Below are positions 1 through 64,000 of a stretch of DNA of 64,000 nucleotides, in pieces. The stretch is from a virus. The notes below the pieces were generated by a model. It saw only the letters and a list, made by a program, of their open reading frames with translations. It did no database searches and was not told the DNA's origin. The stretch is from positions 95,469 through 159,468 of the IMG/VR virus record IMGVR_UViG_3300045988_126619; one strand, 5' to 3'. The position numbers were made by a program, and so were the translations under genes. Position 1 is the stretch's first letter, and each line of letters begins with the position of its first letter.

Positions 1-16
1 AAATTTAAAAGATTTA

Positions 17-382
17 ATGATTAGCATTTCAGAGTTTAAAGTTCAAATGTCTGAAATTATCAAGAACAAAGTAACAAAAGTTATAGTTAAAAATAACGAG
101 CCAGTTGCTGTTATTATGCCGTATGCTGAATACATAGAAAGGGCAAAAGATTCGGAGAGAATAGAACAAATAGGGCAAGATATAACTTTACAAAATGGGG
201 TTCAAATGATGGTGACTGTTTCAAAAGAAAAAGATGACTCACTATGTATCAAAACATATGTAAAGATGAAGACAACAGGGGATTACAAACTTCATTTTAC
301 ACACCATATAGGGATGCCAACAATTGAATCGACTATGACTACAAAAGAAATAATAGAGTTTTATGAAAGGAATGATAATTAG
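17..382 (+). CDS. Phd/YefM-like antitoxin-domain protein
   Basis: 121 aa. The N-terminus ISISEFKVQMSEIIKNKVTKVIVKNNEPVAVIMPYAEYIER fits the Phd/YefM antitoxin pattern. The C-terminal half is unrecognised. Stop TAG 380-382 overlaps or abuts the next ORF. Confidence 0.5.
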   Translation: MISISEFKVQMSEIIKNKVTKVIVKNNEPVAVIMPYAEYIERAKDSERIEQIGQDITLQNGVQMMVTVSKEKDDSLCIKTYVKMKTTGDYKLHFTHHIGMPTIESTMTTKEIIEFYERNDN

Positions 383-1055
383 TATGTTGACAAATGAACA
401 AATATTTTTACTAAAAAAACATAATATAAATCCTTCTAATGTTTTAAAAAACGATAATTTTTTATATAAATACACATATGTTGATATGGGTGGGTTATTG
501 ATATTAGATTTAATTGATATTGACGAACAATATTTTGAAATGATGAAGATAGAAAAAAATATAAAACAAAGAAAATTATATATAGAAAAAGCTTTAAAAA
601 TGGAAGATTTTTCTAAAATATTATTTTTAATGGATAAACCATATCGATTAGAAGTTTATAAACAGATATTTGAAGAGATTCCGAACGAGGATAAATATAA
701 AATCTTTATTGATTTATATGTAAATGCAGAATATGGCTTTAGCAATATTTCTGAGAGTTTTTTAAATGAAATTTTAAAATATAAACCAAAAATAGATTTA
801 AGTGATTTAGATGATGAAATAATAATTTATAGAGGAGAAGGACTTAAATCTAATAAAAAAGAAAAGGCTTTGTCTTGGACTACAGATATAAAAGTTGCTA
901 GATTTTTTGCTAATAGATTTAATAACAATGGCAGAGTTTATAAGGGAAAAGTTAAAAAAGAAAATATAATCGATTTTTTAAGAGATAGGAGTGAAAGTGA
1001 GATTTTAGTACAATATAAATATATATATGATGTGAGAAGAATAGATAATAAATAA
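363..1055 (+). CDS. ADP-ribosyltransferase-domain protein (R-S-ExE type)
   Basis: 230 aa. The C-terminal ~90 aa carry the ordered ART triad IIIYRGEG (Arg), ALSWTTD (S-x-T) and RSESEILV (E-x-E) with usual spacing. The start is ambiguous (ATG 363, 372 or 384). Confidence 0.5.
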   Translation: MKGMIISMLTNEQIFLLKKHNINPSNVLKNDNFLYKYTYVDMGGLLILDLIDIDEQYFEMMKIEKNIKQRKLYIEKALKMEDFSKILFLMDKPYRLEVYKQIFEEIPNEDKYKIFIDLYVNAEYGFSNISESFLNEILKYKPKIDLSDLDDEIIIYRGEGLKSNKKEKALSWTTDIKVARFFANRFNNNGRVYKGKVKKENIIDFLRDRSESEILVQYKYIYDVRRIDNK

Positions 1056-1167
1056 GTTAGACATCAGAGAGAATGATTATGTTTACAAAAATTGAAAAAT
1101 AATTTAAAGGAAAACTCAAATCAAATATAGAATGATTAATTATGAATAAAAGAAAGAGGGTATTGAG

Positions 1168-1665
1168 GTGTTTAATCAAACAATAATTAATGTGTTAGAA
1201 TCTTTAATAAAAGAAGGGTATTATTTAAATTTAGATGCAACCGATAGATGTATTACAGTAAATGCTACCAACAACTGGAACAAAAAGACATATAAATTAG
1301 TTTTTAATATGAGTGTTACAGTAGAGGGGGGCAATATTTTAAATGAAAACATAGCAGTTGTTAGTAAATTTGTACCTATTACAGACAAAGAAAAGATAGC
1401 AGAAAATTGGTGGATAACACATTGTGCTTCATTGAAAGAAAATAGAGATTTATATAATTTTGAATATGATTATGAATGGGATTTAGATAATTGTAGTTTA
1501 ATTCTAAAATATTTAGTTCATGAATGGAGAGATATGGATGATGAAAAATTTTTTGATGACGAAGATGATATAATTTATAGAGATAGTGAAACAATCAATG
1601 TTAAAGAAATATTGTATATATTAAAAAATAATTTTGGTATAAAACAATTACAATTTATTAAATAA
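1168..1665 (+). CDS. hypothetical protein
   Basis: 165 aa, with a GTG start 8 nt after AGAGGG. No motif recognised. Confidence 0.45.
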   Translation: MFNQTIINVLESLIKEGYYLNLDATDRCITVNATNNWNKKTYKLVFNMSVTVEGGNILNENIAVVSKFVPITDKEKIAENWWITHCASLKENRDLYNFEYDYEWDLDNCSLILKYLVHEWRDMDDEKFFDDEDDIIYRDSETINVKEILYILKNNFGIKQLQFIK

Positions 1666-1700
1666 ACAAAGATTCAATAAATGATATATGGAGGTTTATT

Positions 1701-2513
1701 ATGAAACAATATTTTAAAACATTAGAAGAATTAAAAAGCTTTACAAGTATAGATTTGTCTTCTAAATCATCACAAGACATTGTGGAGTATGTAAGCAACT
1801 ATAAAGAAAATAATGAAGATTTAGGGATAGAATTTCCAATAAAGGAAGGATTCTTGATTAGAAAAGTATCTAATGATGATGATGATATAAAAGATGACAT
1901 TTTTCAAAATCTTTTGGAATATTATTATTTTAAAATAGAAAAGAATGATGACAGTATTGTTTTTCATATTGAAACTTATTATGATGTTACAATGATGGGG
2001 AAAAAAGTTTTTGTTGGAGAAAGTGCTACTAAATTTATAATAGGAGAAAATACAGATATATCAAATAATTCCATTATACCTTTAGATTATATTGATAGAA
2101 GTGAAGGAAAATTTAATGCAGTATTACAGGCTTTTAGAAACAATAAAATAGACAAAAAAACGAGAATAAATAACATAGGATATGTCATAACTGGTTTATT
2201 GTATATAAATTGTATAAGAAAAAATAGAGATACTATATATAAAAAAACAAAAGGTATGCGTTTTAAATCGTCTAATAATAAATCAAAGACTTCACAAACA
2301 GAAAAAGTAGAAATATTAAATAATGACAAAGTTATGTATGTAATCAATGGAGAGAAGAAGAAAATCGACAGTTTTAGAACTTATGAGAGAAAAACTGATA
2401 GTTGGAATGTTATGGGTCATTTTAGACATTATAAAAGTGGTTTAATAAAATGGATTGAAGGCTATAAAAAAGGGATAGGAAAAAGTAAAGCCAAACATTA
2501 TAAAGTTAAATAA
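1701..2513 (+). CDS. hypothetical protein, lysine-rich C-terminus
   Basis: 270 aa with a GGAGG SD upstream. No motif recognised. Confidence 0.5.
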   Translation: MKQYFKTLEELKSFTSIDLSSKSSQDIVEYVSNYKENNEDLGIEFPIKEGFLIRKVSNDDDDIKDDIFQNLLEYYYFKIEKNDDSIVFHIETYYDVTMMGKKVFVGESATKFIIGENTDISNNSIIPLDYIDRSEGKFNAVLQAFRNNKIDKKTRINNIGYVITGLLYINCIRKNRDTIYKKTKGMRFKSSNNKSKTSQTEKVEILNNDKVMYVINGEKKKIDSFRTYERKTDSWNVMGHFRHYKSGLIKWIEGYKKGIGKSKAKHYKVK

Positions 2514-2650
2514 CAGAATAAATAAAAATGTAAGTTTAAAAGGAAAAATGCAGAAATTATAAATATATAAAAAATTACTTCGGTTGAATTTAGTCAAGAT
2601 TAATATTAGTATAAATTTAACCTTTTAAATGAATAGGAGTGTGTAAAAAT

Positions 2651-2833
2651 ATGGCAAAAAAGAAAAGATATACATTAAAAGAGGTTTATAAACTAATGGA
2701 AGAAAAATTAGGAGAAACAATTTATATATGTGAAACAAACAATTATTCTGAACCAATGATGAGATATAGAGTTGATGGAATGTATCATCAAACTTTAGTT
2801 GAAATTGTTGATAGATTTCATTTAGACGATTAA
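2651..2833 (+). CDS. hypothetical small protein
   Basis: 60 aa from ATG 2651, with AGGAG at 2635-2639. The track's GTG 2639 overlaps the SD, so I rejected it. Confidence 0.4.
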   Translation: MAKKKRYTLKEVYKLMEEKLGETIYICETNNYSEPMMRYRVDGMYHQTLVEIVDRFHLDD

Positions 2834-3275
2834 AATAATATATATATATATATTAATAACCTCCAAAATTTTAATAGGTATGTGCATCTTATAACCAAAT
2901 AAAAACAATATTTAATAAGTAAATAAGTTGCAGAAAGGGTAAAGTTAAATGGATAGAATAGAAATTCAAAATAAAATTAGTGAATTAATTGATGAAGCAG
3001 TAAATTCGCTAAATAATGACGAAATGAAATTATTCGTAAACAGAATGGAAGAAATGATTAAGGATATTGATTATTACGATTAGTTCGTAACACTTTAAGA
3101 TTGTGGAACAAGACTTAGAAAATTGGGATAACAAACCTATTCAATGGAATTATAGATATAAAATAACGATTTTAAAGGAGAAATAAAAGTATGAAAGATT
3201 GTAAATTTAATAGTTTATTTGAAAATGGAATAGAAAAAGAATTTATAACAGTATAAACACGGGGGATTTTAGATT

Positions 3276-3653
3276 ATGAAATATGGAATAATATTTAATA
3301 TAGAAAAAAATAACTATTCACTAATAAATATTCATACTAATGAAGTAATAGCAACTGTAGGAGATATCTACAAAGACTTATTCAACACAGAAAGAAAAAG
3401 AGAAATGGGAGATATACAGAGAATATTAAAAAAATTAGAGTGTGAAGATTTTGTTAAAAAATGTATAGAAAGAAAAACTGTTTTTAAATTTAAATATAAT
3501 AACTACAGATTTGTAATAGGGGGTATTGCTTGTAGTGGGCAATGGTACACTACGTGTTTAGATTACGTTAATCATTCCGTAGCAGTTTGTACACAATATC
3601 ATGAAATAACAAAAAATCCTTTAGAAATTGGGGATATATTAATAGATAATTAG
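3276..3653 (+). CDS. hypothetical protein
   Basis: 125 aa with a GGGGGA SD. No motif recognised. Confidence 0.45.
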   Translation: MKYGIIFNIEKNNYSLINIHTNEVIATVGDIYKDLFNTERKREMGDIQRILKKLECEDFVKKCIERKTVFKFKYNNYRFVIGGIACSGQWYTTCLDYVNHSVAVCTQYHEITKNPLEIGDILIDN

Positions 3654-3736
3654 ATATTAATTAATAGGGGAACTGGCTATTTTGGCATTAAAAATGCTAG
3701 AGTAAATTAATTTTATTTAAGGAGTTATAGTTATAT

Positions 3737-4237
3737 ATGAATAAAACACAGATAATAAAAATTGCTCCAAAAGGCAATATAACTTTAGATTTAATACAGG
3801 TTGATAACATCCAATATGATTTGAATTGCGAAGACGAAGATGGTGATATATTTACATTAGGTGTAATTAAAGTATATAAAGATAAATTAAGCAAAGATAG
3901 TTTTTCATCTCAATCAGATTTGGATATATTTGAAACATTCAGAAAAACTAAAGGTAAAAAGAGAATTTTTTTAGATATAATAAAGGTGTCAAGCGTTTTT
4001 AAAAATCAAGGTTTGGGAACTTATATGATTGAAGAGATGTGTAGTAGAATGAAGAATAATGGCTATGAATCCATATGTCTGAAAGCCCATCCTTTAGTAA
4101 TATGGAAATATGGTATTTCGTCAAATAAAAATAAAAGTGAAATAAGAAAAGAAAAAGAATTAATACAAAGATTTTATTTAAAAAATGGTTTTAATTTTTG
4201 TAAAAAAGGTGTAGATTATATGTATAAAGACTTATAA
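3737..4237 (+). CDS. GNAT-family N-acetyltransferase
   Basis: 166 aa. It has the acetyl-CoA motif A FKNQGLGTYMIEEM (Q-x-x-G-x-G) and a C-terminal YLKNGF. AAGGAG SD. Confidence 0.55.
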   Translation: MNKTQIIKIAPKGNITLDLIQVDNIQYDLNCEDEDGDIFTLGVIKVYKDKLSKDSFSSQSDLDIFETFRKTKGKKRIFLDIIKVSSVFKNQGLGTYMIEEMCSRMKNNGYESICLKAHPLVIWKYGISSNKNKSEIRKEKELIQRFYLKNGFNFCKKGVDYMYKDL

Positions 4238-4364
4238 AAAGGATGGAATTAAATATGGAAATTAAAGATATTGGTACGATATTTCTTGATGTAACAAAAA
4301 ATCAACAGGGTTTTATAAATTTAATAACAAGTTTTCATAACAGATTAACATAAAAGGGGGAACT

Positions 4365-4589
4365 ATGAATATTAATGAATTTATAGAGAAAATAGTACAA
4401 TACGAAAAGGAATATGAAATAATTATAACAACGAATGAAAGTACCTATTTTATTACCTATAATGACGAGAATTATAAATGTAATGATTTAGGGAATATAA
4501 CATATATGGATTTAGATATGTTAGCATTTGATTTATTTAAAAAAATAGCTAATCGTAATGAAATTATAATTGAAATATTAAATGAGTGA
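4365..4589 (+). CDS. hypothetical protein
   Basis: 74 aa with an AAGGGGG SD. No motif recognised. Confidence 0.4.
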   Translation: MNINEFIEKIVQYEKEYEIIITTNESTYFITYNDENYKCNDLGNITYMDLDMLAFDLFKKIANRNEIIIEILNE

Positions 4590-4604
4590 TACGAGGATAT
4601 ATAT

Positions 4605-4922
4605 ATGACACAATTTAAATCTCAAGAAGATTATATTAAAGAAATAGCCGAAAAGATTAATAACGGAAAAAGATACGAAATTGAAAATCCAACACTAGAA
4701 GATATATTAAAATTAAATGATTATGATTATATAATCACAGAAGGGTTTTATTTTCCTTTAATGATAAGAAAAAGATACAAGATAGATACAGTATTGAACA
4801 TTCCAACTGTATTTTGGTATGATGGATATGAAATAGGTGATACTATTATGGGAATGATACCTCATACCTTTACAGCAGAAGAAATATTGGGAGAAATTAA
4901 AGGATTTAAGGGAACAGAGTGA
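4605..4922 (+). CDS. hypothetical protein
   Basis: 105 aa with a GAGGA SD. No motif recognised. Confidence 0.4.
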   Translation: MTQFKSQEDYIKEIAEKINNGKRYEIENPTLEDILKLNDYDYIITEGFYFPLMIRKRYKIDTVLNIPTVFWYDGYEIGDTIMGMIPHTFTAEEILGEIKGFKGTE

Positions 4923-5019
4923 AATAAGTTATGTTTATGTTAGTTGAGCATTGCATAAGACAAACAATTGTGATAATGTATAATCAATACTATAAAATAT
5001 TTAAATAAGGAAGAAATGG

Positions 5020-5280
5020 GTGATTTTATTGAAATGGAACGAGGTTAGAAAAACTTATCCTAATAAATTTATAGTCTTTCAAAGCTTGAATCAACATGAA
5101 AAACATAACATTTTAACGGTAACTGATGTAGCAGTAATAGAAGTCTTTGATAACCTTGAAGAATCATTTAAGTATTATTCTAAACTTCACCAAGCAGACA
5201 AGAAGAAACCGTTAAATATAGGTGATACCAAAAAGGAAAAATTGACATACAATGTTAAAAGGCTTGGTGTACTTAGATGA
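5020..5280 (+). CDS. hypothetical protein, translationally coupled to the downstream protease
   Basis: 86 aa, with a GTG start 5 nt after AAGGAAG. Its stop overlaps the next start (ATGA at 5277-5280). Confidence 0.45.
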   Translation: MILLKWNEVRKTYPNKFIVFQSLNQHEKHNILTVTDVAVIEVFDNLEESFKYYSKLHQADKKKPLNIGDTKKEKLTYNVKRLGVLR

Positions 5281-5654
5281 TAAAATTAAGACAAAAAAAT
5301 AAATTATTACTTTGTGAATTAGAATTGACAATTAATGAACAAATCTTAACTCTTAAAAATGTATTAGTCGATACTGGTTCAGCAACTACTTTAATTAATA
5401 GTGATTATGTAAAAGTTGATGGTACAGAAATGATTGATACAATATATGGAGTAGGTGGTTACGAAACTATATTAACTAAACGTGTAGACATATTGAAAAT
5501 AAATGAATATATAATTGAAAATTTTCAAATAGATTTAGGTAAAATGGATTTTGGTATAGAACTAGATGGGATATTAGGACTAGACGTTTTAACTATTTTA
5601 GGAGCAAATATTAATATTAAAGATTCTATTTTGAGTTTTGATTGTCAAAAGTAG
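5277..5654 (+). CDS. retropepsin-like (clan AA) aspartic protease
   Basis: 125 aa. It has the VLVDTGSATTLI D-T-G-S/A signature and a later LDGILGLDVL element, both typical of single-domain retropepsin-like proteases. Confidence 0.55.
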   Translation: MIKLRQKNKLLLCELELTINEQILTLKNVLVDTGSATTLINSDYVKVDGTEMIDTIYGVGGYETILTKRVDILKINEYIIENFQIDLGKMDFGIELDGILGLDVLTILGANINIKDSILSFDCQK

Positions 5655-5718
5655 AAGTAATATAATGACAATTAAACAGTAGTAAAATAATTTATTGCTG
5701 TTTAATTTTTAAAAACTA

Positions 5719-5747
5719 TTGACATAAAATAAACAATAGTATATAAT
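5719..5747 (+). promoter_or_regulatory. sigma-A-type promoter with the conserved element as spacer
   Basis: TTGACA at 5719-5724, 17-nt spacer TAAAATAAACAATAGTA, TATAAT at 5742-5747. Confidence 0.7.
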
Positions 5748-5779
5748 TAATATATAGTTAAAGTTAAGGGGGAATATAA

Positions 5780-6022
5780 ATGAAAAAATATGAATGTGTT
5801 AAAGCATTTTTAGTTCCATTATGTGATGATGATGGTTTCATTATAGAGAATGAAGACAAATATATAGAAGAAGGTTCTATATGGAGTACACCAAAAGATG
5901 AAAATTATAGATTGATAGGAGCAGAAGTTAGACTTGAAAAAAGTGATTGTGAACGGTTAGAATGGTTAGAAATAACTCAAGAAGATTTAGAAGACAAATT
6001 TAGATTGATAGAAGGTGTGTAA
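5780..6022 (+). CDS. hypothetical protein
   Basis: 80 aa with an AAGGGGGA SD. It lies downstream of the promoter at 5719-5747. Confidence 0.45.
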   Translation: MKKYECVKAFLVPLCDDDGFIIENEDKYIEEGSIWSTPKDENYRLIGAEVRLEKSDCERLEWLEITQEDLEDKFRLIEGV

Positions 6023-6023
6023 A

Positions 6024-7457
6024 ATGATAGATAAAGAATTAAATAAAAATATGGAAGTATTAAATATGTTGAGAAAAAGGATTATTATTTTGCCAGAAGT
6101 AAGGCTTATATTAGATAAACTTCACATAAATAATCATAAGGCTTATATTGTGGGAGGTTATGTTAGAGATTCATTGTTAAAGAATCGTATGCCACATGAT
6201 TGTGATATATGCACGTCTGCTACACCACAAGAAATTATGGATATATTTAAAAATTATAAAATAATTCCTACAGGTTTACAACATGGGACAGTAACTATTT
6301 GTATGAAATGGGGCGATTATGAAGTAACTACATTTAGAAAAGATGGGGAATATTTAGATGGTAGACACCCACAAACAATTGATTTTGTTAATGATTTAAA
6401 AGAAGATTTGAGCAGAAGGGATTTTACGATTAATGCGTTAGCTTATAATGAAGAAGAAGGATTAATTGATTATTTTGGAGGAAAGGAAGACCTTGAGAAT
6501 AAAATCATAAGATGTGTAGGAGATGCTGAAAAAAGATTTAAAGAAGATGGATTGAGAATATTAAGAGCATACAGATTCTCTGCACAATTAGGATTTACTA
6601 TAGAATATAATACAAGTAGTATATTAGCATATAAAGGTGTAAAAACAAATATAGATAACGTATCAAGAGAAAGAATAAGAGAAGAATTAAACAAAATTAT
6701 ATTATCTGATAATTCAAGAGAAGTATTGCTTAATATGGTTGATGATGGAATATGTAAAAGTATATTTGGGGATTTTACATTTGAAGATATGATGTTTTTT
6801 AATCAGAATAATCCTTATCACAATAGAACATTACTCAATCATACACTAACTGCCATGACTATTGCTCCACCAATTTTAGAAGTTAGATTGGCATTATTAT
6901 TTCATGATATAGGTAAATTACAAACACAAGCAACTGATGATAAAGGCATTTCTCACTATTATAATCATTCAAAAGTATCAGCAGAATTAGCTTTAAAGTA
7001 TTTAAAAGGATTAAAATATGATAATAAAACAATAGATATGGTTGTTACATTGATTGCAAACCATGATTTTACATTTGATAATTATGATTATATAATTAAG
7101 AAACAATTGAAGAAGCTTCTTAATAAACATGGGGAAGAAATTGTTAAGAATTTAATAATAATTAGAAAATGTGATATATTAGCACAATCAGAAAAGTATT
7201 ATTATGACCGATTAGAAAAAATTTATAAAGTTGAACGTTTACTAAATGATGTTTTAGAAGACCAAGAATGTTTTCAAATTAAAGATTTGGCTATAAACGG
7301 AAATGATTTAATTACAATAGGTTATGAGCAAGGTGTAGAACTTGGGAAAACTTTAAAATATATTGTAGACCTTGTTATAGAAGAACATTTGAATAATGAC
7401 AAAGAAGAATTATTAGAATATGCAAAATTTTTATTAAAAACACTTGACACAAAATAA
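6024..7457 (+). CDS. cca: CCA-adding enzyme (tRNA nucleotidyltransferase) with HD domain
   Basis: Contains the class II nucleotidyltransferase head motifs GGYVRDSLL, DCDI and RRDFTINAL, plus the HD motif LLFHDIGK. I prefer start ATG 6024 (GAAGGTG SD) over the track's GTG 6015. Confidence 0.8.
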   Translation: MIDKELNKNMEVLNMLRKRIIILPEVRLILDKLHINNHKAYIVGGYVRDSLLKNRMPHDCDICTSATPQEIMDIFKNYKIIPTGLQHGTVTICMKWGDYEVTTFRKDGEYLDGRHPQTIDFVNDLKEDLSRRDFTINALAYNEEEGLIDYFGGKEDLENKIIRCVGDAEKRFKEDGLRILRAYRFSAQLGFTIEYNTSSILAYKGVKTNIDNVSRERIREELNKIILSDNSREVLLNMVDDGICKSIFGDFTFEDMMFFNQNNPYHNRTLLNHTLTAMTIAPPILEVRLALLFHDIGKLQTQATDDKGISHYYNHSKVSAELALKYLKGLKYDNKTIDMVVTLIANHDFTFDNYDYIIKKQLKKLLNKHGEEIVKNLIIIRKCDILAQSEKYYYDRLEKIYKVERLLNDVLEDQECFQIKDLAINGNDLITIGYEQGVELGKTLKYIVDLVIEEHLNNDKEELLEYAKFLLKTLDTK

Positions 7458-7472
7458 ATGATAGTATATACT
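7444..7472 (+). promoter_or_regulatory. sigma-A-type promoter with the conserved element as spacer
   Basis: TTGACA at 7444-7449, 17-nt spacer CAAAATAAATGATAGTA, TATACT at 7467-7472. The cca stop codon (7455-7457) lies inside it. Confidence 0.65.
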
Positions 7473-7506
7473 ATTAGTATAGTAAACAAAAGAAAGGATT
7501 GATTGA

Positions 7507-8043
7507 ATGAAAGAAAGACAAATATTATATTTTATTGTAAGTAAGAGTGGGACAGGAAAAGATTATATTACTGATAAATTATGTAAGGAATTTGGAAAGA
7601 GTAAAGTAATATCTGCAACAACTAGAAGTCCAAGAAAAGGAGAAAAAGATACTCATAGATTTGTTTCTAATGAAGTAGCCGACAGAGAATTTGATAAAGC
7701 ATTAGGAAAAACAGTATTTAATGGAAACAGATATTATACAACATTAGATGACGTAAAAGATAAAGATTTTTATATCATTGACCAAAAAGGTGTAGAAACT
7801 TTTGACTATAGTAAATTAAGGGAAGAATTAAATACAGAGGTTCATGTGATTTATGTGAAATCTAAATGGTATGTAAGGGCGTATCATATGTTAAAACGTG
7901 GAGATAGTATTAAATCAATTATAAACAGATTGAGAAATGATAAACAATGTTTTGACGATAAATATTTAGAAAATATTGCTACAGTAACATTAAATGGTAG
8001 TGATGAATTATATCAATATTTTAAAGATAAGTACACAAAATAA
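7507..8043 (+). CDS. guanylate-kinase-like nucleoside monophosphate kinase
   Basis: 178 aa. It has the P-loop SKSGTGKDY and the signature TTRSPRKGEKDTHRFVS, similar to the Gmk TTRxPRxGE motif. Confidence 0.6.
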   Translation: MKERQILYFIVSKSGTGKDYITDKLCKEFGKSKVISATTRSPRKGEKDTHRFVSNEVADREFDKALGKTVFNGNRYYTTLDDVKDKDFYIIDQKGVETFDYSKLREELNTEVHVIYVKSKWYVRAYHMLKRGDSIKSIINRLRNDKQCFDDKYLENIATVTLNGSDELYQYFKDKYTK

Positions 8044-8068
8044 TAAATATATCATGGAGGAGTTTATT

Positions 8069-8341
8069 ATGAATTTAAAGGGGATTAAAGAACAGTCTAT
8101 AGAAATAATAAATACAGAAGTTACTGCGTATATAAAAACAGATAATAAAGAAGGGTTTTTATCTATAATGTTTGCACTAGGAGAAACAATTATATTATTA
8201 CACGACAATATTAGTCAAGCTGGTATGTGTGGTTCAAAGGAACAAATATTAGAACTGCTTAATGAAGAAAATTTTAAATATAATGAAATAACTTTTATTG
8301 CAAAAACAACAAAGTCTATTTCAGAATATACGGTAATATAA
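8069..8341 (+). CDS. hypothetical protein
   Basis: 90 aa from ATG 8069, with GGAGG at 8056-8060. The track's upstream extension overlaps the previous gene. Confidence 0.4.
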   Translation: MNLKGIKEQSIEIINTEVTAYIKTDNKEGFLSIMFALGETIILLHDNISQAGMCGSKEQILELLNEENFKYNEITFIAKTTKSISEYTVI

Positions 8342-8355
8342 AGGGGGAGTAAATT

Positions 8356-8787
8356 ATGAAAGACATAAAGGTAAAAGAATTTTATACTCAAGATGATTTT
8401 GATGGATTTGTAAGGATTGCACAAGCAGGAAATCTTAATTGTATGAATGAAGAACAATTTGAAAAATTAAGAGAAAACTATAATCCAAGCTATGATTTTG
8501 ATAAAGATATGGATGGATTTAAGAAATCATCATTTGTATTTGTAGAAAAACGAACATCTTTACATTTAATGATTTTTAATATAGTTTTAGTTTTTATTAC
8601 ATCTTTATTAAGTGGATATATGGCGGGAGAAATATATAGAGCAGGTATTTATTTATTATTACCATTTGTTATATGTGGAGTGTTATTTGTAATTCACCTA
8701 TTAAAAGAGTTTGAAACATTTTATTATATGTATTTTTGTGCTAAAGAAATTGAAAAAGTAATAAAAGAAATTAAGGGGAAAGAATAA
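8356..8787 (+). CDS. membrane protein (two predicted TM helices)
   Basis: 143 aa with an AAGGGGGAG SD. It has hydrophobic stretches LHLMIFNIVLVFITSLLSGY and IYLLLPFVICGVLFVIHLL. Confidence 0.45.
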   Translation: MKDIKVKEFYTQDDFDGFVRIAQAGNLNCMNEEQFEKLRENYNPSYDFDKDMDGFKKSSFVFVEKRTSLHLMIFNIVLVFITSLLSGYMAGEIYRAGIYLLLPFVICGVLFVIHLLKEFETFYYMYFCAKEIEKVIKEIKGKE

Positions 8788-8789
8788 TT

Positions 8790-9449
8790 ATGGCAAAATA
8801 TGTAATGAGTGATATACATGGAATGTACGACAAATATATTGAAATGCTTAAAAAGATTGGTTTTTCTAGTGATGATACTTTATATATATTAGGGGATATT
8901 ATCGACAGAGGTGCTGATTCTATGGAGATATATAAGCACATAATATCTAACGATAATATAACATTATTAAAGGGAAATCATGAATGGTTGTTTGAAGATT
9001 TTTGTAACGATAGTGTTGATTTTGCTTATTCTAACTGGAGATTCAATGGTGGGAGTGCCACTAAGAAAAGTATGTATAAAAATAAAGTTATGTATAAAGA
9101 GTTTTTACAATTTGTAAAAAAACTACCTACAATAATGGTGGTAGATGGGTTTATATTAGCACACGCAAGTATATATACAAACCCACCTTATACAGACCAT
9201 ATGGACTTAGATATGTTATTAGAAATACAAAACGAAGAACAATTATTATGGGATAGAAATGATATTGGTGAAGCAGAATATAAGGATTATCAATTTATAT
9301 TTGGGCATACACCGACCGAAACCATAGAAAAAGATAGAAATACTATTCTACACATTAATAATTCTTATTATATTGATTGTGGAGCGTGTTTTCAAGGTGG
9401 ACAATTAGCTTGTCTTAGACTGGATGATTTAAAAGAATTTTATGTATAA
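8790..9449 (+). CDS. metallophosphoesterase (lambda-phosphatase/ApaH/PrpE type)
   Basis: 219 aa with the ordered motifs SDIHG, GDIIDRG, GNHE and FGHTP. Confidence 0.7.
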   Translation: MAKYVMSDIHGMYDKYIEMLKKIGFSSDDTLYILGDIIDRGADSMEIYKHIISNDNITLLKGNHEWLFEDFCNDSVDFAYSNWRFNGGSATKKSMYKNKVMYKEFLQFVKKLPTIMVVDGFILAHASIYTNPPYTDHMDLDMLLEIQNEEQLLWDRNDIGEAEYKDYQFIFGHTPTETIEKDRNTILHINNSYYIDCGACFQGGQLACLRLDDLKEFYV

Positions 9450-9465
9450 AAATTATTAAAACATA

Positions 9466-9525
9466 TTGACATAAAATAAATGATAAGCAAAAAGACTTGA
9501 CTTTTATGGTTAAGTCTTTTATAAT
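9466..9525 (+). promoter_or_regulatory. composite: TTGACA plus conserved element, then a hairpin-embedded second promoter
   Basis: TTGACATAAAATAAATGAT at 9466-9484 has no -10 at 17 nt. A second promoter has TTGACT at 9497-9502, a 17-nt spacer and TATAAT at 9520-9525. It overlaps the hairpin AAGACTT/AAGTCTT at 9492-9518. Confidence 0.55.
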
Positions 9526-9560
9526 ATAATTGTAAAATAAATGAAAGAGAGTGATAAAAT

Positions 9561-9869
9561 ATGTTAAAAGTAGTTATTAAAGAACCAAGCAAGAAACCTT
9601 ATGTAAAGGAGATAGAAGATGAATTGAGTGTCTACCAAGAGATTGTAGGAGGATATATAGAAGTATTTCCATTTAGTGATTGTTTGGCGATTTGCAATGA
9701 AGAAGGAAAGTTTAAGGATTTAGCACCTAATTTCCCTTTATATTCTGCTAGAACAGGGGAAATGGTTGACATGGTAGTTGGTACTGTAATCTTTATTAAT
9801 GAAGGTAAAGATGGTGATTTTGCTAGTCTGAATGATGAACAGGTAGAAAGAATATTAAAGAGTTTATAG
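9561..9869 (+). CDS. small protein resembling DUF3846
   Basis: 102 aa. The pattern VYQEIVGGYIEVFPF...ICNEEGK resembles DUF3846 proteins of plasmid and phage leading regions. This is a weak call from memory. Confidence 0.3.
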   Translation: MLKVVIKEPSKKPYVKEIEDELSVYQEIVGGYIEVFPFSDCLAICNEEGKFKDLAPNFPLYSARTGEMVDMVVGTVIFINEGKDGDFASLNDEQVERILKSL

Positions 9870-9880
9870 TAAAAATTTAT

Positions 9881-9915
9881 GTGTGGCTAGGTGTAAAAAC
9901 TTGGCTACACTATTT
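9881..9915 (+). terminator. imperfect hairpin plus short T tract
   Basis: GTGTGGCTAG pairs with TTGGCTACAC (with G-U pairs), followed by TATTT. It lies just after the stop of 9561-9869. Confidence 0.4.
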
Positions 9916-9933
9916 AAACAAAATAAATAATAG
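9910..9933 (+). repeat. 24-nt direct repeat, copy 1
   Basis: CTATTTAAACAAAATAAATAATAG, identical to 10225-10248. It contains a variant of the conserved element. Confidence 0.8.
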
Positions 9934-9968
9934 CCTTGAAAAATATAATTGTAGAGAGGTATATAAAA

Positions 9969-10232
9969 ATGAATAAACAAGAATTAATTAAAACATTAAC
10001 AAAAAGATACAAAGAATCCGAGGAATGTATAAATAAAATTTTAGATTATGAAATTAAATATTTAACTGATATAGGATATGGAGAAAATAAAAGAGAAGAA
10101 AGTTTTATATTAAATTATAAAGATATTAAGACAGAAATAACAAGAATACAATATTATGTTGTTGGACATATAAAAGAATGTTGGTATATTAAAACTATAA
10201 GGAAAAATAGTAAATTATATAAATCTATTTAA
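9969..10232 (+). CDS. hypothetical protein
   Basis: 87 aa from ATG 9969, with an AGAGAGG SD. It is preceded by the 24-nt repeat at 9910-9933. Confidence 0.4.
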   Translation: MNKQELIKTLTKRYKESEECINKILDYEIKYLTDIGYGENKREESFILNYKDIKTEITRIQYYVVGHIKECWYIKTIRKNSKLYKSI

Positions 10233-10248
10233 ACAAAATAAATAATAG
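10225..10248 (+). repeat. 24-nt direct repeat, copy 2
   Basis: Identical to 9910-9933. Each copy sits just 5' of an SD. Confidence 0.8.
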
Positions 10249-10259
10249 AGGTGAAAAAT

Positions 10260-10514
10260 ATGAGTTTTGAATGGAAATGTAAATGTGAAAAAACAATAAT
10301 TATACCTTTTGCGGATATTCCAACACTAATGAGTGGTTTTGCTTATTGCGTATGTGAAGACTGTTATAAGGAGTTATTGAAAGAAGAAAGAAGTTATTAT
10401 GCAACAGAAGAAGAATTTAAAGAGTGGACAAGGGAATTTAAGCAAAATAATGGATTACCTTACTTTATAACTCCAGATGGAGCGACATATGCTTGTGAAG
10501 TAAAGAAAGATTAA
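10260..10514 (+). CDS. hypothetical cysteine-rich small protein
   Basis: 84 aa from ATG 10260, with an AGAGGTG SD. It has the Cys pairs CKCEK and CVCEDC. It is preceded by the 24-nt repeat at 10225-10248. Confidence 0.4.
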   Translation: MSFEWKCKCEKTIIIPFADIPTLMSGFAYCVCEDCYKELLKEERSYYATEEEFKEWTREFKQNNGLPYFITPDGATYACEVKKD

Positions 10515-10550
10515 TTTAGCATGAAAAAGAAAATATTAGATGTTTATTAG

Positions 10551-10587
10551 AATAAGTCAAGCAAATAGCTTGGCTTATTTTTTATTT
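10551..10587 (+). terminator. intrinsic terminator
   Basis: A 12-bp stem AATAAGTCAAGC/GCTTGGCTTATT (one G-U pair), loop AAATA, then TTTTATTT. Confidence 0.7.
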
Positions 10588-10693
10588 CTAGGCATCAGAG
10601 CCTTTGTGTAAGAGGTTTTAATTGTGCTAAGGATAAATTAGTCTATGATTAATAATAACGTCTTATAATTGACGTATGGAGCAAATAAAACTA

Positions 10694-10722
10694 TTGACAC
10701 AAAATAAATGATATGATAAAAT
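10694..10722 (+). promoter_or_regulatory. sigma-A-type promoter with the conserved element as spacer; fires into non-coding DNA
   Basis: TTGACA at 10694-10699, spacer CAAAATAAATGATATGA, TAAAAT at 10717-10722. The next ORF start is more than 500 nt downstream. Confidence 0.6.
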
Positions 10723-10728
10723 AAATCT

Positions 10729-11140
10729 TGTAAAAGTTAATTAAGAAGATATGAGAACAAACTATCTTTAAAGACAATCCGTGGAAGCTGACACCACGTA
10801 TAAACAAGGCTGAACTGTAGGCAACGCAAGAAAAATACAGTAGGACAGATACATTACTCTATTTATGTTAATCTGCCCTTTAAGTGGGTACATATGTCCA
10901 CTATATAAATTATATGGGTGTTTCTAGGGAACTGGCAGAAATGCGGGATATAAGTCACATACAAACCTTTGTCGGGTAACAGTTGGCAATTGTAGACTTA
11001 TATACAAATAGAGATAGCATGAGCGATACAATTCAGTATACTCAACTATGTTTTTCTTTTTACTCTCAATTTTGAGGGTAAAACATAAACACTTCGCAAC
11101 GTTTCCACAGTTCCTCAACTATACTTTTCTTAATTCAAAA
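10729..11140 (+). ncRNA. candidate structured non-coding RNA, class unknown
   Basis: About 0.4 kb lies downstream of the promoter at 10694-10722 with no plus-strand ORF. G+C is visibly higher than in flanking DNA. There are several local stems (CGTGG/CCACG at 10790-10808, ACTGTA/TACAGT at 10813-10841, GGACAGAT/ATCTGCC at 10843-10876). Class and 3' end are undetermined. Confidence 0.35.
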
Positions 11141-11154
11141 GTCAAGTGTTTTTA

Positions 11155-11169
11155 CATAAAATAAATAAT
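11155..11169 (+). promoter_or_regulatory. conserved element, stand-alone copy
   Basis: CATAAAATAAATAAT, 7 nt upstream of the -35 of promoter 11176-11204. Confidence 0.5.
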
Positions 11170-11175
11170 AAAGTG

Positions 11176-11204
11176 TTGACAATATTTAAAATGTATTATA
11201 TAAT
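11176..11204 (+). promoter_or_regulatory. sigma-A-type promoter (conserved element lies upstream at 11155-11169)
   Basis: TTGACA at 11176-11181, 17-nt spacer, TATAAT at 11199-11204. Confidence 0.65.
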
Positions 11205-11246
11205 AATAGTATAGTAAATAAGATAAATGATAAGGAGAGAGGTAAC

Positions 11247-11870
11247 ATGACAAAATTAGAAAAAGATATTATAAAAGAAAAACTTAAAGGATTAGAAGAA
11301 GGAACAAAGATATATGTAAAAGATGGTGATGGAATAGTACAAGAAGCAAAGTTTGAGAAAATGAATAGAACAAGATTTGTAGCCAAGTATAAGAATGGAA
11401 CTTATTCATTCCCACTAAGCTTTTTTATAGGAACTTGTGATGATAGTATAAAGGCTAAAGAAATCATAAATGAACAAAAGAATAAATATAAGAAATTTAA
11501 CTTTATTAAAAAGAATCTTAATATTAAGGGACTTAATACAACAGATTGTGCTGTTAGAGGTGTGGCAGAATTATTAAATATATCATGGGAAGATGCTATG
11601 ATTAGATTAGCACAAACGTCTTGTATTACTGGTGAAATGCCTAACGATATAAGAACAACTGATATGTTATTAGAAAAAGAAGGGTTCAAACATATTAAAA
11701 TTAAAAAGATGAAAGTTATTGATTTTGTAGAGAATATAGCAGAGAAGGATAAAAAATATGCAATTCATGCTAGTGGACACTTTACAGTAGTTAAAGGATA
11801 TGACTTAATAGATTCATGGGATTGTAGAAATAATATGATAAAGTCAGTATTAGAAATGGAGGATAAATAA
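11247..11870 (+). CDS. protein with C-terminal papain-like (C39-like) peptidase domain
   Basis: 207 aa. NTTDCAVRG (Cys) followed by HASGHFTVVKGYDLIDSWD (His, Asp) resembles Peptidase_C39-like domains. AAGGAGAGAGG SD. Confidence 0.35.
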   Translation: MTKLEKDIIKEKLKGLEEGTKIYVKDGDGIVQEAKFEKMNRTRFVAKYKNGTYSFPLSFFIGTCDDSIKAKEIINEQKNKYKKFNFIKKNLNIKGLNTTDCAVRGVAELLNISWEDAMIRLAQTSCITGEMPNDIRTTDMLLEKEGFKHIKIKKMKVIDFVENIAEKDKKYAIHASGHFTVVKGYDLIDSWDCRNNMIKSVLEMEDK

Positions 11871-11871
11871 G

Positions 11872-12300
11872 ATGAAGAAAGAAACTAGGATAGAAATAAG
11901 AGAAATACCATATAATGTTTATGTTGCAGAAGATGGTACAGAATTTGATTATGAACAAGCATGTAAAGAGTATGAATTAAAGTTAAAAGGAGTTAAATTT
12001 AAAAATTTATCAGATTTCCAAAGTATTAATAATTTAAATTTTTTAGATTGTTATAAATGGTATTATGTGGAAGATAAAGATGATTTAGAATTATTCACGC
12101 AAGCATTAAAAAAACAATATTATAATTGTAGTATATATATGGAGTACGATGATGAATACTATTGTAACACATGGGTATCATTTAGAAAAACAGAAGATGA
12201 TTATGGAACAGATGTAGAAATAATACCATATAAGATTATTGAAGAACAATTTAATAATGTTAAAAATGTTTTAAGTCAAAATAATATTGACAAAAAATAA
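11872..12300 (+). CDS. hypothetical protein
   Basis: 142 aa with a GGAGGA SD. No motif recognised. Confidence 0.45.
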   Translation: MKKETRIEIREIPYNVYVAEDGTEFDYEQACKEYELKLKGVKFKNLSDFQSINNLNFLDCYKWYYVEDKDDLELFTQALKKQYYNCSIYMEYDDEYYCNTWVSFRKTEDDYGTDVEIIPYKIIEEQFNNVKNVLSQNNIDKK

Positions 12301-12315
12301 AATATATTATATAAT
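12287..12315 (+). promoter_or_regulatory. sigma-A-type promoter (conserved element lies downstream at 12331-12345)
   Basis: TTGACA at 12287-12292, 17-nt spacer, TATAAT at 12310-12315. Confidence 0.65.
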
Positions 12316-12330
12316 ATTAAATATAGAAAA

Positions 12331-12345
12331 CATAAAATAAACAAT
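12331..12345 (+). promoter_or_regulatory. conserved element, stand-alone copy
   Basis: CATAAAATAAACAAT, 16 nt after the -10 of promoter 12287-12315. It is immediately followed by the SD AAAGGAGAAG of the RNase H gene. Confidence 0.5.
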
Positions 12346-12359
12346 AAAGGAGAAGTGTT

Positions 12360-12965
12360 ATGGCAAAATATTATGCGATTAAATCAATTGATGGAGAATT
12401 AGTAAATAAGATTTATACAAGTTGGGATGAATGTAAAGAAAAGGTTAGTGGACATAACTCAATTTATAAATCATTTAAAACACAAGAACAGGCAGAAGAA
12501 TATTTAGGAAACGCACAAGAAGAAATTAAAGAGCATGAAATAAATGATAATAATGTAATATATTATGTTGATGGTTCTTATATGAATGATGTAATAGGTT
12601 GGGGTTGGGTAAAAGTAAAGAATGGTAAACAGATAGGTTCTGATTGTGGAGGTATTAAACCAACACAAGAAAATAGTCGTAATATAACAGGAGAATTACA
12701 AGCAACTATGTTTGCAGTAAAGAACGCAATATTAACTGGTGTGAAAGATATTTACATTGGACATGATTATCAAGGAATAAGTTGTTATGTAAGAAAAGAA
12801 TGGAAACCAAAAAGTAAAGAATCAGTAGCTTATACTAAATGGATGTTAGATGCTATAAAAAAATATAATTTAAATATTCAATTTTTTAAGATAAAAGGGC
12901 ATACTGGTAATGAATGGAATGAAGTAGTAGATAAAGTTGCTAAATTAGGGACAGAGGTGATTTAA
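12360..12965 (+). CDS. RNase H1 with N-terminal hybrid-binding domain
   Basis: 201 aa. The N-terminal YYAIKSIDG...IYTSWDECKEKVSGHNSIYKSFKT matches the RNase H1/caulimovirus hybrid-binding domain. The C-terminal catalytic motifs are YYVDGSY, TGELQA, HDYQG and HTGNEWNEVVDKVAK. Confidence 0.7.
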   Translation: MAKYYAIKSIDGELVNKIYTSWDECKEKVSGHNSIYKSFKTQEQAEEYLGNAQEEIKEHEINDNNVIYYVDGSYMNDVIGWGWVKVKNGKQIGSDCGGIKPTQENSRNITGELQATMFAVKNAILTGVKDIYIGHDYQGISCYVRKEWKPKSKESVAYTKWMLDAIKKYNLNIQFFKIKGHTGNEWNEVVDKVAKLGTEVI

Positions 12966-13255
12966 TGTATAATTTAATTTCTATATCAATATCTATTGCA
13001 TTAGTAATATATATCATATGTTGTGTAGTATTGTGTTTTTATTTTTCAGAATTACTGGATAAACATAAGTTAAATATAAAAGATGCAATAAAAGATTTAA
13101 CAATATTTGATATAATATTAGCGATTGTGTTTTGGGTTACTACAGTAGCTACTATTATAGTATTTATTATAGCAAAAATAATAGATAAAATTACAAAAGT
13201 TAAACTTTGGAATATGTTAAAGAAGAAGCCATTTAAAAATATTGGTGATAAATAA
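12965..13255 (+). CDS. membrane protein
   Basis: 96 aa with two hydrophobic helices. Its start overlaps the upstream stop (TAATG). Confidence 0.45.
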   Translation: MYNLISISISIALVIYIICCVVLCFYFSELLDKHKLNIKDAIKDLTIFDIILAIVFWVTTVATIIVFIIAKIIDKITKVKLWNMLKKKPFKNIGDK

Positions 13256-13277
13256 ATTATATTACAGAGGTGATTTA

Positions 13278-13622
13278 ATGAAAAAGGTAAGAATTAAGGA
13301 AAGAAAAATTTGTACAGAAGGTCATGAAAATATTTTAAAATTTATTAATGAAATGTATTATATACGAGAAATTAATAAAGAGAATCCAGATATGTTTGAA
13401 TTTATACTTGATAATTGTAGAGCATTTTATAAAGACATTACAAATAGTTTTAGAGAACATTTAGGAATTAACAATATTATATCATTAGGTATAGCAACAC
13501 ATAAAAAGACTGGAAAAGAAGTATTGTGTATTAATATTTGGGATTGTGATATTGATAAAGAAGATACAACACGTTGGTATACAATAGAAGAAGATGAAGA
13601 AGGTGTGTATATTAATGTGTAA
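13278..13622 (+). CDS. hypothetical protein
   Basis: 114 aa from ATG 13278, with an AGAGGTG SD. I did not adopt the track's upstream extension. Confidence 0.4.
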   Translation: MKKVRIKERKICTEGHENILKFINEMYYIREINKENPDMFEFILDNCRAFYKDITNSFREHLGINNIISLGIATHKKTGKEVLCINIWDCDIDKEDTTRWYTIEEDEEGVYINV

Positions 13623-13679
13623 AAAATAATATCTTAGAAATATAAAAAAATATAAATTGAATATTAGGAGGAATTTATA

Positions 13680-13853
13680 ATGAAAGAACAAGAATATTTT
13701 GAAAAGTACAAACAATTAAACACTCTTAGAATGAAAGCAGAAAAAGAAGAACCAAACAAATATATAGCGTATGGGTTTGAACAAGCTTTAATTAAATTAC
13801 AGAAAGATTATCAAGAATCATTAGTAGAAGTTGGTGAGGATAATGTTGAATAG
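13680..13853 (+). CDS. hypothetical small protein (below track cutoff)
   Basis: 57-aa ORF MKEQEYFEKY...VGEDNVE, with AGGAGG 7 nt upstream. It fills an otherwise empty gap. Confidence 0.35.
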   Translation: MKEQEYFEKYKQLNTLRMKAEKEEPNKYIAYGFEQALIKLQKDYQESLVEVGEDNVE

Positions 13854-14115
13854 TTTATTAAATGTTGGGGTATCTATAGTGTTTGTGTTCTTATATATAC
13901 TTTTAATAAGAGTGTTTATCAGAATATATACAATATATGATGATACAGCACCAAAACTGGATAAGAATAAATTTTTCTATGGACTTGGTTTTGATGATTT
14001 AATAACTTATATTGGTGCATTTACAATGGGTATATTAATTATTGCATTGTTATTTACTGTATCTGATATGTTTGGAGGATTTTTATTAAATATGATTAAA
14101 GGGGTGATTAAATAA
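13843..14115 (+). CDS. membrane protein, paralog of 14115-14375
   Basis: Starts at ATG 13843 after GGTGAGGA. It shares the ...YD.T..KLD.NKFF.GL... core between two TM helices with the next gene. Confidence 0.45.
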   Translation: MLNSLLNVGVSIVFVFLYILLIRVFIRIYTIYDDTAPKLDKNKFFYGLGFDDLITYIGAFTMGILIIALLFTVSDMFGGFLLNMIKGVIK

Positions 14116-14375
14116 TGTATAATTATGTGTTTACTCCAATGGTAGGGTTAATAACACTTGGAATATTATTTTTAATATTTAGACAAATATGTTTTATAAT
14201 TGCAAAATATGATAAAACTGTTCATAAATTAGATGATAATAAATTTTTTAAAGGGTTAGATGCAGAATATATATTTGGATGCCTTATTGTAACTGTTGTT
14301 GGAATAGCTGTGTTATTATTAATTTATGTAATATTAGTTGTTATAGGAAATGTTGTTATTAACACATTATTTTAA
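14115..14375 (+). CDS. membrane protein, paralog of 13843-14115
   Basis: 86 aa with a TAATG stop/start overlap. It has the KYDKTVHKLDDNKFFKGLD core between two TM helices. Confidence 0.45.
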   Translation: MYNYVFTPMVGLITLGILFLIFRQICFIIAKYDKTVHKLDDNKFFKGLDAEYIFGCLIVTVVGIAVLLLIYVILVVIGNVVINTLF

Positions 14376-14384
14376 AAAAATATA

Positions 14385-14413
14385 TTGACAAGACATAAAA
14401 TAAATGATATACT
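14385..14413 (+). promoter_or_regulatory. sigma-A-type promoter, element shifted +3
   Basis: TTGACA at 14385-14390, spacer AGACATAAAATAAATGA, TATACT at 14408-14413. Confidence 0.6.
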
Positions 14414-14445
14414 TAGTATATAGTAAATACTAAGTATATTTTTTT
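14409..14445 (+). terminator. intrinsic terminator overlapping the promoter 14385-14413
   Basis: A perfect 11-bp stem ATACTTAGTAT/ATACTAAGTAT, a 7-nt loop, then A plus T7. The 5' arm begins at the -10 hexamer. Confidence 0.6.
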
Positions 14446-14458
14446 AGGAGGAATGTTT

Positions 14459-14800
14459 ATGAATAAAAATGTATTAACAGAGAGAGATTTGATGCTTATT
14501 AAAGAATGGTATTTTAATTATGTTCATGATGGAAAAGATACAGAAGAATCGGAAGCACTATACTACAAGATAGATTCAATGTTAGATAATAAGTTTAAGG
14601 ATGGAACTAACTTACAAGTATTTTGGTATGATGGTGATATTACAAACTATGTTTATAATAAAAATACACAAATGTTTGTAAATGCTGAAACAGGAAGTGT
14701 TTTTACTAGTGTAATAATTGATTGTAAATATGATTTAGAAAAATTTGTACAACAGGCTGACTTGATTAAAGATATAAAAATTATTGATGGAGGAATGTAA
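14459..14800 (+). CDS. hypothetical protein, paralog of 14803-15051
   Basis: Starts at ATG 14459, 7 nt after AGGAGG. The C-terminal half (LQVFWYDGDITNYVYNKNTQMF) aligns with the next ORF (LKVVWFDDTTSEYNYDSNKQLF). Confidence 0.45.
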   Translation: MNKNVLTERDLMLIKEWYFNYVHDGKDTEESEALYYKIDSMLDNKFKDGTNLQVFWYDGDITNYVYNKNTQMFVNAETGSVFTSVIIDCKYDLEKFVQQADLIKDIKIIDGGM

Positions 14801-14802
14801 AA

Positions 14803-15051
14803 ATGGATATTAAACATGGAGCAGTTTTAAAAGTTGTTTGGTTCGATGATACTACATCAGAATATAATTATGATTCAAATAAACAATTATTTATTAAGAC
14901 AGGTGTAGATAGGGCAATTTATTTTACTAAAACTAAAATATTCACAATAGAAGAACTAGAGGATTTTATAGAGCGTATTGATGATGATGAAATTAAAAAT
15001 ATTAGAGGTTATGTTCCAACAGTAATCAGTCATATAATTTTAAATGATTAG
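14803..15051 (+). CDS. hypothetical protein, paralog of 14459-14800
   Basis: 82 aa with a GGAGGA SD. See the paralog alignment in the previous entry. Confidence 0.45.
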   Translation: MDIKHGAVLKVVWFDDTTSEYNYDSNKQLFIKTGVDRAIYFTKTKIFTIEELEDFIERIDDDEIKNIRGYVPTVISHIILND

Positions 15052-15062
15052 GAGTGTGAAAT

Positions 15063-15473
15063 ATGAATATATATAGAACAATTAATACACAAGCAGAAAG
15101 ATTATACAGTCAATATAAGGAACATGGTAATATAATTATAGCATATGATTTTGATGATACAGTTTATGGACACAATGGAAATAATTGTGATGATGTAATA
15201 AGAGTTCTTAGATGTTGTAAGCAAGCAAATATAGGTAGATTTATTTGTTATACTGCAAGTAAAGAAGAACGATATCCGTTTATAGAGCAGTATTGTAAAG
15301 ATATGAATTTACCATTGGATAAAATAAATGATGGTTTTGATGATGTTAACCACGTTAACGGTGGAAAGATTTATTATAATATATTTTTAGATGATAAAGC
15401 AGGTTTAGGACAAGCACTTGAAACATTACAGATTGTATTAAATAGGATTATAGATAATACAGATGCTTTTTAA
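15063..15473 (+). CDS. HAD-superfamily phosphatase (possible 5'-nucleotidase)
   Basis: 136 aa. It has the motif I IIIAYDFDDTVYG (DxDxT/V) and a late FLDDK aspartate motif. Confidence 0.45.
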   Translation: MNIYRTINTQAERLYSQYKEHGNIIIAYDFDDTVYGHNGNNCDDVIRVLRCCKQANIGRFICYTASKEERYPFIEQYCKDMNLPLDKINDGFDDVNHVNGGKIYYNIFLDDKAGLGQALETLQIVLNRIIDNTDAF

Positions 15474-15486
15474 GGAGATGATAAAC

Positions 15487-15861
15487 ATGATAGAGATGGA
15501 AGAAATTAATAATATATCATATGAAACTTGTTTGTGTATATTGCGTAATCCAAACATAAGTAAAGACGTTAAGTTATATCAAGTATTAGATATGGTTGAA
15601 CAGGGGATGGTGTCAGTAAGAACAGCTTTGTTGTTGTTATATAAGTATAAAGTAATAACACAAACTTATGCAGAAATAGAATCAGAGCATAACAAGAATT
15701 ATTTGAAATATTATCAAATGTTAAATAAGACTTCAAGAACGTGTCAGAAATGTGGAGAAACAAAGTCATATACATTAGATATTGAAAGAAGGGATGTACC
15801 ATACAATATATTATGTGAAGAATGTTGGGTTGAGTATATGAACGATAATGATTTAGCATAA
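15487..15861 (+). CDS. hypothetical protein with C-terminal Cys4 motif
   Basis: Starts at ATG 15487, 9 nt after AAGGAG. It contains CQKCGE...CEECW. The stop lies inside the conserved element at 15857-15871. Confidence 0.4.
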   Translation: MIEMEEINNISYETCLCILRNPNISKDVKLYQVLDMVEQGMVSVRTALLLLYKYKVITQTYAEIESEHNKNYLKYYQMLNKTSRTCQKCGETKSYTLDIERRDVPYNILCEECWVEYMNDNDLA

Positions 15862-15871
15862 AATAAATGAT
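15857..15871 (+). promoter_or_regulatory. conserved element, stand-alone copy (no -35)
   Basis: CATAAAATAAATGAT directly followed by AGGAGAGG and the Pnkp start. It contains the upstream stop codon. Confidence 0.5.
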
Positions 15872-15886
15872 AGGAGAGGTAAAGAT

Positions 15887-18070
15887 ATGAGAACATTAGT
15901 TTTACTTAGAGGAAGTGCAGGATGTGGCAAATCAACATTTATTAAGGAGCATAAGTTAGAGGACTATACGTTGTCCTCTGACAGTTTTAGATTATTATAT
16001 AGTTCACCTATATTAATGAATGATGGAACACAATCAATTAGTGGAAAACATGAGAAAAAGACATGGGAAACATTATTTAATATCCTAGAATATAGAATGG
16101 AACAAGGGTTATTTACAGTAATAGATGCTACTAATAGTAAGGTTTCTGAAATTAACAAATATAAAAAACTTGCTGAATTTTATAGATATAATATTATTGT
16201 AGTAGATTTTACAGATTTGCCAAGAGAAGAATGTAAGATTAGAAATGCAAATAGAGAACCTAGTTATAAAATAGTTCCAAATGTTGTAATAGATAAATTC
16301 TATGATAGATTTGATAAAAAGGAAAAGTTAAGTGGAGTAACAGTTATTAAACCACATGAATTTGAACAAGCTATAAGGATTACACCTATTAATGTATCTA
16401 ACTATAATGATATTCAAATCATAGGAGATATTCATGGTTGTTATGATGCACTAATGACAATGTTAGAAGGTGGACAATTAAAAGAAGATAGATTATATAT
16501 ATTCACAGGAGATTTTTGTGATAGAGGTATCCAAAATGCAGAAGTGTTAGAATATTTATTCACTATTATGAACAATGATAATGTAATTTTATTAGAAGGA
16601 AACCATGAAAGAGCCTTATGGAGATATGCAAATGATTTATATAGTCAACGAAGACAATTTGAAAAATATACAAAAGAAGAATTAATTAATAAAAATGTTT
16701 CTAAATCAAAAATTAGACATTTATATAGAAGATTAAGGCAAATGGCTTTATTAAAGTTTGATGAAAAGACATTATTTATTTGTCATGGTGGTATTACTAA
16801 TTTATCACAAGATTTACATTTGATTTCAGCAGAACAATTAATTTATGGTGTAGGTAATTATGAAGAAGTTGAAATTATTGATAATATATTTGAATTAAAC
16901 ACAAGTTCTACAACTTATCAGATACATGGACATAGAAATGTTAATAGTAAACCTATTAATATAACACCAAGATGTTTCTGTTTAGAAGATAGAGTAGAAT
17001 TTGGTGGGAATTTAAGAAGTGTAATATTTACACACTCTATAATTAAAACTGTATCAGTAAAGAATGATACATATAAAGATTCAGAATACACAGAGGATAA
17101 AGATATTGTTATAGAGCCAAACATATTAGATAGATTAAGAAGTAGTGAATTAATTAGAGAAGTTAAGTTTGGTAATATTTCATCATTCAATTTTACAAGA
17201 AAAGCTTTTAATAATAAAGAATGGAATAATGAAACAATCAAAGCGAGAGGTTTATATGTAAATACTAATACAAAAGATATAGTTATAAGAAGTTATGATA
17301 AATTCTTTAATGTTAATGAAAGAGAAGAAACACAATTACAGAACCTTTGTAAATCACTTTCTTATCCTGCTACAGCGTATGTTAAGTACAATGGATATCT
17401 TGGTCTAGTTGGTTATGATAACGAATCTGACAAGCTGTTAGTGGCTTCTAAATCACGATTGGATGGAGATTATGCAGACTGGATAAGAGAGATAATAAAT
17501 ACATGGGAAGATGATAAAATTCAATTCATGCAAGATTATGTTAAAAAGAACAAATGTACGCTAGTATTTGAAGTTATTGTTCCAGAACATGATACTCATA
17601 TGATTAAGTATGATAAGTCTGAATTAGTGCTTTTATCCATTGTCAGAAATAATATTGAATTTGAACAGCTACCATATGAAGAAGTAATCGAACTTGGACA
17701 CCGTTTAAATTTAAATTTTAAAGAGAAAGCAATTGTTTTAAATAATAAGGAAGAGTTTTTGTCATGGTATAGAGAAGTTACACAAGAAGACTATATGTAT
17801 AATGGTGAAGATATTGAAGGCTTTGTAATAGAGGATTCTAAAGGATTTATGACAAAAATTAAGTGTAGTTATTATACATTTTGGAAACATATGCGAGCAT
17901 TAGTGGGAAGATATAAAAAACAAGGATATTATATGGATACTTCCAATTTAAATGATAGAGCATTATTATTCTTAGAATTTTTAAAGACATTACCAAAAGA
18001 ACAATTGGAATATGATATCATTACATTAAGAGATATGTTTTACAATTATGTTATTAATAAATTTTTTTAA
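15887..18070 (+). CDS. trifunctional RNA-repair enzyme (polynucleotide kinase / metallophosphatase / RNA-ligase-type adenylyltransferase), bacterial Pnkp-like
   Basis: 727 aa. The kinase has the P-loop GSAGCGKST. The phosphoesterase has GDIHGC, GDFCDRG and GNHE. The nucleotidyltransferase has motifs I KYNGYLG, III LVFEVI, IV IEGFVIED and V MTKIK. Confidence 0.75.
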   Translation: MRTLVLLRGSAGCGKSTFIKEHKLEDYTLSSDSFRLLYSSPILMNDGTQSISGKHEKKTWETLFNILEYRMEQGLFTVIDATNSKVSEINKYKKLAEFYRYNIIVVDFTDLPREECKIRNANREPSYKIVPNVVIDKFYDRFDKKEKLSGVTVIKPHEFEQAIRITPINVSNYNDIQIIGDIHGCYDALMTMLEGGQLKEDRLYIFTGDFCDRGIQNAEVLEYLFTIMNNDNVILLEGNHERALWRYANDLYSQRRQFEKYTKEELINKNVSKSKIRHLYRRLRQMALLKFDEKTLFICHGGITNLSQDLHLISAEQLIYGVGNYEEVEIIDNIFELNTSSTTYQIHGHRNVNSKPINITPRCFCLEDRVEFGGNLRSVIFTHSIIKTVSVKNDTYKDSEYTEDKDIVIEPNILDRLRSSELIREVKFGNISSFNFTRKAFNNKEWNNETIKARGLYVNTNTKDIVIRSYDKFFNVNEREETQLQNLCKSLSYPATAYVKYNGYLGLVGYDNESDKLLVASKSRLDGDYADWIREIINTWEDDKIQFMQDYVKKNKCTLVFEVIVPEHDTHMIKYDKSELVLLSIVRNNIEFEQLPYEEVIELGHRLNLNFKEKAIVLNNKEEFLSWYREVTQEDYMYNGEDIEGFVIEDSKGFMTKIKCSYYTFWKHMRALVGRYKKQGYYMDTSNLNDRALLFLEFLKTLPKEQLEYDIITLRDMFYNYVINKFF

Positions 18071-18078
18071 AAAAGGTA

Positions 18079-18107
18079 TTGACATAAAATAAATGATAGT
18101 ATATAAT
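18079..18107 (+). promoter_or_regulatory. sigma-A-type promoter with the conserved element as spacer
   Basis: TTGACA at 18079-18084, spacer TAAAATAAATGATAGTA, TATAAT at 18102-18107. Confidence 0.7.
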
Positions 18108-18131
18108 AGAATCATAAGGAAGGTGTTAAAT

Positions 18132-18311
18132 ATGATGAAAAAATTTAAAAAAGATAAGATTGTTTTAGAAGGTGGTTACGTTCCCACAAGATTTACAAAT
18201 GTAGAAGGAAGTCTTCAAGAAATTAATAGGGGTTGTGGTATTCACAAATCTAAAAAAGCTTATAAAAGAAATCTAAAACACAGAAAGAAGGAATTAGAAT
18301 ATGATTTTTAA
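18132..18311 (+). CDS. small basic protein
   Basis: 59 aa from ATG 18132, after AAGGAAGGTG. It is the first gene after the promoter at 18079-18107. Confidence 0.4.
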   Translation: MMKKFKKDKIVLEGGYVPTRFTNVEGSLQEINRGCGIHKSKKAYKRNLKHRKKELEYDF

Positions 18312-18963
18312 GAAAATTTGGCAAACAATTAAAAAGGTCTTATCATTCTTATCTCATAGAGTAGATAAATCAATTCCAGTAGAAGACCAATTAGAAATTA
18401 TGAAAAAAGACCTACTACAAAAGAAACATGATATTGAAAATAATTCTAATCTTATGCAAATAAGAGGGATGAAACAACAATATGAGCAGGAACTCAAAGA
18501 CCTAAGAAGAGAATTTGCAAATGCAAACTTTGATAAAACTATTAAATTTTTAAAAGATAATAATGATACAGAACACGCATTAGAAACACTAAAGAAAAAG
18601 AAAAGACTAGAATCAAAAATAGAAGCAACTAAGGATAGACTTAAACAAGCAAAAGAAGCTGATAGAAATATCGTTAAGAAATTAAATCTATTAGATGCTA
18701 AGATTCAAGCTACAACAGATAAGATTGAAGAATTAAAAGAAAGAAATCAATATGCAGAACAAACAAATGCTATTGCTGATTTAATGAACCAATTAAACGA
18801 TATTGATACTGGTGTAGATGTTGATGGAATTTCAGATAGAATTAAATCTATTGAAAGAGAATCTAATGGAAGACTTGATGAATTTAATAGAAGAAGTTCT
18901 GGAGAAATTGCTAGACAAGAATCTTTAGATAATGCTTTACTAGAAGAATTAAATAATTATTAA
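18301..18963 (+). CDS. PspA/IM30 (phage-shock protein A)-like coiled-coil protein
   Basis: 220 aa. An N-terminal amphipathic helix (IFKKIWQTIKKVLSFL) is followed by PVEDQLEIMKKDLLQKKHDIE and long heptad-rich helices. Size and pattern match the PspA/Vipp1 family. Confidence 0.5.
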   Translation: MIFKKIWQTIKKVLSFLSHRVDKSIPVEDQLEIMKKDLLQKKHDIENNSNLMQIRGMKQQYEQELKDLRREFANANFDKTIKFLKDNNDTEHALETLKKKKRLESKIEATKDRLKQAKEADRNIVKKLNLLDAKIQATTDKIEELKERNQYAEQTNAIADLMNQLNDIDTGVDVDGISDRIKSIERESNGRLDEFNRRSSGEIARQESLDNALLEELNNY

Positions 18964-18988
18964 TTAAATAATATACGAAAAAATAATT

Positions 18989-19012
18989 GAGGTGTAAATC
19001 ATTATACACCTC
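18989..19012 (+). terminator. stem-loop without U-tract, immediately 5' of the conserved element
   Basis: An 8-bp stem GAGGTGTA/TACACCTC after the PspA-like gene. Confidence 0.35.
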
Positions 19013-19015
19013 ACA

Positions 19016-19030
19016 CATAAAATAAATGAT
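19016..19030 (+). promoter_or_regulatory. conserved element, stand-alone copy (no -35)
   Basis: ACACATAAAATAAATGAT after the hairpin at 18989-19012, followed by AAAAGGAGA. Confidence 0.5.
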
Positions 19031-19049
19031 AAAAAGGAGAATGAAAAGT

Positions 19050-19466
19050 ATGAGATATGAAGTAGATATGAAATTAAGTGGAAAAATAGATGGAAGTGAA
19101 ATAGAACAATTATTAACAACAACTGTTGTTAGAACATTAGTTGGAGGTATGCTATTATTAAAAGATGAAGAATATATTGAAGAAAGAGGTCTAACAAAAA
19201 AAGATTTAGCTGAAATAAAAGACAAAATGGAAACTGCTAAAAAAGATTACTTAGAATTATTAGGAAATTTAGATGGAGTTACACCAGTAGGTGATAAACA
19301 AGCTAGATTTATTAGTGTAAATATGACTAATCCAACAGATATTAATTCGGTGGCACTTGTAGTTTTAAAAGGAATTACTGTATCAAATGAAGAAGAATTA
19401 TTAAAGTTTGCAGGAGCAAAGTTAATAGAAGAAGATGATATAATTTATGCTGAAACAGTATTATAG
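19050..19466 (+). CDS. acidic protein of unknown family, paralog of 21570-21992
   Basis: 138 aa from ATG 19050, after AAAAGGAGA. MRYEVDMKLSGKIDG...LLKDEEYIEE...EEELLKFAGAKLIEEDD aligns along its whole length with 21570-21992. Confidence 0.5.
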   Translation: MRYEVDMKLSGKIDGSEIEQLLTTTVVRTLVGGMLLLKDEEYIEERGLTKKDLAEIKDKMETAKKDYLELLGNLDGVTPVGDKQARFISVNMTNPTDINSVALVVLKGITVSNEEELLKFAGAKLIEEDDIIYAETVL

Positions 19467-19478
19467 GGGGTAGTTTAT

Positions 19479-20033
19479 ATGGCAGTAACATTACAAAAAA
19501 GACAGGGAATATCATTATCAAAAGGTTTCTCTAAATTAAGATTTACAGTAAATTGGGAGTATAAAGATGCAGATGTAGACATTGAAGCAATTGTTGTAGA
19601 TGATGGTATTGCTTTAATTGATGAAGACCTAGTTTTTTATGGCAATTTAAGACATCCAAGTAAATCAGTTAGACATTTAGGAGATATAAGAAATGGTGGT
19701 GGTTCTGATGGTGGAACTGAAACTATATCAATAGATTTAACTAAACTACCTAATGATAGAAATGAAATTATTCTAACAGCTTCAATAGATGGAGCAGAAT
19801 CAAACGGAAATAATTTTGGTAATATAGGTAAAGTTAGATGTGAATTAATTGATGATACAAATAGTAAATTATTAGCAACATATGATGTTGATGTTGATTT
19901 AGATATGGAAATTGCAGGAGTGTTATGTAGAATATATAGAAAAGAAGATAATCAATTTGGATATGAAACAGTTGGGCAAGCTTATCCAAGCTTAGAAAGT
20001 ATGGTAACACATTACGGAATAGTGGTGGCATAA
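19479..20033 (+). CDS. terD: TerD-family protein
   Basis: 184 aa. It has the N-terminal MAVTLQKRQGISLSKG and the Ca-binding-type loop GDIRNGGGSDGGTETISIDL typical of TerD/TerE/TerZ. Confidence 0.75.
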   Translation: MAVTLQKRQGISLSKGFSKLRFTVNWEYKDADVDIEAIVVDDGIALIDEDLVFYGNLRHPSKSVRHLGDIRNGGGSDGGTETISIDLTKLPNDRNEIILTASIDGAESNGNNFGNIGKVRCELIDDTNSKLLATYDVDVDLDMEIAGVLCRIYRKEDNQFGYETVGQAYPSLESMVTHYGIVVA

Positions 20034-20043
20034 AATAAACGAC
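20029..20043 (+). promoter_or_regulatory. conserved element, stand-alone copy (variant)
   Basis: CATAAAATAAACGAC. It contains the TerD stop (20031-20033), and its 3' end enters the hairpin at 20042-20072. Confidence 0.45.
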
Positions 20044-20072
20044 AGCAGGACTTATTATATAGGTTCTGCTGT
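20042..20072 (+). terminator. stem-loop after terD
   Basis: ACAGCAGGA pairs with TTCTGCTGT (one G-U pair), followed by ATTTAAAAA. Confidence 0.4.
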
Positions 20073-20096
20073 ATTTAAAAACGAGGAGAGAGAACT

Positions 20097-20432
20097 ATGA
20101 AGAATAAAGAAATTATTAAATTAGATGAAAATAGATGGGTATTATGGTCATATACAGAAGGAGTTATTTTGACTTGTGATTCAGAAGGAGATTTATTAGA
20201 GTATTTAGAAGATTGTAAATGTGTAGATTTAGATGTAAAGGAATTTTTAGTTAATAGTAAAATATATGGAGCAAAATTAGAATGTATTGAAGAACTTATG
20301 ACATATTCTGATAATGAAGATGATTGGGATATATTCTATAATTGGAAGAAAGAAGTGTTATGTTCTGTAGAAGATTTTGATGATTATTGCAGAGCAATAG
20401 ACAATAAATTAAATGAATTATTAGAGAGGTAA
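20097..20432 (+). CDS. hypothetical acidic protein
   Basis: 111 aa with a GAGGAGAG SD. No motif recognised. Confidence 0.45.
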   Translation: MKNKEIIKLDENRWVLWSYTEGVILTCDSEGDLLEYLEDCKCVDLDVKEFLVNSKIYGAKLECIEELMTYSDNEDDWDIFYNWKKEVLCSVEDFDDYCRAIDNKLNELLER

Positions 20433-20436
20433 TTAA

Positions 20437-20856
20437 ATGAGTTATGAAGTAACTGTAAGAGAAAGCACAATAAAAATTAAAAAAGAACTTGTTAAACAAG
20501 CTTTGGAAGATATTTGCAATCACCAAAAACAACATGGAACATTTCAATATTGCTATTTTTTTAATATTGAAGATATAAATTTTAATAATTATGGAATAGA
20601 TGATAATACATGGAGTGCAATAGATATATTTCATGATTGTCTAGGGTTGGTCTGTAAATATGAAGATGATTGTTTATTTATAAAAAGATTAAGATATGAC
20701 GGTTTAGCAGAAGAATTAGATATATTTAATGTCATAGCACCATATTGTTATGATGGGGGATATATGGAGTTTTGTGGAGAAGACGGAGAACTATTTAGAT
20801 ACACAATAAAAGATGAATCATGTATAGAACAAAGTCCTAAAATAGTTTGGGAATAA
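20437..20856 (+). CDS. hypothetical protein
   Basis: 139 aa with an AGAGAGG SD. No motif recognised. Confidence 0.45.
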   Translation: MSYEVTVRESTIKIKKELVKQALEDICNHQKQHGTFQYCYFFNIEDINFNNYGIDDNTWSAIDIFHDCLGLVCKYEDDCLFIKRLRYDGLAEELDIFNVIAPYCYDGGYMEFCGEDGELFRYTIKDESCIEQSPKIVWE

Positions 20857-20880
20857 ATAAAAAAATATTTTAAAAAAGTA

Positions 20881-20909
20881 TTGACATAAAATAAATGATA
20901 TGATATACT
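20881..20909 (+). promoter_or_regulatory. sigma-A-type promoter with the conserved element as spacer
   Basis: TTGACA at 20881-20886, spacer TAAAATAAATGATATGA, TATACT at 20904-20909. Confidence 0.65.
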
Positions 20910-20962
20910 AATATTGTAGTCAAGGGAACTACAAAATAATAAATAGAAAGAGGGATAAATAA

Positions 20963-21517
20963 ATGGCAATTCAATTATCAAAGAACAAAGGAATTAATTT
21001 AAAGAAAGGCTTGGACAAAGTAAGATTTGTTGTAAGATGGGATTCTAAAGAAGATGTAGATATCCAAGCATTAGTTTTAAAAGACGGACAATCAAGTGCT
21101 GATGAAGATTTAGTATTCTACAATCAACCAACACATCCTACAGGAGCAGTAAAACATTCTGGAGATGTAAGAGATGGTTCAAAAGTAGATGGTGATGATG
21201 AATATATTGATATTACATTATCTGCTTTACATCCACAAAAGAATCAAGTATTATTAACTGCTTCAATAGATAATGCAGTAGAAAAAGGTGTTGATTTTGG
21301 AAGTATTGGAAAAGTTACTTGTGAACTTATAAATGCTAGTAACAATGAAGTTTTAGCAACATATCAAGTTGATAAAGACTTAGACATGGAAGCTTGTGGA
21401 GTTCTTTGTGAATTAAAGAAGAGTGATAATGGAAGTTGGGATTATAAAGCTGTAGGTCAAGCTTATATGGACTTAGGAGATATGTTAACATCATATGGAT
21501 TCAATATAGCAGATTAA
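20963..21517 (+). CDS. terD: TerD-family protein
   Basis: 184 aa. It has MAIQLSKNKGINLKKG and the loop GDVRDGSKVDGDDEYIDITL, and is collinear with 19479-20033. Confidence 0.75.
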   Translation: MAIQLSKNKGINLKKGLDKVRFVVRWDSKEDVDIQALVLKDGQSSADEDLVFYNQPTHPTGAVKHSGDVRDGSKVDGDDEYIDITLSALHPQKNQVLLTASIDNAVEKGVDFGSIGKVTCELINASNNEVLATYQVDKDLDMEACGVLCELKKSDNGSWDYKAVGQAYMDLGDMLTSYGFNIAD

Positions 21518-21528
21518 TATTAATAAAA

Positions 21529-21543
21529 CATAAAATAAATGAT
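21529..21543 (+). promoter_or_regulatory. conserved element, stand-alone copy (no -35)
   Basis: CATAAAATAAATGAT, 12 nt upstream of AAAAGGAGAG. Confidence 0.5.
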
Positions 21544-21569
21544 AATAAATAAAAAGGAGAGATTTGAAT

Positions 21570-21992
21570 ATGAAATATAAAGTAGATGAAAGATTAAGTG
21601 GAACAGTAAGATTAGAAATTGGAGAAAGAATGTTTGTAGAAGATGTTTGTAAAACAATTATTGGTGGAAAAGCATTATTGGAAGATGAAGATTATATTAA
21701 AGAGCATAATGTATCAGAAGAAGATTTAAATGATGTAGCACAACAAATAGCAGAAGCTGAAAAAGCTTATTTAGCATTATTAAATGATGTAGCAGGAACA
21801 ACTGATGAAAATGAAGAAGATGCTAAAGAAGTACAAAGTATGATTAGAATGTTAGCTTTTGATTCAGAAGGAGAATTAGGACTTTTAGTATTAGAAGGAA
21901 CTAGAGCAACTAATGATGAAGAATTATTAAAATTTGTAAGTGCAAAAATAATGATAGATAATGAAGATATGTATGTTGAAATTGATGAATAA
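21570..21992 (+). CDS. acidic protein of unknown family, paralog of 19050-19466
   Basis: 140 aa from ATG 21570. It reads MKYKVDERLSGTVRL...LLEDEDYIKE...DEELLKFVSAKIMIDNED. Confidence 0.5.
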   Translation: MKYKVDERLSGTVRLEIGERMFVEDVCKTIIGGKALLEDEDYIKEHNVSEEDLNDVAQQIAEAEKAYLALLNDVAGTTDENEEDAKEVQSMIRMLAFDSEGELGLLVLEGTRATNDEELLKFVSAKIMIDNEDMYVEIDE

Positions 21993-22008
21993 AAGGAGAG
22001 ATTGAATA

Positions 22009-22665
22009 ATGGCAGTATCATTACAAAAAAGACAAGGAATATCATTAAAGAAAGATAACGGAACAAAATTAACAAAAATCACATTAGGTTTATCTTGGTG
22101 TGAAAAGAAGAAAGGAAGGACTGTAACAGAAACAGTTCCAAAGAAGGGATTCTTTAATAGATTAATTGGAGCAGTTGAAGAAGTTACAAGAACAATTCCA
22201 GTAAATACTAAAGATGTTGATTTAGATACAGCAGTTCTTGCATATAAAAGAAATGATTATAAAGGTATATGTTACTTTGGTGATAAAGATATGTATATAA
22301 GAAATAATCATATTATACACCACTATGGGGATGCACTTAGTAGCAATACAAAGTTTACAGAAAAAGATAACGAACAAATAGATATATACTTAGATAAGAT
22401 TGACACAAACATAATGGATACATTCTATCTTGTAATGAATATATTCACAAGTGGTATTGACTTTGGAGATATTGAAAATGCTAGAGTTACAGTTTATGAT
22501 GAAAAAGGTAATAGCATAGCAACATATAATCCAGTAGATGATTACAGAGGTAATAATGGAATTATAGTTGGTAAAGTTTATCACAATGGTTCTGAATGGA
22601 AATTTGAAGCGATTGGTGATGGAAAGAATGTATCAAGATTAATCGATTTTAAAAGATATTTATAA
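22009..22665 (+). CDS. divergent TerD-like protein with insertions
   Basis: 218 aa. The N-terminus MAVSLQKRQGISLKKDNG is near-identical to TerD at 19479. The Ca-loop region is degenerate (YGDALSSNTKFTEKDNEQIDIYL). Confidence 0.6.
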   Translation: MAVSLQKRQGISLKKDNGTKLTKITLGLSWCEKKKGRTVTETVPKKGFFNRLIGAVEEVTRTIPVNTKDVDLDTAVLAYKRNDYKGICYFGDKDMYIRNNHIIHHYGDALSSNTKFTEKDNEQIDIYLDKIDTNIMDTFYLVMNIFTSGIDFGDIENARVTVYDEKGNSIATYNPVDDYRGNNGIIVGKVYHNGSEWKFEAIGDGKNVSRLIDFKRYL

Positions 22666-22671
22666 TAATAA

Positions 22672-22686
22672 CATAAAATAAATGAT
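22672..22686 (+). promoter_or_regulatory. conserved element, stand-alone copy (no -35)
   Basis: CATAAAATAAATGAT. Its 3' ATGATAAGGGAT pairs with AATCCTTTATCAT (hairpin 22681-22711) ahead of the ATPase gene. Confidence 0.5.
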
Positions 22687-22746
22687 AAGGGATAATAACA
22701 ATCCTTTATCATTTAAATAAATTAATTATAAGGAGAGATAAATAAT

Positions 22747-25365
22747 ATGAAAATTAATAAAGAAGGTTTAAGTAACCAAGAAGTAGAACAAAGTAGAGAA
22801 AAATATGGAGCGAATAGACTTCCCGAAAAAGTATATCCTACAATATGGGAAAGAATAACAAATGTTTTTAAAGAAGATGGAATAATGACAATGTTATTTG
22901 TTTTAGCAATATTGGAAGGAATTGAAGCACTAGTATGTAGAGAGATACCTTGGGAATGTATAGGAATCATGACTACAGTTAGTGTAGTAACATTTTTTAC
23001 TATTAATTCAGATTTGAAACAAGAAAAATCATTTAAAGATTTGAAAGCATCTATACAAGAGCCTACAGTTACTGTAATAAGAGAAGGAAGAAAACAGATA
23101 ATTAAACAATCAGACTTAGTAGTTGGTGATATTTGTTTACTTAATAATGGAGAAAAAGCTTATGCTGATGGATTGATAATTGAACAAACCGATTTTAAAA
23201 TTTCAAATGCAGAACTTAATGGTGAATCAGATGAAGTAGAAGTTGATACATTTAATTATGTGGAAAATTCAGAAGTTGAATTTACAGATGATGTTTCAAA
23301 ACAAGAAGGATTTATTAATAGTGGAGCATTAATTGTTAATGGTAAAGCTACTATGGGAGTTGTAAGAGTTGGAGAAAACACAGAAAGTGGTAAAGCTTTA
23401 GTAAATGTTACTGAAATGAAAACGCCTTTGCTTGAAAAACTTGATACTTTAACAGAACAAATCACAAGATATGGTGCAGTTGGTGCAACATTAATGTTCG
23501 CTATCAATTTTGGAGTGATTGTTTTATTAAAAGGTGGATTATCATACTTCACAAGTACAGCAGTTCTTAGTATAGGATTAGATATAGTTGCTTGTTTAAT
23601 GGTTGCATTATCAATATTTAGTGCATCTGCCCCAGAAGGTCTTCCATTTGTTATTAACTTAGTTCTTTCAGCAAATGTTAACAAGATGAAAAAACACAAC
23701 GTTTTATTAAAAAATGTTAAAAAAGGTGAAACAAGTGGTTCTTTATCAATCTTATTTAGTGACAAAACAGGAACAATGACAAAGAATATAATGTCAATAG
23801 TTGAATTTACAGATGGAACAGGAAAAACACTTAATCGTGGCGAAATTGAAAATTCAAAATACAAAGAATTAATAGATAGAAGTATTGTAATGAGTTCAGA
23901 TTCATATTATGACGAGAATGGAGATTTAATTGGTGGTAATGGTACTGATAGAGCATTTAGTAAGTTTGTTGGAGCAGATTTATTTAAACAATATTCAAAT
24001 AGTACAGTAATTAAATCACAACCATTCAATTCTAAGAATAAGTATAACGCAGTTCAATTAGATGGATACACTATATATAAAGGTGCAGGAGAAATATTAG
24101 TAAACAATTCTAAAAACTTAATAAATACTGATTGTTGGGTAAGAGGAATTGAAGAAGAAGATAGAGAAAATCTACAATCTACAATGGATAGAATGATGAA
24201 TAAGGCTGAAAGAGTTTTAGCTATCGCAATTTCTAAACAACCATTAGTTGACAATGAACTTCCAAGCGACTTAACATTATTAGCGGTATTTGGTATTAGA
24301 GATGAAATAAGAGAAAGTACACCAACAGCTATTGAAAATTTAAATAATGCAGGTGTTCAAGTTGTAATGGTAACAGGAGATAATATTAAAACTGCTGATG
24401 CTATTGCAAAAGAAATCGGATTATTAAAAGATGGAGATTTAAGTTTTACAAATGATATATTAATGGATATGACCGATGAAGAAATCGCTTCAATATTACC
24501 TAAATTAAAAGTAGTTGGTAGAGCGAAACCAGATACTAAACGTAGATTAAATCATATCGCTCAAAATAACGGTTATGTTACAGGAATGTGCGGAGATGGA
24601 GTTAATGATGCTCCTGCCTTAATGCAAGCTGATATTGGATTTGCTATGGGTTCTGGAACAGATGTTGCAAAAGATGCAGGTGACGTAGTTATCTTAGATA
24701 ATAACTTAGCATCAATTGAATATGGTGTTAAGAGTGGTAGACAAATATTTAAGAATATTCAAAAGTTCTTAAAGTATCAATTAGCAATTAATGTTGGTAT
24801 TGTTATAACTCCTATTTTAGCTTCATTATGTGGTGTAACTAAATCATTAGCAGTAACAAGTATTCTATGGATTAATGCAATAATGGATACATTAGCATCA
24901 CTTGCATTTAGTGGTGAACCTTGTGAAGATAGTGTGATGAAAGAAAAACCTATCTCAAGAACAGCTAACATAATTAATAAAGACATGATGATTCAAATAG
25001 CAACAACTGGTTTATACTTTATAGGAACTGGATTATTTATGCTAACAAGTGATGTAATGGGTAATTTATTTGGTGAAAAACAAACAACAGCTTATTTCTC
25101 ATTATTTGTAATGATAGCGATATTCAATGGTTTTAATGTAAGAACAGCATCAATTAATTGTTTAAAAGACATTAAAAAGAATCCAAGATTTATTAAGATT
25201 ATGGCTTTAATTACAGTATTACAAGTGTTATTAGTAAGTTTTGGTGGTAAAATATTTGATGTTATGCCAATGAACCTTATGGAATGGTTAATTGTAACAG
25301 GTATTGCAGTATTAATTATCCCAATAGATTTAATTAGAAAAATGATTATGAATAAAACAAAATAA
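22747..25365 (+). CDS. P-type ATPase, type II (Ca2+-ATPase-like) cation pump
   Basis: 872 aa. It has the N-terminal LSNQEVEQSREKYGANRLPEK, the actuator motif NGES, the TM4 motif PEGLP, the phosphorylation site SDKTGTMT, the nucleotide/hinge motifs VMVTGDN and GDGVNDAPAL, and about 10 hydrophobic segments. Confidence 0.85.
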   Translation: MKINKEGLSNQEVEQSREKYGANRLPEKVYPTIWERITNVFKEDGIMTMLFVLAILEGIEALVCREIPWECIGIMTTVSVVTFFTINSDLKQEKSFKDLKASIQEPTVTVIREGRKQIIKQSDLVVGDICLLNNGEKAYADGLIIEQTDFKISNAELNGESDEVEVDTFNYVENSEVEFTDDVSKQEGFINSGALIVNGKATMGVVRVGENTESGKALVNVTEMKTPLLEKLDTLTEQITRYGAVGATLMFAINFGVIVLLKGGLSYFTSTAVLSIGLDIVACLMVALSIFSASAPEGLPFVINLVLSANVNKMKKHNVLLKNVKKGETSGSLSILFSDKTGTMTKNIMSIVEFTDGTGKTLNRGEIENSKYKELIDRSIVMSSDSYYDENGDLIGGNGTDRAFSKFVGADLFKQYSNSTVIKSQPFNSKNKYNAVQLDGYTIYKGAGEILVNNSKNLINTDCWVRGIEEEDRENLQSTMDRMMNKAERVLAIAISKQPLVDNELPSDLTLLAVFGIRDEIRESTPTAIENLNNAGVQVVMVTGDNIKTADAIAKEIGLLKDGDLSFTNDILMDMTDEEIASILPKLKVVGRAKPDTKRRLNHIAQNNGYVTGMCGDGVNDAPALMQADIGFAMGSGTDVAKDAGDVVILDNNLASIEYGVKSGRQIFKNIQKFLKYQLAINVGIVITPILASLCGVTKSLAVTSILWINAIMDTLASLAFSGEPCEDSVMKEKPISRTANIINKDMMIQIATTGLYFIGTGLFMLTSDVMGNLFGEKQTTAYFSLFVMIAIFNGFNVRTASINCLKDIKKNPRFIKIMALITVLQVLLVSFGGKIFDVMPMNLMEWLIVTGIAVLIIPIDLIRKMIMNKTK

Positions 25366-25372
25366 TAAATTG

Positions 25373-25406
25373 TAAGAGTGGTAGAAATATCACTCTTATT
25401 TTTTTT
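25373..25406 (+). terminator. intrinsic terminator after the P-type ATPase gene
   Basis: An 8-bp stem TAAGAGTG/CACTCTTA, a 10-nt loop, then T8. Confidence 0.75.
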
Positions 25407-25414
25407 AAAAACTA

Positions 25415-25443
25415 TTGACATAAAATAAATTATAATATATAAT
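25415..25443 (+). promoter_or_regulatory. sigma-A-type promoter with the conserved element as spacer
   Basis: TTGACA at 25415-25420, spacer TAAAATAAATTATAATA, TATAAT at 25438-25443. Confidence 0.65.
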
Positions 25444-25476
25444 AAATATATCAAATAAAAGAAAAGAGGTATAAAA

Positions 25477-25878
25477 ATGGAAACAATTAGATTAGAGGAT
25501 TTAACCAAATCAGAAGTATGTTTTGTATATTCTACAATTGGATATATAAAGGGACAATTATGTAGCAAATATGTAGGTGAGATAAATAATTATCAAACTA
25601 AAATGAGCATATGCAATGATGTAAACGACTTGTTGTGTCAACTTACATCACAAGATTATTTAGTATCAGACAATAATATGTTATCATATGCAGAATTAAG
25701 TTTAGATAAAACAATTGAATATTTAGATAGAAAAAACGTAAAGATGGATGATTTAACAGACAAAATGATTCTTAGTATGGGTACAGAATATCATGTATTT
25801 GTAACATTTTATTTATATATGGTAGGCAAAGATGAATATGTAAAAGTAGAAACAGATTTTTTTGAAATAATTAATTAA
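25477..25878 (+). CDS. hypothetical protein
   Basis: 133 aa with its own promoter (25415-25443) and an AAGAGG SD. Confidence 0.45.
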   Translation: METIRLEDLTKSEVCFVYSTIGYIKGQLCSKYVGEINNYQTKMSICNDVNDLLCQLTSQDYLVSDNNMLSYAELSLDKTIEYLDRKNVKMDDLTDKMILSMGTEYHVFVTFYLYMVGKDEYVKVETDFFEIIN

Positions 25879-25884
25879 AAGCTA

Positions 25885-25913
25885 TTGACATAAAATAAAT
25901 GATAATGTATAAT
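25885..25913 (+). promoter_or_regulatory. sigma-A-type promoter with the conserved element as spacer
   Basis: TTGACA at 25885-25890, spacer TAAAATAAATGATAATG, TATAAT at 25908-25913. Confidence 0.7.
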
Positions 25914-25946
25914 AAATATATAATCAATTGAAGGAGAGATGTAAAT

Positions 25947-26375
25947 ATGAGAGCAAAATTTAGTTTAAATGGAAATACTATTGAAAATGAACAAATAGAA
26001 AATGTTTCATTATTAATAATATTGGGTTCAAAATTTAAAGATGAATATTGTTACGATAATGAAGAATATGTTATAGATTTATTAAAACAAAAATGCAAAA
26101 TATTTAATGTAGATAGTTTTGAAGTAGAATGTCCTTGTGAAGATTTGATTTATTTATCTAATGAATCATTTACTGGAGAGGGTGAAGAAGGTGTTTATCC
26201 AAATAACAAAAAAGAATTACAAATATTAATAGATTCATATAATGAAGCAAAAAAAGTATTTGGTTCAGATAAAGTTAGAATATCAGTATATAGTAATTAT
26301 TTATATGAAAATGTAAATGAGGACGATTTCTCATTAGAAGAATTTTTAAGTAATTTTGAATTAATAGAAGATTAA
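25947..26375 (+). CDS. hypothetical acidic protein
   Basis: 142 aa with its own promoter (25885-25913) and a GAAGGAGAG SD. Confidence 0.45.
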   Translation: MRAKFSLNGNTIENEQIENVSLLIILGSKFKDEYCYDNEEYVIDLLKQKCKIFNVDSFEVECPCEDLIYLSNESFTGEGEEGVYPNNKKELQILIDSYNEAKKVFGSDKVRISVYSNYLYENVNEDDFSLEEFLSNFELIED

Positions 26376-26398
26376 TAAATAGAAGGGGCGATAAAAAT

Positions 26399-26944
26399 AT
26401 GAAAAAAATATTAGTAGTAATTGATATGCAAAATGATTTTATAACAGGAAGTTTAGGAACAAAGGAAGCACAAGAAATTGTTCCAAAAGTAATTGATAAG
26501 ATTAAAGAATATGATAAATATGAAAACAGTCTTATATATGCAACACAAGATACTCATTATATAGGTTATTTAAAAACTCTTGAAGGATTAAAATTACCAA
26601 TAGAACATTGTATAAAAGATACAGAAGGATGGGAAATACAAAAAGATATATTAAAAGAATTAAAAGAAAGAAAAGCTTGTATATCAGAGAAAATAACATT
26701 TGGAGATATAAATTTAGCAGAGAATTTTTCTGGATTAAATTGTGTTAATCATGATGTTGAAATAGAATTAATTGGGTTATGCACAGATATATGTGTTATA
26801 TCTAACGCATTAACAATTAAAGCTTACGTTCCAGAAGTAAAAATTATAGTAGATGCAAGTTGTTGTGCAGGTGTAACACCACAAAGTCATAAAAATGCAC
26901 TAGAAGCTATGAAGATGTGTCAAGTAGAAATTATTAATGAATAG
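26399..26944 (+). CDS. pncA: nicotinamidase (isochorismatase-family cysteine hydrolase)
   Basis: 181 aa. It has VVIDMQNDF (Asp), TQDTHY and PIEHCIKDTEGWEI (metal/HC motif), and LIGLCTDICV (nucleophile Cys). Confidence 0.7.
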   Translation: MKKILVVIDMQNDFITGSLGTKEAQEIVPKVIDKIKEYDKYENSLIYATQDTHYIGYLKTLEGLKLPIEHCIKDTEGWEIQKDILKELKERKACISEKITFGDINLAENFSGLNCVNHDVEIELIGLCTDICVISNALTIKAYVPEVKIIVDASCCAGVTPQSHKNALEAMKMCQVEIINE

Positions 26945-26958
26945 GAGATGTATAGATT

Positions 26959-27783
26959 ATGGTAAAAGTAAATGGAGAAGAACACAATTATTATTTATTC
27001 CCTAATAATGAATTAAAGGTATCACCTATTAGATATGGTAATTATGTTGAAATTAAAGATGGCGATGATATAGAAGTAGAATTAATATATGAAAATTCAA
27101 TAGACCTTGTTCACCTTATATTTGTAAAGAAATTTTTAGATGAAGCCTATCCACATAGTTGTGTAGATTTAGTTATGAAATATATTCCATACTCAAGAAT
27201 GGACAGGGAAACACCTTTTCAAATGTTTACTTGTAAATATTTATGTCAATTAATAAATGATTTATGTTTTAGTTCTGTAACAGTATTAGACCCTCATTCA
27301 AATGTATGTGTGGGAGCATTAGAACGTGTTAAGCAAATAGATTTATCATATTATGTTAAACAAGTATTAGACTACGAAAGAGTGAAAGAAGGAACTTATA
27401 TAGATGCTATATTCCTTCCAGACGTAGGTGCATATAAAAAGTATACAGAAGTATTGGATAATGTAAAGTTACCTAAATTTTGGGGGAATAAACATCGTGA
27501 CTTAAACAATGGAGCAATAACTGATTATGATATAATTGGAGATATTGATGTTAATGGTAAAAATATACTTATAGTTGATGATATATGCGTTAAGGGATTT
27601 ACCACATTATTTGCCTCAAAGAAATTAAAAGAACTAGGAGCAAATAAAGTCATTTTCTATTGTTCTCATTGTGAAGATGCTATTCATAGTGGACAATTAT
27701 TAAAAACAGATTATGTAGATAGAATATATACAACTGATAGCATGAAATTTGATGAACATAATAAAATAATTAAATTATATTAG
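26959..27783 (+). CDS. ribose-phosphate pyrophosphokinase homologue (Prs-like; candidate ADPR-PP synthetase)
   Basis: 274 aa. KYIPYSRMDRE, VLDPHSN and the PRPP-loop ILIVDDICVKGFT match the Prs family. The N-terminal region is shorter and more divergent than housekeeping Prs. Confidence 0.65.
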   Translation: MVKVNGEEHNYYLFPNNELKVSPIRYGNYVEIKDGDDIEVELIYENSIDLVHLIFVKKFLDEAYPHSCVDLVMKYIPYSRMDRETPFQMFTCKYLCQLINDLCFSSVTVLDPHSNVCVGALERVKQIDLSYYVKQVLDYERVKEGTYIDAIFLPDVGAYKKYTEVLDNVKLPKFWGNKHRDLNNGAITDYDIIGDIDVNGKNILIVDDICVKGFTTLFASKKLKELGANKVIFYCSHCEDAIHSGQLLKTDYVDRIYTTDSMKFDEHNKIIKLY

Positions 27784-27807
27784 GAGAAAGTATTATATCA
27801 AAATATG

Positions 27808-27836
27808 TTGACATAAAATAAATGATAGTATATAAT
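27808..27836 (+). promoter_or_regulatory. sigma-A-type promoter with the conserved element as spacer
   Basis: TTGACA at 27808-27813, spacer TAAAATAAATGATAGTA, TATAAT at 27831-27836. Confidence 0.7.
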
Positions 27837-27902
27837 AAATAATGTAGAGAGCAGTTAGTAAATCTGCTCCTACAATATAAATAAATGAAAGAGAGTGATT
27901 AT

Positions 27903-29375
27903 ATGAAAACAAACCCAATGTTATTGATTGATTTTTATAAGGCTTGTCATAGTGATATGTTACCAAAAGGAATAACTAAATCAGTCAGTTATTTTACACC
28001 TAGAATGAAAAGAGTTGAAAGATGGGACAATGTAGTTATGTTCGGTCTACAAGGATTTATTAAAACTTATTTAATTGATTATTTTAACGAAAATTTCTTT
28101 AATCAAACAACAGAAAAGGCAGTATTTGAATATGAAAGAGTTCTTAAATATTCTTTAGGGGAAGATTCTTTTAGTAGTGAAAAAGTAAGAAAACTTCATA
28201 AATTAGGTTATTTACCAATTGAAATTTTAGCAATTAAAGAAGGAACAAAAGTACCTATAAAGATACCTATGTTTGCAATAACAAATACTCATGATGATTT
28301 TGCATGGCTACCACAAGCCTTAGAATCACTTATATCTGCTGAAATGTGGCATCCTATGATATCAGCTACAGTTGGAGCAACTTATAGAGATATAGTAAAT
28401 AAATATTATGATATTTCATGTGATGATGATATTCCAAGAGCAAAAGCATTAGGAGATTTTAGCTTTAGAGGACAAGAATGTTTACAATCAGCAATTAAGA
28501 GTTCAGCAGGTTGGTCACTATCATTCTTAAATTCAGCTACAGTTCCTGCTATACCATATTTAGAAGATAATTATAATTGTAATTGCATAACAGAACCAGT
28601 TTTATTTGGGGCAGTTTCTACAGAACATTCTGTGATGTGTTCTAATTATTCTGTAGATGGGGATGAAGAAACATTAATCAGAAGATTATTAACTGAATTA
28701 TATCCAAATGCTTCATTTAGTGCTGTTTTAGATTCTTATGATTATTGGAGAATTGTTAAAGAAGTTCTTCCTAAATTAAAAGAAGAAATACTTAACCACA
28801 ATGGATGTTTCTTAATAAGGGGAGATAGTGGGGATTGTGTAGAAGTTGTTACACAAACTGTATTTGAGTTATGGAAGACATTTGGAGGAACTGTTAATAG
28901 TAAAGGCTATAAAGTATTAGACCCACACGTAAAAGCTATTTATGGTGATTCTATAACAGTTCAAAGATGTGAAGAAATATATAAGATACTTATAGAAAAT
29001 GGATTTGCTTGTTCAAATGTAGCACTTGGTGTTGGCTCATTCTCAATGCAAGCAATTGAAGAAGATGGAATACTTAAACCATTTACTAGAGATACTTATG
29101 GAATGGCTATTAAAGCTACTTACATGGAAATAAATGGTGAATCATATCCAATATTTAAGAATCCAAAGGATGGAGGATTTAAGAAATCGCAAAAAGGCTG
29201 TTGTAGTGTATTCTTTGATGAAGATGGGGAAATGGTTTATGCAGATGGATTAACTTGGGAAGAAGCTTGTGGTGATGAAGAAAACTTATTACAACCAGTA
29301 TTTAAAGATGGTCAGTTAGTTAGGGAACAATCATTACAAGAAATAAGAAATATATTACATGAAGGAGGATTTTAA
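27903..29375 (+). CDS. nicotinamide phosphoribosyltransferase-family protein (NadV/Namat-like)
   Basis: 490 aa from ATG 27903. NPMLLIDFYKACH, VMFGLQ, LPIEILAIKEGTKVP, AWLPQALESL..MWHP and GDFSFRG follow the Nampt/NadV pattern. It has its own promoter at 27808-27836. Confidence 0.7.
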   Translation: MKTNPMLLIDFYKACHSDMLPKGITKSVSYFTPRMKRVERWDNVVMFGLQGFIKTYLIDYFNENFFNQTTEKAVFEYERVLKYSLGEDSFSSEKVRKLHKLGYLPIEILAIKEGTKVPIKIPMFAITNTHDDFAWLPQALESLISAEMWHPMISATVGATYRDIVNKYYDISCDDDIPRAKALGDFSFRGQECLQSAIKSSAGWSLSFLNSATVPAIPYLEDNYNCNCITEPVLFGAVSTEHSVMCSNYSVDGDEETLIRRLLTELYPNASFSAVLDSYDYWRIVKEVLPKLKEEILNHNGCFLIRGDSGDCVEVVTQTVFELWKTFGGTVNSKGYKVLDPHVKAIYGDSITVQRCEEIYKILIENGFACSNVALGVGSFSMQAIEEDGILKPFTRDTYGMAIKATYMEINGESYPIFKNPKDGGFKKSQKGCCSVFFDEDGEMVYADGLTWEEACGDEENLLQPVFKDGQLVREQSLQEIRNILHEGGF

Positions 29376-29378
29376 AAT

Positions 29379-29681
29379 ATGAAATTAGGTCTTATTTATG
29401 ATTATTTTGGAACTGTTAAGTTTGGTTCTATTGAAGTAGAAGAAAAACCAAAGACATATAAAACAATAGGTGGGGAATCAGTACCTAGAGTATATAGAAG
29501 TGTTATAAATAAAGATATGATTAATAAAGTGTATGATGATGTTGTTCTTATATATGATTGTTCTAAAGAAGAAGCTATTAAAATATGGAATGAACATTTT
29601 GATAGAAAAATTAATACTAAAAAAGAATATTTTGAGAAAGAAGTAGAACGTTTAGAAGGTTTAATTATAAAGGAGGAATAA
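29379..29681 (+). CDS. hypothetical protein inside the NAD module
   Basis: 100 aa with a GAAGGAGGA SD. It is tightly packed between the Nampt-like and NadE genes. Confidence 0.45.
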   Translation: MKLGLIYDYFGTVKFGSIEVEEKPKTYKTIGGESVPRVYRSVINKDMINKVYDDVVLIYDCSKEEAIKIWNEHFDRKINTKKEYFEKEVERLEGLIIKEE

Positions 29682-29682
29682 T

Positions 29683-30420
29683 ATGTATAAATTTGATGCA
29701 AAGGAAACAGCAAGACAATTAATAGAATGGATAAAAGAATATTTTGAAAATAATGGGGATAAAAATACTAAAGCTATCATTGGTATTTCTGGTGGAAAAG
29801 ATAGTTCTATAGTAGCAGGATTATGTGTTGAAGCACTAGGTAAGGATAGAGTAATTGGTGTAAAGATGCCACAAGGAGAACAAGAAGATATAGAATATGC
29901 AGAGGATATTATTGATTTCTTAGGCATAAAATCATATGAAATAAATATTGAGGATTCAGTTTTTGGAGTATATAGAGAATTAGATTTTGAGAAAATACCT
30001 AGAAACTCAATAGTAAATTCCAATACACCTGCAAGAATAAGAATGACTGTATTATATGCAGTTAGTGGAGCATTGGGTGGTAGAGTAGCAAATACATGTA
30101 ATCTATCAGAAGATTATGTCGGTTATGCTACAAAGTTTGGTGATGGAGCAGGAGATTTTTCACCATTATCTAATTTAACTGTAACAGAGGTTAAAGCTAT
30201 TGGAAGAGAAATAGGTATTCCAGATTATTTAATAGATAAGACACCTATAGATGGACTTTGTGGACTATCAGATGAAGATAATTTAGGTTTTTCTTATGAT
30301 ACTTTAGATAAGTATATTAGAACTGGTATATGTGAAGATGAAGAAACTAAGAGAAGAATAGATGCTATGCACAAAAATAATTTGCATAAGTTATTACCTA
30401 TGCCATCATTTAAATTATAA
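29683..30420 (+). CDS. nadE: NH3-dependent NAD+ synthetase
   Basis: 245 aa. It has the PP-loop IIGISGGKDSS and later ANTCNLSEDYVGYATKFGDGAGDFSPL, both typical of NadE. Confidence 0.8.
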   Translation: MYKFDAKETARQLIEWIKEYFENNGDKNTKAIIGISGGKDSSIVAGLCVEALGKDRVIGVKMPQGEQEDIEYAEDIIDFLGIKSYEINIEDSVFGVYRELDFEKIPRNSIVNSNTPARIRMTVLYAVSGALGGRVANTCNLSEDYVGYATKFGDGAGDFSPLSNLTVTEVKAIGREIGIPDYLIDKTPIDGLCGLSDEDNLGFSYDTLDKYIRTGICEDEETKRRIDAMHKNNLHKLLPMPSFKL

Positions 30421-30435
30421 GGAGGATTCTGTCTA

Positions 30436-30708
30436 ATGATAAATAAATATAGAAAGAAACCAATAACAATAGAAGCAATACAATTTACTAGAGATAATAT
30501 AGATGAAATATATGATTTTAGCAGAGGAAAAGTATTTAATTTCGTAATTCCAAAAACTTTTGATAGAACAGCTACCTGTTGTATTGAAACATTAGAAGGA
30601 ATAATGAAAGCACAAGAAGGAGATTATATAATAAAAGGGGTAGAAGATGAAATATATTCTTGTGAAAAAAATATTTTTGAAAAAACATATGAAAAGGTAT
30701 TGACATAA
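30436..30708 (+). CDS. small conserved phage protein of unknown function
   Basis: 90 aa. The pattern KKPITIEAIQF...EGDYIIKGVEDEIYSCEKNIFEKTYE resembles a widespread small phage domain. The stop lies inside the promoter at 30700-30728. Confidence 0.45.
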   Translation: MINKYRKKPITIEAIQFTRDNIDEIYDFSRGKVFNFVIPKTFDRTATCCIETLEGIMKAQEGDYIIKGVEDEIYSCEKNIFEKTYEKVLT

Positions 30709-30728
30709 AATAAACGATATGATATACT
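30700..30728 (+). promoter_or_regulatory. sigma-A-type promoter with the conserved element as spacer
   Basis: TTGACA at 30700-30705, spacer TAAAATAAACGATATGA, TATACT at 30723-30728. The upstream stop TAA (30706-30708) lies inside it. Confidence 0.65.
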
Positions 30729-30760
30729 ATATGTATAGTAAGGAAAGGAGTTAATAAAAA

Positions 30761-31003
30761 GTGGGTATAATAAAAATGCTTCAAGAACAAGTAGACAAAA
30801 AAATGAAAGAAAAAAGAGAAAAACAATTATCAGAAATTCTTAAATTAGTTGATGAAGCTAAAGAACAAAAATTTACTTATTGTTATTATGCTACAGAATC
30901 ATTTATAACATTAAAAGAATTAAATAATTTAGGATTTAAGGTAGCATTAGCAAATAATTCAACTGATGAAATTAGAATATTAAAAATATCATGGGAGGAA
31001 TAA
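30761..31003 (+). CDS. hypothetical protein
   Basis: 80 aa, with a GTG start 10 nt after AGGAG. ATG 30776 is an alternative start. Confidence 0.4.
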   Translation: MGIIKMLQEQVDKKMKEKREKQLSEILKLVDEAKEQKFTYCYYATESFITLKELNNLGFKVALANNSTDEIRILKISWEE

Positions 31004-31004
31004 T

Positions 31005-31196
31005 ATGAGTGTATTATTAAATGTTGTAGGATTTTTAGTAGTAGCTTTGATATTACAATTATTTGGTGGTTTATCTAAGCTAAATAACTTCTTAGAAAAA
31101 CATTTTCAAAAAGTATTATCAGCTAAAAATTATTACTTGGCAACAGTTATAATTGCTATAGTAATTCAAGTATTATGTATGTTGAGAAGAATCTAA
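31005..31196 (+). CDS. small membrane protein
   Basis: 63 aa with two hydrophobic helices and a GGGAGGA SD. Confidence 0.45.
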   Translation: MSVLLNVVGFLVVALILQLFGGLSKLNNFLEKHFQKVLSAKNYYLATVIIAIVIQVLCMLRRI

Positions 31197-31226
31197 AAAT
31201 ATTTTAAAAAATATTAAAAAAAATAC

Positions 31227-31255
31227 TTGACATAAAATAAATAATATGATATAAT
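31227..31255 (+). promoter_or_regulatory. sigma-A-type promoter with the conserved element as spacer
   Basis: TTGACA at 31227-31232, spacer TAAAATAAATAATATGA, TATAAT at 31250-31255. Confidence 0.7.
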
Positions 31256-31297
31256 AAATATGTAATCAAGATTAACCGAAAGAAAGGAAGATGCAAT

Positions 31298-31480
31298 ATG
31301 GCAGTAAAAACAGTATCAAAGAAAAGAAATAAGAAGGAAATGGTTATTGACAACACATTCAAGTTTGAGGAAATTATTTCTCAAGAAGAAAGAGCAGTAA
31401 TGTATGGAGTAGCAAATGGACAAGAGTTCAATGTGAAAGACATTAATGAACAATTAAGAGTTGCAAGAGATTTAAAATAA
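31298..31480 (+). CDS. hypothetical small protein
   Basis: 60 aa, downstream of the promoter at 31227-31255. AAAGGAAG SD. Confidence 0.4.
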   Translation: MAVKTVSKKRNKKEMVIDNTFKFEEIISQEERAVMYGVANGQEFNVKDINEQLRVARDLK

Positions 31481-31487
31481 TCTCTTG
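31464..31487 (+). terminator. stem-loop without U-tract, 5' of the conserved element
   Basis: A 7-bp stem CAAGAGA/TCTCTTG that spans the stop codon of 31298-31480. Confidence 0.3.
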
Positions 31488-31491
31488 TACA

Positions 31492-31506
31492 CACAAAATA
31501 AATGAT
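31492..31506 (+). promoter_or_regulatory. conserved element, stand-alone copy (no -35)
   Basis: CACAAAATAAATGAT after the hairpin at 31464-31487, upstream of the SSB-candidate gene. Confidence 0.5.
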
Positions 31507-31566
31507 AGCAAATAATTAATAACAAAAAGATAAAAATATTTAAAGAGAAAAAGGAGAATTAACATT

Positions 31567-32838
31567 ATGGCAAATAACATTTTTAAGGAAGCAACATTTA
31601 ACTTTATAGGACACATCAACTTTGGGAAAGAACCAGTATCAATCAAAAATGCAAGAAAAGATGGTACAGGTAATCTTTATAGAAAGAAACTTGGAGTAGG
31701 AATAAAACATAGCACTTCTTGTCCATTCTTATCAATGGAAGTATTACAAGATGGTATGAATCCAGAAAAATTTAAAGTTCTTGGATTAGATAATAAACTT
31801 GTTGAAGTTCCATATGGAATAACAACTAATCCAGATGTAATGGCTAAAATAGCTGACTACACTAAGATAACTATTGACTTAGAAACTGATTTTGAAAAGA
31901 AGAAAGAATATGTTTCATTAATTTACAAAGTTAGAAGTCATGAGTTTAAATTAGGTGAATTAGAAAAGAAGAAAGAAAGCGAAGGTCTTACTACAGAAGA
32001 AGAAACAGCAATTGAAGAACATAAAGCTAAGATTGAAGAATATAACGCTGAAATAGCTGAAAAAGCTACTAATAGACACACATTTATTATGAAAGATGCT
32101 ATTGATTTTATTAATGCTAATCTTCCAGAAATGAAGAAACATAAAGTTAGAGTTACTGGTAATGCAGTTAGTAACTATTACAATGATGTTAATAAACTAC
32201 AATATGTTCCAAAGACTATTGAGTATGTTCCAGACGATACACCAACTTGCTTAAAAGTTGAAGCAACAGTATTCTTTGAAAAGAAAGCCATGATTGATGA
32301 TGAAAAGAATAAAAAAGTTATGGTTAACGGTTATCTTCCAGAAACAAGAAAGAAAGTAACTAAACTTTATCCAACAATGTTTGTTATAGATTACAATAAG
32401 TTAGACTTATCACAAGAATCTCACCAAACTGCTTTAGACTTCATGAAATCAACATTTGAAGGTAAAGATAAGAAATCAGTTTACAGAGTATTAGTTGATA
32501 TTGATGTTATAGATGGAGCAGAAGTTAAAGAGTTTACAGAAGCTGATTTAACAAAAGAACAAAAACAAGCTATTGCATTAGGATTATACACATTCGAAGA
32601 TTTCAAACCTAAGAATCCTAGTTATGGAGCAAATATAGCAGAATATAGAGTTGTAAAACCTGTATTAAAAGAAGAATATAGTTCTGGAGCAGTAGTAGCA
32701 TTTGCTAGCAAAGACTTAGTAACTTATCTTCCAAATAGTGAACCAGTTGCTGAACCACCAAAGGAAGAAAAGAATGAAGAACCTGCACCTGCTGAAAACT
32801 CACAATCAGTTGACTTAGATGCTTTATTCGGTGCTTAA
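31567..32838 (+). CDS. candidate single-stranded-DNA-binding protein
   Basis: 423 aa. It has an acidic, proline-rich tail ending in DLDALFGA, like SSB C-terminal tips. It sits directly upstream of a Sak4-like ATPase. No OB-fold motif could be confirmed by eye. Confidence 0.3.
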   Translation: MANNIFKEATFNFIGHINFGKEPVSIKNARKDGTGNLYRKKLGVGIKHSTSCPFLSMEVLQDGMNPEKFKVLGLDNKLVEVPYGITTNPDVMAKIADYTKITIDLETDFEKKKEYVSLIYKVRSHEFKLGELEKKKESEGLTTEEETAIEEHKAKIEEYNAEIAEKATNRHTFIMKDAIDFINANLPEMKKHKVRVTGNAVSNYYNDVNKLQYVPKTIEYVPDDTPTCLKVEATVFFEKKAMIDDEKNKKVMVNGYLPETRKKVTKLYPTMFVIDYNKLDLSQESHQTALDFMKSTFEGKDKKSVYRVLVDIDVIDGAEVKEFTEADLTKEQKQAIALGLYTFEDFKPKNPSYGANIAEYRVVKPVLKEEYSSGAVVAFASKDLVTYLPNSEPVAEPPKEEKNEEPAPAENSQSVDLDALFGA

Positions 32839-32850
32839 AATATGATAAAT

Positions 32851-32872
32851 AAGGGAGATTAATTTCTCCCTT
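32851..32872 (+). terminator. stem-loop without U-tract, 5' of the conserved element
   Basis: An 8-bp stem AAGGGAGA/TCTCCCTT. Confidence 0.35.
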
Positions 32873-32875
32873 ACA

Positions 32876-32890
32876 CATAAAATAAATGAT
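32876..32890 (+). promoter_or_regulatory. conserved element, stand-alone copy (no -35)
   Basis: ACACATAAAATAAATGAT after the hairpin at 32851-32872, upstream of the Sak4-like gene. Confidence 0.5.
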
Positions 32891-32933
32891 AGTAAAAAAT
32901 AAAAATAATTTATATAAAAAGGAGAAATGCACA

Positions 32934-33333
32934 ATGGGATTCAAAAAACCAACAGTAAAGAGAGTAAAAACAGATATTCAATCATTATCAATATATTTAA
33001 GGAGCGTCAAGAAATTTGGAAAATCCACACTATTTAGAGATTTAGTAATCGAAAAATTTGGAGATGCTGAAAAAGGATTGCTAGTAGGTTGTGGAGCAGA
33101 AGTTGGATATAACATATTAGATAACTTAAATGCAACACAAGTAGAGGAATGGGAAGATTTAGAAGATTTAAAAGAATGGTTGATTGAAGAAAAAGGTAAA
33201 GAACATAATATTGAAATGGTAGCATTTGACGTTGTTAGTGAAATTATTCCTATGGCAGAAGACCAAGTAATAGCAAACTCAATAAGAGATACTGGTAAGC
33301 CATGTAAGAGTTTTAATAGTGCTTATGGTGGAT
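32934..33333 (+). CDS. Sak4-like (AAA_24) RecA-fold ATPase, exon 1
   Basis: Starts at ATG 32934 after AAAGGAGAA. It has the Walker A-like VKKFGKSTL and Walker B-like IEMVAFDVVSE. The frame hits TAG at 33342 where the intron begins. The exact 5' splice site is estimated. Confidence 0.55.
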
Positions 33334-33794
33334 TGACATACTAGTCCCTTTATATAGTAATATATATCGAATAACCTTGTGAACCTAGAAATTAGGGTGT
33401 GCCTTAAAGGTGCTAACGGTCGAAGTTAAATATTTAAAAATGTAACCTAGCCAATTAGGAGAATATGCTTCATAAGAAAGTCTAAGGTCTGTAATTAAAA
33501 CAGATAGCTGATAATACCGTGCAAAGCTAATTTAATTAGAATGTGTAGAGAGTATCGAAAGCTAGACAACTACATTCATAGAAATATGTAAATAGATTTA
33601 TAATCTAGGTGGTTTGAAAATAAGATAAACAATAATGTTTATACGAAGCAAGTAGAGTAGGGATAAAGTTGAAATACTTTATATAGTGAAATTAATATGT
33701 TTCATTACCCAAGTGCAAGGGTTCTTAAAATGTGGTAATAGTATTTTAAGAATATGATATAGTCCGTACTAATGGAAACATTAGAGGTTATACG
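33334..33794 (+). ncRNA. group I intron (no internal ORF) interrupting the Sak4-like gene
   Basis: This is a ~0.46-kb non-coding, GC-richer insert between two halves of one protein. GATATAGTCC at 33756-33765 matches the conserved group I S element (AAGATATAGTCC). AGACAACTACA at 33564-33574 resembles the R element. Splicing after U33333 and after G33794 restores the frame (..NSAYGGYGEPRKQLIK..). Confidence 0.6.
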
Positions 33795-34477
33795 ATGGAG
33801 AACCAAGAAAACAACTAATAAAACTACTTAAAACTTATTTCTCTGAATTAATAAAAGCAGGTTTTGGAGTGTTTGCAATTGCTCATACAAAATCTAAGAA
33901 GATTAAAGAAAAAGGTGACGATACAGAAGGATATGATACTTTAACATCTGACTTATCAAATGACTGTGAAAGCATTTTCGGAGATATATTCGATTGTGTA
34001 TTAACAGGTGTTATAGATAGAACTGTAGTTGATGGTAAGATAACAGCAGAAACAAGAAAATTATGGTTGAGAGGAAATGGCTATGTGGATGCTGGGTGTC
34101 GTTTTGGTAAAGATTGCGTTCCAGAGTACATCGACTTTACAGAAAAGAATATGGCAAAAACATTCATAGATACTCTTGAAGAAGGTTTAAGATTATCAAG
34201 AACTGATTCAGTTTCTAAAGATGAATTTAAAGCACTTCAAAAAGAAGAAAGAAAAGAATTAGCCGAAAAGGCAGTAACTGCTCAAACAGCTAGTGCAACT
34301 GAAAAAGCTAAAGTGTCGGATGCCGACAAACAATCTTTAGTAGACACGCTTCAAAAAAATATTAATCAATTAGATGCTGTAAAAGTAAAAGAATTGGTTG
34401 GTAAATATGGAATCAACTTCAAAGATGTATCAACAATATCTGATGAAGCATACAATGAACTTAAAGGTTTATTATAA
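33795..34477 (+). CDS. Sak4-like (AAA_24) RecA-fold ATPase, exon 2
   Basis: The reading frame is open from 33785. It continues the protein with KAGFGVFAIAHTKSKK (the ..iaH motif of AAA_24) and an acidic C-terminus. The track's GTG 33869 start has no SD. Confidence 0.55.
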
Positions 34478-34482
34478 TATTT

Positions 34483-34511
34483 AAAGATACTCTTAATTGA
34501 GTATCTTTTTT
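34483..34511 (+). terminator. intrinsic terminator after the Sak4-like gene
   Basis: A 10-bp stem AAAGATACTC/GAGTATCTTT, a 6-nt loop and a T-rich tail. Confidence 0.7.
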
Positions 34512-34521
34512 AAATTTATTG

Positions 34522-34550
34522 TTGACATAAAATAAATGATATGATATAAT
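34522..34550 (+). promoter_or_regulatory. sigma-A-type promoter with the conserved element as spacer
   Basis: TTGACA at 34522-34527, spacer TAAAATAAATGATATGA, TATAAT at 34545-34550. Confidence 0.7.
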
Positions 34551-34575
34551 ATATGATATAAAGGAGGTAATCAAT

Positions 34576-35112
34576 ATGGCACGTAAAGTTAAATGTCAAA
34601 TTTGTGGAAAGGAATTAACAAATGATGTAGCCTTTAAAGTAACAAAAGGTAAAAGAAATTTATATTACTGTTCACAAGAAGAATATGAAGATATGTTAGG
34701 AGAAAAGGGGAGAAAAGATAAGTTTTATCAATTCTTAGCAGAAGAACTTCATCAAAAATATATACCACCTATGATGGTGAAAGAGATTAATCAATTATCA
34801 GACACATTTAGTTATGAAACAATAAAACAAACATTTATTGAATGTAGAAATACAATTCAACAATTCTTACAAAAGAATAACTATAATATTCAATATAATA
34901 CTTGCAGATATATATTTGCTATTATAGGTAATAGTATAGTTCAAGTAGATAAACAAAGGCAAAAAGATATTCAACAGTTACAACAAATGTTTGAACCTAT
35001 AGTTGTAGAAGAAGAAAATGAAATTATAGATTTACCTGTTGTAACCCCAACACATAAAATAAACAATAAACCAAAGCATGATATAAGTTCTTTATTAGAA
35101 GATTTATGTTAA
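34576..35112 (+). CDS. hypothetical protein with N-terminal zinc-finger-like motif
   Basis: 178 aa with CQICGK...YYCSQEEY. It is the first gene after the promoter at 34522-34550 and lies directly upstream of the helicase. Its role (loader or initiator?) is not supported by sequence alone. Confidence 0.4.
   Translation: MARKVKCQICGKELTNDVAFKVTKGKRNLYYCSQEEYEDMLGEKGRKDKFYQFLAEELHQKYIPPMMVKEINQLSDTFSYETIKQTFIECRNTIQQFLQKNNYNIQYNTCRYIFAIIGNSIVQVDKQRQKDIQQLQQMFEPIVVEEENEIIDLPVVTPTHKINNKPKHDISSLLEDLC
35053..35067 (+). promoter_or_regulatory. conserved element embedded in coding sequence
   Basis: ACACATAAAATAAACAAT lies inside the 3' end of ORF 34576-35112 (encoding THKINNK), 65 nt before the helicase start. 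Confidence 0.45.
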
Positions 35113-35131
35113 TTATAAGGAGAGAGTAATA

Positions 35132-36634
35132 ATGACAAATACAGAAAGAGATTATGAAAAACTTTTACAAAACACTAGAAGAACAGCAGAAGGAAGATTT
35201 TGTGGATTATTTTTAAAATATCCCGACTTAATTATGGATTATGATATAAATAGAAACTTATTTTCAGATGAAACAAAATTCTTTATGGGATTAGTATATA
35301 ATTGCGTAGAAAAAGGTGTTTATATATTAGATGAAGTAACTATTACGGAATATGTTGAATCAGTAGAATTTTTAAATGAAAAGTTTAAAAGTTTTGGTGG
35401 TTATGGAACTATTAAAGAATTAATGTTTATGGCTCAAAAAGAAAATGCTGATGCAATAGTTGATGAATTTGTTAAATGGAAAATGGTAGAAGATTTATAT
35501 AATAAGGGTTATATCAGATTGGAAAAGATGTGGGCAACATTAGTTAAGGCAAAATCTTCTCAATTACAAGATATTTTTGAACATGGATTTTCAGATATGG
35601 GAATAAAAAGTTTTGGAGATATTGAAAGAGAAACATTATCTTTAACAGATAAAGAAGTTCAAGAATTAAAAGATGGAATGATGATGGGTATTCAATTTGG
35701 TAAGTATAGCCACATATTGAATTATTTAACTATGGGATTACCAAAAGGTGAATTAACTCTATTTGCTTCATATACTAATGGTGGTAAATCATCATTTATG
35801 ACAGCTAATGTTGTTATTCCTATTGCTGAACAAGGAACAAAGGTTACTATAATTGCCAACGAACAAAAATCTTTAGTATATAAACTTATGCTTATGACTT
35901 ATGTCCTTAATGAAAGATTGAAATATTTTAAAATACCTAGAAAGAAGTTAAAGAGTGGACAATGGTCAGAAGAAGATGAAAGATATATTGAAGAAGCTAG
36001 AAAAATTATTAGAGAAGAATATGAGCCATATATTTCGTTTTGGAAGGTTTATGACTATGATATGAAGAAAGTATCTACTATAGCTAAGAAAGAAGCTAAA
36101 TTAGGTTGTGAGGTACTTGTATATGATACATTTAAGTATTCTGGTGAAAATGAATCTGCTTGGATGTCATTATTAAATGATTCCAAAGAATTATTACAAA
36201 TATGTTCAAAAAATAATTTAGCAGGGGTTGTTACTTGTCAGTTAGCATTAGCCACAAAGAATAAAAAAAGAATAATAGATGAAACAATTCTATCAAATGG
36301 TAAACAAATTTCAGAAGTATTTGCTGAAATGATAGGATGGAGAGATGTGTTCTCGGATGAATTTGCAGATGGGGAAAGTGATATTAAACCATATACGATA
36401 GATAGAGATGCAGATGGTAAATATATTAAGATTAAAGATGAAAATGGAAGTACAGTTTATAAAACAACACCAGTTATAATAAGACCTAACAAAGATAAAA
36501 TGTATAAAATATTTTTCCACTTTAAAACAAGGTCAGATGCTGTAGGAACACAAATACTTTATGAATTTGTTGGGTATAGAAACCAATGGAAAGAATTAGG
36601 ATATTGTAATGTAACAGGAAAAGACAGATTTTAA
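35132..36634 (+). CDS. dnaB: DnaB-like replicative DNA helicase
   Basis: 500 aa. The C-terminal RecA-like domain has Walker A SYTNGGKSSFMT and Walker B EVLVYDTF. An N-terminal helical domain precedes it. Confidence 0.65.
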   Translation: MTNTERDYEKLLQNTRRTAEGRFCGLFLKYPDLIMDYDINRNLFSDETKFFMGLVYNCVEKGVYILDEVTITEYVESVEFLNEKFKSFGGYGTIKELMFMAQKENADAIVDEFVKWKMVEDLYNKGYIRLEKMWATLVKAKSSQLQDIFEHGFSDMGIKSFGDIERETLSLTDKEVQELKDGMMMGIQFGKYSHILNYLTMGLPKGELTLFASYTNGGKSSFMTANVVIPIAEQGTKVTIIANEQKSLVYKLMLMTYVLNERLKYFKIPRKKLKSGQWSEEDERYIEEARKIIREEYEPYISFWKVYDYDMKKVSTIAKKEAKLGCEVLVYDTFKYSGENESAWMSLLNDSKELLQICSKNNLAGVVTCQLALATKNKKRIIDETILSNGKQISEVFAEMIGWRDVFSDEFADGESDIKPYTIDRDADGKYIKIKDENGSTVYKTTPVIIRPNKDKMYKIFFHFKTRSDAVGTQILYEFVGYRNQWKELGYCNVTGKDRF

Positions 36635-36652
36635 GATTAGGAGTGGCTTATA

Positions 36653-37738
36653 ATGATTATAGCAGTAAAAGAAAAATTAAAAAACAATGTCCAAGATATA
36701 AGAACTATTTTGAATGATATTGGTTGCTATAATATTAATGTTCAAGGTAATAAAATAAGATTTGGTACAGATAATACTGGAAGTGGGACAGGGAATGTCT
36801 TGTCAATAGACACTCTAAAATATCATACTTTTTCACATGATAAAGATAGGAATGGAGATATTTTTCTATTGGTTGGTAATCAGTTAGGATTAGAATTTAG
36901 GGAAGCCTTAAATTGGTTAGCTAATAAATTAAATGTAACTGGTCACTATAGAGAACAAAGGACAATAACTTTACCATATGGAGGATTTTTTAAGAAATAC
37001 ACTCAAGATATATATGAATTTCAAACAATAGAACCACCCAAGAGATATGAAGAAAATGTTCTTAATAATTTCATTCCTATGAATAGTGAATTATGGCTTA
37101 AAGATGGTATTCCGTACATTATCCAAGAAAGATTTGGAGTAGGATATGACACATATTCTAAGCGTATAACACTTCCTATAAGAGATGAAATAGGATATTT
37201 ATGTGGAGTTATAGGGAGAGTAAATAGAGAAGATGTTTCTCCATTTGAAGCAAAATATCTTAGTTTAATAACTTGTGATAGAGGAAAGATATTATTTGGT
37301 TTATATGAAAATTATGCAACTATATTAGAACAGAATAGAATATATATAGCAGAAGCTGAAAAGGCTGTCTTACAAGCTTTAGCAAAAGGTATTACTAATG
37401 TTGTAGCAGTAGGAAAACATGATATAAGTAATAGACAAGCTGTACTAGTGAAAACTATGGCAGTAGATGAAGTCATAATAGCATTTGATGAAGGTGTACC
37501 TTTTGAAGATTGTTGTAAGCAGATAGAAAGATTAAAAATAAAGAATCCATATTTCAATAATAGAATAGGTATATTATATGATTTTGATAATAAATATCTA
37601 CCTAAAGGGAGTAAGATGTCCCCATATGATTTAGATAAAGATAAATTAGAAGAATATCAAGAGAACTGTATCATATGGGAAGATGAAATAAATAAACATA
37701 AAGTATTATCAATAGATGAATTATTTGGAAACATTTAA
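36653..37738 (+). CDS. DNA primase (TOPRIM domain)
   Basis: 361 aa. It has the TOPRIM-like IYIAEAEKAV (Glu) and VIIAFDEG (DxD-like). It lies adjacent to the helicase. Confidence 0.5.
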   Translation: MIIAVKEKLKNNVQDIRTILNDIGCYNINVQGNKIRFGTDNTGSGTGNVLSIDTLKYHTFSHDKDRNGDIFLLVGNQLGLEFREALNWLANKLNVTGHYREQRTITLPYGGFFKKYTQDIYEFQTIEPPKRYEENVLNNFIPMNSELWLKDGIPYIIQERFGVGYDTYSKRITLPIRDEIGYLCGVIGRVNREDVSPFEAKYLSLITCDRGKILFGLYENYATILEQNRIYIAEAEKAVLQALAKGITNVVAVGKHDISNRQAVLVKTMAVDEVIIAFDEGVPFEDCCKQIERLKIKNPYFNNRIGILYDFDNKYLPKGSKMSPYDLDKDKLEEYQENCIIWEDEINKHKVLSIDELFGNI

Positions 37739-37745
37739 TTCTCTA

Positions 37746-37774
37746 TTGACAACACATAAAATAAATGATAATAT
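37746..37774 (+). promoter_or_regulatory. promoter-like element, conserved element shifted +3
   Basis: TTGACA at 37746-37751, spacer ACACATAAAATAAATGA, TAATAT at 37769-37774. Confidence 0.5.
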
Positions 37775-37818
37775 AGATATATAATAAATATTGGTTAATA
37801 GAAAGGTAGGAAATTAAT

Positions 37819-38178
37819 ATGGAAACAATAAGAGTAGGAGTTTTTGAAACAAATTCAAGTTCAACACATAGCTTAACAATGTGTACTAGAGAGGAATATG
37901 ATAAATGGGAAAAAGGCGAGTTATTGTGGAATAAATGGGATGAAGATTTTATGACACTTGAACAATTGTGTAGAGAGAACGAAATACAATTTGATGATGA
38001 ACTTTATGATAATGATGAAGATTATGCAGAATCAATAGATAAAAAAATAAAAAATGCAGGATATCTGACATATGAAGAATTTTGGGAAGATGAATATTTA
38101 GAAGGATTTGAAGATTCATATACAACAAAAGGTGGAGAAGAAATAGTAGCATTTGGGTTATATGGATATGATGGATAA
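37819..38178 (+). CDS. hypothetical acidic protein
   Basis: 119 aa with its own promoter-like element at 37746-37774. Confidence 0.4.
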   Translation: METIRVGVFETNSSSTHSLTMCTREEYDKWEKGELLWNKWDEDFMTLEQLCRENEIQFDDELYDNDEDYAESIDKKIKNAGYLTYEEFWEDEYLEGFEDSYTTKGGEEIVAFGLYGYDG

Positions 38179-38195
38179 TAACTATATATCCAAGA

Positions 38196-38210
38196 CATAA
38201 AATAAACAAT
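38196..38210 (+). promoter_or_regulatory. conserved element, stand-alone copy (no -35)
   Basis: CATAAAATAAACAAT followed by AAGAGAGGAAG and the radical SAM gene start. Confidence 0.5.
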
Positions 38211-38221
38211 AAGAGAGGAAG

Positions 38222-39112
38222 ATGAATAATATGAGATTAATAGGAAAATATGTTAATGGTAATTATAAAGTGGCTATCTTTAATGATGGCACAAAAATAA
38301 GACATACAGATGATAATTATTGGAACGCCCAATTTCCAGAAAACATAGATTTAAAAATAACTAATAATTGTGATATGAGGTGTCCATACTGCCACGAAAA
38401 CTCAACTATAGATGGTAAACATGGGGATATTATGAATATGGAGTTTATAAACACCTTGATGCCTTATACAGAGGTCGCAATTGGCGGAGGAAACGCCTTA
38501 GAACATCCATATTTAGTACCATTTTTGCAAAAGTTAAAAGAAAGAAATATATTTGCAAACATAACAGTTAATCAATATCACTTTATGGAGAACTTAATGC
38601 TTATACAGTTATTAGTAGAAAGAGAACTAATAAAAGGTCTAGGAGTATCTTTGATGAATACCACAGAGGACTTTATTTCAGAGATTTCAAAATTTGAAAA
38701 TGCTGTTATACACATAATTAATGGTGTTGAACTAGTTTCAAATTTAAAAAAATTATATGACAAGGATTTAAAAATATTAATCTTAGGATATAAGGAATTT
38801 AGAAGAGGAAAAGATTATTATTCTGAAAAGGTTGAAGCACGAAAGAATATGTTAAAGGAAGAACTTCCTAATTTAATCAATCATTTTCAAGTAGTTAGTT
38901 TTGATAATCTTGCACTAGAGCAATTAGATGTCAAAACTTTATTAGGAGATAAATGGAATGATTTCTATATGGGTGATGATGGTCAATTTACAATGTATAT
39001 AGATGCTGTAACAGGAACATTTGGTAAGAGTTCTACTATGCCAATAGCTGATAGATTACCAATCACAAATAATATAAATGATATGTTTAAAATTGTTAAG
39101 GAGATGAAATAA
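38222..39112 (+). CDS. radical SAM enzyme of unknown specificity
   Basis: 296 aa. It has the CxxxCxxC cluster NNCDMRCPYCHE near the N-terminus and a glycine-rich VAIGGGNALEH (SAM-binding-like) motif. Confidence 0.6.
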   Translation: MNNMRLIGKYVNGNYKVAIFNDGTKIRHTDDNYWNAQFPENIDLKITNNCDMRCPYCHENSTIDGKHGDIMNMEFINTLMPYTEVAIGGGNALEHPYLVPFLQKLKERNIFANITVNQYHFMENLMLIQLLVERELIKGLGVSLMNTTEDFISEISKFENAVIHIINGVELVSNLKKLYDKDLKILILGYKEFRRGKDYYSEKVEARKNMLKEELPNLINHFQVVSFDNLALEQLDVKTLLGDKWNDFYMGDDGQFTMYIDAVTGTFGKSSTMPIADRLPITNNINDMFKIVKEMK

Positions 39113-39115
39113 TAT

Positions 39116-39766
39116 ATGGATATTAAAGCATACAAGCAATCATTAATAGATGATATTGATGATTTAATAACAAAATTAGAGTGTAAGAAACAAGAAATCA
39201 AAGAAATTCAAGAAAATAGAAAGTTTTTACCTATACACGATGAATATTATTGGTACGTAGATGATTGTGGTAATATATGTAAAACACCTTTCCATCAAAA
39301 TTGTTATAGTGATATACAGCGAGTTGATATAGGAAATTGTTTTAGAACTAAAGAAGAAGCTGAATTATATGCAAAAAAAATAATAGAAGTCTTTTCTAAT
39401 GGATTAAATGAAGATAAGAAACTTGGAATTTATGATAAATTTGGGTTCATAGGTTATTTAGGTGATGAAACACATATAACTTATGAAAATGGTATTACAG
39501 CACGTGTAGGGGATGTTGTTGATGTAATACAGAAGGATAGTATAAGAAAATATCGCACATACATCTTTAAAGATGATGATTACACAAAAGGGGCGATTAT
39601 GGGATATGCTTCACCTACTAGTAATCAACGTGCATTAAATAATTTTTATGGGCAATACGAGATTCATAAAATTATTGATTACTCAAGATTAAAAGAAGGA
39701 TATATTTATTCAAATGATAAAGCTGAAATAAGAGCAATTATAAAAGGGGATTGTGATAATGAGTAA
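39116..39766 (+). CDS. hypothetical protein
   Basis: 216 aa with an AAGGAGATG SD. No motif recognised. Confidence 0.45.
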   Translation: MDIKAYKQSLIDDIDDLITKLECKKQEIKEIQENRKFLPIHDEYYWYVDDCGNICKTPFHQNCYSDIQRVDIGNCFRTKEEAELYAKKIIEVFSNGLNEDKKLGIYDKFGFIGYLGDETHITYENGITARVGDVVDVIQKDSIRKYRTYIFKDDDYTKGAIMGYASPTSNQRALNNFYGQYEIHKIIDYSRLKEGYIYSNDKAEIRAIIKGDCDNE

Positions 39767-40784
39767 AATAGAGTTAATTTTTAGAGATAATATGAATGAA
39801 TATATAGATAAGATAAAGAAAAAAAATCCTAACGCTGTATTCTTATCTCATTCAAAATTAGGTACATTTGCCCAATGTCCTAGAAGCTATTATTATTCTT
39901 ATATTGATAGAAAACCACAAACACAAGGGGTCTATAGTACACTTGGAGAACAAGTGCATGAAACGCTCCAAGAACTATACGAGGATAAAACAGATGTATT
40001 AGATAAAGGAAGATTTGATAAGGCATTTGAAATGTGTTCTATATTAGGAATTGACTTTCCAGTTTCTCAATATGATATAGCAGGCAATTATAAAAGAGAT
40101 ATAGATAATTTCTACAAATACTATAAAAGATTCCCTAAAGAAGAAGGGAAACAATTCATTTGTGAGTTAGGATTTATATTACAAATAGACCAAAATCATT
40201 ATGAAATGGGTTATATAGATTTACTTATTCTTAATCCAGATGGTACAGCCGAGATAGTTGATTTCAAAACGAGCAGTTCTTTCACAGGAAATCATTTAAT
40301 AGAAGCAGGAAGACAATTAGTTTTGTATAAACTAGCTATTGAACAATTATATAATATTCCAGTAACAAGGGTTAGTTGGCAGATGGTTAAGTATATGGAT
40401 GTTCAAATAGGAACTAATAAACCAAAGATAGGGGTTAAAGGCAGAGAGTGGGTAAAAGCTTGTTCAAGCCAAATAAAGACATTATTAAAAAAAGAAGTTG
40501 GAGATGTATCTATTGCTGAATTAATGCTTGCAAAAGCAATTGCAGATAACTCAATAGAATCACTTCCACAAGGGGTGCAAGATAAAATAAAGTATAACAT
40601 TCAGAACAGAGAATATGAAGTTACACAAGCTGTAATAGATGAATTTTGGGACTATACAAGAAATAGCATAGTAACAATTGAATCAAGAGAACCAGTTATA
40701 GATGCTTTTCCTTGTAATTGTGATAAATTTTTTTGTTGCAATCTATGCGGTTTTTCTAGGGATTATTGTAAGGAGTGGGAATGA
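39759..40784 (+). CDS. PD-(D/E)XK nuclease with Fe-S cysteines (Cas4/RecB-like exonuclease)
   Basis: It has an N-terminal Cys in FAQCPRSYYYSY, the nuclease core GYIDLL...AEIVDFKTSS, QLVLYK, and a C-terminal cysteine cluster CNCDKFFCCNLCGFSRDYC. Confidence 0.7.
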   Translation: MSKIELIFRDNMNEYIDKIKKKNPNAVFLSHSKLGTFAQCPRSYYYSYIDRKPQTQGVYSTLGEQVHETLQELYEDKTDVLDKGRFDKAFEMCSILGIDFPVSQYDIAGNYKRDIDNFYKYYKRFPKEEGKQFICELGFILQIDQNHYEMGYIDLLILNPDGTAEIVDFKTSSSFTGNHLIEAGRQLVLYKLAIEQLYNIPVTRVSWQMVKYMDVQIGTNKPKIGVKGREWVKACSSQIKTLLKKEVGDVSIAELMLAKAIADNSIESLPQGVQDKIKYNIQNREYEVTQAVIDEFWDYTRNSIVTIESREPVIDAFPCNCDKFFCCNLCGFSRDYCKEWE

Positions 40785-40802
40785 TAAAAATAAAATAAAT
40801 GA

Positions 40803-40831
40803 TTGACAAATGATAAAAGATGTGGTATTAT
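40803..40831 (+). promoter_or_regulatory. sigma-A-type promoter (variant element AATAAAATAAATGAT abuts the -35 at 40789-40803)
   Basis: TTGACA at 40803-40808, 17-nt spacer, TATTAT at 40826-40831. Confidence 0.45.
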
Positions 40832-40865
40832 TAATATTGAAGAAAGATATCACATCTTTTTATTA

Positions 40866-40880
40866 CACAAAATAAATGAT
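40866..40880 (+). promoter_or_regulatory. conserved element, stand-alone copy (no -35)
   Basis: CACAAAATAAATGAT directly followed by AAGGAGGAGAGG and the polymerase start. Confidence 0.5.
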
Positions 40881-40896
40881 AAGGAGGAGAGGTAAA

Positions 40897-43800
40897 TTGA
40901 AAAACAAAAGAAATTATGTTAATTATCATAGTCATAAGATGGAAGCTAATGTATTTATAGCAGATAGTCCAGTTTCTTATACAGATTATATAGAGAGAGC
41001 AAAAGAACTTGGTCAACGTGTTGTTACGAGTGTTGAACACGGATATCAAGGAAATTACTTTAAATTAAACGAAGAAATTCAAAAAGAAAATATTGAATTA
41101 AGAAAACGTAGAGATAAAGGAGAAGAAAATGTTCCACAAGATTTAAAATTTGTATTTGGGACAGAAGCATATTGGGTAAAAGATAGACACCCAAAAATTG
41201 TTATTGATGAAGAAACAGGAAAAGAGAAAAAGGTTAATGATGGTTCTAATTGTCATATGGTGTTATTAGCTAAAAATGATAATGGAAGAAAAGCTATTAA
41301 TTATGTTTTATCTTTGGCTAATGAAGATGGGATATTTAATAATAGACCTAGATTAGATTTTGATTTATTGTTTCAGCTTCCACCAAATGATGTGTTTGTG
41401 ACATCGGCTTGTATAGGATACTGGAATAAATATGATGATATTGCTGATATAACTTTAAAGTTTAAAGAATATTTTGGTGATAACTTTTATTTAGAAGTAC
41501 AAGCTAATGATACAGAGCCACAAAAACAATTAAATAAATTTATATTAGAATTTAGTAAGAAGCACAATATACCTATTATAGCAGGTACGGATTCTCATTA
41601 TATATATGAATATCAATCAGACCTAAGAGATACTGTTTTAAAATATAAAGGCATTAATTATCCCGATGAAGAAGGGTGGTACATGGATTACCCATCTTAT
41701 GATGAACTATTTGAAAGATTCCAAAAACAAGGAATATTATCAGATGAAGAAATTGAAATAGCCTTAAATAATACTAATATAATAGAAACTTTTGAAGATA
41801 TTGATTTAGATTTAAAAATAATCGAAAAAGTTGATGATAAAACAGGTAAAAAAGATTATGAATTATTTTCTCCAATCAAATTACCTACAATTTATAAAGA
41901 TAAGACACAAAAAGAAAAAGATTGGATTCTAGCAAATACTATTAAAGAGGAATGGGATAAGTTCAAGGTCGAAGAAAGTATTAAACCCGAAGAAGAGGAA
42001 CAATACTTAGAAGGTATCAAATATGAGTTAGGAGAGGTTTTAAAAACAGGAATGTCTGATTACTTCTTATTACACTATGTTGGTCTAAAAAGAGGAAAAG
42101 AAGTATATCATGGACATATAACCAAGAGGGGAAGAGGTTCGGGTGTTGGATATTTTATCAATACATTATTAGGATTCTCTAAAGTTGATAGATTTAAAGC
42201 ACCAGTTAAACTGTATCCCGAAAGATTTCTTACATCTGATAGAATACTTAAATCAAGAGCGTTACCAGATATAGATAATAATGTGTCCGAGCAAGAACCG
42301 TTTGTTTTAGCTTTTCAAGACTTATTAGGAAAATATGGTATATATCCAATGGTCGCTTTTGGTACATTAAAAGAATCTTCTGCAATTAAATTATATATGG
42401 GGGCAAATAATGAACCACCTAATATTCAAGATGAAGTGTCTAAACAACTTAAAAAATATGATGAAGCTTTAAAATATTGTGATGATGAAGAAGATAAAAA
42501 AGATATTCATATTGAAGATTATATTGAACCACAATATCTTCACTATGTAGAGGATTCAAAACCATATCAAGGAATAATTGTGTCAAAAACTCCTCACCCA
42601 TGTGGGCATTTATTACTAAATGGAGATATAAGAAAAGAAATAGGAACAATAGCTTGTATCAGCAAAACAACAGGCAAAAAAGTTATATGTGCTTGTATAG
42701 ATGGACAGACAGCCGACCATTATAAGTTTCTTAAAACAGACTTACTTATTGTTGATATAGTTGGTCTTACAGAAGAGATATGGGAAAGAATTGGAGAGAA
42801 ATCTATATCTAACACAGAACTTGAAAGAAGATTAGCTTGTGAAGAAGGAAATAAGGCTTGGGAAATGTATGAAAAAGGTTATACAATGTGTGTTAACCAA
42901 TGTGAAAAAGATGGAACAAGAAAGAAAGCTATGCGTTTTAAAATAAGAAACACAGCAGAATTAACTATGTTCGTAGCAGGAATAAGACCTGCATTTAAAT
43001 CATTGATAAATAATTTCCTAGATAGAAAACCTTATACAACAGGTGTTCCAGAACTTGATGAAGTATTAAAAGATTCTTACCATTATCTTCTATATCAAGA
43101 ATCAATAATGGCTTTTCTTAACTGGTTAGGAATTGATATGAAAGAAACATATGATATAGTTAAAAAGATAAGTAAGAAAATATTCTTAAAACATCCAGAA
43201 CAAATGGTTGAGTTGAAAAATAAAACTAGACCAAATTGGATAAAGAATACTGGAAGTGAAGAATTGTTTGATGAAACATTCCAAGCGGTAGAAGATGCTG
43301 GCTCGTATGCCTTTAACTCTGCTCATGCCTATTGCGTAGGTAATGATGGTGCTGAAATAGCTTATCTTAAAGCCTATTATCCATATGAAACATATGAAGT
43401 ATGTTTGAATAGGTATACAAAAAAAGATAATAAAGATAAAGTTGCTTTACTAAAAAAAGAAATGAAAGAAGCTTTTAACATAGATGTTGGTAAATTAATG
43501 TGGGGATTAGATAATAGACAATATACATTAGATAAAGAAAATCATTGTATTAACCCATGTTTATCATCTATAAAAGGTATTAGAAAAACTTTAGCAGAAG
43601 AATTATATGATTTATCTCAAAAGAAAAATTATGATAATTTTATTGATGTATTAATTGATATTTTTCAATTTACTAATGCCGATGGAACTATGGTAGAAAA
43701 CTTAATTAAACTAAATTATTTTGAGCCATTTGGGAAATCTAAGACTTTATTAAGAATGTATCAAGTATATCAACAATTCTATAAAAAAGAAAAATGTATT

Positions 43801-44307
43801 GTACAAGCTAGAAAAGTCTTTGACAAAGAAAAAATGTCAGAACCATTAAAAGAAATATTTAGAAGAACTAGTTGTAGAGAAACTGAAAAACAATTCAGAA
43901 ATTTAGATGTTCCAAAGATAGTTAATGAAATAATTGGTACTTACCCAGATGAAGAATTGCCTATAACTGTTGTTGCAGAACGTCAGAATGAGTTACTAGG
44001 CTATATTGATGTTAAAGATGAAACTTATGATTCTAGCATAGCAATAGTAACACAAGTTAAAATAAATAGATATGGTACACCGTTCTTTGACCTATATCAA
44101 ATAAAAACTGGTAATAAGATAGAAGGGTTAAAAGTAGATAAAGATTTCTTCTTAAATTTCCCTATCCAAGATGAAGTATTTACAACAATATATATAGGTA
44201 ATATTGATATTAAACCAAAGAAAAGAAAAAATAAAGAAACAAATAAATGGGAAGATACAGGTGAAATGCAACAAATCCTAAAATCCTATGAACCCATTTT
44301 TCTATAA
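40897..44307 (+). CDS. dnaE: DNA polymerase III alpha-subunit-type replicase (PHP domain + Pol IIIa core)
   Basis: Starts at TTG 40897, 6 nt after AAGGAGGAGAGG. The PHP motif is VNYHSHKME. GRGSGVGYFINTLLGFSKVD matches the Pol III alpha palm/fingers signature. About 1136 aa. Confidence 0.8.
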   Translation: MKNKRNYVNYHSHKMEANVFIADSPVSYTDYIERAKELGQRVVTSVEHGYQGNYFKLNEEIQKENIELRKRRDKGEENVPQDLKFVFGTEAYWVKDRHPKIVIDEETGKEKKVNDGSNCHMVLLAKNDNGRKAINYVLSLANEDGIFNNRPRLDFDLLFQLPPNDVFVTSACIGYWNKYDDIADITLKFKEYFGDNFYLEVQANDTEPQKQLNKFILEFSKKHNIPIIAGTDSHYIYEYQSDLRDTVLKYKGINYPDEEGWYMDYPSYDELFERFQKQGILSDEEIEIALNNTNIIETFEDIDLDLKIIEKVDDKTGKKDYELFSPIKLPTIYKDKTQKEKDWILANTIKEEWDKFKVEESIKPEEEEQYLEGIKYELGEVLKTGMSDYFLLHYVGLKRGKEVYHGHITKRGRGSGVGYFINTLLGFSKVDRFKAPVKLYPERFLTSDRILKSRALPDIDNNVSEQEPFVLAFQDLLGKYGIYPMVAFGTLKESSAIKLYMGANNEPPNIQDEVSKQLKKYDEALKYCDDEEDKKDIHIEDYIEPQYLHYVEDSKPYQGIIVSKTPHPCGHLLLNGDIRKEIGTIACISKTTGKKVICACIDGQTADHYKFLKTDLLIVDIVGLTEEIWERIGEKSISNTELERRLACEEGNKAWEMYEKGYTMCVNQCEKDGTRKKAMRFKIRNTAELTMFVAGIRPAFKSLINNFLDRKPYTTGVPELDEVLKDSYHYLLYQESIMAFLNWLGIDMKETYDIVKKISKKIFLKHPEQMVELKNKTRPNWIKNTGSEELFDETFQAVEDAGSYAFNSAHAYCVGNDGAEIAYLKAYYPYETYEVCLNRYTKKDNKDKVALLKKEMKEAFNIDVGKLMWGLDNRQYTLDKENHCINPCLSSIKGIRKTLAEELYDLSQKKNYDNFIDVLIDIFQFTNADGTMVENLIKLNYFEPFGKSKTLLRMYQVYQQFYKKEKCIVQARKVFDKEKMSEPLKEIFRRTSCRETEKQFRNLDVPKIVNEIIGTYPDEELPITVVAERQNELLGYIDVKDETYDSSIAIVTQVKINRYGTPFFDLYQIKTGNKIEGLKVDKDFFLNFPIQDEVFTTIYIGNIDIKPKKRKNKETNKWEDTGEMQQILKSYEPIFL

Positions 44308-44311
44308 ATTA

Positions 44312-44326
44312 CACAAAATAAACAAT
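44312..44326 (+). promoter_or_regulatory. conserved element, stand-alone copy (no -35)
   Basis: CACAAAATAAACAAT followed by AAGGAGTG. Confidence 0.5.
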
Positions 44327-44341
44327 AAGGAGTGATTTTAT

Positions 44342-44665
44342 ATGAGGTTTTTTGAATTTAAACAAGAATATGAATATTATGCTTTAATAGCAGTTCCAAG
44401 TGTAGATGGGAATTTTGATTCCCTTTCTACAGCTATTGAAACTTATGCAGAAAATATAGAAGGAAGTATGGAAGATTATAATGAATATTATTTAGGTTGT
44501 CTTCCATCAGAATTAACTATAGATGAAGCATTTGAAAAATATAGAGGGGTTGGATTTGGCGATATACCAAAGGATGAAATATCTAAAAGATTCTATACAA
44601 TGTTAGATAAAATTGAAAATAATGGAGTGCCTGCAATTATACTTATAGATTCAGATTTAATTTAG
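44342..44665 (+). CDS. hypothetical protein
   Basis: 107 aa with an AAGGAGTG SD. Confidence 0.4.
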   Translation: MRFFEFKQEYEYYALIAVPSVDGNFDSLSTAIETYAENIEGSMEDYNEYYLGCLPSELTIDEAFEKYRGVGFGDIPKDEISKRFYTMLDKIENNGVPAIILIDSDLI

Positions 44666-44682
44666 AAAGGATGTAATAAACA

Positions 44683-45172
44683 ATGAAAGATACTCAAATT
44701 AAAAAACTATTAGAAAGTATGGTGATAGTAATAGACAGCCGAGAAAAGAATAATAAACACATAACAGACGTTTTTGACCGAGTACGGTGTTAAATATGAA
44801 GTAAAGAAGGTGAATAGTGGCGACTATACTGCTTATATCCCAAATACAGATTATGAAGCTTCTGTTGTAATAGAAAGAAAAAACTCACTAGATGAAATAA
44901 GTCAGAATTTAACTAAAAATAAAGCTAGGTTTGAAAGAGAATTTGCTAGAGAAGATAAACATATCACTATTGCAATAGAAAATAATACTTATTTAGACCT
45001 TATAAGCGGGAATTATAGAGCAGATGTTAAGCCAAATTCATTTATCGCTTTACTTCACAGTATTACAGATAAATATGGTGTTAACTTTATATTTATTCCA
45101 AAAGAAGCTATGGCTGTATTTATTTATAAGACACTTTACTATAACCTACGAAATATATTAAAGGAGGAATGA
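44683..45172 (+). pseudogene. ERCC4/Mus81-type (XPF-like) nuclease gene interrupted by a 1-nt frameshift
   Basis: ATG 44683 gives MKDTQIKKLLESMVIVIDSREKNNKHITDV.., then stops at 44791. The +1 frame continues ..TEYGVKYEVKKVNSGDY...VVIERK (ERCC4 motifs DxRE, GDY, ERK). The frames join if the T5 run at 44771-44775 is read as T4. Confidence 0.65.
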
Positions 45173-45179
45173 TATAAAT

Positions 45180-45569
45180 ATGCAAGTAAATATAATGATT
45201 TGTGGGAGCAGAAACTTTAACAACTTTCCACTTTTAGAAAAACTAGTTTTAGAAGATATGCAAGACTTTTTATCTAAAAATCCTCAAATGGGACATTTTA
45301 ATAAAAAGGAAACTACAATAATTAGTGGAAAAGCAAGAGGAGCAGATGCTTTAGGAGAATTATTTGCTAGAAAATATGGATTAAAAGTAGAAGAATATCC
45401 TGCCAAATGGAATCTATATGGTAAAATAGCAGGGTTTATCAGAAATGAAATAATGGTCAATAAGAGTGATATAGTAATAATATTTCATGACGGTAAAAGT
45501 AAAGGGACTGCACACGATTTACAGCTTTGTAAAGATAAAAATAAAATATATTATTATCACTTAATATAA
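45180..45569 (+). CDS. SLOG-fold protein (DUF2493/YspA-like)
   Basis: 129 aa. ICGSRNF...ISGKARGADALGE...IIFHDGKSKGT matches the DUF2493 SLOG pattern (GGxxGAD-like). Confidence 0.55.
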   Translation: MQVNIMICGSRNFNNFPLLEKLVLEDMQDFLSKNPQMGHFNKKETTIISGKARGADALGELFARKYGLKVEEYPAKWNLYGKIAGFIRNEIMVNKSDIVIIFHDGKSKGTAHDLQLCKDKNKIYYYHLI

Positions 45570-45588
45570 AAAATATTTAAAATAATAG

Positions 45589-45617
45589 TTGACATAAAAT
45601 AAACAATAGTGTATAAT
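45589..45617 (+). promoter_or_regulatory. sigma-A-type promoter with the conserved element as spacer
   Basis: TTGACA at 45589-45594, spacer TAAAATAAACAATAGTG, TATAAT at 45612-45617. Confidence 0.7.
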
Positions 45618-45671
45618 ATATCTTGTAAGGAGGTTGTTATACACTATTTAATTATTGGAGGAATGATAATT

Positions 45672-45917
45672 ATGAAACAACAAAAGATATTAATGGATAA
45701 GAAATCACAAGAAATATTTGAGAAAGGAGATATTACAAAAGAAACAAAATTATTAATGAAATATGGTGAATTAATTTCATCAGATGTTGTCAAAGTTATA
45801 GCACAAGTGGAAGATGTTAATTCAGAACATGCAAGTTATATTGATGTCTACAGATTAAGTGATGATAATAGTGAACTAACTTTTATATGTAGGAGAACAG
45901 AAAATTATTACACATAA
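45672..45917 (+). CDS. hypothetical protein
   Basis: 81 aa from ATG 45672 (GGAGG at 45657-45661). The track start at 45609 lies inside the promoter -10 region. Confidence 0.4.
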   Translation: MKQQKILMDKKSQEIFEKGDITKETKLLMKYGELISSDVVKVIAQVEDVNSEHASYIDVYRLSDDNSELTFICRRTENYYT

Positions 45918-45925
45918 TAAATGAT
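45911..45925 (+). promoter_or_regulatory. conserved element, degenerate copy
   Basis: CACATAATAAATGAT (one A missing), upstream of the sigma-factor SD. Confidence 0.35.
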
Positions 45926-45942
45926 TGAAAAGAGGTATAAAA

Positions 45943-46731
45943 ATGAGAAAGGAATTATATTTTGAAAGAGATACACCCATACAACTAACATTAGAGGAAT
46001 GTTTAATTAAATGCAAGAGTTTAACAACAGGCAGATTAATACAAAATTGGTCTAAAGTTTATGAAAGAGATGATTTAATTCAAATGGCAAATATAGGCGT
46101 TATAAAGGCTTATAATTCTTATGATGTAAAACATAAGTCACCATTTATTCAATATGCAGAATATTGTATAAAAAGAGAAATAAACAATGAATATACAAAA
46201 GATAATAGAGATAAGCGTAAGGCAAATATGGAAGCTTGTAGCCTAAACATTTTTTCAGAAGATGATACAGAAGAATGGATTAATAAGTTGGAAGACAGAG
46301 ATACAAACATTGAACAAGAAGTAATAAATAATATAGAAAATTCGAAGCTTAAAAAGGCTATATCCACACTTAAACCATCTTACCAAAAAACGTTACAAAA
46401 ATACTATTTTCAAGGAAAAACTCTTGAACAGGTGGCTAAAGAAGAAGGAGTTTGCCGACAAACAATTGTAAATAGATTAATATTGATTAAACGTGACTTA
46501 AAAGAAAATATAACTGGTATTAAAAAGCCTGCTAAGAAACCTATAAACATAGCTAGAACACTAAATAAAAATTTTAAATATGTAGGGATTAATAAAGAAG
46601 GAAAGGAATATTTCTTTAACAGTATGAAAGACTTTGCAAAAGAACATTCTTTAAGTGAAGCTTGTATGTGGAAAGTTGTTTCAAAAAAAACAAAAACACA
46701 TAAAGGATGGCAATTCGCTAGAATGATATAA
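45943..46731 (+). CDS. sigma-70-family sigma factor with extra C-terminal NUMOD1-like HTH
   Basis: Starts at ATG 45943. Region 2 is DDLIQMANIGVIKAYNSYD..FIQYAEYCIKREI. Region 4 is GKTLEQVAKEEGVCRQTIVNRL. The C-terminal ~60 aa (GKEYFFNSMKDFAKEHSLSEACMWKVVSKKTKTHKGWQF) resemble homing-endonuclease NUMOD1/IENR1 DNA-binding modules. Confidence 0.7.
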   Translation: MRKELYFERDTPIQLTLEECLIKCKSLTTGRLIQNWSKVYERDDLIQMANIGVIKAYNSYDVKHKSPFIQYAEYCIKREINNEYTKDNRDKRKANMEACSLNIFSEDDTEEWINKLEDRDTNIEQEVINNIENSKLKKAISTLKPSYQKTLQKYYFQGKTLEQVAKEEGVCRQTIVNRLILIKRDLKENITGIKKPAKKPINIARTLNKNFKYVGINKEGKEYFFNSMKDFAKEHSLSEACMWKVVSKKTKTHKGWQFARMI

Positions 46732-46743
46732 GGAGAGAGTTAC

Positions 46744-47056
46744 ATGGATGAAAAAGAGTTAATAGAAGCTATAGAAGGACATTTATCAAATAATTATGCT
46801 TGTTATGATACAGAAGAAGAAGTGTTATGTATTGTTAATGAATTAATTCAGACACTAACCAATGAACAGGCTAGAATAACGTTTATTAATAATCTAAAGG
46901 TTGCCAAAGAGGAATATGCAACTGATAAAAACAAATGTCCTAATTGTCGGTAAAGATTTAGTTCAACTTGAACAAACAGATGGATTTGAACATGAATTTG
47001 GAACAGAAATTTATAATTTATGGGGTTGCAAAAATTGCAATTATGTGATAGAATAA
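46744..47056 (+). pseudogene. small zinc-ribbon protein apparently split by a 1-nt frameshift
   Basis: Frame 1 ends ..DKNKCPNCR* at 46953. The +1 frame reads GKDLVQLEQTDGFEHEFGTEIYNLWGCKNCNYVIE* to 47056. CPNC plus CKNC would form one Cys4 ribbon. Alternatively there are two overlapping small ORFs, the second starting at ATG 46916. Confidence 0.35.
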
Positions 47057-47066
47057 AATAAACAAT
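47052..47066 (+). promoter_or_regulatory. conserved element, variant copy
   Basis: AATAAAATAAACAAT, upstream of AAAAGAGAGG. Confidence 0.4.
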
Positions 47067-47088
47067 AACAAAAAAGAGAGGTATTAAC

Positions 47089-47655
47089 ATGAAAGAATTT
47101 AATTGGGAAGATTTTAAAAACAAAAAGATAGCAGTTATATGTAAAACATCAAAAGAAGCATTTGAATTTATAAAATGTTGTTATGATAGAGATATGACAT
47201 GGGCAAACAAAAAAATTCACACAAATTTTGAACATATTGATGGTGAAGTAGGATATACGTGCGAAAATAAAAAATTAGGATATTCACGTTTAGAGTTTTA
47301 TTTAGATAATGATTATGATATTGTATACTGGTCAGATTACAATAAATCACCAAAAGATATGTTAAAAGACGGAATGGTTGTTGAAATAATGAATGGGACT
47401 AAATATTTATGTTTACAAGGATATTTTACAAGAGATGAAGGATATATGCTTATAAATGATTATGATGAAGATTTAAACTATTATTTGCATGAAAATTATA
47501 CTATTATGAAAATATTCAAACCAACAGGTCATTCTTTACGAAGTAAATTTAGGGATGATTATTTAGAATTAATATGGGAAAGAGAACCTGCTAAAGAAAT
47601 GACTAAAGCAGAAATTGAGAAAGAACTTGGTTATAAAATTAAAATAATAGATTAA
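47089..47655 (+). CDS. hypothetical protein
   Basis: 188 aa with an AGAGAGG SD. Confidence 0.45.
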   Translation: MKEFNWEDFKNKKIAVICKTSKEAFEFIKCCYDRDMTWANKKIHTNFEHIDGEVGYTCENKKLGYSRLEFYLDNDYDIVYWSDYNKSPKDMLKDGMVVEIMNGTKYLCLQGYFTRDEGYMLINDYDEDLNYYLHENYTIMKIFKPTGHSLRSKFRDDYLELIWEREPAKEMTKAEIEKELGYKIKIID

Positions 47656-47670
47656 CATAAAATAAATGAT
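47656..47670 (+). promoter_or_regulatory. conserved element, stand-alone copy (no -35)
   Basis: CATAAAATAAATGAT directly followed by TAGGAG and the 3D-domain gene. Confidence 0.5.
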
Positions 47671-47685
47671 TAGGAGTTGATTACA

Positions 47686-48276
47686 ATGCTAAACAGGATT
47701 GTGAAAGGGATTTTAATAGCAAGTCTATTAATATTCCCCCAAACAAACACCGTTAATGGCTTTGCGATAGAATATGATAAAGATTTAAAAGAAAAAGATA
47801 TTAAAGCTATAAACGACTTAAAGATTCATGAAGATAAACCTTTTGGCTTACATAAAGGATATAATAATTTACAAGCTAAAATAGAAGAACATAAGAAGAT
47901 TCAAGAAGCAGTACAAAGAAGACTGGAAGAAATTAAAAGACGTGAAGAAGAACAGAAACGTTTAGAAGAGGAACAAAAGAATAAATATGATATAGACCTA
48001 GTTCTTACGTACTATTCTCGTCACCCATCAGAGAATGGTGGTTATAATTGTACTGCATCGGGTTCTCCACTAAGAGAAGGTATTGTAGCAAATAATTTTT
48101 ATCCACTTGGTACAAAAATAGAATTAGAAGATGGAAGAATCTTAGAAGTTGCTGATAGAGGTGGTGCAAGTCATTTTAATAACTGGCACAGATTAGATGT
48201 ATTTGTAGATACTTATGACCAAGATTATGTTAGAAGTTTAGGTGTTACAAAAATAAAAGGTAGAATATTAAAATAA
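47686..48276 (+). CDS. secreted 3D-domain (RlpA/MltA-like DPBB) cell-wall protein
   Basis: Starts at ATG 47686. It has a signal-peptide-like N-terminus and a charged coiled segment. The C-terminal GSPLREGIVANNFYPLGTKIELEDGRILEVADRGG....RLDVFVD matches the 3D domain. Confidence 0.6.
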   Translation: MLNRIVKGILIASLLIFPQTNTVNGFAIEYDKDLKEKDIKAINDLKIHEDKPFGLHKGYNNLQAKIEEHKKIQEAVQRRLEEIKRREEEQKRLEEEQKNKYDIDLVLTYYSRHPSENGGYNCTASGSPLREGIVANNFYPLGTKIELEDGRILEVADRGGASHFNNWHRLDVFVDTYDQDYVRSLGVTKIKGRILK

Positions 48277-48408
48277 TAGGAACGATAATATGAAATTAAA
48301 GAATATTAATTCTAGCAGATTTTTAAATTTCAACTCTAAAATATTCTAACAAGTAAGAGTTAAAAATATAGTTAAAATTTATATTTTGATTAGAATGGAG
48401 GTTGTCAT

Positions 48409-48585
48409 ATGTCTATCCTAAAAATAGTTAATATTGTTATAAATATTATTGCTATGATTATATGGGCAAGAAACTATTTTTTAATAGAATATTTAGAAGA
48501 AAAAGAATTTAATCGTGCCTTAAAATTATCAATAATATCAATTGAAATATTATTAGTATTTGTTATGATATCAGTCATAATATAA
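48409..48585 (+). CDS. small membrane protein (below track cutoff)
   Basis: 58-aa ORF with GGAGG 8 nt upstream and two hydrophobic helices. Confidence 0.35.
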   Translation: MSILKIVNIVINIIAMIIWARNYFLIEYLEEKEFNRALKLSIISIEILLVFVMISVII

Positions 48586-48595
48586 AAAAAATATC

Positions 48596-48624
48596 TTGAC
48601 AAAGCATAAAATAAATGATATAAT
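48596..48624 (+). promoter_or_regulatory. sigma-A-type promoter, element shifted +3
   Basis: TTGACA at 48596-48601, spacer AAGCATAAAATAAATGA, TATAAT at 48619-48624. It lies upstream of nrdD. Confidence 0.65.
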
Positions 48625-48658
48625 GAATATATAATAAAGGAGGTAATAAGAAAAAAAT

Positions 48659-50863
48659 ATGAATATCAAACTAACGGATAAAATAAATAATAGGAGTGAT
48701 TTTGCGGTGATAAACAAAACAGTAATTAAAAGAGATGGTAGAGAAAAGGAATTTTGTTTCGATAGAATACATGATGCTATCAGAAACGCTTATAAAGAAG
48801 TAAGTGATGAACTTACGTTTAAAGAAGATTATAATTTTCTTAAACCTATGATTGAAGAAAGAATAAATAAAATAAATGATAAGACAATAACAATAGAGGA
48901 AATTCAAGATATAGTTGTAGAAAGCTTATTCAAAGTAAATGTCGATGTGGCAGAATCTTATAAAGCATATAGACGAATGAGAGATATAGAAAGAGAACAT
49001 CCTATTGATACTCAAATATTAGAATTATTAGAAAATAAAAATGAATTTTTAGCAAAAGAAAATTCTAATAAAAGACCAGAATTAGTTTCAACACAAAGGG
49101 ATTTGATGGCAGGTACTTTAAGCAGACATTTAGCAAGAAAAAAATTCCCTAAACATTTATTAACAGCATGGGATTTAGGATTATTTAAACCACATGATGC
49201 AGATTATATGATAAATCCAATTACAAATTGTGAATTAGTACCATTAGATGATATGTTTGATAAAGGAACTGTTATTAATGGAAAAATGATTGAAACTCCA
49301 AAATCATTACAAACTGCTGTTACTTTAGCAACTCAAATAGTAGTTCAAGTAACATCTCAAACTTATGGAGGTTGTTCTATATCTTTATCACATTTAGCAC
49401 CATATGTTAGAAAAAGTAAAAATAAATATAGAGAATTGATTAAACAAGAAGGAATAGAAACAGGTATTGAATATTCAGAACAACAAATATCTAAAATTGC
49501 TGATATAAGATTAAAGAAAGAAATAAAAGATGCTGTCCAAACATTAAACTATCAAATAAACACAATGAGTGGGCAAAATGGTCAAACAGCTTTTCTATCA
49601 GTATTTATTTATCTAAATGAAAACATAGAATATAGAGAAGAATTAGTATTATTAGCAGAAGAGCTATTTAAACAAAGAATAGTGGGAATGAAAGATGAAA
49701 AAGGACATACAACTACTCAAACTTTCCCTAAACTATTATATGTGTTAGATGAAAATAATGTATATCCACAATCTAAATATTTTTGGTTAACTCAATTAGC
49801 TATGAAATGTACAGCTATAAGACAAGCACCAGATTATCAAAGTGCAAAAGTTATGAAAGAAATATATGGAGATGTATTTCCTTGCATGGGATGTCGTAGT
49901 TTCTTGTTCCCTTATAAACCAGATGGAAAGCATTTTAAATGGTATGGTAGAGCAAATGTAGGAGTAACTACTCTTAACTTACCAGACATAGCTTTATCAT
50001 CAAAAGGTGACATGGATACATTTTGGGATATATTTGACGACAGAATGGAAAATTTAATAAAACCTGCTTGTGAATACAGATACACAAAGCTAGAAGGTGT
50101 TCAAGCAAAAGTTGCTCCTTTATTATGGCAACATGGAGTATTTGCTAGATTAAATCCAAATGATTATATCTTAGATGTTATTAAGAAAGAACAATTCTCT
50201 GTAAGTATAGGTTATGCAGGATTATATGAAACAGTATATTATATGACAGGAGAAAGTAACACAACAGAAATAGGAAAGCAATTCCAGTTACAGGTATTAA
50301 AAGCACTAGAAGATAAAGCTAATAAATGGAAAGAAGAAACTGGATTAGGATTCTCTATTTATGGAACACCAATAGAAGAATCTACAGATTGGTTTACTAA
50401 AAAATTAGTTGCTAGATTTGGTATTGTAGAAGGTGTTACTGACCACGGTTATATAACAAATTCATACCATGTAAATCCTCATGAAGATATTGATGCTTTT
50501 TCTAAGTTAGAAATAGAAGGAGATTTCCAAAAGTATTCTAAAGGAGGAAATGTTAGTTATATTGAAACATTAGGATTAGAACATAATATTGATGCTATGT
50601 ATGAAATTATAAAATGTATTTATGATAATAATACTCACGCAGAAATAAATTCTCAATCTGATTGTTATTGCTACAAATGTGGTTATAAAGGTCAATTAGA
50701 AAATGAAAATACTGGTGATTATAATTGGATATGTCCTAATTGTGGAAATAAAGACCAAGAGGAACTAAATGTTGTTATAAGAACTTGCGGATATCTTAGT
50801 TCTAAGGGAATATATACAACAGGAAGAATGAAAGACATCCTTAGTCGTAAAGTTCATATATAA
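48659..50863 (+). CDS. nrdD: anaerobic ribonucleoside-triphosphate reductase
   Basis: 734 aa. The N-terminal ATP-cone is VIKRDGREKEFCFDRIHDAI. The C-terminal zinc ribbon is CYKCGY...CPNCG. The glycyl-radical motif is RTCGYLS. Confidence 0.85.
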   Translation: MNIKLTDKINNRSDFAVINKTVIKRDGREKEFCFDRIHDAIRNAYKEVSDELTFKEDYNFLKPMIEERINKINDKTITIEEIQDIVVESLFKVNVDVAESYKAYRRMRDIEREHPIDTQILELLENKNEFLAKENSNKRPELVSTQRDLMAGTLSRHLARKKFPKHLLTAWDLGLFKPHDADYMINPITNCELVPLDDMFDKGTVINGKMIETPKSLQTAVTLATQIVVQVTSQTYGGCSISLSHLAPYVRKSKNKYRELIKQEGIETGIEYSEQQISKIADIRLKKEIKDAVQTLNYQINTMSGQNGQTAFLSVFIYLNENIEYREELVLLAEELFKQRIVGMKDEKGHTTTQTFPKLLYVLDENNVYPQSKYFWLTQLAMKCTAIRQAPDYQSAKVMKEIYGDVFPCMGCRSFLFPYKPDGKHFKWYGRANVGVTTLNLPDIALSSKGDMDTFWDIFDDRMENLIKPACEYRYTKLEGVQAKVAPLLWQHGVFARLNPNDYILDVIKKEQFSVSIGYAGLYETVYYMTGESNTTEIGKQFQLQVLKALEDKANKWKEETGLGFSIYGTPIEESTDWFTKKLVARFGIVEGVTDHGYITNSYHVNPHEDIDAFSKLEIEGDFQKYSKGGNVSYIETLGLEHNIDAMYEIIKCIYDNNTHAEINSQSDCYCYKCGYKGQLENENTGDYNWICPNCGNKDQEELNVVIRTCGYLSSKGIYTTGRMKDILSRKVHI

Positions 50864-50866
50864 TAA

Positions 50867-50895
50867 AAGGGGGAGTATTTGCTCCCCTTATTTAA
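50867..50895 (+). terminator. GC-rich hairpin between nrdD and nrdG (attenuator or partial terminator)
   Basis: AAGGGGGAG pairs with CTCCCCTT (one bulge), followed by ATTTAAT. It overlaps the region just 5' of the nrdG SD. Confidence 0.35.
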
Positions 50896-50911
50896 TAAAG
50901 GAGGGATTTAT

Positions 50912-51415
50912 GTGTACTATTCAGATTTAAGAAAATATGATTCTCAAAATGGATTTGGTTTAGGTATTGGTGTAACATTATTTGTAAGTGGTTGCAATTT
51001 TCATTGTAAAGGCTGTTTTAATAAAGAAGCATGGGATTTCAATTATGGTAAACCTTTTACAAAAGATATAGAAGATTTAGTTATATCTTATTCAAAAAAT
51101 AAACGAATACATCATGTAAGCCTACTAGGAGGGGAAATATTTCATCAAGACTTAAATATTATATTAAGTTTGGTAAAAAGAATAAAAACAGAAGTTAATA
51201 AACCTATCTATGTTTGGACAGGATTTACATGGGAAGAATTAATTAAAGATAATCAAAGAAAAGATATATTACAATATGTAGATATAATAACAGATGGGCA
51301 GTTTATACAAGAACAAAAGAACGTAAATTTATTATATGCAGGAAGTAATAACCAAAGACATATATTGGTACAAGAATCACTTAATCAAAATGAAATTATA
51401 ATAAAGAATAATTAA
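50912..51415 (+). CDS. nrdG: anaerobic ribonucleotide reductase activase (radical SAM)
   Basis: Starts at GTG 50912, 6 nt after AAAGGAGGG. It has the CxxxCxxC cluster GCNFHCKGCFN. Its size and position after nrdD fit. Confidence 0.8.
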   Translation: MYYSDLRKYDSQNGFGLGIGVTLFVSGCNFHCKGCFNKEAWDFNYGKPFTKDIEDLVISYSKNKRIHHVSLLGGEIFHQDLNIILSLVKRIKTEVNKPIYVWTGFTWEELIKDNQRKDILQYVDIITDGQFIQEQKNVNLLYAGSNNQRHILVQESLNQNEIIIKNN

Positions 51416-51429
51416 TTGATAAAAAACTA

Positions 51430-51458
51430 TTGACATAACATAAAATAAATGATAATAT
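51430..51458 (+). promoter_or_regulatory. sigma-A-type promoter, element shifted +3
   Basis: TTGACA at 51430-51435, spacer TAACATAAAATAAATGA, TAATAT at 51453-51458. Confidence 0.55.
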
Positions 51459-51495
51459 ATACTTGTAGGAAGCGTTCTTACAAGTATTTTTTATT
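51459..51495 (+). terminator. intrinsic terminator abutting the promoter 51430-51458
   Basis: A 13-bp stem ATACTTGTAGGAA/TTCTTACAAGTAT (one G-U pair), loop GCG, then TTTTTATT. Confidence 0.65.
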
Positions 51496-51510
51496 AGGAG
51501 AGGTGATTAT

Positions 51511-51891
51511 ATGATAGAACATAAAGATAAAATTTTACAATTACAAGATGGAACATTAATTTGTGGATTTTGTATGAAACCTATAACAATAGAAAAGAAA
51601 CATGAATGGGATGAATATGAAAAATATGAATGGACTGAATACTCTTGCAGTTGTGATGAATGGAAAGCTTATGACCAATTAAATCAAGATATAATGAAAT
51701 TAGATTGGGAATATTATAATAAGCTGAAACGCATCGTGGCAGATTATAGACAAGAAAGAGCAGAATTAGTTAAGAAAGCAAATGAATGTAGTCCTAAACA
51801 ATGTGTTATGACAGACTTTAATTCATATATTTTAGATGTTATGCCACCATCAACTAATCCACATACAAAAAATGAATGGGTTGTTAAATAA
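51511..51891 (+). CDS. hypothetical cysteine-containing protein
   Basis: 126 aa with an AGGAGAGG SD. It contains CGFC...CSC. Confidence 0.4.
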   Translation: MIEHKDKILQLQDGTLICGFCMKPITIEKKHEWDEYEKYEWTEYSCSCDEWKAYDQLNQDIMKLDWEYYNKLKRIVADYRQERAELVKKANECSPKQCVMTDFNSYILDVMPPSTNPHTKNEWVVK

Positions 51892-51901
51892 AATAAATGA
51901 T
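51887..51901 (+). promoter_or_regulatory. conserved element, variant copy
   Basis: AATAAAATAAATGAT. It contains the upstream stop (51889-51891) and is followed by AGGAGAAAAAG. Confidence 0.4.
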
Positions 51902-51914
51902 AGGAGAAAAAGAT

Positions 51915-52175
51915 ATGAAAAAAAGAATATTAGCAGTATTATTAAGTATTGGATGTTTATTATCACTAGGAGGTTGTTCAGATAATCCTACAGAAACAAA
52001 TAGATTTATTTCAACCAATGAAACAATAATTATTAGTGGTGGAACATACGAAATTGTTTATGATAATTATACTAAAATAGTTTATTTATCTTCTTGTGGA
52101 GATTATGATATAGAAGCATTATTAGGGGCAGATAAACAACCAATGACTATTGATGAATATTATAAACAAAAATAA
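51915..52175 (+). CDS. lipoprotein, paralog of 54248-54595
   Basis: Starts at ATG 51915. It has a signal peptide with the lipobox LSLGGC. The C-terminus KIVYLSSCGDYDIEALLGADKQPMTIDEY aligns with KIVFLRF....IIGQDKLPMTLDEY of the paralog. Confidence 0.55.
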   Translation: MKKRILAVLLSIGCLLSLGGCSDNPTETNRFISTNETIIISGGTYEIVYDNYTKIVYLSSCGDYDIEALLGADKQPMTIDEYYKQK

Positions 52176-52189
52176 TAGAGGTGATTGTT

Positions 52190-52294
52190 ATGCTTAATAT
52201 GGTAATAGGAGCAAGTATAGCTGTTTTAATGTATATGTTGCTTATAATAGCACTTGTATTATTAGTATTTTGGATTTGTACAGAATTATTATAA
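52190..52294 (+). CDS. 34-aa hydrophobic peptide
   Basis: AGAGGTG SD with ATG at 52190. It has a single TM-like stretch. This is a weak call. Confidence 0.25.
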   Translation: MLNMVIGASIAVLMYMLLIIALVLLVFWICTELL

Positions 52295-52306
52295 GGAGAG
52301 GATTAT

Positions 52307-52759
52307 ATGAAAATTAATATACAAAAGGGAAATCTTTTTGATTTAGATAAACGATATGCTTTGGCTCATTGTGTCAGTTTAGATTGTTCCAATCCTAAAT
52401 CATGGGGTATGGGAATTGCTACAGAATTTAAAAAACGTTTTAAAGGTATGAAACATTATTGTGCAAGAGTAATAGAAAATAATAACTTATCTTATCCTGT
52501 TATAATACCTTATTGTGAAAATGATAGGTGTATTTTTAATCTTATAACAAAGAGAGTGTATTATGGAAAACCAACATATGCCACAATTACTAAATGTATT
52601 CATGATATGGCATCAATGTGTAAACAATTTGATATCAAATATCTAGGAATATATAAACTTGGTTGTAACCTAGATAAATTACAATGGGGTAAAGTAAAAG
52701 AAATCATTGAACAAGAATTTAAAGATATAGACATAGAAATAGAAGTTAGATATTTATAA
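52307..52759 (+). CDS. macrodomain protein, TARG1/Poa1p-like (ADP-ribose hydrolase type)
   Basis: 150 aa. The pattern KGNLFDLDKRYALAHCVSLDCSNPKSWGMGIATEFKKRFKG matches the TARG1/OARD1-like macrodomain N-terminal pattern (G.LF....LAHC.S.D..MG.GIA..FKK.F). Confidence 0.6.
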   Translation: MKINIQKGNLFDLDKRYALAHCVSLDCSNPKSWGMGIATEFKKRFKGMKHYCARVIENNNLSYPVIIPYCENDRCIFNLITKRVYYGKPTYATITKCIHDMASMCKQFDIKYLGIYKLGCNLDKLQWGKVKEIIEQEFKDIDIEIEVRYL

Positions 52760-52776
52760 AAGAAGGAGAGGATTGT

Positions 52777-53367
52777 ATGAACGTAACAAAACACGCATAT
52801 TCACGTTATGCAACGAGATTTAAAGGTATAGATAAAAAAGACTTAGGAGCAATTACACAAGCCGAAAAAGAATTATTTGAAACTGAATTAAATAAAATGA
52901 TAGATAGAGCAACTATGATTTACACAGGAACTTTCAATGAAAAGAACCAAGTCACAAACTTTTGGGTAGTTGATAATATTGTACTTGTTACAGATGTTGC
53001 TAATACAAAAATAATAACTTTATATAGAATTGAGTTTGGTTTTGATAGAACTATTGATAAAACAATCCTAGAGAATCTTAGAGAGCAGTTAGAAGAAGCA
53101 GACGAAGTTTATATTAAGGCTATGCAAGAAGTGCAGGAGAAGAAGGAAAAGCTTGATATAGATGCTATTAGTATTAAAGAACAAATAGCTTCGTTACAAG
53201 AACAATTATCTGCTTTACAAAGTGGTCTTAAAGGTATTGAAGAATATAAAAAGACTATTACTGTAGATGAAGTTAAAGCTAGAACAAATAGAGATATTAT
53301 TGCAAAGAAAATAATCTATAGCAATATTTACAAGAAATCTGTAGATGAATATACAATGGAGGATTAA
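52777..53367 (+). CDS. hypothetical protein: small N-terminal globular domain plus long coiled coil
   Basis: 196 aa. The N-terminus TKHAYSRYATRF...IVLVTDVANTKIITLYR is faintly DUF4258-like. Heptad-rich helices follow. Confidence 0.4.
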   Translation: MNVTKHAYSRYATRFKGIDKKDLGAITQAEKELFETELNKMIDRATMIYTGTFNEKNQVTNFWVVDNIVLVTDVANTKIITLYRIEFGFDRTIDKTILENLREQLEEADEVYIKAMQEVQEKKEKLDIDAISIKEQIASLQEQLSALQSGLKGIEEYKKTITVDEVKARTNRDIIAKKIIYSNIYKKSVDEYTMED

Positions 53368-53488
53368 CAATGTGGAAGACTTATAAACAATGGTTACAAT
53401 ACGTTAATGAGATAGTACCCATCAAATTAACTAGATTACAAAAAATAACATTATTTTTTAATTGGTTATATTTTAAAAATAAAAAGTA

Positions 53489-53517
53489 TTGACATAGCAT
53501 AAAATAAATGATATACT
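53489..53517 (+). promoter_or_regulatory. sigma-A-type promoter, element shifted +3
   Basis: TTGACA at 53489-53494, spacer TAGCATAAAATAAATGA, TATACT at 53512-53517. Confidence 0.6.
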
Positions 53518-53545
53518 ATATGTATAGAAAGGAGAGATAATAAAA

Positions 53546-53995
53546 ATGGATAAGAAATATGAATATATGATACACATATGGGGTGGAATGTTTAACAAAG
53601 ATGCTTCCCCATCCATAACAAAAGATTTAGGAATCACAGAAGGTTATTATTATTTCGATACTAAAGAAGAAAGACAAGCCTTTAAAGATAAAATAACCGA
53701 AGAATATAGAAGTCAAGGATTTGCTAGTGATTCACAAGAAGGTTATCTCACACATAAACAAACTGTTTTTGTAGGGACTTTCGAGTATGAAGGAAAACAA
53801 TATGTATTACATGAAAATTTTGGTTATGAATATCCAGAAGAAGTAGCTATATTTATGTTTGAAGAAGGTAATTATAGCTGTGATTGTAATAGAAGTATAT
53901 TTATAAACAGAGAATATGGAACTAATATAAATCCAAATTGTAAGTGTGGAGAAGATATAAAATTAATAGATTTTCATATTGAATACATTGATTAA
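53546..53995 (+). CDS. hypothetical protein
   Basis: 149 aa with its own promoter at 53489-53517. Confidence 0.45.
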   Translation: MDKKYEYMIHIWGGMFNKDASPSITKDLGITEGYYYFDTKEERQAFKDKITEEYRSQGFASDSQEGYLTHKQTVFVGTFEYEGKQYVLHENFGYEYPEEVAIFMFEEGNYSCDCNRSIFINREYGTNINPNCKCGEDIKLIDFHIEYID

Positions 53996-54007
53996 GGAGG
54001 ATTATTA

Positions 54008-54211
54008 ATGATTAATTTGGAAAAAGGAACGAAATCTAACACTATTGATACCATAATAAAAGAACTAGAGGATATAAATAAATTAACTTCTAAAATATAT
54101 AGTGATAGTTATAGTAGTTATAACATGAGTTTAATCAGACATAACACAGGTAAAATACTTGGGAAGACAGATACTTTGATTAATATTTTAAAAAGTATTG
54201 ACATAAAATAA
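54008..54211 (+). CDS. hypothetical small protein
   Basis: 67 aa with an AAGGAGGA SD. The stop lies inside the promoter at 54198-54226. Confidence 0.4.
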   Translation: MINLEKGTKSNTIDTIIKELEDINKLTSKIYSDSYSSYNMSLIRHNTGKILGKTDTLINILKSIDIK

Positions 54212-54226
54212 ACAATAAGATATAAT
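54198..54226 (+). promoter_or_regulatory. sigma-A-type promoter with the conserved element as spacer
   Basis: TTGACA at 54198-54203, spacer TAAAATAAACAATAAGA, TATAAT at 54221-54226. Confidence 0.7.
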
Positions 54227-54247
54227 AATTATAAAGGAGGAAATAAT

Positions 54248-54595
54248 ATGAAGAAAATTATTTGTATGATGTTGTTAGGAGCAACTACATTAAGTTGTAT
54301 TGGGTGTAAAGCATATACACCAGTTCCTTATAAAGAAACAGAATCTGTTGTTGATTCTAAATATGATAAAAATGATTGTTATATAATGACTTCCTATACA
54401 GAAAAGTTTGTGACTGAATATGAGGATGGAAATAGTCATGTAACAGAATGTGAAGTATGGGTTAATACAAAAACAAAAATAGTTTTTCTAAGATTTAGAC
54501 AAGCTTATGCGTATTATGTATATGAACCAATAATAGGACAAGACAAATTACCTATGACATTAGATGAATATAAAGCTATGAAAGGGTTGATGTAA
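54248..54595 (+). CDS. lipoprotein, paralog of 51915-52175
   Basis: 115 aa. It has a signal peptide with the lipobox-like LSCIGC. See the alignment under 51915-52175. Confidence 0.55.
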   Translation: MKKIICMMLLGATTLSCIGCKAYTPVPYKETESVVDSKYDKNDCYIMTSYTEKFVTEYEDGNSHVTECEVWVNTKTKIVFLRFRQAYAYYVYEPIIGQDKLPMTLDEYKAMKGLM

Positions 54596-54596
54596 T

Positions 54597-54797
54597 ATGA
54601 AATGTTCATGTGGTCAAAAAATCTACCAACAATTATGCGTACCTAATGTTTATTTTTCACAAAGATATAAGGATACAGAATTTACTTATCCAGTCACATC
54701 TTATGAGTTTAAGTGTCCTAAATGTGGGAAAGTAACAATATTATCATTAGCTAAATTTGAAAGTTTAAAGGAGGAAAGTACAGATGAAACTAACTAA
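54597..54797 (+). CDS. small zinc-ribbon protein
   Basis: 66 aa with CSCGQ...CPKCG. Confidence 0.4.
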   Translation: MKCSCGQKIYQQLCVPNVYFSQRYKDTEFTYPVTSYEFKCPKCGKVTILSLAKFESLKEESTDETN

Positions 54798-55050
54798 AAA
54801 GAATTTGAAAAAAGTAAAACGTGGAGATAAGGTTAAATGTATTATTCCGAAATCTATTGCCCCATCATTAGGAGTAGATTATGAAACGTTTGAACATATG
54901 AAAGGCATTGTTCTTCATGGCAGAGTTAGCACATTATATGGTGATGGAGATTTAGAAGTAATATTAGATGTTCCTAAGTCAATAGAAACTTATAGAACAG
55001 CAATATATTACTTAGCAAGCTATTGTTCCGAAGTTAATATATTAAAATAA
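54784..55050 (+). CDS. hypothetical protein, paralog of 55062-55338
   Basis: 88 aa. It reads KRGDKVKCIIPKS....FEHMKGIVLHG. Confidence 0.45.
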   Translation: MKLTKKNLKKVKRGDKVKCIIPKSIAPSLGVDYETFEHMKGIVLHGRVSTLYGDGDLEVILDVPKSIETYRTAIYYLASYCSEVNILK

Positions 55051-55061
55051 GAGGTGGTAAT

Positions 55062-55338
55062 ATGAAAGTGACTAAAGAAATCTTACAAACACTAAAGGTT
55101 GGAGAAAGAATAAGCTGTATAATACCAAAAAACTGTAAAAAAAACAATGGGGTTTCCAACCTGTGCTTTTAAAGAAATGAGAGGTATAGTATTAAATGGA
55201 ACAATAGATAACGTATGGGATGGAGAATGTGTTGGGTTACAATTGATTGTCCCACAAAATATAGTAGATAAATATAATTGTTATGAATATTTATTCTATA
55301 CATCTCATAACTGTATAGATTTTCAAGTAAAAAGATAA
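55062..55338 (+). pseudogene. paralog of 54784-55050 interrupted by a 1-nt frameshift in an A8 run
   Basis: ATG 55062 (GAGGTGG SD) gives MKVTKEILQTLKVGERISCIIPKNCKK.., then stops at 55170-55172. The +1 frame continues MGFPTCAFKEMRGIVLNG.., collinear with the paralog. The frames join if the A8 run at 55137-55144 is read as A7. Confidence 0.55.
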
Positions 55339-55347
55339 AAAGAAAGG

Positions 55348-55941
55348 ATGATTAATATTATGAAATTAAGAATTAAATATTTTGAAGGTGCAACAAAATT
55401 AAAAACTATATCAAAAGGAAATTGGGTTGATGTATATGCAAACAAAGATATTTTTGTACCAGTTGGAGAAAGAGCAATGATACCGTTAGGTTTTGCTTTA
55501 GAATTACCTTGTGGATGGGAAGGTCATTTAGCACCAAGAAGTTCTACTTTTAAGACTTGGGGTATTATTCAAACAAATCATGTCGGAGTAGTTGATGATA
55601 CTTATATAGGAGATAATGACCAATGGCATATGCCTGTATATTGTTTACAAGGTGAAGAGTATGAATTCACAGAAGAGGAAATGTTTGAAAAAATGGGTGG
55701 AGGACTTCATAGTCTTGAGCCTACTCCAACAGGATTAAGATATTCTCACACAGAAACACCAAAAGATTCGATATACAGCACAGTAACATCAATGGTTAAT
55801 AGAAAAGGAACATGGATAAGAAAAGGTGATAAGATAGGTCAGTTTAGAATTATGGAAGTTATGCCACCATTAGAATTTGAAGAAGTTAAATCATTTGGTA
55901 ATGCAGACAGAGGTGGCTTTGGCACTACTGGTACTAAGTAG
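55348..55941 (+). CDS. dut: dUTPase (trimeric type, with internal insertion)
   Basis: It has the motifs LAPRSST and GVVDDTYIGDND and the C-terminal NADRGGFGTTG. The start is either ATG 55348 or 55360. Confidence 0.75.
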   Translation: MINIMKLRIKYFEGATKLKTISKGNWVDVYANKDIFVPVGERAMIPLGFALELPCGWEGHLAPRSSTFKTWGIIQTNHVGVVDDTYIGDNDQWHMPVYCLQGEEYEFTEEEMFEKMGGGLHSLEPTPTGLRYSHTETPKDSIYSTVTSMVNRKGTWIRKGDKIGQFRIMEVMPPLEFEEVKSFGNADRGGFGTTGTK

Positions 55942-56080
55942 GTGATTAATTATGGTTTGTTTATATTTAATATATTGTATGATGACTGATTGGACAATAT
56001 CTGGATGGTTAATATTTTGGTGGATAATAGATTTGTTTCTTAAAGATTAAGTAAGAATAGGGGTTATTCCCTTTCTTGCA

Positions 56081-56095
56081 CATAAAATAAATGAT
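56081..56095 (+). promoter_or_regulatory. conserved element, stand-alone copy (no -35)
   Basis: CATAAAATAAATGAT after an imperfect hairpin (56053-56077), followed by AGAGGTG. Confidence 0.5.
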
Positions 56096-56108
56096 TAGAG
56101 GTGTAAAT

Positions 56109-56318
56109 ATGAAAAAAGAATTATATGCTATTACTTGGAGTTTAACAATGAGAGAAGAAGAAACAACAGATACTTGGTATGTAAAAGCTTCTCAATATCA
56201 AAACGTAGAAAATTACATCAAATATGCAAAACAAAAACTTGAAAATGATGGAGGAATGACAGTTAATAGTGTTTCTTATTACAAAATATCACAAGATATA
56301 ATAGTAGAATTACAATAG
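56109..56318 (+). CDS. hypothetical small protein
   Basis: 69 aa from ATG 56109, with an AGAGGTG SD. The track start at 56091 is the ATG inside the conserved element. Confidence 0.4.
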   Translation: MKKELYAITWSLTMREEETTDTWYVKASQYQNVENYIKYAKQKLENDGGMTVNSVSYYKISQDIIVELQ

Positions 56319-56329
56319 GAGGAAATAAT

Positions 56330-57625
56330 ATGAATTTATATACAATTTTATGTGAAATAGAAATTGCAAAAGGCAAAGAAAAACAAAATGTACTTCAAAA
56401 ATATAAGGACAACCAAGACTTTACAGATATATTAGTTTTGGCTTATAACGATAATAAGTATGGTTTTAGCAAAAATAAATTAAGAAAAGAATTGGATAAA
56501 TACAAAGAATATAATTCAAATTTTCATTCTTATTGGGATAATGGTTTTGATATGTGTGAAGCTTTAGCTACTTCTAATATAAATAATCAACTTAGAGATG
56601 CTGTTTATTCAACTCTATCGGCTATGTCAGAAGACTTACAAGAAGTTTGGATAAGAGTATTGACTAAAGATTTAAAGTGTGGTATCAGCGTTACAAGCAT
56701 AAATAAAGCTATACCTAATTTAATACCTGTTTGGACTATTCAAAAGGCTTCAACTTATAAAGAAGGTAAAATTAAAGATGGTACTTGGATAGGTATTACT
56801 TTAAAAGAAAATGGTATACATGGCACTTATTATGATGGCATAATTAAATCAAGACAAAATAAAGTATTTGAAGGCTTAGACCATATCATCAATGAAATTA
56901 ATATACTTCTACAATACTTCCCTTATTATGTATTTGAAGGAGAATTAATCAGAGATAATATTGATAATCTTTTAGATAATGAAAACTTTAGATTAACAAC
57001 ATCTATATTAAGTGATGAAACTGCTGACAAAACACCTATTAAGTTAGATTTATTTGATTTATTACCTCAAAAAGAATTTGATTTAGCAGGAGTAAGTACA
57101 AGAACATACAAAGAAAGACTTGAACAATTAAAACAAATTCAATCTTTAATTAATGAATTAGGATTAAAATATATTGGTGTATGTGAAATATTATATGAAG
57201 GAACAGATGTTTCTCAAATCCAAAAACAATTAGATATTGTTGATTCTAAAGGATTAGAAGGGTGTGTGGTATCATTAGATAAGTATTATCAAAGAAAGAG
57301 ATTAACTACATTGTTCAAAGTTAAATCTTGGAAAGATGCTGATTGTAAAATAATTGGCTATGAAGAAGGTACAATTGGTTCAAAATATGAAGGAATGTTA
57401 GGAGCATTTATTATAGACTATAAAGGGAATAAAGTATCTGTTGGCGGAGGGTATTCAGACGAGCAACGCCAAGAGATGTGGGATAATAGAGATAAATATA
57501 TGGGCAAAATACTTCAAGTTAAATTTAAAGAAGAAACTAAGAATAAAGAAACAGGATTAGTCAGTTTACAATTTGGTACATTTGTATGTATAAGAGAAGA
57601 AGGAAAGGAAGTTAGTTACGAATAA
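56330..57625 (+). CDS. ATP-dependent DNA ligase
   Basis: 431 aa. It has nucleotidyltransferase motifs I TLKENGIHG, III YVFEGELI, IV LEGCVVSL and V LFKVKSW, followed by an OB-like C-terminus. Confidence 0.7.
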   Translation: MNLYTILCEIEIAKGKEKQNVLQKYKDNQDFTDILVLAYNDNKYGFSKNKLRKELDKYKEYNSNFHSYWDNGFDMCEALATSNINNQLRDAVYSTLSAMSEDLQEVWIRVLTKDLKCGISVTSINKAIPNLIPVWTIQKASTYKEGKIKDGTWIGITLKENGIHGTYYDGIIKSRQNKVFEGLDHIINEINILLQYFPYYVFEGELIRDNIDNLLDNENFRLTTSILSDETADKTPIKLDLFDLLPQKEFDLAGVSTRTYKERLEQLKQIQSLINELGLKYIGVCEILYEGTDVSQIQKQLDIVDSKGLEGCVVSLDKYYQRKRLTTLFKVKSWKDADCKIIGYEEGTIGSKYEGMLGAFIIDYKGNKVSVGGGYSDEQRQEMWDNRDKYMGKILQVKFKEETKNKETGLVSLQFGTFVCIREEGKEVSYE

Positions 57626-57894
57626 TGGCTAAGAAGAAGAAAGAAGAACTTATACAAGCAGGATTTATAGATGGTGTTCCAGTTTGTCCTTGTTGTGGAA
57701 AACATATCTCCAATTCTGTTACGGTAGATGTGGATTCTTATGTATGTAAAGAAAATGAGTTGGAAACATTATTAAGATTCATTAAACGCTGTTTAGAATG
57801 TAGGACAGAATTTATTATATTTTCAACAGGACATACCCTTACAAGTGGTGGTAAATATATACTAATTAATGAAGAAGAATATATTAAAAAATAA
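57625..57894 (+). CDS. small zinc-ribbon protein
   Basis: 89 aa with CPCCGK...CLECR. Its start overlaps the ligase stop (TAATG). Confidence 0.4.
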   Translation: MAKKKKEELIQAGFIDGVPVCPCCGKHISNSVTVDVDSYVCKENELETLLRFIKRCLECRTEFIIFSTGHTLTSGGKYILINEEEYIKK

Positions 57895-57896
57895 TC

Positions 57897-57925
57897 TTGA
57901 CATAAAATAAATGATATGATATAAT
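57897..57925 (+). promoter_or_regulatory. sigma-A-type promoter with the conserved element as spacer
   Basis: TTGACA at 57897-57902, spacer TAAAATAAATGATATGA, TATAAT at 57920-57925. Confidence 0.7.
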
Positions 57926-57961
57926 AAACATATAAAGTAAGACAGCAAAGGGGTGAGAATA

Positions 57962-58117
57962 ATGCTAGAAAGAATAACTAAAGAAATCGAAGAAACAGAA
58001 GATACAATAACAATAGGGGAACTAATTTCTACAATGTATTATTTAAAAAATAAAGTAGATGAATTAGAAACTGAAAATACACAATTAAAAGAAGAAATTA
58101 AAAGATTAACAAAGTAA
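57962..58117 (+). CDS. 51-aa coiled-coil peptide (below track cutoff)
   Basis: Promoter at 57897-57925, AAAGGGGTGAG SD, ATG at 57962. The sequence is MLERITKEIEETED...LKEEIKRLTK. Confidence 0.3.
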   Translation: MLERITKEIEETEDTITIGELISTMYYLKNKVDELETENTQLKEEIKRLTK

Positions 58118-58123
58118 AGGTGG

Positions 58124-58138
58124 CATAAAATAAACAAT
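58124..58138 (+). promoter_or_regulatory. conserved element overlapping a start codon
   Basis: CATAAAATAAACAAT. The last two bases begin the ThyX-like ATG at 58137. Confidence 0.45.
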
Positions 58139-58724
58139 GGAAATAAGAGTAACAGCGTTAACTGAAAACAAACAAGTAATGAACAGATGCAGAGTAACTG
58201 TATGGAAGGATAGTTTAGAAAAAGAACCTAGTATACAATTTATGGAGGATATTTATAAAGCAGAACATAGTCCAATAAGAGATAAATGGTTTTCTATAGA
58301 AATAAGAAATGTAAAGTCATGGGTTGCAACACATTTTGTTAGACATAGTATTGGATATACTCCTTATGTTTCAACACAAAGAAATGATAGAATAGATTAT
58401 GAAGGAAGTAGAGATGATAGAAAACAAGGTGAACTTGTAAATATGGATATAACATTAAATGCACAAGCTTTCATAAATGTATCTAAAAGAAGATTATGTG
58501 GTCAAGCACACGTTGAAGCACAAAAATTATGGAATTTAGTTTTAGCAGAGTTAAGAAAAATAGACGAACCATTATTTAATAATTGCGTTCCAGAATGTAT
58601 ATATAGAGGTTTTTGTCCAGAAAAATATCCTTGTAATGATGGAAAAGGTAGATGTGATACAAAAGCTTATAAGGATTGGAGAAAACGTTATATTGGTAAT
58701 AGACCTAGAATTATAATTGAATAA
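58137..58724 (+). CDS. thyX: flavin-dependent thymidylate synthase (ThyX)-like protein
   Basis: 195 aa. HFVRHSIGYTPYVSTQRNDR resembles the ThyX RHRxxxxxxSxR signature. It is shorter than typical ThyX, so this is tentative. Confidence 0.45.
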   Translation: MEIRVTALTENKQVMNRCRVTVWKDSLEKEPSIQFMEDIYKAEHSPIRDKWFSIEIRNVKSWVATHFVRHSIGYTPYVSTQRNDRIDYEGSRDDRKQGELVNMDITLNAQAFINVSKRRLCGQAHVEAQKLWNLVLAELRKIDEPLFNNCVPECIYRGFCPEKYPCNDGKGRCDTKAYKDWRKRYIGNRPRIIIE

Positions 58725-58734
58725 AGAACAAAAA

Positions 58735-58768
58735 AAGGGATATAGCTTAATTAAAAACTATATCCCTT
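58735..58768. terminator. bidirectional terminator at the convergence of rightward and leftward gene blocks
   Basis: An 11-bp stem AAGGGATATAG/CTATATCCCTT. An A-run lies on the left and a T-rich tract on the right. Confidence 0.7.
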
Positions 58769-58774
58769 AATTAT

Positions 58775-58990
58775 TTAACGATTATTGTCCCTCAAGGCTA
58801 CATCAATCTTATCTTCTATTGTATCAATCTTATTGTCGATTCCATCAACTCTACTATTAATATTGCTAATATGAGAATCAACGTCACGTAATAAATTTTG
58901 AGTTACTTGAACTAATTCTCCATTAGTTCTTGTTAATTCATTATTTGTTTCAGTAAGTCTATCTAGTGTTGTATTAATTCTTTCCCACAT
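58775..58990 (-). CDS. coiled-coil lysis-module protein (BhlA/XhlA-like soluble part)
   Basis: 71 aa, heptad-rich (LDRLTETNNELTRTNGELVQVTQNLL...). It is preceded by 1 nt and a 28-aa TM peptide ORF. Confidence 0.35.
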   Translation of the reverse strand: MWERINTTLDRLTETNNELTRTNGELVQVTQNLLRDVDSHISNINSRVDGIDNKIDTIEDKIDVALRDNNR

Positions 58991-58991
58991 T

Positions 58992-59078
58992 TTATAAATA
59001 AATAGTCCGCATTATAACACACGCAAATACTGGAAAACCTAAAGACTGTATAAAAGTTCCCATTCCTGCTAAATCCAT
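58992..59078 (-). CDS. 28-aa hydrophobic peptide (possible N-terminal TM part of a BhlA-like holin)
   Basis: The sequence is MDLAGMGTFIQSLGFPVFACVIMRTIYL, with a GGAAGGAG SD 6 nt upstream. Its stop TAA lies 1 nt before the next ATG. Confidence 0.3.
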   Translation of the reverse strand: MDLAGMGTFIQSLGFPVFACVIMRTIYL

Positions 59079-59083
59079 AGTAA

Positions 59084-59464
59084 CTACTCCTTCCACTTGT
59101 CCGAACATATTTCATTAATAACTTCTATATCATTATTGTTATTATTCATTTTATTATCATTGTTCATATTAAAATTGTTTACCTTATAACCGATATGAGT
59201 AACTGTATAAATGCAAAACATAGCCACAATTACTGTTAATAACATTATTATTTTCAAATCGTTTATACTGTTCTTACACTCTTTTAATATCACTTTATTT
59301 TTCTTATTTAAATTATCATATTCTACTAATAATTCTTCTAGTCTATCTCTATCTTGCTGTATATTTTTCAAGTAGTTATCTGACACAATAAACGCCCCTT
59401 TATAATTACGAATAAGAAAAGACATCTTCTTAATTAAGATACCCTTTATAAGTGATATTGGCAA
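59084..59464 (-). CDS. membrane protein (single TM), unknown function
   Basis: 126-aa ORF with the TM helix IIMLLTVIVAMFCIYTV. The start codon is uncertain (TTG in the track, no clear SD). Confidence 0.35.
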   Translation of the reverse strand: MPISLIKGILIKKMSFLIRNYKGAFIVSDNYLKNIQQDRDRLEELLVEYDNLNKKNKVILKECKNSINDLKIIMLLTVIVAMFCIYTVTHIGYKVNNFNMNNDNKMNNNNNDIEVINEICSDKWKE

Positions 59465-59601
59465 TTAGAGGATAGATATTTTATTTTATAATATATTTAT
59501 ATTATCTTTTTCTTCCGACCTCCCTTAGCTTTTGATGTTGATTTTGCTTTTGCCATGTGCTTTCACCACCTTTCATATTAATTTAATTTATGTTAATATT
59601 T

Positions 59602-59796
59602 TTATTCTTTCTCTACTAGATTAGAATTATCAATAGTTGTACCTGCAATATTTGAATCGCCTGTTATTGTAGTTTCTACGACAGGTGCATATAAATATGT
59701 ATGCCATGCTACACATAATCCCACTATACTCGACACAAAAGTTACAAATAAACCTATAATTAATGCTATGATAATTTTAAATAACTTATCTTCCAT
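59602..59796 (-). CDS. small membrane protein, holin candidate
   Basis: 64 aa. The long hydrophobic stretch FKIIIALIIGLFVTFVSSIVGLCVAW lies in the lysis neighbourhood. Confidence 0.35.
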   Translation of the reverse strand: MEDKLFKIIIALIIGLFVTFVSSIVGLCVAWHTYLYAPVVETTITGDSNIAGTTIDNSNLVEKE

Positions 59797-59879
59797 ATCT
59801 TATCAAAGCTACCTCCTTTATTAAATCTACATATCCATATATAATTAATGTTGAAATCATAGCACATATTATGTTCATA

Positions 59880-60477
59880 TTATTTTACCTTCCTTCTTCT
59901 TGTTATTGTTGTTCTTGTTTTTCTTGGTTTCTTTACTTTTTTCTTTTCATCTAATGTCTTTTCTCTTTTAGCTGTTTTTGTTTGTTCTTTAACTCTTGTC
60001 TTTTTCATGAGTTCTACATCGTACTCACAATCATAAAATTCAATTCTTGCTCCGCTTAACACCTTTTTTATATTCTATTGATAAAGTAAGTTCTTTAATA
60101 ACATCACAGCTATCATCAACAAGGACACCTGTTTCTTCTGCTGTTAATCCATCTAATATAAATTTTGGAACTATATTATCAATATCTGTTCTTGCTCTTG
60201 TAGGTTTATAAACTGTATACTTACATTTACATTCACTTATTCCTAAATTTTCTAATCCATAATGTTCTACAACAAATTTAGTAAAATCTTTATAGTTTTG
60301 CTTTAATGTATTCATTTTCTTTCTTTGTAAAATTATCCATTTGTTTAAAGATGGATTAGCAGGTGTATCTATTGGATTATTTTTTGCTCTTGGATGTAGT
60401 CTAAAATATCTTTTAGTCCATTCATACATTAATTCTTCTGTAAATTCTATTACCACTACATCTTTCTTGTTTCTCAT
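59880..60477 (-). pseudogene. rusA: RusA-family Holliday-junction resolvase interrupted by a 1-nt frameshift
   Basis: ATG 60477 (AAAGGAG SD) gives ..RARTDIDNIVPKFILDGLTAEETGVLVDDSCDVIKELTLSIEYKK (the RusA D-x-D-N...DD pattern), then stops at 60040. The +1 frame continues VLSGARIEFYD... to 59880. The frames join if the A6 run (plus-strand T6 at 60064-60069) is read as A5. Confidence 0.6.
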
Positions 60478-60658
60478 ATTTAATAATCTCCTTTGTATCA
60501 AAACAATTTCGTTAAATAAGCATTTAGCGAAATTATTTAAATGTTTTATTGTAATTGTATTTTTTTATTTATATAATATCAATTCTGACAAGATTTAAGA
60601 TTTGAACATCAAAATAATCTAACACTTAGTCATTTATAATTATTTCAAATTCTATATT

Positions 60659-61747
60659 CTATCTTGTAATCCAATCCCAACAACCATTATCATTGACATA
60701 ATATTTTTTATCAACAACGGTGTTTGTTGCCATAGAACCTTTTGGCATACCAACTTGTGGATATAAGTAATAATAATTACCTTTCCATAACAGCCATCCA
60801 GTTGTCATGTAACAGTTTTCATCTAAAAAATACCATTTACCATCAGTATCTTTAAACCATTCATTACATAAAGCTATTGAATATTCGTTGAACTTAAACC
60901 AATCTTGTCCTATTTGTAACCATTCATTACAAGCATAAGTACCATTATCTTTTTTGTATTTCCATTTCATTCCCGCAGGTGTTTGATATTTTTCCCACCC
61001 ACTTTTTGGTTTTTCTATTTTTGTGTCCACGATTGCCCATGCTTCTTTAATAAGAGGAGAATTTATGTCTATGTAGTAAAGACCGTGATTTCCAGTATTT
61101 CCCCAACTATTATCATTTGTTAATAAGTCTTGTTTGTATTCAAAACAAACCATTGCATGATTTCCTTTATAACTTCCTTTACCAAATGTCGGAATATACC
61201 CACCATTTGTTTTTGCTTCGTAAAAGTTGTCGTAAACTTTATATATTACCATGATTGGCATATCATATTTAGATATATATTCTTTTATTTCAGAAGCTTC
61301 TAATCTAATGTAAGAAAGGGATTTTTCATTATTTGCTTTATTAATCAAATCATTTATGTTATTTTCTTCTAATGTTTTTAAAATAGAAGGATATTCAATA
61401 TCACAGTCAAAATCCGATTTTAAACAATCACCAATTTCACATAAATTTGCACAAGCTTCACGTGGAATTAATCCAGTTTTTTGATGTTGATTATTTTTTC
61501 TATAACCATATAAAAAGCCGATTGAATACGATTTTTTTGTAAAATAACGTTTCATTTTAGTTAAACAATGTGCAACACATGAATTAACCAATTGTTTTGT
61601 ATTATCTGGTTCATAATCAGAAACCGTATAATTTAGTGGCACTTGATAATCCCCATTTAATGAAGCAATATCTGATATCCTATAATCTCTTGGGTCACTA
61701 GGACTATCTACAGACCCAAGAAATTCATAATTTATTTTATTTTCCAT
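60659..61747 (-). CDS. endolysin: papain-like cysteine peptidase domain plus cell-wall-binding repeats
   Basis: 362 aa. The N-terminal domain has DPRDYR, a nucleophile-like NSCVAHC and GNHAMVCFEY (His). The C-terminal ~120 aa are GW/WY/YF-rich repeats of the choline/cell-wall-binding type (GWEKY..WKYKKDNGTY, WFKDTDGKWYFLDENCYMTTGWLLWKGNYYYL). Confidence 0.55.
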   Translation of the reverse strand: MENKINYEFLGSVDSPSDPRDYRISDIASLNGDYQVPLNYTVSDYEPDNTKQLVNSCVAHCLTKMKRYFTKKSYSIGFLYGYRKNNQHQKTGLIPREACANLCEIGDCLKSDFDCDIEYPSILKTLEENNINDLINKANNEKSLSYIRLEASEIKEYISKYDMPIMVIYKVYDNFYEAKTNGGYIPTFGKGSYKGNHAMVCFEYKQDLLTNDNSWGNTGNHGLYYIDINSPLIKEAWAIVDTKIEKPKSGWEKYQTPAGMKWKYKKDNGTYACNEWLQIGQDWFKFNEYSIALCNEWFKDTDGKWYFLDENCYMTTGWLLWKGNYYYLYPQVGMPKGSMATNTVVDKKYYVNDNGCWDWITR

Positions 61748-61751
61748 AGTA

Positions 61752-61943
61752 TTACACCTCTTTTAATTCATTTACAATACAATCTGTATATCCATCTATT
61801 GTAAGAATAGAATCCACAGCCGACTTCCATTTTGCATATATGTTTACATCAATAAAATATGCTCTATATAAATCTTGTGCTTCCTTTAATGAATAATTAT
61901 CTCTCTTTTCTTCAATTCTTTGTGCTATAAATGTTGCCATCAT
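61752..61943 (-). CDS. hypothetical small protein
   Basis: 63 aa. It is preceded on the minus strand by the conserved element (61956-61970) and an AAAGGATG SD. Confidence 0.4.
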   Translation of the reverse strand: MMATFIAQRIEEKRDNYSLKEAQDLYRAYFIDVNIYAKWKSAVDSILTIDGYTDCIVNELKEV

Positions 61944-61955
61944 CGAATCATCCTT

Positions 61956-61970
61956 TCTGTTTATTTTATG
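61956..61970 (-). promoter_or_regulatory. conserved element on the minus strand
   Basis: The minus strand reads CATAAAATAAACAGA. It comes directly after the stop of 61971-62279 and before the AAAGGATG SD of 61752-61943. It is the only good minus-strand copy seen. Confidence 0.45.
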
Positions 61971-62279
61971 TTATAATATTGAAGGAATAACTTCTGTTAG
62001 TATTGCATTAATAGTATCCTCACTAATTGACATAGATTCTTTTAATTTACTAATAGTTATTTCTAATTCTTGTATTTTAGAATCCTTTTCTTTAAGTACA
62101 GCTTTTTGTTCATCTATTTTCCATTGATTATATTCTTGAATACTAGAGAAGACATACACATCATATGTATAATGTGTATAGTTAACTTTAATGCTATCCT
62201 TTTTAACTATCTTAACTCTATAAGATAATATTTCATCTCTTGGATATGTTTTACTTGTTTGATTAGTTAATATCTTCAT
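61971..62279 (-). CDS. hypothetical coiled-coil protein
   Basis: 102 aa. It lies directly downstream of the RCC1-repeat protein and may be a fibre chaperone or assembly factor. That is position only. Confidence 0.4.
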   Translation of the reverse strand: MKILTNQTSKTYPRDEILSYRVKIVKKDSIKVNYTHYTYDVYVFSSIQEYNQWKIDEQKAVLKEKDSKIQELEITISKLKESMSISEDTINAILTEVIPSIL

Positions 62280-62290
62280 AAAAGCACCCC

Positions 62291-64000
62291 TTATATTAGA
62301 ATGTTAACTTTTACATTTGTTAAATTACTTTGTTTAGCTGTAACAGAACATGAATTTGTATTGATTGCTATATCTACATCCGTTTCACCTAATTTGTGCC
62401 AATCTCCTACTTTATCATATAAAATACTTAGATTTTTTAATACAACATTATCGGCAGAAGAAGGTCTATATAAAACAAATGCAAATCTAATATGTTTATT
62501 AGTTAATATTGTATTATAGTCAATATTTGGAATATCTGTTGCTATTCCATTATTCCATATTTCATCTTTGAATTGATTCCATTTATTTTTTTCCGAGTCC
62601 GATAATTGAGAATATTGTTTAACTTTATTATCATCTGTTAATGGACAAGTATTTGTTAAAACATCCCAACTAGAACCGTTCCAAGTTTTCCATGTAACAC
62701 CATTATCATTACTTATGACATACTTTATATTACCATTAGCTGTTTTTGTAACATCTAAAACAAAATTGTGAATAGTTGAAGCTTTTATTGTCGATAAATT
62801 TTGATTAGAAATTATCAATTCTTTATTATTTTTTATACCATTTATAGTATACGTCCTTTCTTCTGACGATATAATTGAAAAATTACTAAATTTATCTATT
62901 GGTTTAAAAGTTTCACCATTTATAGTTACATCTTTTAATAAATCATTTGAAGAAAATCCATATGTTTCTAAATCTCTATTAATATCAGTTATAATTATTT
63001 CATTATACATTTTTGAAGAATCATCATAATTGTCCTCTAATATTGAATAATATTTATTATTAGATTTTAATAATAAATATATAGTTCTTATAATGTCATA
63101 AATATCATGGAGTCTATTTGCATTATCTAAATTAGGTATCAATGTAGGTGTAGTTTTACTAGCAGTATTACCTAATCCTAATTGACCAAAGGTATTATGT
63201 CCAGATGATTTTACAGCACCATCATTTAATAAGAATAACGTATGATAAGAACCACATGATATTTGTTCCACATTGTCTAAGTTGGATATTAATGTAGGTA
63301 TATTTCTATCTGTAGCATCACCTAATCCTAATTGACCATTACCATTTTGTCCACAAGATTTTGCAGTACAATCATTTAATAAGAATACTGTATGATAGTA
63401 TCCACATGATATTTGTTTTACATTATCTAAATCAGATATTAATGTAGGTATATTTCTACTAGTAATAGCACCTAATCCTAATTGACCATAGCTATTTTCC
63501 CCACATACCTTTACAGCACCATCATTTAATAAGAATAATGTATGAAGACCACCACATGATATTTGTTTTACATTATCTAAATTAGATATCAATATAGGTG
63601 TTAATCTATTAGTAGCATCACCTAATCCTAATTGACCATTACCATTTTGTCCACAAGATTTTGCAGTACAATCATTTAATAAGAATACTGTATGAGAATA
63701 TCCACATGATGCTTGTTTTACGTTATTTAAATCAGATATTAATGTAGGTGTTAATCTATTAGTAGTGTCGCCTAATCCTAATTGACCATAGCTATTTCGT
63801 CCACATGCCTTTACATTGCCATCATTTAATAAGAAAATAGTATGATAAGCACCACATGATATTTGTTTTACGTTATTTAAATTAGGTATTAATATAGGTG
63901 TTAATCTATTAGTAGTGTCGCCTAATCCTAATTGACCATAGCTATTTTCCCCACATACCTTTACAGTGCCATCATTTAATAAGAATACTGTATGATAGTA
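62291..64000 (-). CDS. RCC1-repeat (beta-propeller) protein with distinct C-terminal domain; tail-fibre/receptor-binding candidate (5' end outside window)
   Basis: The frame stays open upstream of the track's TTG 63592 all the way to position 64000. It has at least 5.5 tandem 50-aa RCC1-type repeats (..NVKQISCG.YHT.FLLNDG..K.CG.N..GQLGLG......PTLI..). A ~330-aa non-repetitive C-terminus follows. Confidence 0.6.
   Translation of the reverse strand, partial: YYHTVFLLNDGTVKVCGENSYGQLGLGDTTNRLTPILIPNLNNVKQISCGAYHTIFLLNDGNVKACGRNSYGQLGLGDTTNRLTPTLISDLNNVKQASCGYSHTVFLLNDCTAKSCGQNGNGQLGLGDATNRLTPILISNLDNVKQISCGGLHTLFLLNDGAVKVCGENSYGQLGLGAITSRNIPTLISDLDNVKQISCGYYHTVFLLNDCTAKSCGQNGNGQLGLGDATDRNIPTLISNLDNVEQISCGSYHTLFLLNDGAVKSSGHNTFGQLGLGNTASKTTPTLIPNLDNANRLHDIYDIIRTIYLLLKSNNKYYSILEDNYDDSSKMYNEIIITDINRDLETYGFSSNDLLKDVTINGETFKPIDKFSNFSIISSEERTYTINGIKNNKELIISNQNLSTIKASTIHNFVLDVTKTANGNIKYVISNDNGVTWKTWNGSSWDVLTNTCPLTDDNKVKQYSQLSDSEKNKWNQFKDEIWNNGIATDIPNIDYNTILTNKHIRFAFVLYRPSSADNVVLKNLSILYDKVGDWHKLGETDVDIAINTNSCSVTAKQSNLTNVKVNILI
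63105..64000 (-). repeat. 150-bp in-frame tandem repeats (RCC1 blades), at least 6 copies, continuing past the window edge
   Basis: The landmark CCTAATCCTAATTGACC recurs at 63171, 63321, 63471, 63621, 63771 and 63921 (period 150). Long near-identical stretches link non-adjacent copies. Confidence 0.85.

Follow-up and report, generated by a model that had tools for sequence, protein, structure and literature searches.

Gene arrangement in a large gut phage

The two genes described here open a 64,000-nucleotide stretch of DNA (the window) carried by a large gut phage of Clostridia type, which measures about 155-159 kb, has a GC content of 27% and comes from gut metagenomes. Both are real open reading frames (Table 1). 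They belong to a unit of the non-structural region, all on the same strand, in which a sigma70-like promoter is followed by a DUF2786 gene, a Phd-like gene (ORF1) and, in third position, a gene resembling ADP-ribosyltransferases (ART; ORF2). The DUF2786 gene lies 28 nt before ORF1, and the best promoter-like site found by consensus scan (11 of 12 matches plus TG), and the only strong one, stands upstream of it; no terminator was found downstream of the unit.

Table 1. Features of ORF1, ORF2 and the surrounding phage region, with positions in the window.
Feature	Position	Strand	Basis or remark
ORF1, Phd/YefM-like two-domain protein	1..382	+	128 aa in full; ATG at 17 is internal Met8
Phd/YefM antitoxin-type N-terminal domain of ORF1	20..166	+	aa 2-50, numbered on the 121-aa frame
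Conserved C-terminal domain of ORF1	167..379	+	alignment A2; no known family matched
ORF2, putative R-S-ExE mono-ADP-ribosyltransferase	384..1055	+	223 aa; alternative ATG 363 gives 230 aa
N-terminal region of ORF2	384..776	+	AlphaFold2 pLDDT 92; conservation in alignments A1 and A4
Minimal ART core of ORF2, aa 145-220	816..1043	+	DSSP of models and Foldseek
Y149-R150-G151-E152, NAD-binding arginine motif, strand 1	828..839	+	conservation and alignment with ModB/ModA
S164-W165-T166, strand 2, STS-motif equivalent	873..881	+	followed by helix A172..F175..R178
E204-S-E206, predicted ExE catalytic motif, start of strand 5	993..1001	+	conservation and ModA/ModB alignment
PRPS-like gene (Prs homologue)	26959-27783		between nicotinamidase-like and NAMPT-like genes, close to NadE
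TARG1/OARD1-like macrodomain	52307-52759		PDB 4j5r, E 3.4e-21

ORF1 is truncated by the window edge, and the frame at 17-382 (+) is a 121-aa reading of a 128-aa protein. Full contigs place the true start codon 4 nt upstream of window position 1, behind an AAGGAG ribosome-binding site, and give the N-terminus MKNLKDLMISISEF...; this extension is common to all homologues, which begin with MKNLxxLM and have full lengths of 124-146 aa. The Phd/YefM-type N-terminal domain that the original prediction had assigned to this protein is indeed present, with TIGR01552 reaching 29.0 bits on residues 2-50 against a cut-off of 20.8. Pfam PF02604 falls just below its gathering score of 29.8 on the truncated ORF1 (26.3 bits, E 6.3e-6); its matches to the homologues of the loci L099 and L100 carry no 'weak' flag, and the PHROG 'antitoxin' family phrog_2268 matches at 2.8e-4. 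Downstream of this domain, the family shares a C-terminal domain with the consensus GQDITLxNGV...IKTYxKMKTSGDYKLHFT...P...T.T.EE. The Phd-like family alignment holds 20 invariant columns across its full length, at a mean column identity of 53%, and its profile found no match among PDB sequences, YefM and Phd included.

The longest reading of ORF2 spans 363-1055 (230 aa), but gene callers favour the ATG at 384, as do the aligned N-termini of homologues, and this ATG is most likely the true start. Since this codon lies 1 nt past the ORF1 stop (TAG, 380-382), the two genes would abut and not overlap; of the two arrangements first put forward for a 230-aa ORF2, abutment is the one retained, with a protein of probably 223 aa.

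Fold, motifs and relatives of ORF2

ORF2 matches no curated ART sequence family. Neither the protein nor its family profiles returned anything meaningful from Pfam, NCBIfam, PADLOC or PDB sequences; no Pfam ART family, PF26816 (ModA/ModB) included, was matched at E<=1 among 26 members, and none at E<=1e-3 among 55 long-form members. The first 6 kb of the window gave no megablast match to GenBank phages, and in a tblastn search of GenBank phages the only matches came from two phages of Lysinibacillus with the annotation 'mRNA catabolic process'. The family itself is very large, phage-dominated and currently unannotated (PHROG 4776 and relatives), with no function assigned in Pfam, NCBIfam or PHROG: it comprises about 7,770 representative clusters (50% identity) at E<=1e-3 and occurs in at least 140 IMG/VR phage contigs. 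Its environmental members have a conserved 283-aa upstream neighbour, phrog_15500, which is unrelated to DUF2786 and gave no match in Pfam or PDB.

The fold was approached through AlphaFold2 models of the full-length protein (pLDDT 92.2) and of the C-terminal domain, which was re-modelled alone (pLDDT 89.7), the full-length Foldseek search being diluted by the N-terminal domain. The N-terminal region is predicted to form a small alpha/beta unit (aa 1-45) and a helical bundle (aa 48-131), and harbours a conserved DKPYR...Y...EYGF motif. Behind it, both models display the split beta-sheet core of ARTs, with elements assigned by DSSP in the order beta1, beta2, alpha, beta3, beta4, beta5, beta6; R150 sits on strand 1, SWT on strand 2 and ExE at strand 5. 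The structure prediction that had been proposed as a check on the ART fold thus returned the canonical strand order with the triad on the expected strands. When the ORF2 domain was compared with the PDB, 17 of the 18 top Foldseek matches were ART folds, among them CNFy domain 4, Tpt1/KptA, EcPltA, IcmQ, TreTu, typhoid toxin PltA and PARP12. No single match was significant, the best having an E-value of 0.13 and a TM of about 0.5; across the list E ranged from 0.13 to 2 and the query-normalised TM from 0.44 to 0.51 (0.31 for typhoid toxin PltA). Because the E-values are weak one by one, support for the fold comes from the consistency among matches.

The triad YRG ... SWT ... ESE, originally read from the C-terminus of ORF2 in canonical order, holds well in the family: an arginine on strand 1 (codon 831-833), a Ser-x-Ser/Thr on strand 2 and a (Q/E)-x-E on strand 5 follow one another as expected. 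Across 146 representatives sharing <=50% identity, R and G of the first motif are conserved at 100% and Y at 97%; S164 at 99%, W165 at 100% and T166 at 92% (S in 8%); E204 at 100% and E206 at 99%. An alignment of 26 homologues shows no variation at R150, G151, S164, W165, F179 or E204, the triad is likewise invariant in a set of 55 diverse sequences, and R178 and R202 are additional conserved arginines. Judged from these alignments, the triad is far removed from a chance occurrence. One might argue that the domain is catalytically dead and serves only in binding, be it of NAD+ or of a partner. This has been proposed for IcmQ and CNFy domain 4, both among the top structural matches, and the core of ORF2 is indeed unusually small with very short loops. 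For ORF2 we hold such a dead domain to be highly improbable, since conservation of R, S and both glutamates at 99-100% over such divergent representatives is the pattern expected of an active site under purifying selection.

At the sequence level, the family can be related to the T4 enzymes ModA and ModB. The informative comparison, 109 family members against a ModA/ModB alignment with hhalign, yielded a score of 30.0 (P 5.9e-4), at a probability of only 29%; none of 150 column-shuffled controls reached this score (mean 13.3, maximum 24.1), and reversed and unrelated controls gave P-values of 0.03-0.26. No significance was reached when a 26-sequence alignment was set against ModA and ModB as single sequences. 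YRG and S-x-T fall in register with the T4 enzymes, the YRG/WRG of ModB/ModA pairing with the YRG of ORF2 and their SFT/SAS with its SWT, and ExE aligns to EQE with relaxed extension; the N-terminal helices of ModB pair with the ORF2 helices that precede strand 1. The proteins are also alike in size (about 200-223 aa), in their layout, where the N-terminal helices precede [YW]RG, then S-x-[ST] with its helix, and finally ExE, and in their location among the non-structural genes of a large phage. They differ in motif spacing, which is tighter in ORF2 (14 against 24-26 from R to S, 40 against 67-72 from S to E), in the alpha/beta N-terminal unit and the DKPYR/EYGF motif, both specific to the ORF2 family, and in that ORF2 lacks a match to PF26816 or any other Pfam family. 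Fold, triad and profile match together support an R-S-ExE ADP-ribosyltransferase; of the options first considered, a host-modifying enzyme comparable to T4 Alt/Mod fits best.

Two other ART-fold groups were rejected because their catalytic residues do not fit. Tpt1/KptA RNA 2'-phosphotransferases have two lobes and a conserved catalytic R-H-R-R tetrad. ORF2 lacks a conserved His, its invariant residues being R, G, S, W, F, E and E, and the likeness is structural only. ParT, the RES toxin of ParST that targets Prs, shares with ORF2 the character of a small NAD+-acting enzyme of the ART superfamily; ORF2, however, has no RES domain (no PF08808 match in Pfam or PADLOC) and displays an R-S-ExE triad with the classical S and E, for which Y and N stand in among RES proteins (PMC9503650).

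The long forms of the family raise a further question about the substrate. The ORF2-type domain is fused to HD phosphohydrolases in 33 of 55 of them, and single cases join it to NT5C, to HAD and to a Zeta-like kinase; these fusions hint that, rather than simply modifying proteins, the enzymes may act on nucleotides or nucleic acids, or that the adduct is processed. The Legionella SidE family likewise combines an mART and a phosphodiesterase on the same polypeptide. This likeness of an R-S-ExE ART joined to a phosphohydrolase-type domain is an analogy only, and the ORF2 of the window has no HD domain. It is conceivable, though rather unlikely, that ORF2 is an ART-fold enzyme acting on a non-protein substrate (ends or bases of RNA or DNA, a nucleotide or another small molecule), or an NAD+ hydrolase, and that it takes part in repairing RNA, in modifying nucleic acids or in the metabolism of ADP-ribose signals. 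Such a role would be in keeping with the fusion partners, all nucleotide- or phosphate-processing, with the Tpt1/KptA structures giving the lowest rmsd (3.6-3.8 A, TM 0.5), with R178 and R202, and with a phage that encodes a macrodomain and an RNA-repair set (a CCA-adding enzyme and a kinase-phosphatase-RNA ligase fusion). It fits less well with conserved residues that are those of the R-S-ExE clade and not the Tpt1 tetrad, with ORF2 itself lacking a fused phosphoesterase, and with the sole sequence-level link leading to the protein-modifying ModA and ModB; the ExE motif, moreover, typically goes with arginine specificity.

Linkage between ORF1 and ORF2

A Phd/YefM-like gene placed directly before a potentially toxic enzyme invites an appealing reading from gene order, that of a Phd antitoxin and an ART toxin, and a toxin-antitoxin or effector-chaperone coupling had been predicted on this ground. 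Comparative genomics speaks against it. Of 11 Phd-like contexts, just 2 have an ART-like gene directly behind the Phd-like one. These sole cases of adjacency are the window's phage and a relative (L099, 74-84% identity), where the two genes are separated by 1 nt and 0 nt, respectively; a third phage (L087) has the order ART-like, DUF2786, Phd-like. No Phd-like gene was found at about 60 other ART-like loci, and the Phd-like HMM had no match on ART-like loci outside the window's clade. Phd-like scans recovered only 2 viral and 2 genomic loci. Upstream of ART-like homologues at 58% identity we find a DNA methylase or small unrelated ORFs and no Phd-like gene, and directly downstream of Phd-like loci various unrelated genes or no co-directional gene. 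The C-terminal domain of the ORF1 family is conserved whatever the downstream gene, and these downstream genes are mutually unrelated, so that it is not a region specific to a cognate toxin. In consensus scans the DNA immediately ahead of ORF1 showed neither a promoter nor an operator, and where a palindromic operator was sought at the promoter of the operon, only weak inverted repeats in AT-rich DNA came up; an autoregulated promoter/operator of its own ahead of the antitoxin-like gene was thus not seen in these scans, just as no two-gene unit is conserved across relatives.

On this comparative evidence the Phd-like and ART-like families assort independently. ORF1 belongs to a phage family of its own, with two domains and a Phd/YefM fold, its synteny with the ART being confined to the window's clade. 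As the Phd-like neighbour is restricted to a few close relatives, a toxin-antitoxin pair is unlikely. This assessment also covers a genuine type II addiction or inhibitor-enzyme pair, in which the Phd-like protein would silence the ART until degraded or displaced and would, for example, stabilise a plasmid-prophage or time the activity of the enzyme. The antitoxin-type N-terminus, the antitoxin-first order and a junction so tight in both phages are what such a pair would show, and the preservation of this junction at 74-84% identity would fit translational coupling and a functional link within the clade. Integrases are carried nearby, and a plasmid-prophage lifestyle needing an addiction module is therefore possible, for which P1 Phd-Doc is the precedent. 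Yet the majority of family members occur singly, L087 has a permuted gene order, and the domain expected to bind the toxin is kept irrespective of its neighbour. ORF1 and ORF2 depart from P1 Phd-Doc and YefM-YoeB in other respects as well: the partner of ORF1 is neither Doc/Fic nor RelE/ParE, a conserved domain of some 70 aa takes up the C-terminal half of ORF1 in place of a short toxin-specific tail, and both a conserved linkage and an own promoter/operator are missing. ART toxins of toxin-antitoxin systems are known, a few of them in phages, and those compiled by Iyer et al. 2022 (ART-ARG, p0068-Dmd, Mod-like-Dmd and RES-HTH) provide a precedent both for a phage-borne ART beside an antitoxin-type gene and for a Mod-like ART as toxin; the pairing described here, however, fails the conservation test that defines those systems (PMC9503650). 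The word 'Phd' is absent from the main text of that paper, and hence a Phd-type antitoxin is not described there. ORF1 would most likely act as an independent DNA-binding regulator or an orphan antitoxin-like factor, and not as the dedicated antitoxin of the ART.

Proposed role and phage context

With moderate confidence, we propose that ORF2 is a compact, probably active, ModA/ModB-like host-modifying R-S-ExE mono-ART expressed from an early operon, and that ORF1 is independent of it. This proposal builds on the ORFs, the fold, the motif conservation, the ModA/ModB profile similarity and the lack of conserved linkage, all of which are observed; from them we infer the catalytic activity, the class of target, when the genes are expressed and what ORF1 does. 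The interpretation made at the outset is retained for the ART identity and the Mod-like option and abandoned for the toxin-antitoxin coupling and for the link to Prs and ParT. Built like ModA and ModB, with N-terminal helices ahead of a minimal six-stranded ART core, ORF2 may after infection draw on host or phage-replenished NAD+ and ADP-ribosylate a host macromolecule during host takeover. An ExE motif usually denotes arginine specificity on proteins, and the most likely target would therefore be a protein arginine.

It is tempting to go further and to see in the family a major undescribed branch of minimal-core phage R-S-ExE ARTs, in which HD-fused forms would carry out a two-step chemistry and a Phd-fold protein would restrain the enzyme in the window's clade; we judge this combination decidedly unlikely. 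The two steps might be, by analogy with SidE, ADP-ribosylation and then phosphodiester processing, or an action on nucleotides or nucleic acids. If true, the combined reading would add a new antitoxin-ART combination in a Clostridia-phage clade. Our preferred ModA/ModB-like reading already supplies a testable predicted R-S-ExE ART function for thousands of 'hypothetical protein' clusters (PHROG 4776 and relatives) and flags the HD-fused variants, whose chemistry could be unusual, while the failure of the antitoxin-toxin reading spares or focuses experimental effort.

ADP-ribosylation and NAD+ metabolism are central to phage-host conflict, and the phage carries further genes of this kind. A Prs homologue was correctly foreseen, but its suggested connection with a ParT-type toxin is unlikely: the gene lies 26 kb away from ORF2, its neighbours place it in an NAD+ salvage or NARP1-like layout, and ORF2 bears no RES/ParT signature. 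The homologue was accordingly rejected, by gene context, as a target or decoy of the ART in favour of NAD+ salvage. The predicted TARG1-like macrodomain, for its part, was confirmed by a clear PDB match (Table 1), and ARTs, macrodomains and NAD+ synthesis are commonly combined in large phages (PMC7824862, PMC9503650).

ORF2 as a probable phage ADP-ribosyltransferase

ORF2, directly downstream of the Phd/YefM-like ORF1 at the start of the window, is a putative phage R-S-ExE ADP-ribosyltransferase (ART), an enzyme of a known kind from a large family unannotated in curated resources: no match was found in curated libraries, and the sole family matching ORF2, PHROG 4776, is labelled "unknown function". 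This predicted identity is supported by three independent lines, namely conservation, structure and profile comparison. R150, G151, S164, W165, F179 and E204 (numbered on the 223-aa protein) are invariant in 26 homologues and also in 55 long-form relatives, and across 146 representatives at no more than 50% identity the R, the G, the W and E204 stand at 100% and S164 and E206 at 99%. AlphaFold2 models full-length ORF2 with a pLDDT of 92 and residues 134-223 alone with 90; the C-terminal 80 residues form beta1 (YRG), beta2 (SWT), a helix, beta3, beta4, beta5 (ExE) and beta6, a predicted fold that is an ART core with very short loops. The triad first read from the sequence thus stands: R150, S164 and ExE, conserved at 99-100%, lie on ART strands of a model in which both fold and catalytic triad are present. 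When the domain alone was compared with the PDB by Foldseek, 17 of the 18 top matches were ART-fold proteins (CNFy domain 4, placed there because a 1-704 fragment and a D4-5 fragment both matched, Tpt1/KptA, EcPltA, IcmQ, TreTu, typhoid toxin PltA and PARP12), with query-normalised TM of 0.44-0.51, except PltA at 0.31, and a best single E-value of 0.13.

T4 ModA and ModB, taken from the GenBank record, were aligned with their homologues and compared by hhalign with 109 members of the ORF2 family. The score of 30.0 (P 5.9e-4) was obtained in a register that sets YRG on YRG/WRG, SWT on SFT/SAS and, under relaxed extension, ExE on EQE; reversed and unrelated controls gave P of 0.03-0.26, and the highest score among 150 column-shuffled ModA/ModB alignments was 24.1. 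Like ModA/ModB, ORF2 is about 200 aa long with N-terminal helices ahead of a small core, whereas its motifs are more tightly spaced, 14 residues from R to S (24-26 in ModA/ModB) and 40 from S to E (67-72). ModA/ModB's Pfam family, PF26816, gave no match to ORF2. Register and architecture make the T4 Mod-like enzyme, originally offered as the alternative to a Phd-ART pair, the best fit.

The ART-like family, its fusions and its neighbours

A domain-profile search of 1.84 billion representatives returned 7,770 clusters at E<=1e-3, of which 2,717 passed the stricter E<=1e-10, and at least 140 IMG/VR phage contigs carry the ORF2-type domain. Only two cultured phages in GenBank, both Lysinibacillus Herelleviridae, have a relative, annotated "mRNA catabolic process". 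Among 146 new sequences within the best 150 of the 7,770 representatives, 77 measured 211-300 aa, with the domain mostly C-terminal, 40 (about a quarter) 421-520 aa, a class in which an HD phosphohydrolase domain comes after the ART-like one, and 8 at most 150 aa. A C-terminal HD phosphohydrolase domain is found in 33 of 55 aligned, mostly long forms (>300 aa; e.g., P0078 and P0080), NT5C, HAD and a Zeta-toxin-like kinase being single cases, and the R, S and ExE residues stay invariant in the fusion proteins. All these partners handle nucleotides or phosphate, which fits an NAD+-using enzyme; its substrate may be a protein or else a nucleic acid or nucleotide, and an ADP-ribose adduct may be processed further. 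The HD-fused relatives are to our mind the most intriguing lead.

At 33 of 60 environmental loci, a 283-aa gene (phrog_15500, function unknown; no match in Pfam or PDB) lies immediately upstream, its last 4 nt shared with the beginning of the ART-like gene; as the commonest neighbour of the family, it could be a functional partner. At locus L103, a 143-aa ORF directly 3' of an ART-like homologue has its own IYRC...SWTKD...HEQEVL motifs and a weak match to the ART-like domain profile (E 5e-4, set of 8 sequences); from its sequence, it could represent a diverged paralogue of minimal ART type, arranged in tandem.

ORF1 and the question of a pair

Both reading frames are present in the window, and identical ORF1 and ORF2 proteins are encoded on contigs of 155-159 kb recovered from metagenomes of gut and environmental origin. 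On the full contigs the true ORF1 start, preceded by an AAGGAG ribosome-binding site, lies 4 nt before window position 1, and the 128-aa product (MKNLKDLMISISEF...) has an N-terminal extension common to all homologues. The window edge cuts ORF1, and the 121-aa length first proposed is therefore an artefact; its Phd/YefM domain is upheld (residues 2-50, TIGR01552 29.0 bits, cut-off 20.8; PF02604 E 6.3e-6, slightly under the gathering score; PHROG 2268, "antitoxin"). The two genes had been said to overlap or abut. They abut, the ORF1 stop TAG (380-382) lying 1 nt from the ATG at 384 that gene callers and homologue N-termini favour for ORF2, which gives 223 aa rather than an overlapping 230. The remaining ~70 residues of ORF1 form a second domain with no match among PDB sequences and with conservation equal to that of the first; 20 invariant columns are distributed across the full length of the 25-homologue alignment.

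That these genes form a genuine toxin-antitoxin or effector-chaperone pair, as originally proposed, is given some weight by the 0-1 nt junction, its retention in one relative, the reunion of DUF2786, Phd-like and ART-like genes in a third phage, and a possible plasmid-prophage lifestyle. Comparative genomics nevertheless makes such a pair quite improbable. Within a set of 86 ART-like loci (60 distinct ART proteins, the window's clade included), the Phd-like HMM matched none of the 82 loci outside that clade. Upstream of the ORF2 homologues that come next in similarity (58% identity, also of the 223-aa subtype) stands a DNA methylase gene or unrelated small ORFs, and the C. botulinum homologue is preceded by an unrelated 75-aa gene. 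From the Phd side, among 11 distinct contexts, the order DUF2786, Phd-like, ART-like is confined to two, the phage of the window and a relative from Hadza gut (74-84% identity). In one phage ART-like comes first, DUF2786 next and, beyond a gap of 201 nt, Phd-like and a 316-aa HTH protein; elsewhere the downstream genes are unrelated and encode a membrane protein, DUF4259, HTH proteins, a coiled-coil protein or small ORFs, and further contexts show a convergent PD-(D/E)XK gene or a 401-aa ORF behind a truncated copy matching residues 1-60 only. In classical type II toxin-antitoxin systems the C-terminal part of the antitoxin tracks the toxin; in the ORF1 family it is conserved whatever gene adjoins. 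Judged on gene order and sequence, ORF1 is probably not a partner of ORF2.

A more stable partnership may be that of the Phd-like gene with DUF2786. Only 28 nt separate DUF2786 from ORF1, and it is in front of DUF2786 that the region has its lone strong sigma70-like site (TTGACC, 17 nt, TG-TATAAT); neither a terminator nor a convincing operator palindrome was found. More likely, we infer, ORF1 acts as a regulator that binds DNA or as an anti-defence factor of an orphan, antitoxin-like type. Fic/Doc genes turn up in the vicinity of the Phd-like and of the ART-like family, though not in adjacent positions.

NAD+ genes, a possible role and other genes of the phage

The TARG1-like macrodomain is borne out as TARG1/OARD1-like (E 3.4e-21 to PDB 4j5r, human OARD1 structures); it has no match in Pfam, and PHROGs labels its family "phosphatase". 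The Prs homologue also exists, by its phrog_619 match, whereas its suggested role as a ParT-type target gives way to its NAD+ gene context, which explains it better; no RES/ParT features were found in ORF2. NARP1 is a phage NAD+ reconstitution pathway of Adps and Namat (PMC12774641, PMC13586617), and by layout the adjoining PRPS-like and NAMPT-like genes resemble it, apparently combined with Preiss-Handler-type enzymes.

We propose that an early or middle operon would deliver DUF2786, the Phd-like protein and the ART, which would bind NAD+ via R150, S164 and the ExE glutamates and move ADP-ribose onto a host target, redirecting host machinery in the manner of T4 ModA/ModB. ExE usually goes with arginine specificity, so that a protein arginine would be the most likely target. 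The NAD+ supply genes and the macrodomain would be sensible in the same economy; they lie 26-52 kb from ORF2, and nothing specific ties them to it. ARTs, macrodomains and NAD+ supply genes together are common in large phages (PMC7824862, PMC9503650).

Coordinates of the genes and sites discussed (window positions unless a locus on a related contig is named)
Feature	Position	Strand	Remark
ORF1, Phd/YefM-like	17-382	+	as read within the window
ORF2, ART-like	363-1055	+	longest frame
RNA-repair toolkit	6015-7457 and 15887-18070	+	CCA-adding enzyme with HD domain, plus 727-aa fusion
P-type cation-transporting ATPase	22747-25365	+	872 aa, full-length; E1-E2_ATPase, Cation_ATPase_N, Cation_ATPase_C
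Isochorismatase/nicotinamidase-like	26399-26944	+	directly upstream of PRPS-like gene
PRPS-like (Prs homologue)	26959-27783	+	phrog_619 at 6e-62
NAMPT/NAPRTase-like	27885-29375	+	directly downstream of PRPS-like gene
NAD synthase NadE	29683-30420	+	100-aa ORF between it and NAMPT/NAPRTase-like gene
Macrodomain	52307-52759	+	
RCC1-repeat protein	62291-63592	-	
RCC1-repeat protein	L100:4265-5414		~1.35 kb 3' of Phd-like gene
sigma70-like site	L001:6843-6871		
DUF2786/DUF7168	L001:6901-7584		just upstream of window; ahead of Phd-like gene
DUF2786/DUF7168	L087:2083-2799		ahead of Phd-like gene
DUF2786/DUF7168	L099:1789-2472		ahead of Phd-like gene
phrog_15500 gene	L017:2982-3830, L020:2991-3833		and 31 other environmental phage loci
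143-aa ORF	L103:2367-2798		
Doc-like (HSMNDGNKRIG)	L096:3131-3508		Clostridium tagluense; two genes upstream of Phd-like gene
Fic-domain	L005:4152-4841		C. botulinum; two genes upstream of ART-like gene

Replication and lysis genes of phage type are present in the window (GC 27%), namely DNA polymerase, DnaB, primase, NrdD, a sigma factor and an endolysin, and upstream of the window there are two genes for tyrosine recombinases of the integrase family. The P-type ATPase is an auxiliary gene unusual for a phage. The RNA-repair fusion joins a P-loop kinase, a calcineurin-like phosphatase and a T4-type RNA ligase, and an RlaP nucleotidyltransferase is additionally encoded on a related contig, L002.

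Follow-up and report, generated by a model that had tools for sequence, protein, structure and literature searches.

Results

A strand-specific box along the early/replication arm

The window analysed here, 64,000 nt of the 159-kb genome of an uncultured gut phage, contains a 15-nt box, CATAAAATAAAYRAT, that runs along the early/replication arm (Table 1). Exact matches numbered 29, all on the plus strand, where shuffles predict 0.02, and 60 sites matched with up to two mismatches, against 10.3 expected. With at most one mismatch, 43 matches were found on the plus strand and none on the minus strand. A position weight matrix (PWM) 17 nt wide, with a site cut-off of ≥10 bits, returned 49 plus-strand sites and 1 on the minus strand, and its scores were sharply bimodal. 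The core can be written as A-CATAAAATAAAYRAT-A. Coding DNA makes up 90% of the arm, yet 28 of 29 exact copies are at gene boundaries; the exception, 35053, is fully within coding DNA. The observation is confirmed: these figures bear out the count of more than 40 copies in the initial annotation. The absence of copies from the first 5.7 kb, also reported initially, holds within the window but is a local gap only, as box-bearing promoters recur upstream of the window (L051 19-170; L058 604, 1450 and 3033).

The box at sigma-A promoters and on its own

All 23 non-coding consensus sigma-A promoters on the plus strand carry or adjoin a box. It lies in the spacer of 19 of them, 14 at register +4 and 5 at register +9, and is adjacent at the other four, either against the -35 or roughly between +5 and +22 relative to the start; about half of all box copies are in promoter spacers. 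Promoter 9497 has its box 12 nt before the -35. The class A architecture of the initial annotation stands, with 15 members in which TTGA is fused to the box and TTGACA-N17-TATAAT, TATACT or TAAAAT is formed. Its class with a '3-nt insertion' (here A') likewise exists, with five members (14394, 37755, 48605, 51439 and 53498) instead of four, and in these the box is displaced by 5 nt relative to the -35, giving register +9 instead of +4. The copies at 12331 and 11155 do lie downstream and upstream of a promoter, respectively, as first described.

Twenty-two copies, close to the original estimate of about 20, have no -35 signal (class B). They occupy minimal intergenic gaps, with the SD beginning 0-3 nt past the box in 15 of the 22; their upstream region from -45 to -2 holds at most 0.4 bit (99.9% random bound, 0.56), and conservation is sharply bounded from -1 to +15. 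Stop codons lie within the box at all six sites listed initially and additionally at 45911 and 47052.

At eight copies a hairpin either ends 1-2 nt ahead of the box or begins exactly at +15. The former holds for 19016, 31492, 32876 and 56081, where T-tracts are absent, as had been noted, and the latter for 20029 and 22672. The ATPase-leader hairpin covaries and includes the 3' ATGAT of the 22672 box in its pairing, which indicates that the box is transcribed there. About six copies are directly followed by a terminator, that is, a hairpin plus T-tract (14394, 51439, 9470, 45593, 20029 and L056 13810). Judging from their position, class A copies right after the terminators at 25372-25399 and 34483-34508 would rarely be transcribed, yet they are exact and conserved.

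Good copies in coding regions (NrdD and others) numbered three or four, against about 0.1-0.2 expected, and the one at 35053 is inside a coding region, as stated initially. The near-copy at 12534 is probably non-functional because the invariant A3 is lost, and the degenerate copy at 33619 is probably outside the box system. Membership of the minus-strand match at 61956 is doubtful; its co-orientation with a minus-strand gene was correctly described, but two of its 15 positions mismatch and its score stays under 10 bits.

Table 1 Box copies and related features in the window (SD, Shine-Dalgarno; L045, L056 and L057, related phages)
Position	Strand	Class	Feature
5723..5737	+	A	in spacer of sigma-A promoter 5719-5747, register +4
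7448..7462	+	A	CAC variant; stop of gene 6024-7457 inside
9470..9484	+		fused to TTGACA, no -10 at +19; then hairpin and second promoter 9497-9525
9917..9931	+	B-like	variant AACAAAATAAATAAT; hairpin before it
10232..10246	+	B	variant, flush with SD
10698..10712	+	A	-10 = TAAAAT
11155..11169	+		6 nt upstream of -35, promoter 11176-11204
11217..11231	+		variant AATAAGATAAATGAT, 5'UTR of promoter 11176, flush with SD
12331..12345	+		5'UTR of promoter 12287-12315, flush with RNase H gene SD
12534..12548	+		coding near-copy CATGAAATAAATGAT, A3 lost
14394..14408	+	A'	register +9; hairpin 14409-14437 plus T7 from +15
15318..15332	+		coding copy GATAAAATAAATGAT, in frame as DKIND
15857..15871	+	B	before Pnkp/RNA ligase gene; 15/15 kept in L056 3390
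18083..18097	+	A	
19016..19030	+	B	T-tract-less hairpin ends 2 nt upstream
20029..20043	+		overlaps stop of gene 19479-20033; hairpin from +15
20885..20899	+	A	orthologue L056 7639 = register +9
21529..21543	+	B	
22672..22686	+	B	before P-type ATPase gene; then hairpin covarying across 3 genomes
25419..25433	+	A	immediately after terminator 25372-25399
25889..25903	+	A	orthologue L056 14340 = register +9
27812..27826	+	A	NadV operon
30704..30718	+	A	contains stop codon of upstream gene
31231..31245	+	A	
31492..31506	+	B	hairpin upstream; kept in L056 20354, L057 9913
32876..32890	+	B	T-tract-less hairpin ends 2 nt upstream
33619..33633	+		degenerate copy within probable group I intron
34526..34540	+	A	immediately after terminator 34483-34508; kept in L045 1900
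35053..35067	+		exact coding copy in gene 34576-35112, 64 nt upstream of dnaB start
37755..37769	+	A'	register +9; fifth member, absent from initial annotation
38196..38210	+	B	kept in L045 5691
39068..39082	+		variant AATAATATAAATGAT, 3' end of gene 38222-39112
40789..40803	+		against -35 of promoter 40803-40831
40866..40880	+	B	past leader hairpin plus T5, flush with DnaE polymerase SD; kept in L045 9973
44312..44326	+	B	kept in L045 13403
45593..45607	+	A	hairpin 45608-45645 from +15
45911..45925	+		variant CACATAATAAATGAT, flush with sigma gene SD; kept in L045 14992
45943..46731	+		sigma-70-family factor, regions 2 and 4, C-terminal NUMOD-like extension; candidate reader in initial annotation
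47052..47066	+	B	15/15 kept in L045 16129
47656..47670	+	B	L045 orthologue = AACAAAATAAACAAC (TG to CA)
48605..48619	+	A'	
48677..48691	+	B	before probable true NrdD start, GTG at 48707
48866..48880	+		coding copy AATAAAATAAATGAT within NrdD
51439..51453	+	A'	then terminator-like hairpin 51459-51487 plus T-tract
51887..51901	+	B	contains stop codon of upstream gene
53498..53512	+	A'	
54202..54216	+	A	contains stop codon of upstream gene
56081..56095	+	B	T-tract-less hairpin ends 1 nt upstream
57901..57915	+	A	
58124..58138	+		between SD and ATG of last plus-strand gene
61956..61970	-		weak 13/15 match, co-oriented with minus-strand late gene, flush with its SD

Conservation and composition of the box

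Orthologous junctions of an 85%-related phage retain the box; hairpins, flanks and even the promoter register differ there. Orthologous promoters switch between registers +4 and +9 with the box kept (20885 and L056 7639; 25889 and L056 14340), so the box is selected independently of the promoter hexamers, yet must overlap them. Stand-alone copies are kept at at least eight orthologous junctions despite diverged flanks, and the orthologue of 19016 (L056 6346) has kept the box and lost the hairpin. Identity between relatives is 87% over the whole box, which is the conservation level of second codon positions, and about 95% at core positions 4-10, compared with 65% at third codon positions. Plus- and minus-strand counts in the relatives are 20:0 (L056), 17:0 (L045) and 9:0 (L057). 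The box was absent from all of about 40 more distant relatives, some of which have other boxes; it is lineage-specific.

A pyrimidine-purine step occupies positions 11-12 of 84 of the 99 copies (24% expected), with TG in 52, CA in 18, TA in 11 and CG in 3 (Fisher p = 3e-8). TG and CA are one base-pair step read from opposite strands, and they interchange between orthologues (TG at 47656, CA in L045). That the step is kept in either orientation points to recognition of duplex DNA, as indirect readout predicts. Among 71 non-coding copies from four genomes, variation at A3 (-11) and T7 (-7) is 0-1%; change is tolerated at T2 and inside the hexamer (variants CATAAT, TAAGAT and TAAATT). At +15, 38 of 43 copies have an A.

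Sigma factor and the search for a repressor

The sigma factor at 45943-46731, the only one seen, aligns with sigma-H-type proteins through region 4. The arm also encodes two integrase-family recombinases, whose genes lie inside it under box-bearing promoters, and a Phd-like antitoxin; one distant relative is an integrated prophage. Searches of PHROGs and Pfam gave no HTH or repressor match for the tested proteins, most of the small ones being without annotation, and no divergent switch region was found.

Discussion

The initial annotation offered three readings of the box and chose none: a -10-only promoter, an operator for a phage regulator and an RNA-level signal. We favour the operator, on the strength of the box at 23 of 23 promoters, the register switch, the duplex step and the precedent of Cluster A mycobacteriophage stoperators (PMC6550527), which accounts for co-oriented copies that stand alone. 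These are 13-14 bp sites without dyad symmetry, 20-30 per genome and oriented with transcription; some lie within promoters, the majority do not depend on one, and the consensus differs by lineage (PMC6550527). The box resembles them in being asymmetric, co-oriented and present both in promoters and alone; Cluster A stoperators lie in both arms, whereas no good copies were found in the 13 kb of late arm seen so far.

At a little under an even chance, then, the copies may be operators together with promoter-independent, transcription-oriented 'stoperator'-type sites of a phage DNA-binding regulator. The box would be the DNA-level recognition site of this phage-encoded, sequence-specific protein. 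In or against a sigma-A promoter it would serve as operator, the bound protein blocking host RNA polymerase; standing alone it would serve as stoperator, the bound protein stopping polymerases that read through from upstream. What the sequence shows is the sites with their strict orientation, occurrence at every promoter, conservation and duplex-DNA signature; a protein that binds and represses there, and a phage gene for it, are inferred. Boxes directly before terminators are compatible with the operator/stoperator reading. Against it count the -10-like substitution pattern, which would have to be coincidence, the failure to find a repressor or divergent switch region, the placement of the recombinase genes within the arm under box-bearing promoters, the hairpins abutting the box, for which an RNA 5'-end signal would be a more natural cause, and the box at promoter 9497, which would leave the core promoter unoccluded.

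The main rival, which retains real support though it is on balance unlikely, is that the box is instead a nested, -35-independent promoter, with TAAAAT (positions 2-7) as the -10, the conserved nucleotides after it as discriminator and a start at about +14 to +16, at the conserved A. Its reader would be a sigma-E/K-like sigma factor or a host polymerase that a phage factor has reprogrammed, giving second-phase transcription of the arm that begins both at stand-alone copies and at those overlapping each early sigma-A promoter. The near-invariant A3 and T7, the A at +15, the sharp bounds of class B copies without -35 information and the exact coding copy upstream of dnaB all suit such a promoter, and CATAAAAT agrees in 7 of 8 positions with CATATAAT, the sigma-E/K -10 box of C. 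difficile. An SD or hairpin often begins exactly at +15, which fits 5'-proximal stabilisers in Firmicutes. Single-element promoters are documented for phiEco32, with the start 6-8 bp downstream; documented readers of such promoters, phiEco32 gp36 among them, however, lack region 4. The window's sigma factor has this region and is therefore, by comparison, probably a poor box reader, and the link that the initial annotation drew to it is weakened, also by the roughly six copies before terminators and the late arm without boxes. Those six copies would transcribe directly into a hairpin plus T-tract. Nor does a promoter account for the box lying in the spacer, not in tandem, at 19 of 23 sigma-A promoters, or predict the TG/CA coupling, and the 15-17 nt conserved are longer than known sigma-type -10-only elements.

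An RNA-level signal just 5' of the SD, whether a cleavage or 5'-end maturation site, whose new 3' and 5' ends the flanking hairpins would shield, or a translational-regulator site, is improbable. The strict strand bias, the class B copies flush with the SD, the hairpins on either side and the transcribed box at 22672 speak for it, but about half of the copies lie upstream of their own start, several right after strong terminators, and are conserved nevertheless. In single-stranded RNA the TG/CA equivalence would be meaningless; the orthologue of 19016 dispenses with its hairpin, and NrdD and other essential coding regions contain good copies. No complementary RNA was found in 84 kb of the genome (0 antisense matches with at most one mismatch), and no Rfam family matches the box.

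Very improbably, the box is functionless in itself and is the spacer of a much-duplicated promoter module, as in the PeSL-type modules of T4-like phages, with stand-alone copies as decayed remnants or recombination scars: class A modules are alike over about 50 nt and cross-match in BLAST, 10232 retains a degenerate -35 remnant and gene content near some copies differs among relatives, but stand-alone copies are sharply bounded and kept between diverged flanks, register differs between orthologous promoters that keep the box, the bimodal scores leave no decay continuum, and core identity exceeds that of third codon positions.

A repressed state of the phage is plausible, given the recombinases and antitoxin in the arm and the prophage among its distant relatives, and the lifestyle itself is putative. 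With many consensus host promoters in the genome, a control site would be needed at each, and one protein acting at these sites would be able to silence or shut off the entire early/replication arm of at least 72 kb; the occasion could be a prophage or plasmid state, or else the switch from early to late.

A box repeated on one strand of the early arm

A recurrent 15-nt word, CATAAAATAAAYRAT (the box), was found in the window in 29 exact copies, all on the + strand, against 0.02 expected. Matches at two or fewer mismatches numbered 60 (10.3 expected), and at one mismatch or fewer there were 43 copies on the + strand and none on the - strand. A position weight matrix built from the box copies gave bimodal scores and, at 10 bits or more, 49 sites on the + strand and one on the - strand, which bears out the more than 40 co-oriented copies counted by eye in the initial annotation. 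The same annotation had proposed a density and strand scan as the check for a compositional artefact; the excess of exact copies and the 49:1 strand bias rule that explanation out, and a single exact copy, at 35053, lies wholly within coding DNA. These results indicate that the box is a real, very strongly non-random regulatory word. Its conservation reaches A-CATAAAATAAAYRAT-A, its core of 15-17 nt is non-palindromic, inverted copies are absent, and 41 of 95 genes have a box within 95 nt upstream. The first 5.7 kb had been described as box-free; this holds within the window, but the gap is local, as box-bearing promoters resume upstream of it in the same arm, which runs at least 13 kb further. 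In the 13 kb of the late arm examined there was no good copy, only two-mismatch matches, mostly coding.

Copies within coding DNA (Table) exceed chance, with 3-4 observed and about 0.1-0.2 expected. All of them are in the single stop-free frame and encode (H/D/N)KIN(D/N). Locus L045 of a relative with an 85%-identical polymerase has a non-orthologous copy within the same gene end as 35053.

Promoter-nested and stand-alone architectures

On the + strand, each of the 23 strong sigma-A-type promoters in non-coding DNA has a box. It begins 4 nt into TTGACA in 14 of them (class A) and at +9 in five (class A'), where the -10 opens with its final T; at the other four it is adjacent, either against or ahead of the -35, in the leader at about +5 to +22, or both. 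Matches of 12/12 or 11/12 to the hexamers of TTGACA-N17-TATAAT, at a spacing of 16-18 nt, occur in classes A and A' only. An architecture with a 3-nt insertion had earlier been assigned to four copies; the class exists, but it has five members, 37755 being the fifth.

The 22 stand-alone copies (class B) are sharply bounded and lack both hexamers. No hidden -35 was detected upstream of them, information from -45 to -2 being at most 0.4 bit (99.9% random bound, 0.56), and the Shine-Dalgarno sequence (SD) starts 0-3 nt past the box in 15 of the 22. A -10 downstream was ruled out, the space being taken by the SD, and an extended -10 (TGn) is absent in the correct register. The first description of class B, without a -35, without room for a -10 and with an SD close behind, thus agrees with the counts. 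Eight upstream genes, where at least six had been noted, end inside a box, each on TAA. Four strong hairpins without a T-tract finish 1-2 nt ahead of a box, as had also been seen, and several others begin exactly at box +15; hairpins adjoining the box differ from copy to copy and from one orthologue to another. At three terminator-like hairpins starting at or just after a box, the 5' arm covers part of the sigma-A -10 or of the sequence directly following it, so that sigma-A transcripts would begin in or past this arm and escape termination; the hairpin would halt transcription reading through from upstream. L056, a second locus of the 85% relative, keeps the hairpin at 14409, with one compensatory pair. 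Strong terminators stand directly ahead of two class A copies.

Table. Coordinates of features in the window and in related loci
Feature	Position	Remark
Box copies in coding DNA	15318, 35053, 48866; also 12534	
Box-internal ATG giving a false N-terminal extension	18093, 19026, 32886, 40876, 56091	
Terminator-like hairpins starting at or just after a box	14409-14445, 45608-45645, 51459-51495	
Strong terminators ahead of class A copies	25372-25399, 34483-34508	
RNA repair and NAD+ salvage sets	6024-7457, 8790-9449, 15887-18070, 26959-30420	
Cation ATPase module	22747-25365, 18301-22665	
Sak4-like gene, N-terminal half	32934-33344	phrog_124 residues 32-140
Sak4-like gene, C-terminal half	33869-34477	phrog_124 residues 168-324
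Non-coding gap in Sak4-like gene	33345-33868	525 nt
5' edge of gap	33343-33384	42 nt
Group I intron match in gap	33657-33785	RF00028, 26.8 bits, E = 1.4e-4, sub-threshold
Sigma factor gene	45943-46731	
IS605-type OrfB/TnpB, L052	18890-20239	
IS605-type OrfB/TnpB, L047	14163-15374, 17122-18219	
Own boxes of L036	3050, 4066, 14116, 14957, 19953	+ strand
Own boxes of L004	8, 11786, 16203	+ strand

Position pattern and conservation among relatives

Tolerance per position (numbered from 0) was determined on 71 non-coding copies from four genomes. A1, A3, A8, A10 and A13 are invariant and A6, T7 and T14 vary in about 1% of copies; C0 (28%), T2 (18%), A5 (10%), A9 (11%), Y11 (25%) and R12 (38%) are tolerant. 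At positions 11-12, 84 of 99 copies have a pyrimidine-purine step (24% expected), and the two positions are strongly coupled (TG 52, CA 18, TA 11, CG 3; Fisher p = 3e-8); TG and CA are interconverted between orthologues. Since a TG step on one strand reads as CA on the other, such coupling is expected from indirect readout of duplex DNA and not from single-stranded RNA. The box most likely acts at the DNA level.

One relative has an 85%-identical polymerase and 72-84% nucleotide identity (L045 and L056, on one contig); L057 represents a second. The ratio of + to - strand boxes was 17:0 in L045, 20:0 in L056 and 9:0 in L057. The box is kept at orthologous junctions although its context differs. 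Between 15857 and L056 3390 the box is identical at 15/15 positions with diverged flanks, and between 19016 and L056 6346 it is retained while the hairpin is gone. The box at 31492 is conserved in three genomes, one with altered hairpin spacing and another with a sigma-A promoter in place of the hairpin; at 20885 and 25889 the register is +4 in the window and +9 in L056. Identity between the window and the 85% relative was 87% over all 15 box positions and about 95% over the core (positions 4-10), compared with 82% in other alignable non-coding DNA (Fisher p = 0.014, box versus other non-coding DNA) and 65% at third codon positions. Strain-level SNPs changed 0 of 45 element positions, with little variation overall.

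The box is conserved within one phage lineage and specific to it; about 40 loci of more distant relatives, whose polymerases are 38-66% identical, lack it. One of these relatives, L047, has a diverged conserved promoter spacer. Two others have significant boxes of their own, on the + strand only (L036, 7 versus 0.66 expected; L004, 6 versus 0.38 expected). These precede TTGACA promoters by 4-6 nt, and L036 also has some that stand alone directly against an SD. The dual arrangement may thus be repeated within this phage family, built on different sequences. The boxes of L036 and L004 (57% polymerase identity) are AT-rich, TAAATTAACAAAA and AACTAAATTAAAAA.

An operator and stoperator-type model is tentatively favoured

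The initial annotation had left three readings, a -10-only promoter, an operator, and an RNA processing or translation signal. We favour, still tentatively, a model in which the box serves as an operator at promoters and as a stoperator-type site elsewhere. It accounts for the association with 23/23 promoters, the register switching and the duplex signature. In Cluster A mycobacteriophages the repressors recognise 20-30 asymmetric sites per genome, each of 13-14 bp and aligned with the direction of transcription; some are within promoters, most are promoter-independent 'stoperators' that block elongation, and the consensus is lineage-specific (PMC6550527). As in these phages (L5, Bxb1, Trixie), the box is a short asymmetric site that occurs dozens of times per genome and points along transcription, early promoters contain some of the sites while others occupy short intergenic gaps away from promoters, and the consensus differs among related lineages. 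Given this precedent, the orientation and intergenic placement of the stand-alone copies are no longer an objection to the operator model, and we therefore rank it ahead of a nested promoter, an RNA signal and passive remnants, in that order.

The box, absent from the literature searched, thus closely parallels a known system of unrelated phages. The two also differ: the present phage is of another lineage and host, large and AT-rich with a DnaE polymerase; about half of its sites lie in promoters, all of which are covered, whereas Cluster A has few there; the box is nested in a 17-nt spacer in two fixed registers, at roughly double the density; and it was found in the early arm only, with 13 kb of the late arm examined, instead of occupying both arms. 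Among about 40 proteins scanned there was no repressor or HTH match, and a divergent switch region beside the integrase was not found. Weak points of the operator model are this missing repressor, the lack of good copies in the late arm examined, a temperate lifestyle that is putative, the two integrase-family genes and the Phd-like antitoxin lying inside the arm, and a likeness of the box to a -10 element that would be a coincidence. In phage P1, a plasmid prophage, the C1 repressor controls lytic promoters through many scattered non-palindromic operators. These are associated with promoters, unlike the 22 box copies that have none.

A nested promoter is possible but less probable

The T4 late promoter TATAAATA is a single-element, -35-independent phage promoter. 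That the box, too, is a -35-independent promoter, nested within others, is possible, though less probable than the operator model. Stand-alone copies lack a -35, A3 and T7 (-11 and -7 of TAAAAT) are essentially invariant, and the A at +15 fits the expected start geometry. Single-element promoters of phiEco32 offer a precedent, the gp36 element being tAATGTAtA with a start site 6-8 bp downstream (PMC8948821), and CATAAAAT resembles the sigma-E/K -10 box CATATAAT at 7/8 positions (PMC3789822). As in phiEco32 and T4, one short AT-rich element without a -35 precedes many co-oriented genes; unlike in those phages, conservation spans 15-17 nt up to the putative start, and half of the copies are embedded in sigma-A promoters. 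This nesting, in 19/23 spacers, is left unexplained, and transcription from about six copies would run straight into a terminator. For sporulation sigma-E/sigma-K-type promoters (-10 CATAnnnT with a -35 of ATA or AC), no -35 was detected and C0 varies in 28%.

A reader is also hard to assign. One sigma factor was seen, and its alignment extends through region 4, which phiEco32 gp36- and T4 gp55-type factors lack; this weakens the earlier proposal that it reads a -10-only box. No cofactor was recognised. In an attempt to place the sigma factor in a subfamily, all NCBIfam scores were far below cut-offs. Its C-terminus is extended by about 60 residues that weakly resemble the NUMOD-like DNA-binding domain found in homing endonucleases of the I-HmuI type (Pfam E = 6e-4; PHROG HNH endonuclease 1e-9) and may be an extra DNA-binding module. 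Rather unlikely, in our estimate, is the specific version of a promoter within a promoter in every host-type early promoter spacer, and alone before internal genes, read by host polymerase reprogrammed by a phage factor or by a mother-cell-type (sigma-E/K-like) sigma. If true, one switch of polymerase specificity would shut off initiation by sigma-A and open a second phase of initiation within the same 29 bp.

Improbable readings: RNA-level signals and passive remnants

An RNA-level signal would fit the orientation of the box, its nearness to the SD and the flanking hairpins, but is improbable: half of the copies sit in promoter spacers, some right behind terminators, TG and CA are interchangeable, and good copies occur within NrdD and other coding regions more often than expected. 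No known RNA family or tRNA match to the box was found, nor, as an antisense partner, any reverse-complement copy at one mismatch or fewer in 84 kb. Processing by RNase III or RegB-type enzymes was rejected, the box being an unstructured AU-rich 15-mer without a structured hairpin substrate or GGAG target; MazF-type cleavage at ACA cannot account for 15-nt conservation. Complementarity to the 16S rRNA 3' end and a reverse-strand IHF-like site were rejected by eye, as the CAAT allele destroys ATCA.

That the copies are passive remnants of a promoter module is very improbable. The T4-type PeSL (promoter-early stem-loop) repeats, modules of early promoter plus hairpin between small genes of a plastic early region, resemble the modules seen here; unlike in PeSL, the conserved unit is the 15-mer and not promoter plus stem-loop, the hairpins are dispensable and mutually non-homologous, and stand-alone copies are under purifying selection. 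A hybrid or other mechanism takes the remaining probability.

Gene starts and gene content of the arm

As had been pointed out, the ATG inside the box yields false N-terminal extensions (five sites, Table), and several gene starts were corrected accordingly. The start of NrdD is probably mis-called: the annotated ATG at 48659 is 15 nt from its SD, and GTG 48707 has a well-spaced SD and a class B box upstream and opens the typical ATP-cone motif VIKRDG.

The window has a G+C content of 26-27%. Positions 1-58.7 kb hold about 95 + strand genes at 90% coding density, followed by - strand lysis and tail genes. Identified genes of the arm encode a CCA-adding enzyme, a Pnkp/RNA ligase fusion, a P-type cation ATPase, an NAD salvage cluster, a Sak4-like annealing protein, DnaB, primase, exonuclease, a DnaE-type polymerase, the sigma factor, NrdD/NrdG, dUTPase and DNA ligase; two integrase-family genes and a Phd-like antitoxin also lie inside it. 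The source contig (about 159 kb, without host flanks) is repeatedly recovered from human gut metagenomes, and no close relative was found among deposited phages. The polymerase is 37-42% identical to that of large Clostridium and Bacillus phages, and a host search of Clostridia genomes gave only distant relatives (38-39%); the host is probably a member of the Clostridia.

The P-type cation ATPase is full-length and of the Ca2+ type; in L056 its gene is divided between two ORFs. Among the orthologous neighbours of this gene, L056 and L057 have one annotation as PspA/IM30-like and two as TerD-domain proteins. Such a membrane or stress module is unusual in the early region of a phage. Two further gene sets look like counter-defence functions, one for tRNA/RNA repair (CCA-adding enzyme, metallophosphoesterase, Pnkp-RNA ligase fusion) and a complete one for NAD+ salvage (PRPP synthase, NadV, NAD synthetase). 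The Sak4-like gene is interrupted by a non-coding gap that is probably a group I intron common to distant Firmicutes phages; the intron match contains the GAUAUAGUC core, and the 5' edge is 95-97% identical to terminase regions of Staphylococcus Twort-like phages. IS605-type OrfB/TnpB genes occur in L047 (a 64% relative) and in L052, a strain variant whose insertion is missing from the window.

Implications

If the box is of the stoperator type, genome-wide, orientation-dependent silencing by one repressor would not be peculiar to actinobacteriophages and would have an independent origin in a large gut phage with a Firmicutes host, in a new form with the operator nested in every consensus promoter spacer in two registers. 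It would offer a compact, portable operator/repressor pair for AT-rich anaerobes and, for uncultured gut phages, a sequence marker from which immunity groups and early regulons could be predicted. A nested promoter, if that is what the box is, would represent a novel route by which Clostridia phages redirect host RNA polymerase. Under either reading, the 49 sites mark out the early regulon of a human-gut phage that is abundant but unstudied.

Follow-up and report, generated by a model that had tools for sequence, protein, structure and literature searches.

A candidate non-coding RNA gene of large gut phages: an orphan promoter followed by one of two unrelated cassettes

The locus lies in the genome of a large AT-rich gut phage, within a 64-kb stretch of DNA that was analysed as a whole (the window; G+C 0.27). 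Its neighbours encode a CCA-adding enzyme, a metallophosphatase, a kinase-phosphatase-RNA ligase fusion and, 1.2 kb downstream, an RNase H1 with a hybrid-binding domain. NAD-salvage genes are also found in the phage genome. Positions 10515-11246 (732 nt) represent the longest stretch of the window without an ORF of at least 60 aa, which agrees with the non-coding region of about 0.6 kb that an earlier note on this DNA had described. The accompanying statement that the gap is free of plus-strand ORFs holds for this length; shorter plus-strand ORFs of 30-38 aa are present, without conservation and without ribosome-binding sites. Moreover, none of the start codons in the gap is preceded by a ribosome-binding site. 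Gaps elsewhere had been given as tens of nucleotides long, but others measure 380-520 nt; these are occupied by small genes or, probably, by a group I intron. ARAGORN detected no tRNA genes in the window, and neither a tmRNA nor a tRNA-like module was found at the locus. The following features frame the gap:

10549..10587, plus strand: intrinsic terminator that closes the upstream gene block, with a 14-bp stem (10549-10581) and then a T run
10694..10722, plus strand: promoter P1 (TTGACA, 17 nt, TG-n-TAAAAT), an 11/12 match with a near-consensus extended -10
10728..10741, plus strand: first predicted-transcribed bases, TTGTAAAAGTTAAT, common to both cassette types, with the left junction after 10741
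10742..11119, plus strand: type A cassette, 378 nt, non-coding, 36% G+C
11114..11131, plus strand: direct repeat copy 2, spanning the right cassette junction at 11119/11120
11118..11145, minus strand: facing promoter-like site (TTGACT, 16 nt, TATAGT), pointing back into the cassette
11120..11175, plus strand: right flank, TATACTTTTCTTAATTCAAAAGTCAAGTG..., common to both cassette types
11176..11204, plus strand: promoter P2, a 12/12 consensus match and the own promoter of g207, 43 nt upstream of its start
11247..11870, plus strand: g207, a 207-aa gene that always follows the slot in every relative

Both the strong terminator and the class A promoter proposed earlier were confirmed. The terminator is kept in relatives, and the alignment shows compensating changes in its stem. 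The hexamers of P1 and their 17-nt spacing are kept in 12 of 12 distinct relatives of both cassette types, with a varying spacer, and transcription is predicted to start at ~10729-10732. On the plus strand of the window we counted 22 promoter-like sites matching at least 11 of 12 consensus positions, 20 of which are followed within 16-121 nt by a start codon with a Shine-Dalgarno (SD) sequence. The two exceptions are a site at 7068, located inside the CCA-adding enzyme gene, and P1, for which the next start is 525 nt away. P1 is the only one of the 21 intergenic promoters of this quality that lacks a start codon within 121 nt.

To assess conservation we used related phage contigs of ~159 kb from gut metagenomes. 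A block that starts where P1 is predicted to initiate and extends to 11123 shows 90-95% identity, whereas the flanking genes are mostly at 59-83%. The most invariant core of type A covers ~10846-10975. In three pairwise comparisons the cassette reached identities of 0.947, 0.911 and 0.900; in the same three pairs flanking non-coding DNA was 0.64-0.81 identical, and four neighbouring genes 0.59-0.83 with the single exception of RNase H between relatives L011 and L014 (0.90). Since the divergence of the cassette is several-fold lower in all three pairs, selection fits better than one recent transfer. No reading frame of type A is conserved on either strand, as frames are broken by stops and by three 1-nt indels. 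The 45 type A substitutions are distributed over the codon positions as 10/15/20, without codon periodicity, and none of the stop-free frames matched Pfam or PHROG. A decayed gene, which the earlier note had named as an alternative, and a small protein were therefore rejected, given that there is no conserved frame, no family signal and no SD-preceded start. The locus combines an own promoter, no conserved frame and conservation above neutral expectation, which are generic hallmarks of a stand-alone ncRNA gene.

A related proposal is a hidden small protein or type I toxin-antitoxin system, in which a short hydrophobic peptide encoded by a 38-aa ORF (11048-11164) would be paired with an antisense RNA from the facing promoter-like site, which is indeed present. 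The ORF begins with MFFFLLSIL and continues with basic residues, but this hydrophobic run comprises only 9 residues. A similar peptide is readable in L011 and L019, yet in L014 the frame is shifted, the differences between copies are mostly non-synonymous, and each copy has its own C-terminus and stop codon. Besides, less than one third of the conserved block is covered by the ORF, which leaves out the invariant core entirely, and the lack of a ribosome-binding site before any start in the gap applies here as well. We regard this proposal as extremely improbable.

The most informative feature of the locus is invisible from a single sequence, as the central 378 nt turned out to be one of two unrelated cassettes in one slot. 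Near-identical phages carry an unrelated non-coding cassette of 417-419 nt (type B) between the same junctions, and the swap occurs at sharp borders, after 10741 on the left and at 11119/11120 on the right. Comparison of types A and B with each other and with potential paralogues in the window revealed nothing beyond chance short words. Neither an empty slot nor a third cassette type was found among the relatives examined. The slot between the conserved P1 and the right flank would hold one of two unrelated RNAs, and A and B may be exchanged via recombination in the shared flanks.

The swap itself attests recombination at this position, and the cassette might be a non-functional passenger, such as a gene in decay, the remnant of a mobile element or DNA whose similarity between phages only reflects recent exchange by recombination at repeated promoter modules. 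The right flank includes a degenerate copy of the P1 -35/spacer at 11151-11170. In addition, the neighbourhood is plastic, with a TnpB element (L002, L004, L007), an HNH endonuclease (L017) and an extra 193-aa gene (L011) inserted close by. However, the cassette diverges three to five times slower than the neighbouring genes in all three pairs, while neutral DNA should diverge faster, and its variable sites avoid the predicted plus-strand pairs. No frame carries a protein-family signal, and the cassette shows neither terminal inverted repeats nor target duplications nor any resemblance to the TnpB flanks; a second copy was missing from the window and from the 31 loci fetched. We consider a passenger very unlikely. 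The TnpB element located ~1.4 kb upstream in L002, L004 and L007 resembles neither cassette, and an IS200/IS605 TnpB guide RNA or miniature element was rejected because of the missing tnpB at the locus, the missing similarity to the element and the missing second copy.

The reported enrichment in G and C over about 400 nt was verified, with a G+C content of 0.36 in 10742-11119 versus 0.27 window-wide. Within type A, the following elements were found or predicted:

10745..10769, plus strand: predicted 5' hairpin AAGAUA / UAUCUU (helix 1), 7 of 8 pairs invariant
10780..10798, plus strand: predicted hairpin CGUGG / CCACG (helix 2), in which 10780-10784 pairs with 10794-10798
10814..10841, plus strand: predicted hairpin ACUGUA / UACAGU (helix 3), invariant
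10843..10944, plus strand: predicted central multi-hairpin domain (helices 5-9), nearly invariant
10948..11003, plus strand: predicted long hairpin AUAUAAGUC...GACUUAUAU with an inner stem (helices 10-12)
11010..11064, plus strand: weak predicted hairpin (~-6 kcal/mol) followed by UGUUUUUCUUUUU, a candidate first weak terminator that was not called by the terminator scan
11041-11058, plus strand: direct repeat copy 1, within the weak-hairpin region 11010-11064
11058..11083, plus strand: strong predicted hairpin UUUUACUCUCA / UGAGGGUAAAA (helix 14), -11.3 kcal/mol

Three of the stems noticed earlier were recovered by folding (10745-10769, 10814-10841 and 10843-10878), whereas the one placed at 10790-10808 corresponds in fact to pairing of 10780-10784 with 10794-10798. 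The 18-nt direct repeat exists as described, with 16 of 18 positions identical between its copies, but only its first 9 nt (CTCAACTAT) are kept in relatives.

On the plus strand type A folds with -99.4 kcal/mol and a z-score of -4.4 (range reported -3.8 to -4.4), and its minus strand folds equally well (z -4.1). Type B reaches -120.3 kcal/mol (z -4.3) on the plus strand versus -89.0 kcal/mol (z -1.6) on the minus strand. Such a difference between the strands suggests G-U pairs, and these in turn an RNA that is transcribed from P1. Compared with 159 windows of the genome, the one holding the cassette had the lowest folding energy, and its z-score ranked fifth of 159, with four others similar or lower. 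Judged from these energies, a structured RNA is plausible. The pattern of substitutions was examined as well. In the central domain (10843-10944) a single G-C to G-U change is tolerated on the plus strand only, and two one-sided changes in the hairpin at 10948-11003 lead to G-U pairs on the plus strand. Of the variable sites of type A, 18 of 47 fall in predicted plus-strand pairs, compared with 56% of all columns being paired; pairs of the minus strand are not avoided. Within the pairs of the whole-molecule MFE structure, substitutions break pairs more often than they keep them.

The alignments for covariation comprised only 5 and 7 distinct sequences. Of the 100 local pairs of type A, 89 are invariant, and the only one that changes on both sides is in helix 2 (G-C to A-U in L014 and L019); some pairs changed on both sides occur in the short hairpins of both types. 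With so few sequences, the covariation score of type A was reached by 58 of 500 shuffles and that of type B by none of 500. A census of helices with compensated pairs was not significant against column shuffles for either type or strand. The type B cassette contains a variable patch that keeps pairing. Its natural alleles exceed random chimeras in stability, but only at the 6th and 22nd percentile, which is no more than a hint of compensation in this patch. A helix between the 5' and 3' ends, which appeared in single-sequence folds, was discarded since it is lost in diverged type A copies and performs no better than shuffles, and other long-range pairings were not conserved either. The large structured RNA suggested earlier gains from the orphan promoter, the missing conserved frame and a conservation above that of the neighbours, and its fold is plausible but not demonstrated by covariation.

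For type A the assignment to the plus strand is provisional, given the equal folding of the minus strand and the conserved promoter-like site that faces the cassette. In type A both hexamers of this site and their 16-nt spacing are kept while the spacer differs at several positions. A strong promoter without a gene and a conserved promoter-like site facing it across the cassette could also belong to a transcription-activated DNA element, either an R-loop-primed origin in the style of ColE1 RNA II/RNA I or the T4 origins, or a face-to-face switch between P1 and the antisense site. The G+C-enriched predicted transcribed region adjoins very AT-rich DNA, the RNase H1 with its hybrid-binding domain is encoded 1.2 kb downstream, and the nearest cultured relatives include plasmid-like Clostridium prophages; the equally good folding of type A on both strands fits such an element too. 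In ColE1 the antisense RNA I gene lies ~110 nt from the start of RNA II, and the origin contains an RNase H processing site. Our locus shares the strong promoter for a putative structured ncRNA, the facing promoter-like site and the nearby RNase H, but the facing site is located ~380 nt from the sense start instead of ~110 nt, neither RNAI nor any other antisense-control family was matched in Rfam, and origin signatures were not seen. Iterons, tandem repeats and clusters of DnaA boxes were absent at the locus, the cumulative GC skew showed no inflection there, and the replication genes are 29-46 kb away. Furthermore, at the facing -10 type B has TATACG or AATACG, without the conserved final T, and its plus-strand-specific folding would be unexpected for a pure DNA element. 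We assign a low probability to a DNA element. The replication or packaging cis-element listed as a candidate in the earlier note received no positive support.

An RNA started at P1 would reach the 3' part of the cassette, where two alternative hairpins share a UUGAGG segment. The terminator scan called no strong terminator between the cassette and g207, only weak candidates of hairpin plus U-tract with -6 to -9 kcal/mol. Transcription may stop near 11062 and near 11135, where weak hairpins resemble terminators, or it may continue towards the next gene. The latter possibility leads to a long regulatory leader, according to which the P1 transcript reads through into g207, g142 and RNase H and controls them in cis by attenuation or by occlusion of P2. 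The missing strong terminator, the hairpins sharing UUGAGG and the invariable position of g207 behind the cassette are in line with this idea. However, g207 is preceded by a 12/12 promoter of its own, at a distance of 43 nt from the start. There is also no coupling between the sequence of g207 and the cassette type, and the 207-aa protein is identical in phages with type A and with type B, which argues that leader and gene are not co-adapted. Matches to riboswitch, T-box or leader families were missing, and neither the 5'-3' closing helix nor other long-range pairings are conserved. A leader function appears improbable to us. A structure model of the g207 product (pLDDT 78) contains a small Tudor/SH3-like barrel with weak matches (E ~0.04) and a C-terminal domain that remained unmatched. 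As an RNA partner the protein was dismissed, since the structural matches are weak and the protein is the same in A and B phages.

Rfam release 15 was searched with the gathering score as threshold for the window and three type B loci; for the two cassette types we relaxed the threshold to E <= 10. At E <= 10, with a range of 10400-11350 for the locus, only hairpin-like microRNA noise was obtained. No covariance-model match to ROOL or GOLLD was found for type A or B. This result and the lack of tRNA genes nearby speak against the ROOL/GOLLD type listed among the earlier candidates. Likewise, the putative group I core elements found no support, as the group I intron family (RF00028) gave no signal in 10400-11350 at E <= 10. 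As a positive control, a scan of this type detected a group I match at 33657-33785 (E = 1e-4). A group I intron was also rejected because of its position, as the element sits between a terminator and a promoter-preceded gene and not within a gene. The search for riboswitches, T-boxes, leader families, RNAI and antisense-control RNAs was negative. In neither cassette was a CRISPR-DR family matched or a tandem repeat seen, and without any CRISPR-type repeat a CRISPR array or a solitary-repeat RNA anti-CRISPR was dismissed. We also searched for pairing targets among the 102 translation start regions of the window. The best duplexes did not exceed the null obtained with shuffled RNAs, and no outstanding target was common to both types; antisense regulation of a phage gene was rejected on the basis of these duplexes.

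Homologous DNA was not found in deposited phages. Exact-pattern scans of IMG/VR, the JGI metagenomes and GTDB genomes with cassette cores and flank patterns returned nothing, as did protein-based scans of IMG/VR with two flanking proteins; these collections apparently lack this phage group altogether. The element was found in one phage clade, in ~20 contigs, and no copies occurred elsewhere in the collections scanned. An attempt to obtain an outgroup yielded contigs with metallophosphatase homologues of 52-63% identity, which belong to other phages without the locus. A CRISPR repeat on contig L006 and the distantly related phages c-st and D-1873 suggest low-G+C Clostridia as candidate hosts.

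With moderate confidence we interpret the locus as an early stand-alone ncRNA gene that occurs in two unrelated alternative forms, and the type A stretch is most likely a new phage RNA gene. Host RNA polymerase would initiate at P1, at ~10730, and transcribe ~330-400 nt that are never translated. The RNA is predicted to fold as a chain of hairpins around the almost invariant core (~10846-10975), and it would itself be the product, probably acting in trans. Alternative cargo in an early, strongly promoted slot amid RNA-repair genes suggests an accessory anti-host role. Based on context and the pattern of alternative cargo, the RNA may for example act as a decoy or sponge that captures a host factor which binds or cuts RNA. 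A more far-reaching reading would make A and B, as highly structured RNAs of ~400 nt, interchangeable alleles of a single early promoter slot, located in the RNA-repair island of ~159-kb gut phages that form a clade not described before. As RNA weapons of equivalent function, they would act either as decoys for RNA-cutting enzymes of host defence or as ornate RNAs that self-assemble, and different hosts or defence repertoires would select for the maintenance of both. We put this forward tentatively, as a possibility with a limited chance of being correct.

To our knowledge, few large phage RNAs have been described, and the best-known of them, ROOL and GOLLD, have no established function. Their lengths are roughly 580 and 800 nt, and GOLLD is often located beside phage tRNA genes, which is typical but not strictly defining. 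Cryo-EM has been reported for these large ornate ncRNAs of Firmicutes phages and prophages (PMC12286853). Similar to them, our candidate is phage-borne, probably in low-G+C Gram-positive hosts, has its own transcription signals and lies among RNA- or tRNA-related neighbours. Unlike them, it has no covariance-model match at any threshold, is shorter (~390 nt), has no adjacent tRNA genes and is so far known from one phage clade, and its fold is predicted but not yet supported by covariation. Bacterial Y RNAs (YrlA) are encoded within rsr-rtcBA RNA-repair operons (PMC4201824), which resembles the position of our candidate ncRNA gene amid RNA-repair genes. However, neither a Y RNA match in Rfam nor a tRNA-like module (ARAGORN, Rfam) was detected, and the element is two to three times longer. 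Besides, no Ro60-type protein was seen among the proteins scanned.

Variable accessory slots with anti-defence cargo in the early regions of related phages contain different genes between the same flanks (bioRxiv 10.1101/2023.05.01.538930). Comparable to these slots, unrelated cargo is found here at one position in an early, strongly promoted region and is exchanged between near-identical genomes, but both cargos are non-coding. Phage RNAs that counter immunity have been described as RNA anti-CRISPRs (solitary repeats) and viral single-guide RNAs (bioRxiv 10.64898/2026.06.01.729453). A phage RNA as an active counter-defence molecule is what we propose as well; our candidate differs in lacking similarity to CRISPR repeats and a guide-like variable end and in being three to four times longer. 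If the ncRNA gene is real, the locus would add two new large RNA families, and if A and B are indeed alleles of an RNA weapon, they would represent RNA-based counter-defence modules of a new class. With tRNA and RNA-repair genes as neighbours and NAD-salvage genes in the same genome, the locus points to a conflict between phage and host over RNA integrity. Phages that are nearly identical apart from the unrelated RNA that P1 would drive provide a natural experiment, in which the function is directly testable.

The longest gap in the window without an ORF of at least 60 amino acids covers 732 nt (10515-11246), and no start codon in it is preceded by an SD-type ribosome-binding site. It lies in DNA with a G+C content of 27%, in which the plus strand carries nearly all genes up to ~58.7 kb. 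The gap and the gene behind it are organized as follows:

Features of the gap and its right border
10549-10581, plus strand: intrinsic terminator opening the gap, stem of 14 pairs followed by a T run
10694-10722, plus strand: promoter P1, near-consensus TTGACA-17 nt-TG-n-TAAAAT, ~110 nt past the terminator
10742-11119: non-coding cassette of 378 nt (type A), G+C 0.36
11176-11204, plus strand: promoter P2, perfect consensus match, preceding g207
11247-11870, plus strand: g207, encoding a 207-aa protein, the next gene after the gap

The terminator, the promoter and the rise in G+C from which an earlier note had proposed a large structured RNA were all recovered, as was its 18-nt repeat (11041-11058 and 11114-11131). 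Folding reproduced most of the stems it had listed, but not all. On the plus strand of the window 22 sites match at least 11 of the 12 promoter consensus positions, and in 20 cases an SD-preceded start codon follows at a distance of 16-121 nt. The two exceptions are a promoter-like site inside the CCA-adding enzyme gene and P1 itself, an orphan promoter whose next start is 525 nt away.

Neither deposited phages nor IMG/VR yielded a match to the window. About 20 gut-metagenome contigs encode exactly this g207 protein; the longest two measure 159,027 and 159,411 bp. In L001, L003 and L005, loci fetched from such contigs, the gap is identical to that of the window. In L002, L004, L006, L007, L009 and L010 its outer parts, positions 1-227 with the terminator and P1 and 606-732 with P2, are 94-100% identical to the window, and the central 378 nt are swapped for an unrelated 417-419 nt of similar G+C (type B). 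Both junctions are sharp, the left one (...GTAAAAGTTAAT|) lying 12 nt past the predicted transcription start and the right one reading |TATACTTTTCTTAATT.... The two types share no likeness beyond chance short words, and no second copy of either was found in the window or any fetched locus. Distant relatives, for which g207 homologues (52-87% identity) and homologues of the upstream metallophosphatase served as anchors, retain a gap of ~700 nt with type A (L011-L014, L019-L021) or type B (L017, L018), giving five distinct type A and seven distinct type B sequences. Anchors at a greater distance led to other phages lacking the locus, and neither an empty slot nor a third cassette was seen among the relatives examined. 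To date the element is known only from a single uncultured phage clade. To our knowledge, two unrelated non-coding alleles in one promoter slot are unusual. We favor, at somewhat better than even confidence, a non-coding RNA gene that stands alone, is transcribed early and has two alternative forms unrelated to each other; these would be exchanged by recombination in the shared flanks. The orphan promoter, the missing coding capacity, the nucleotide-level constraint from the predicted start onward and the swap are direct observations; for the candidate RNA we infer transcription, a 3' end, a fold and action in trans. The P1 -35 element and spacer (10694-10713) recur as a degenerate, 85% identical copy at 11151-11170 in the right flank, just upstream of P2; such repeated promoter modules may be a substrate for the swap.

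Sequence constraint was assessed among the window, L011 and L014. Cassette identity in the three pairs was 0.947, 0.911 and 0.900, compared with 0.64-0.81 for the flanking non-coding DNA and 0.59-0.83 for four neighboring genes, except RNase H between L011 and L014 (0.90). The conserved block runs from TTGTAAAAGTTAAT (10728), where transcription is predicted to start, to CCTCAACTATA (11123). As cassette divergence is several-fold below that of the flanks in all three pairs and a single recent transfer would leave one near-zero distance, this pattern argues for purifying selection. A recombining passenger without function would fit the swap, sits poorly with such selection and appears quite improbable. 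No reading frame is conserved on either strand, since stops and three single-base indels break the frames. The 45 substituted positions are distributed 10/15/20 over the codon positions, most differences in the best ORF candidate change amino acids, and the longest stop-free frames of either type had no match in Pfam or PHROGs. The region is therefore not a decayed gene, a possibility that the earlier note had raised. A hidden small protein or type I toxin, with no conserved frame and no SD-type start, is hardly credible.

In single-sequence folds, type A reached -99.4 kcal/mol (z -4.4) on the plus and -100.4 (z -4.1) on the minus strand, and type B -120.3 (z -4.3) and -89.0 (z -1.6), respectively. 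The strand asymmetry of type B comes from its abundant G-U pairs, as in one 26-bp hairpin, and agrees with an RNA transcribed from P1. Compared with 159 windows of 400 nt from this genome (mean z -0.7, sd 1.4), the cassette window (z -3.8) ranked fifth and had the lowest energy of all; its fold score is good, not unique. Covariation was sparse. For type A, local hairpins were predicted from just the window sequence; 89 of their 100 pairs were invariant among the five sequences. One pair changed on both sides (CGUGG/CCACG to CGUAG/CUACG, 10780-10798), four changed on one side with pairing kept, and the covariation score was matched by 58 of 500 shuffles. In type B, 2 of 120 pairs changed on both sides and no shuffle attained the observed score, a result that, as the tool warns, relatedness can yield without structure. 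A census of all helices with compensated pairs did not rise above column shuffles. In a patch of type B with 13 substitutions two or three short helices are preserved, and its natural alleles are just modestly stabler than random chimeras. Moreover, variable sites of type A shun predicted plus-strand pairs (18 of 47 such sites fall in pairs, whereas 56% of columns are paired) and show no avoidance of minus-strand pairs. A secondary structure is thus plausible for the cassette, and for type B a strand-specific one.

At the right junction the minus strand carries TTGACT-16 nt-TATAGT (11145-11118). In three diverged type A lineages the hexamers and the distance between them are unchanged while the spacer sequence itself varies at several positions, which is the signature of a real promoter and predicts one facing into the cassette; at this -10 type B reads TATACG or AATACG. 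With such a promoter-like site, type A may be transcribed from either strand. Opposed promoters would also suit a transcription-activated DNA element, either an R-loop origin or a face-to-face promoter switch; the locus has no iterons or tandem repeats, and we hold such an element to be unlikely. No strong terminator ends the unit. Each repeat copy falls on the 3' half-stem and the U-rich tail of one of two weak hairpins, and only CTCAACTAT of the repeat is conserved. A helix closing the 5' and 3' ends appeared in single folds, but is not conserved and was rejected. Among the translation start regions of the window no pairing target of the cassette stood out. A cis-acting leader of the g207 operon would agree with g207, a gene of no recognizable function, following the slot in every case. 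However, type A and type B phages have an identical g207, which is hence not co-adapted to the cassette, and we give the leader a low probability.

Phage non-coding RNA genes without assigned function are a known kind; the type A and type B sequences fall in no described family. At gathering score, Rfam 15 gave no match in the window; in three type B loci the one match was an unrelated CRISPR repeat, at the end of a contig. At E <= 10 both cassette types returned just hairpin-like microRNA noise. The ROOL and GOLLD candidates and the group I hints of the earlier note each lack the covariance-model match that defines the family. This negative is meaningful since the same permissive scan picks up a likely group I intron at 33657-33785 (E = 1e-4), in another part of the window. 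That match (RF00028, plus strand, 26.8 bits), below the gathering score of 50 yet specific, holds the conserved GAUAUAGUC element and the P9 hairpin. It lies in a 524-nt gap without SD-preceded ORF (33345-33868), and the predicted intron there probably divides ORF 32886-33344 from ORF 33869-34477.

Short genes with consensus promoters of their own make up the early-type region around the locus. Its neighbors, and a set of auxiliary genes further along, include the following:

RNA-repair island
6015-7457: CCA-adding enzyme
7507-8043: guanylate-kinase-like protein
8790-9449: metallophosphatase
12360-12965: RNase H1 with hybrid-binding domain
15887-18070: 727-aa kinase / phosphatase / T4-type RNA ligase fusion

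Auxiliary genes unusual in a phage (18301-30420)
18301-18963: PspA/IM30-like protein
22009-22665: TerD protein
22747-25365: 872-aa P-type cation ATPase
26959-27783: phosphoribosyltransferase
27885-29375: NAMPT
29683-30420: NAD synthase

The island spans 6015-18070, yet the 64-kb window has no tRNA genes; some relatives add an RlaP nucleotidyltransferase. The last three auxiliary genes, of the NAD-salvage type, look like a counter-defence pathway that reconstitutes NAD. A slot that is strongly expressed early and takes alternative cargo, its RNA-repair neighbors and other counter-defence-type genes in the genome together suggest, from context, a host-directed role of the RNA, such as a decoy or sponge.

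A replication module follows at ~40-58 kb, and the nearest cultured phages are very distant (DnaE ~37% identical to Clostridium phages c-st and D-1873 and large Bacillus siphoviruses). At ~58.7 kb gene orientation flips; the minus strand there encodes a 362-aa protein with choline-binding repeats (60659-61747) and a 433-aa RCC1-repeat protein (62291-63592), possibly with host-recognition or lysis functions. Three other apparent long gaps (2834-3275, 13623-13830, 48277-48658) are not non-coding and hold small genes with good ribosome-binding sites:

Small genes in apparent gaps
2950-3084: 44 aa
3192-3257: 21 aa
13680-13853: 57 aa
48409-48585: 58 aa, hydrophobic

Very low fold z-scores were obtained for the windows at 2729 (-4.7) and 13529 (-4.5).

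The neighborhood of the slot is plastic and an insertion hotspot: inserts close by in some relatives are a TnpB element, an HNH endonuclease and one additional gene. A 449-aa TnpB (OrfB_IS605 plus Cas12f1-like domain; L002 2690-4039, L004 and L007 115-1464) lies between the metallophosphatase and DUF3846 genes of some type B phages, ~1.4 kb upstream of the slot, and its flanks have no similarity to type A or type B. L017 carries an HNH-type endonuclease ORF (~200-596; ...CCYCGHIIHTYDYEHY...NIGIACKDCNKVKG...) instead of the small genes upstream of the gap, and L011 and L012 have one gene more, of 193 aa, weakly matching choline-binding repeats. A full-length CRISPR-DR3 repeat (RF01316, 44 bits) occupies positions 1-30 of L006 (minus strand; Logan DRR875379_3930), the first bases of a phage contig of 65.9 kb. 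Phage promoter DNA follows directly, its first 17 nt differing from the window. It is either a solitary phage-carried repeat, possibly an RNA anti-CRISPR, or a join that the assembly made through a host spacer, and under either origin it is a clue to a Clostridia-type host.
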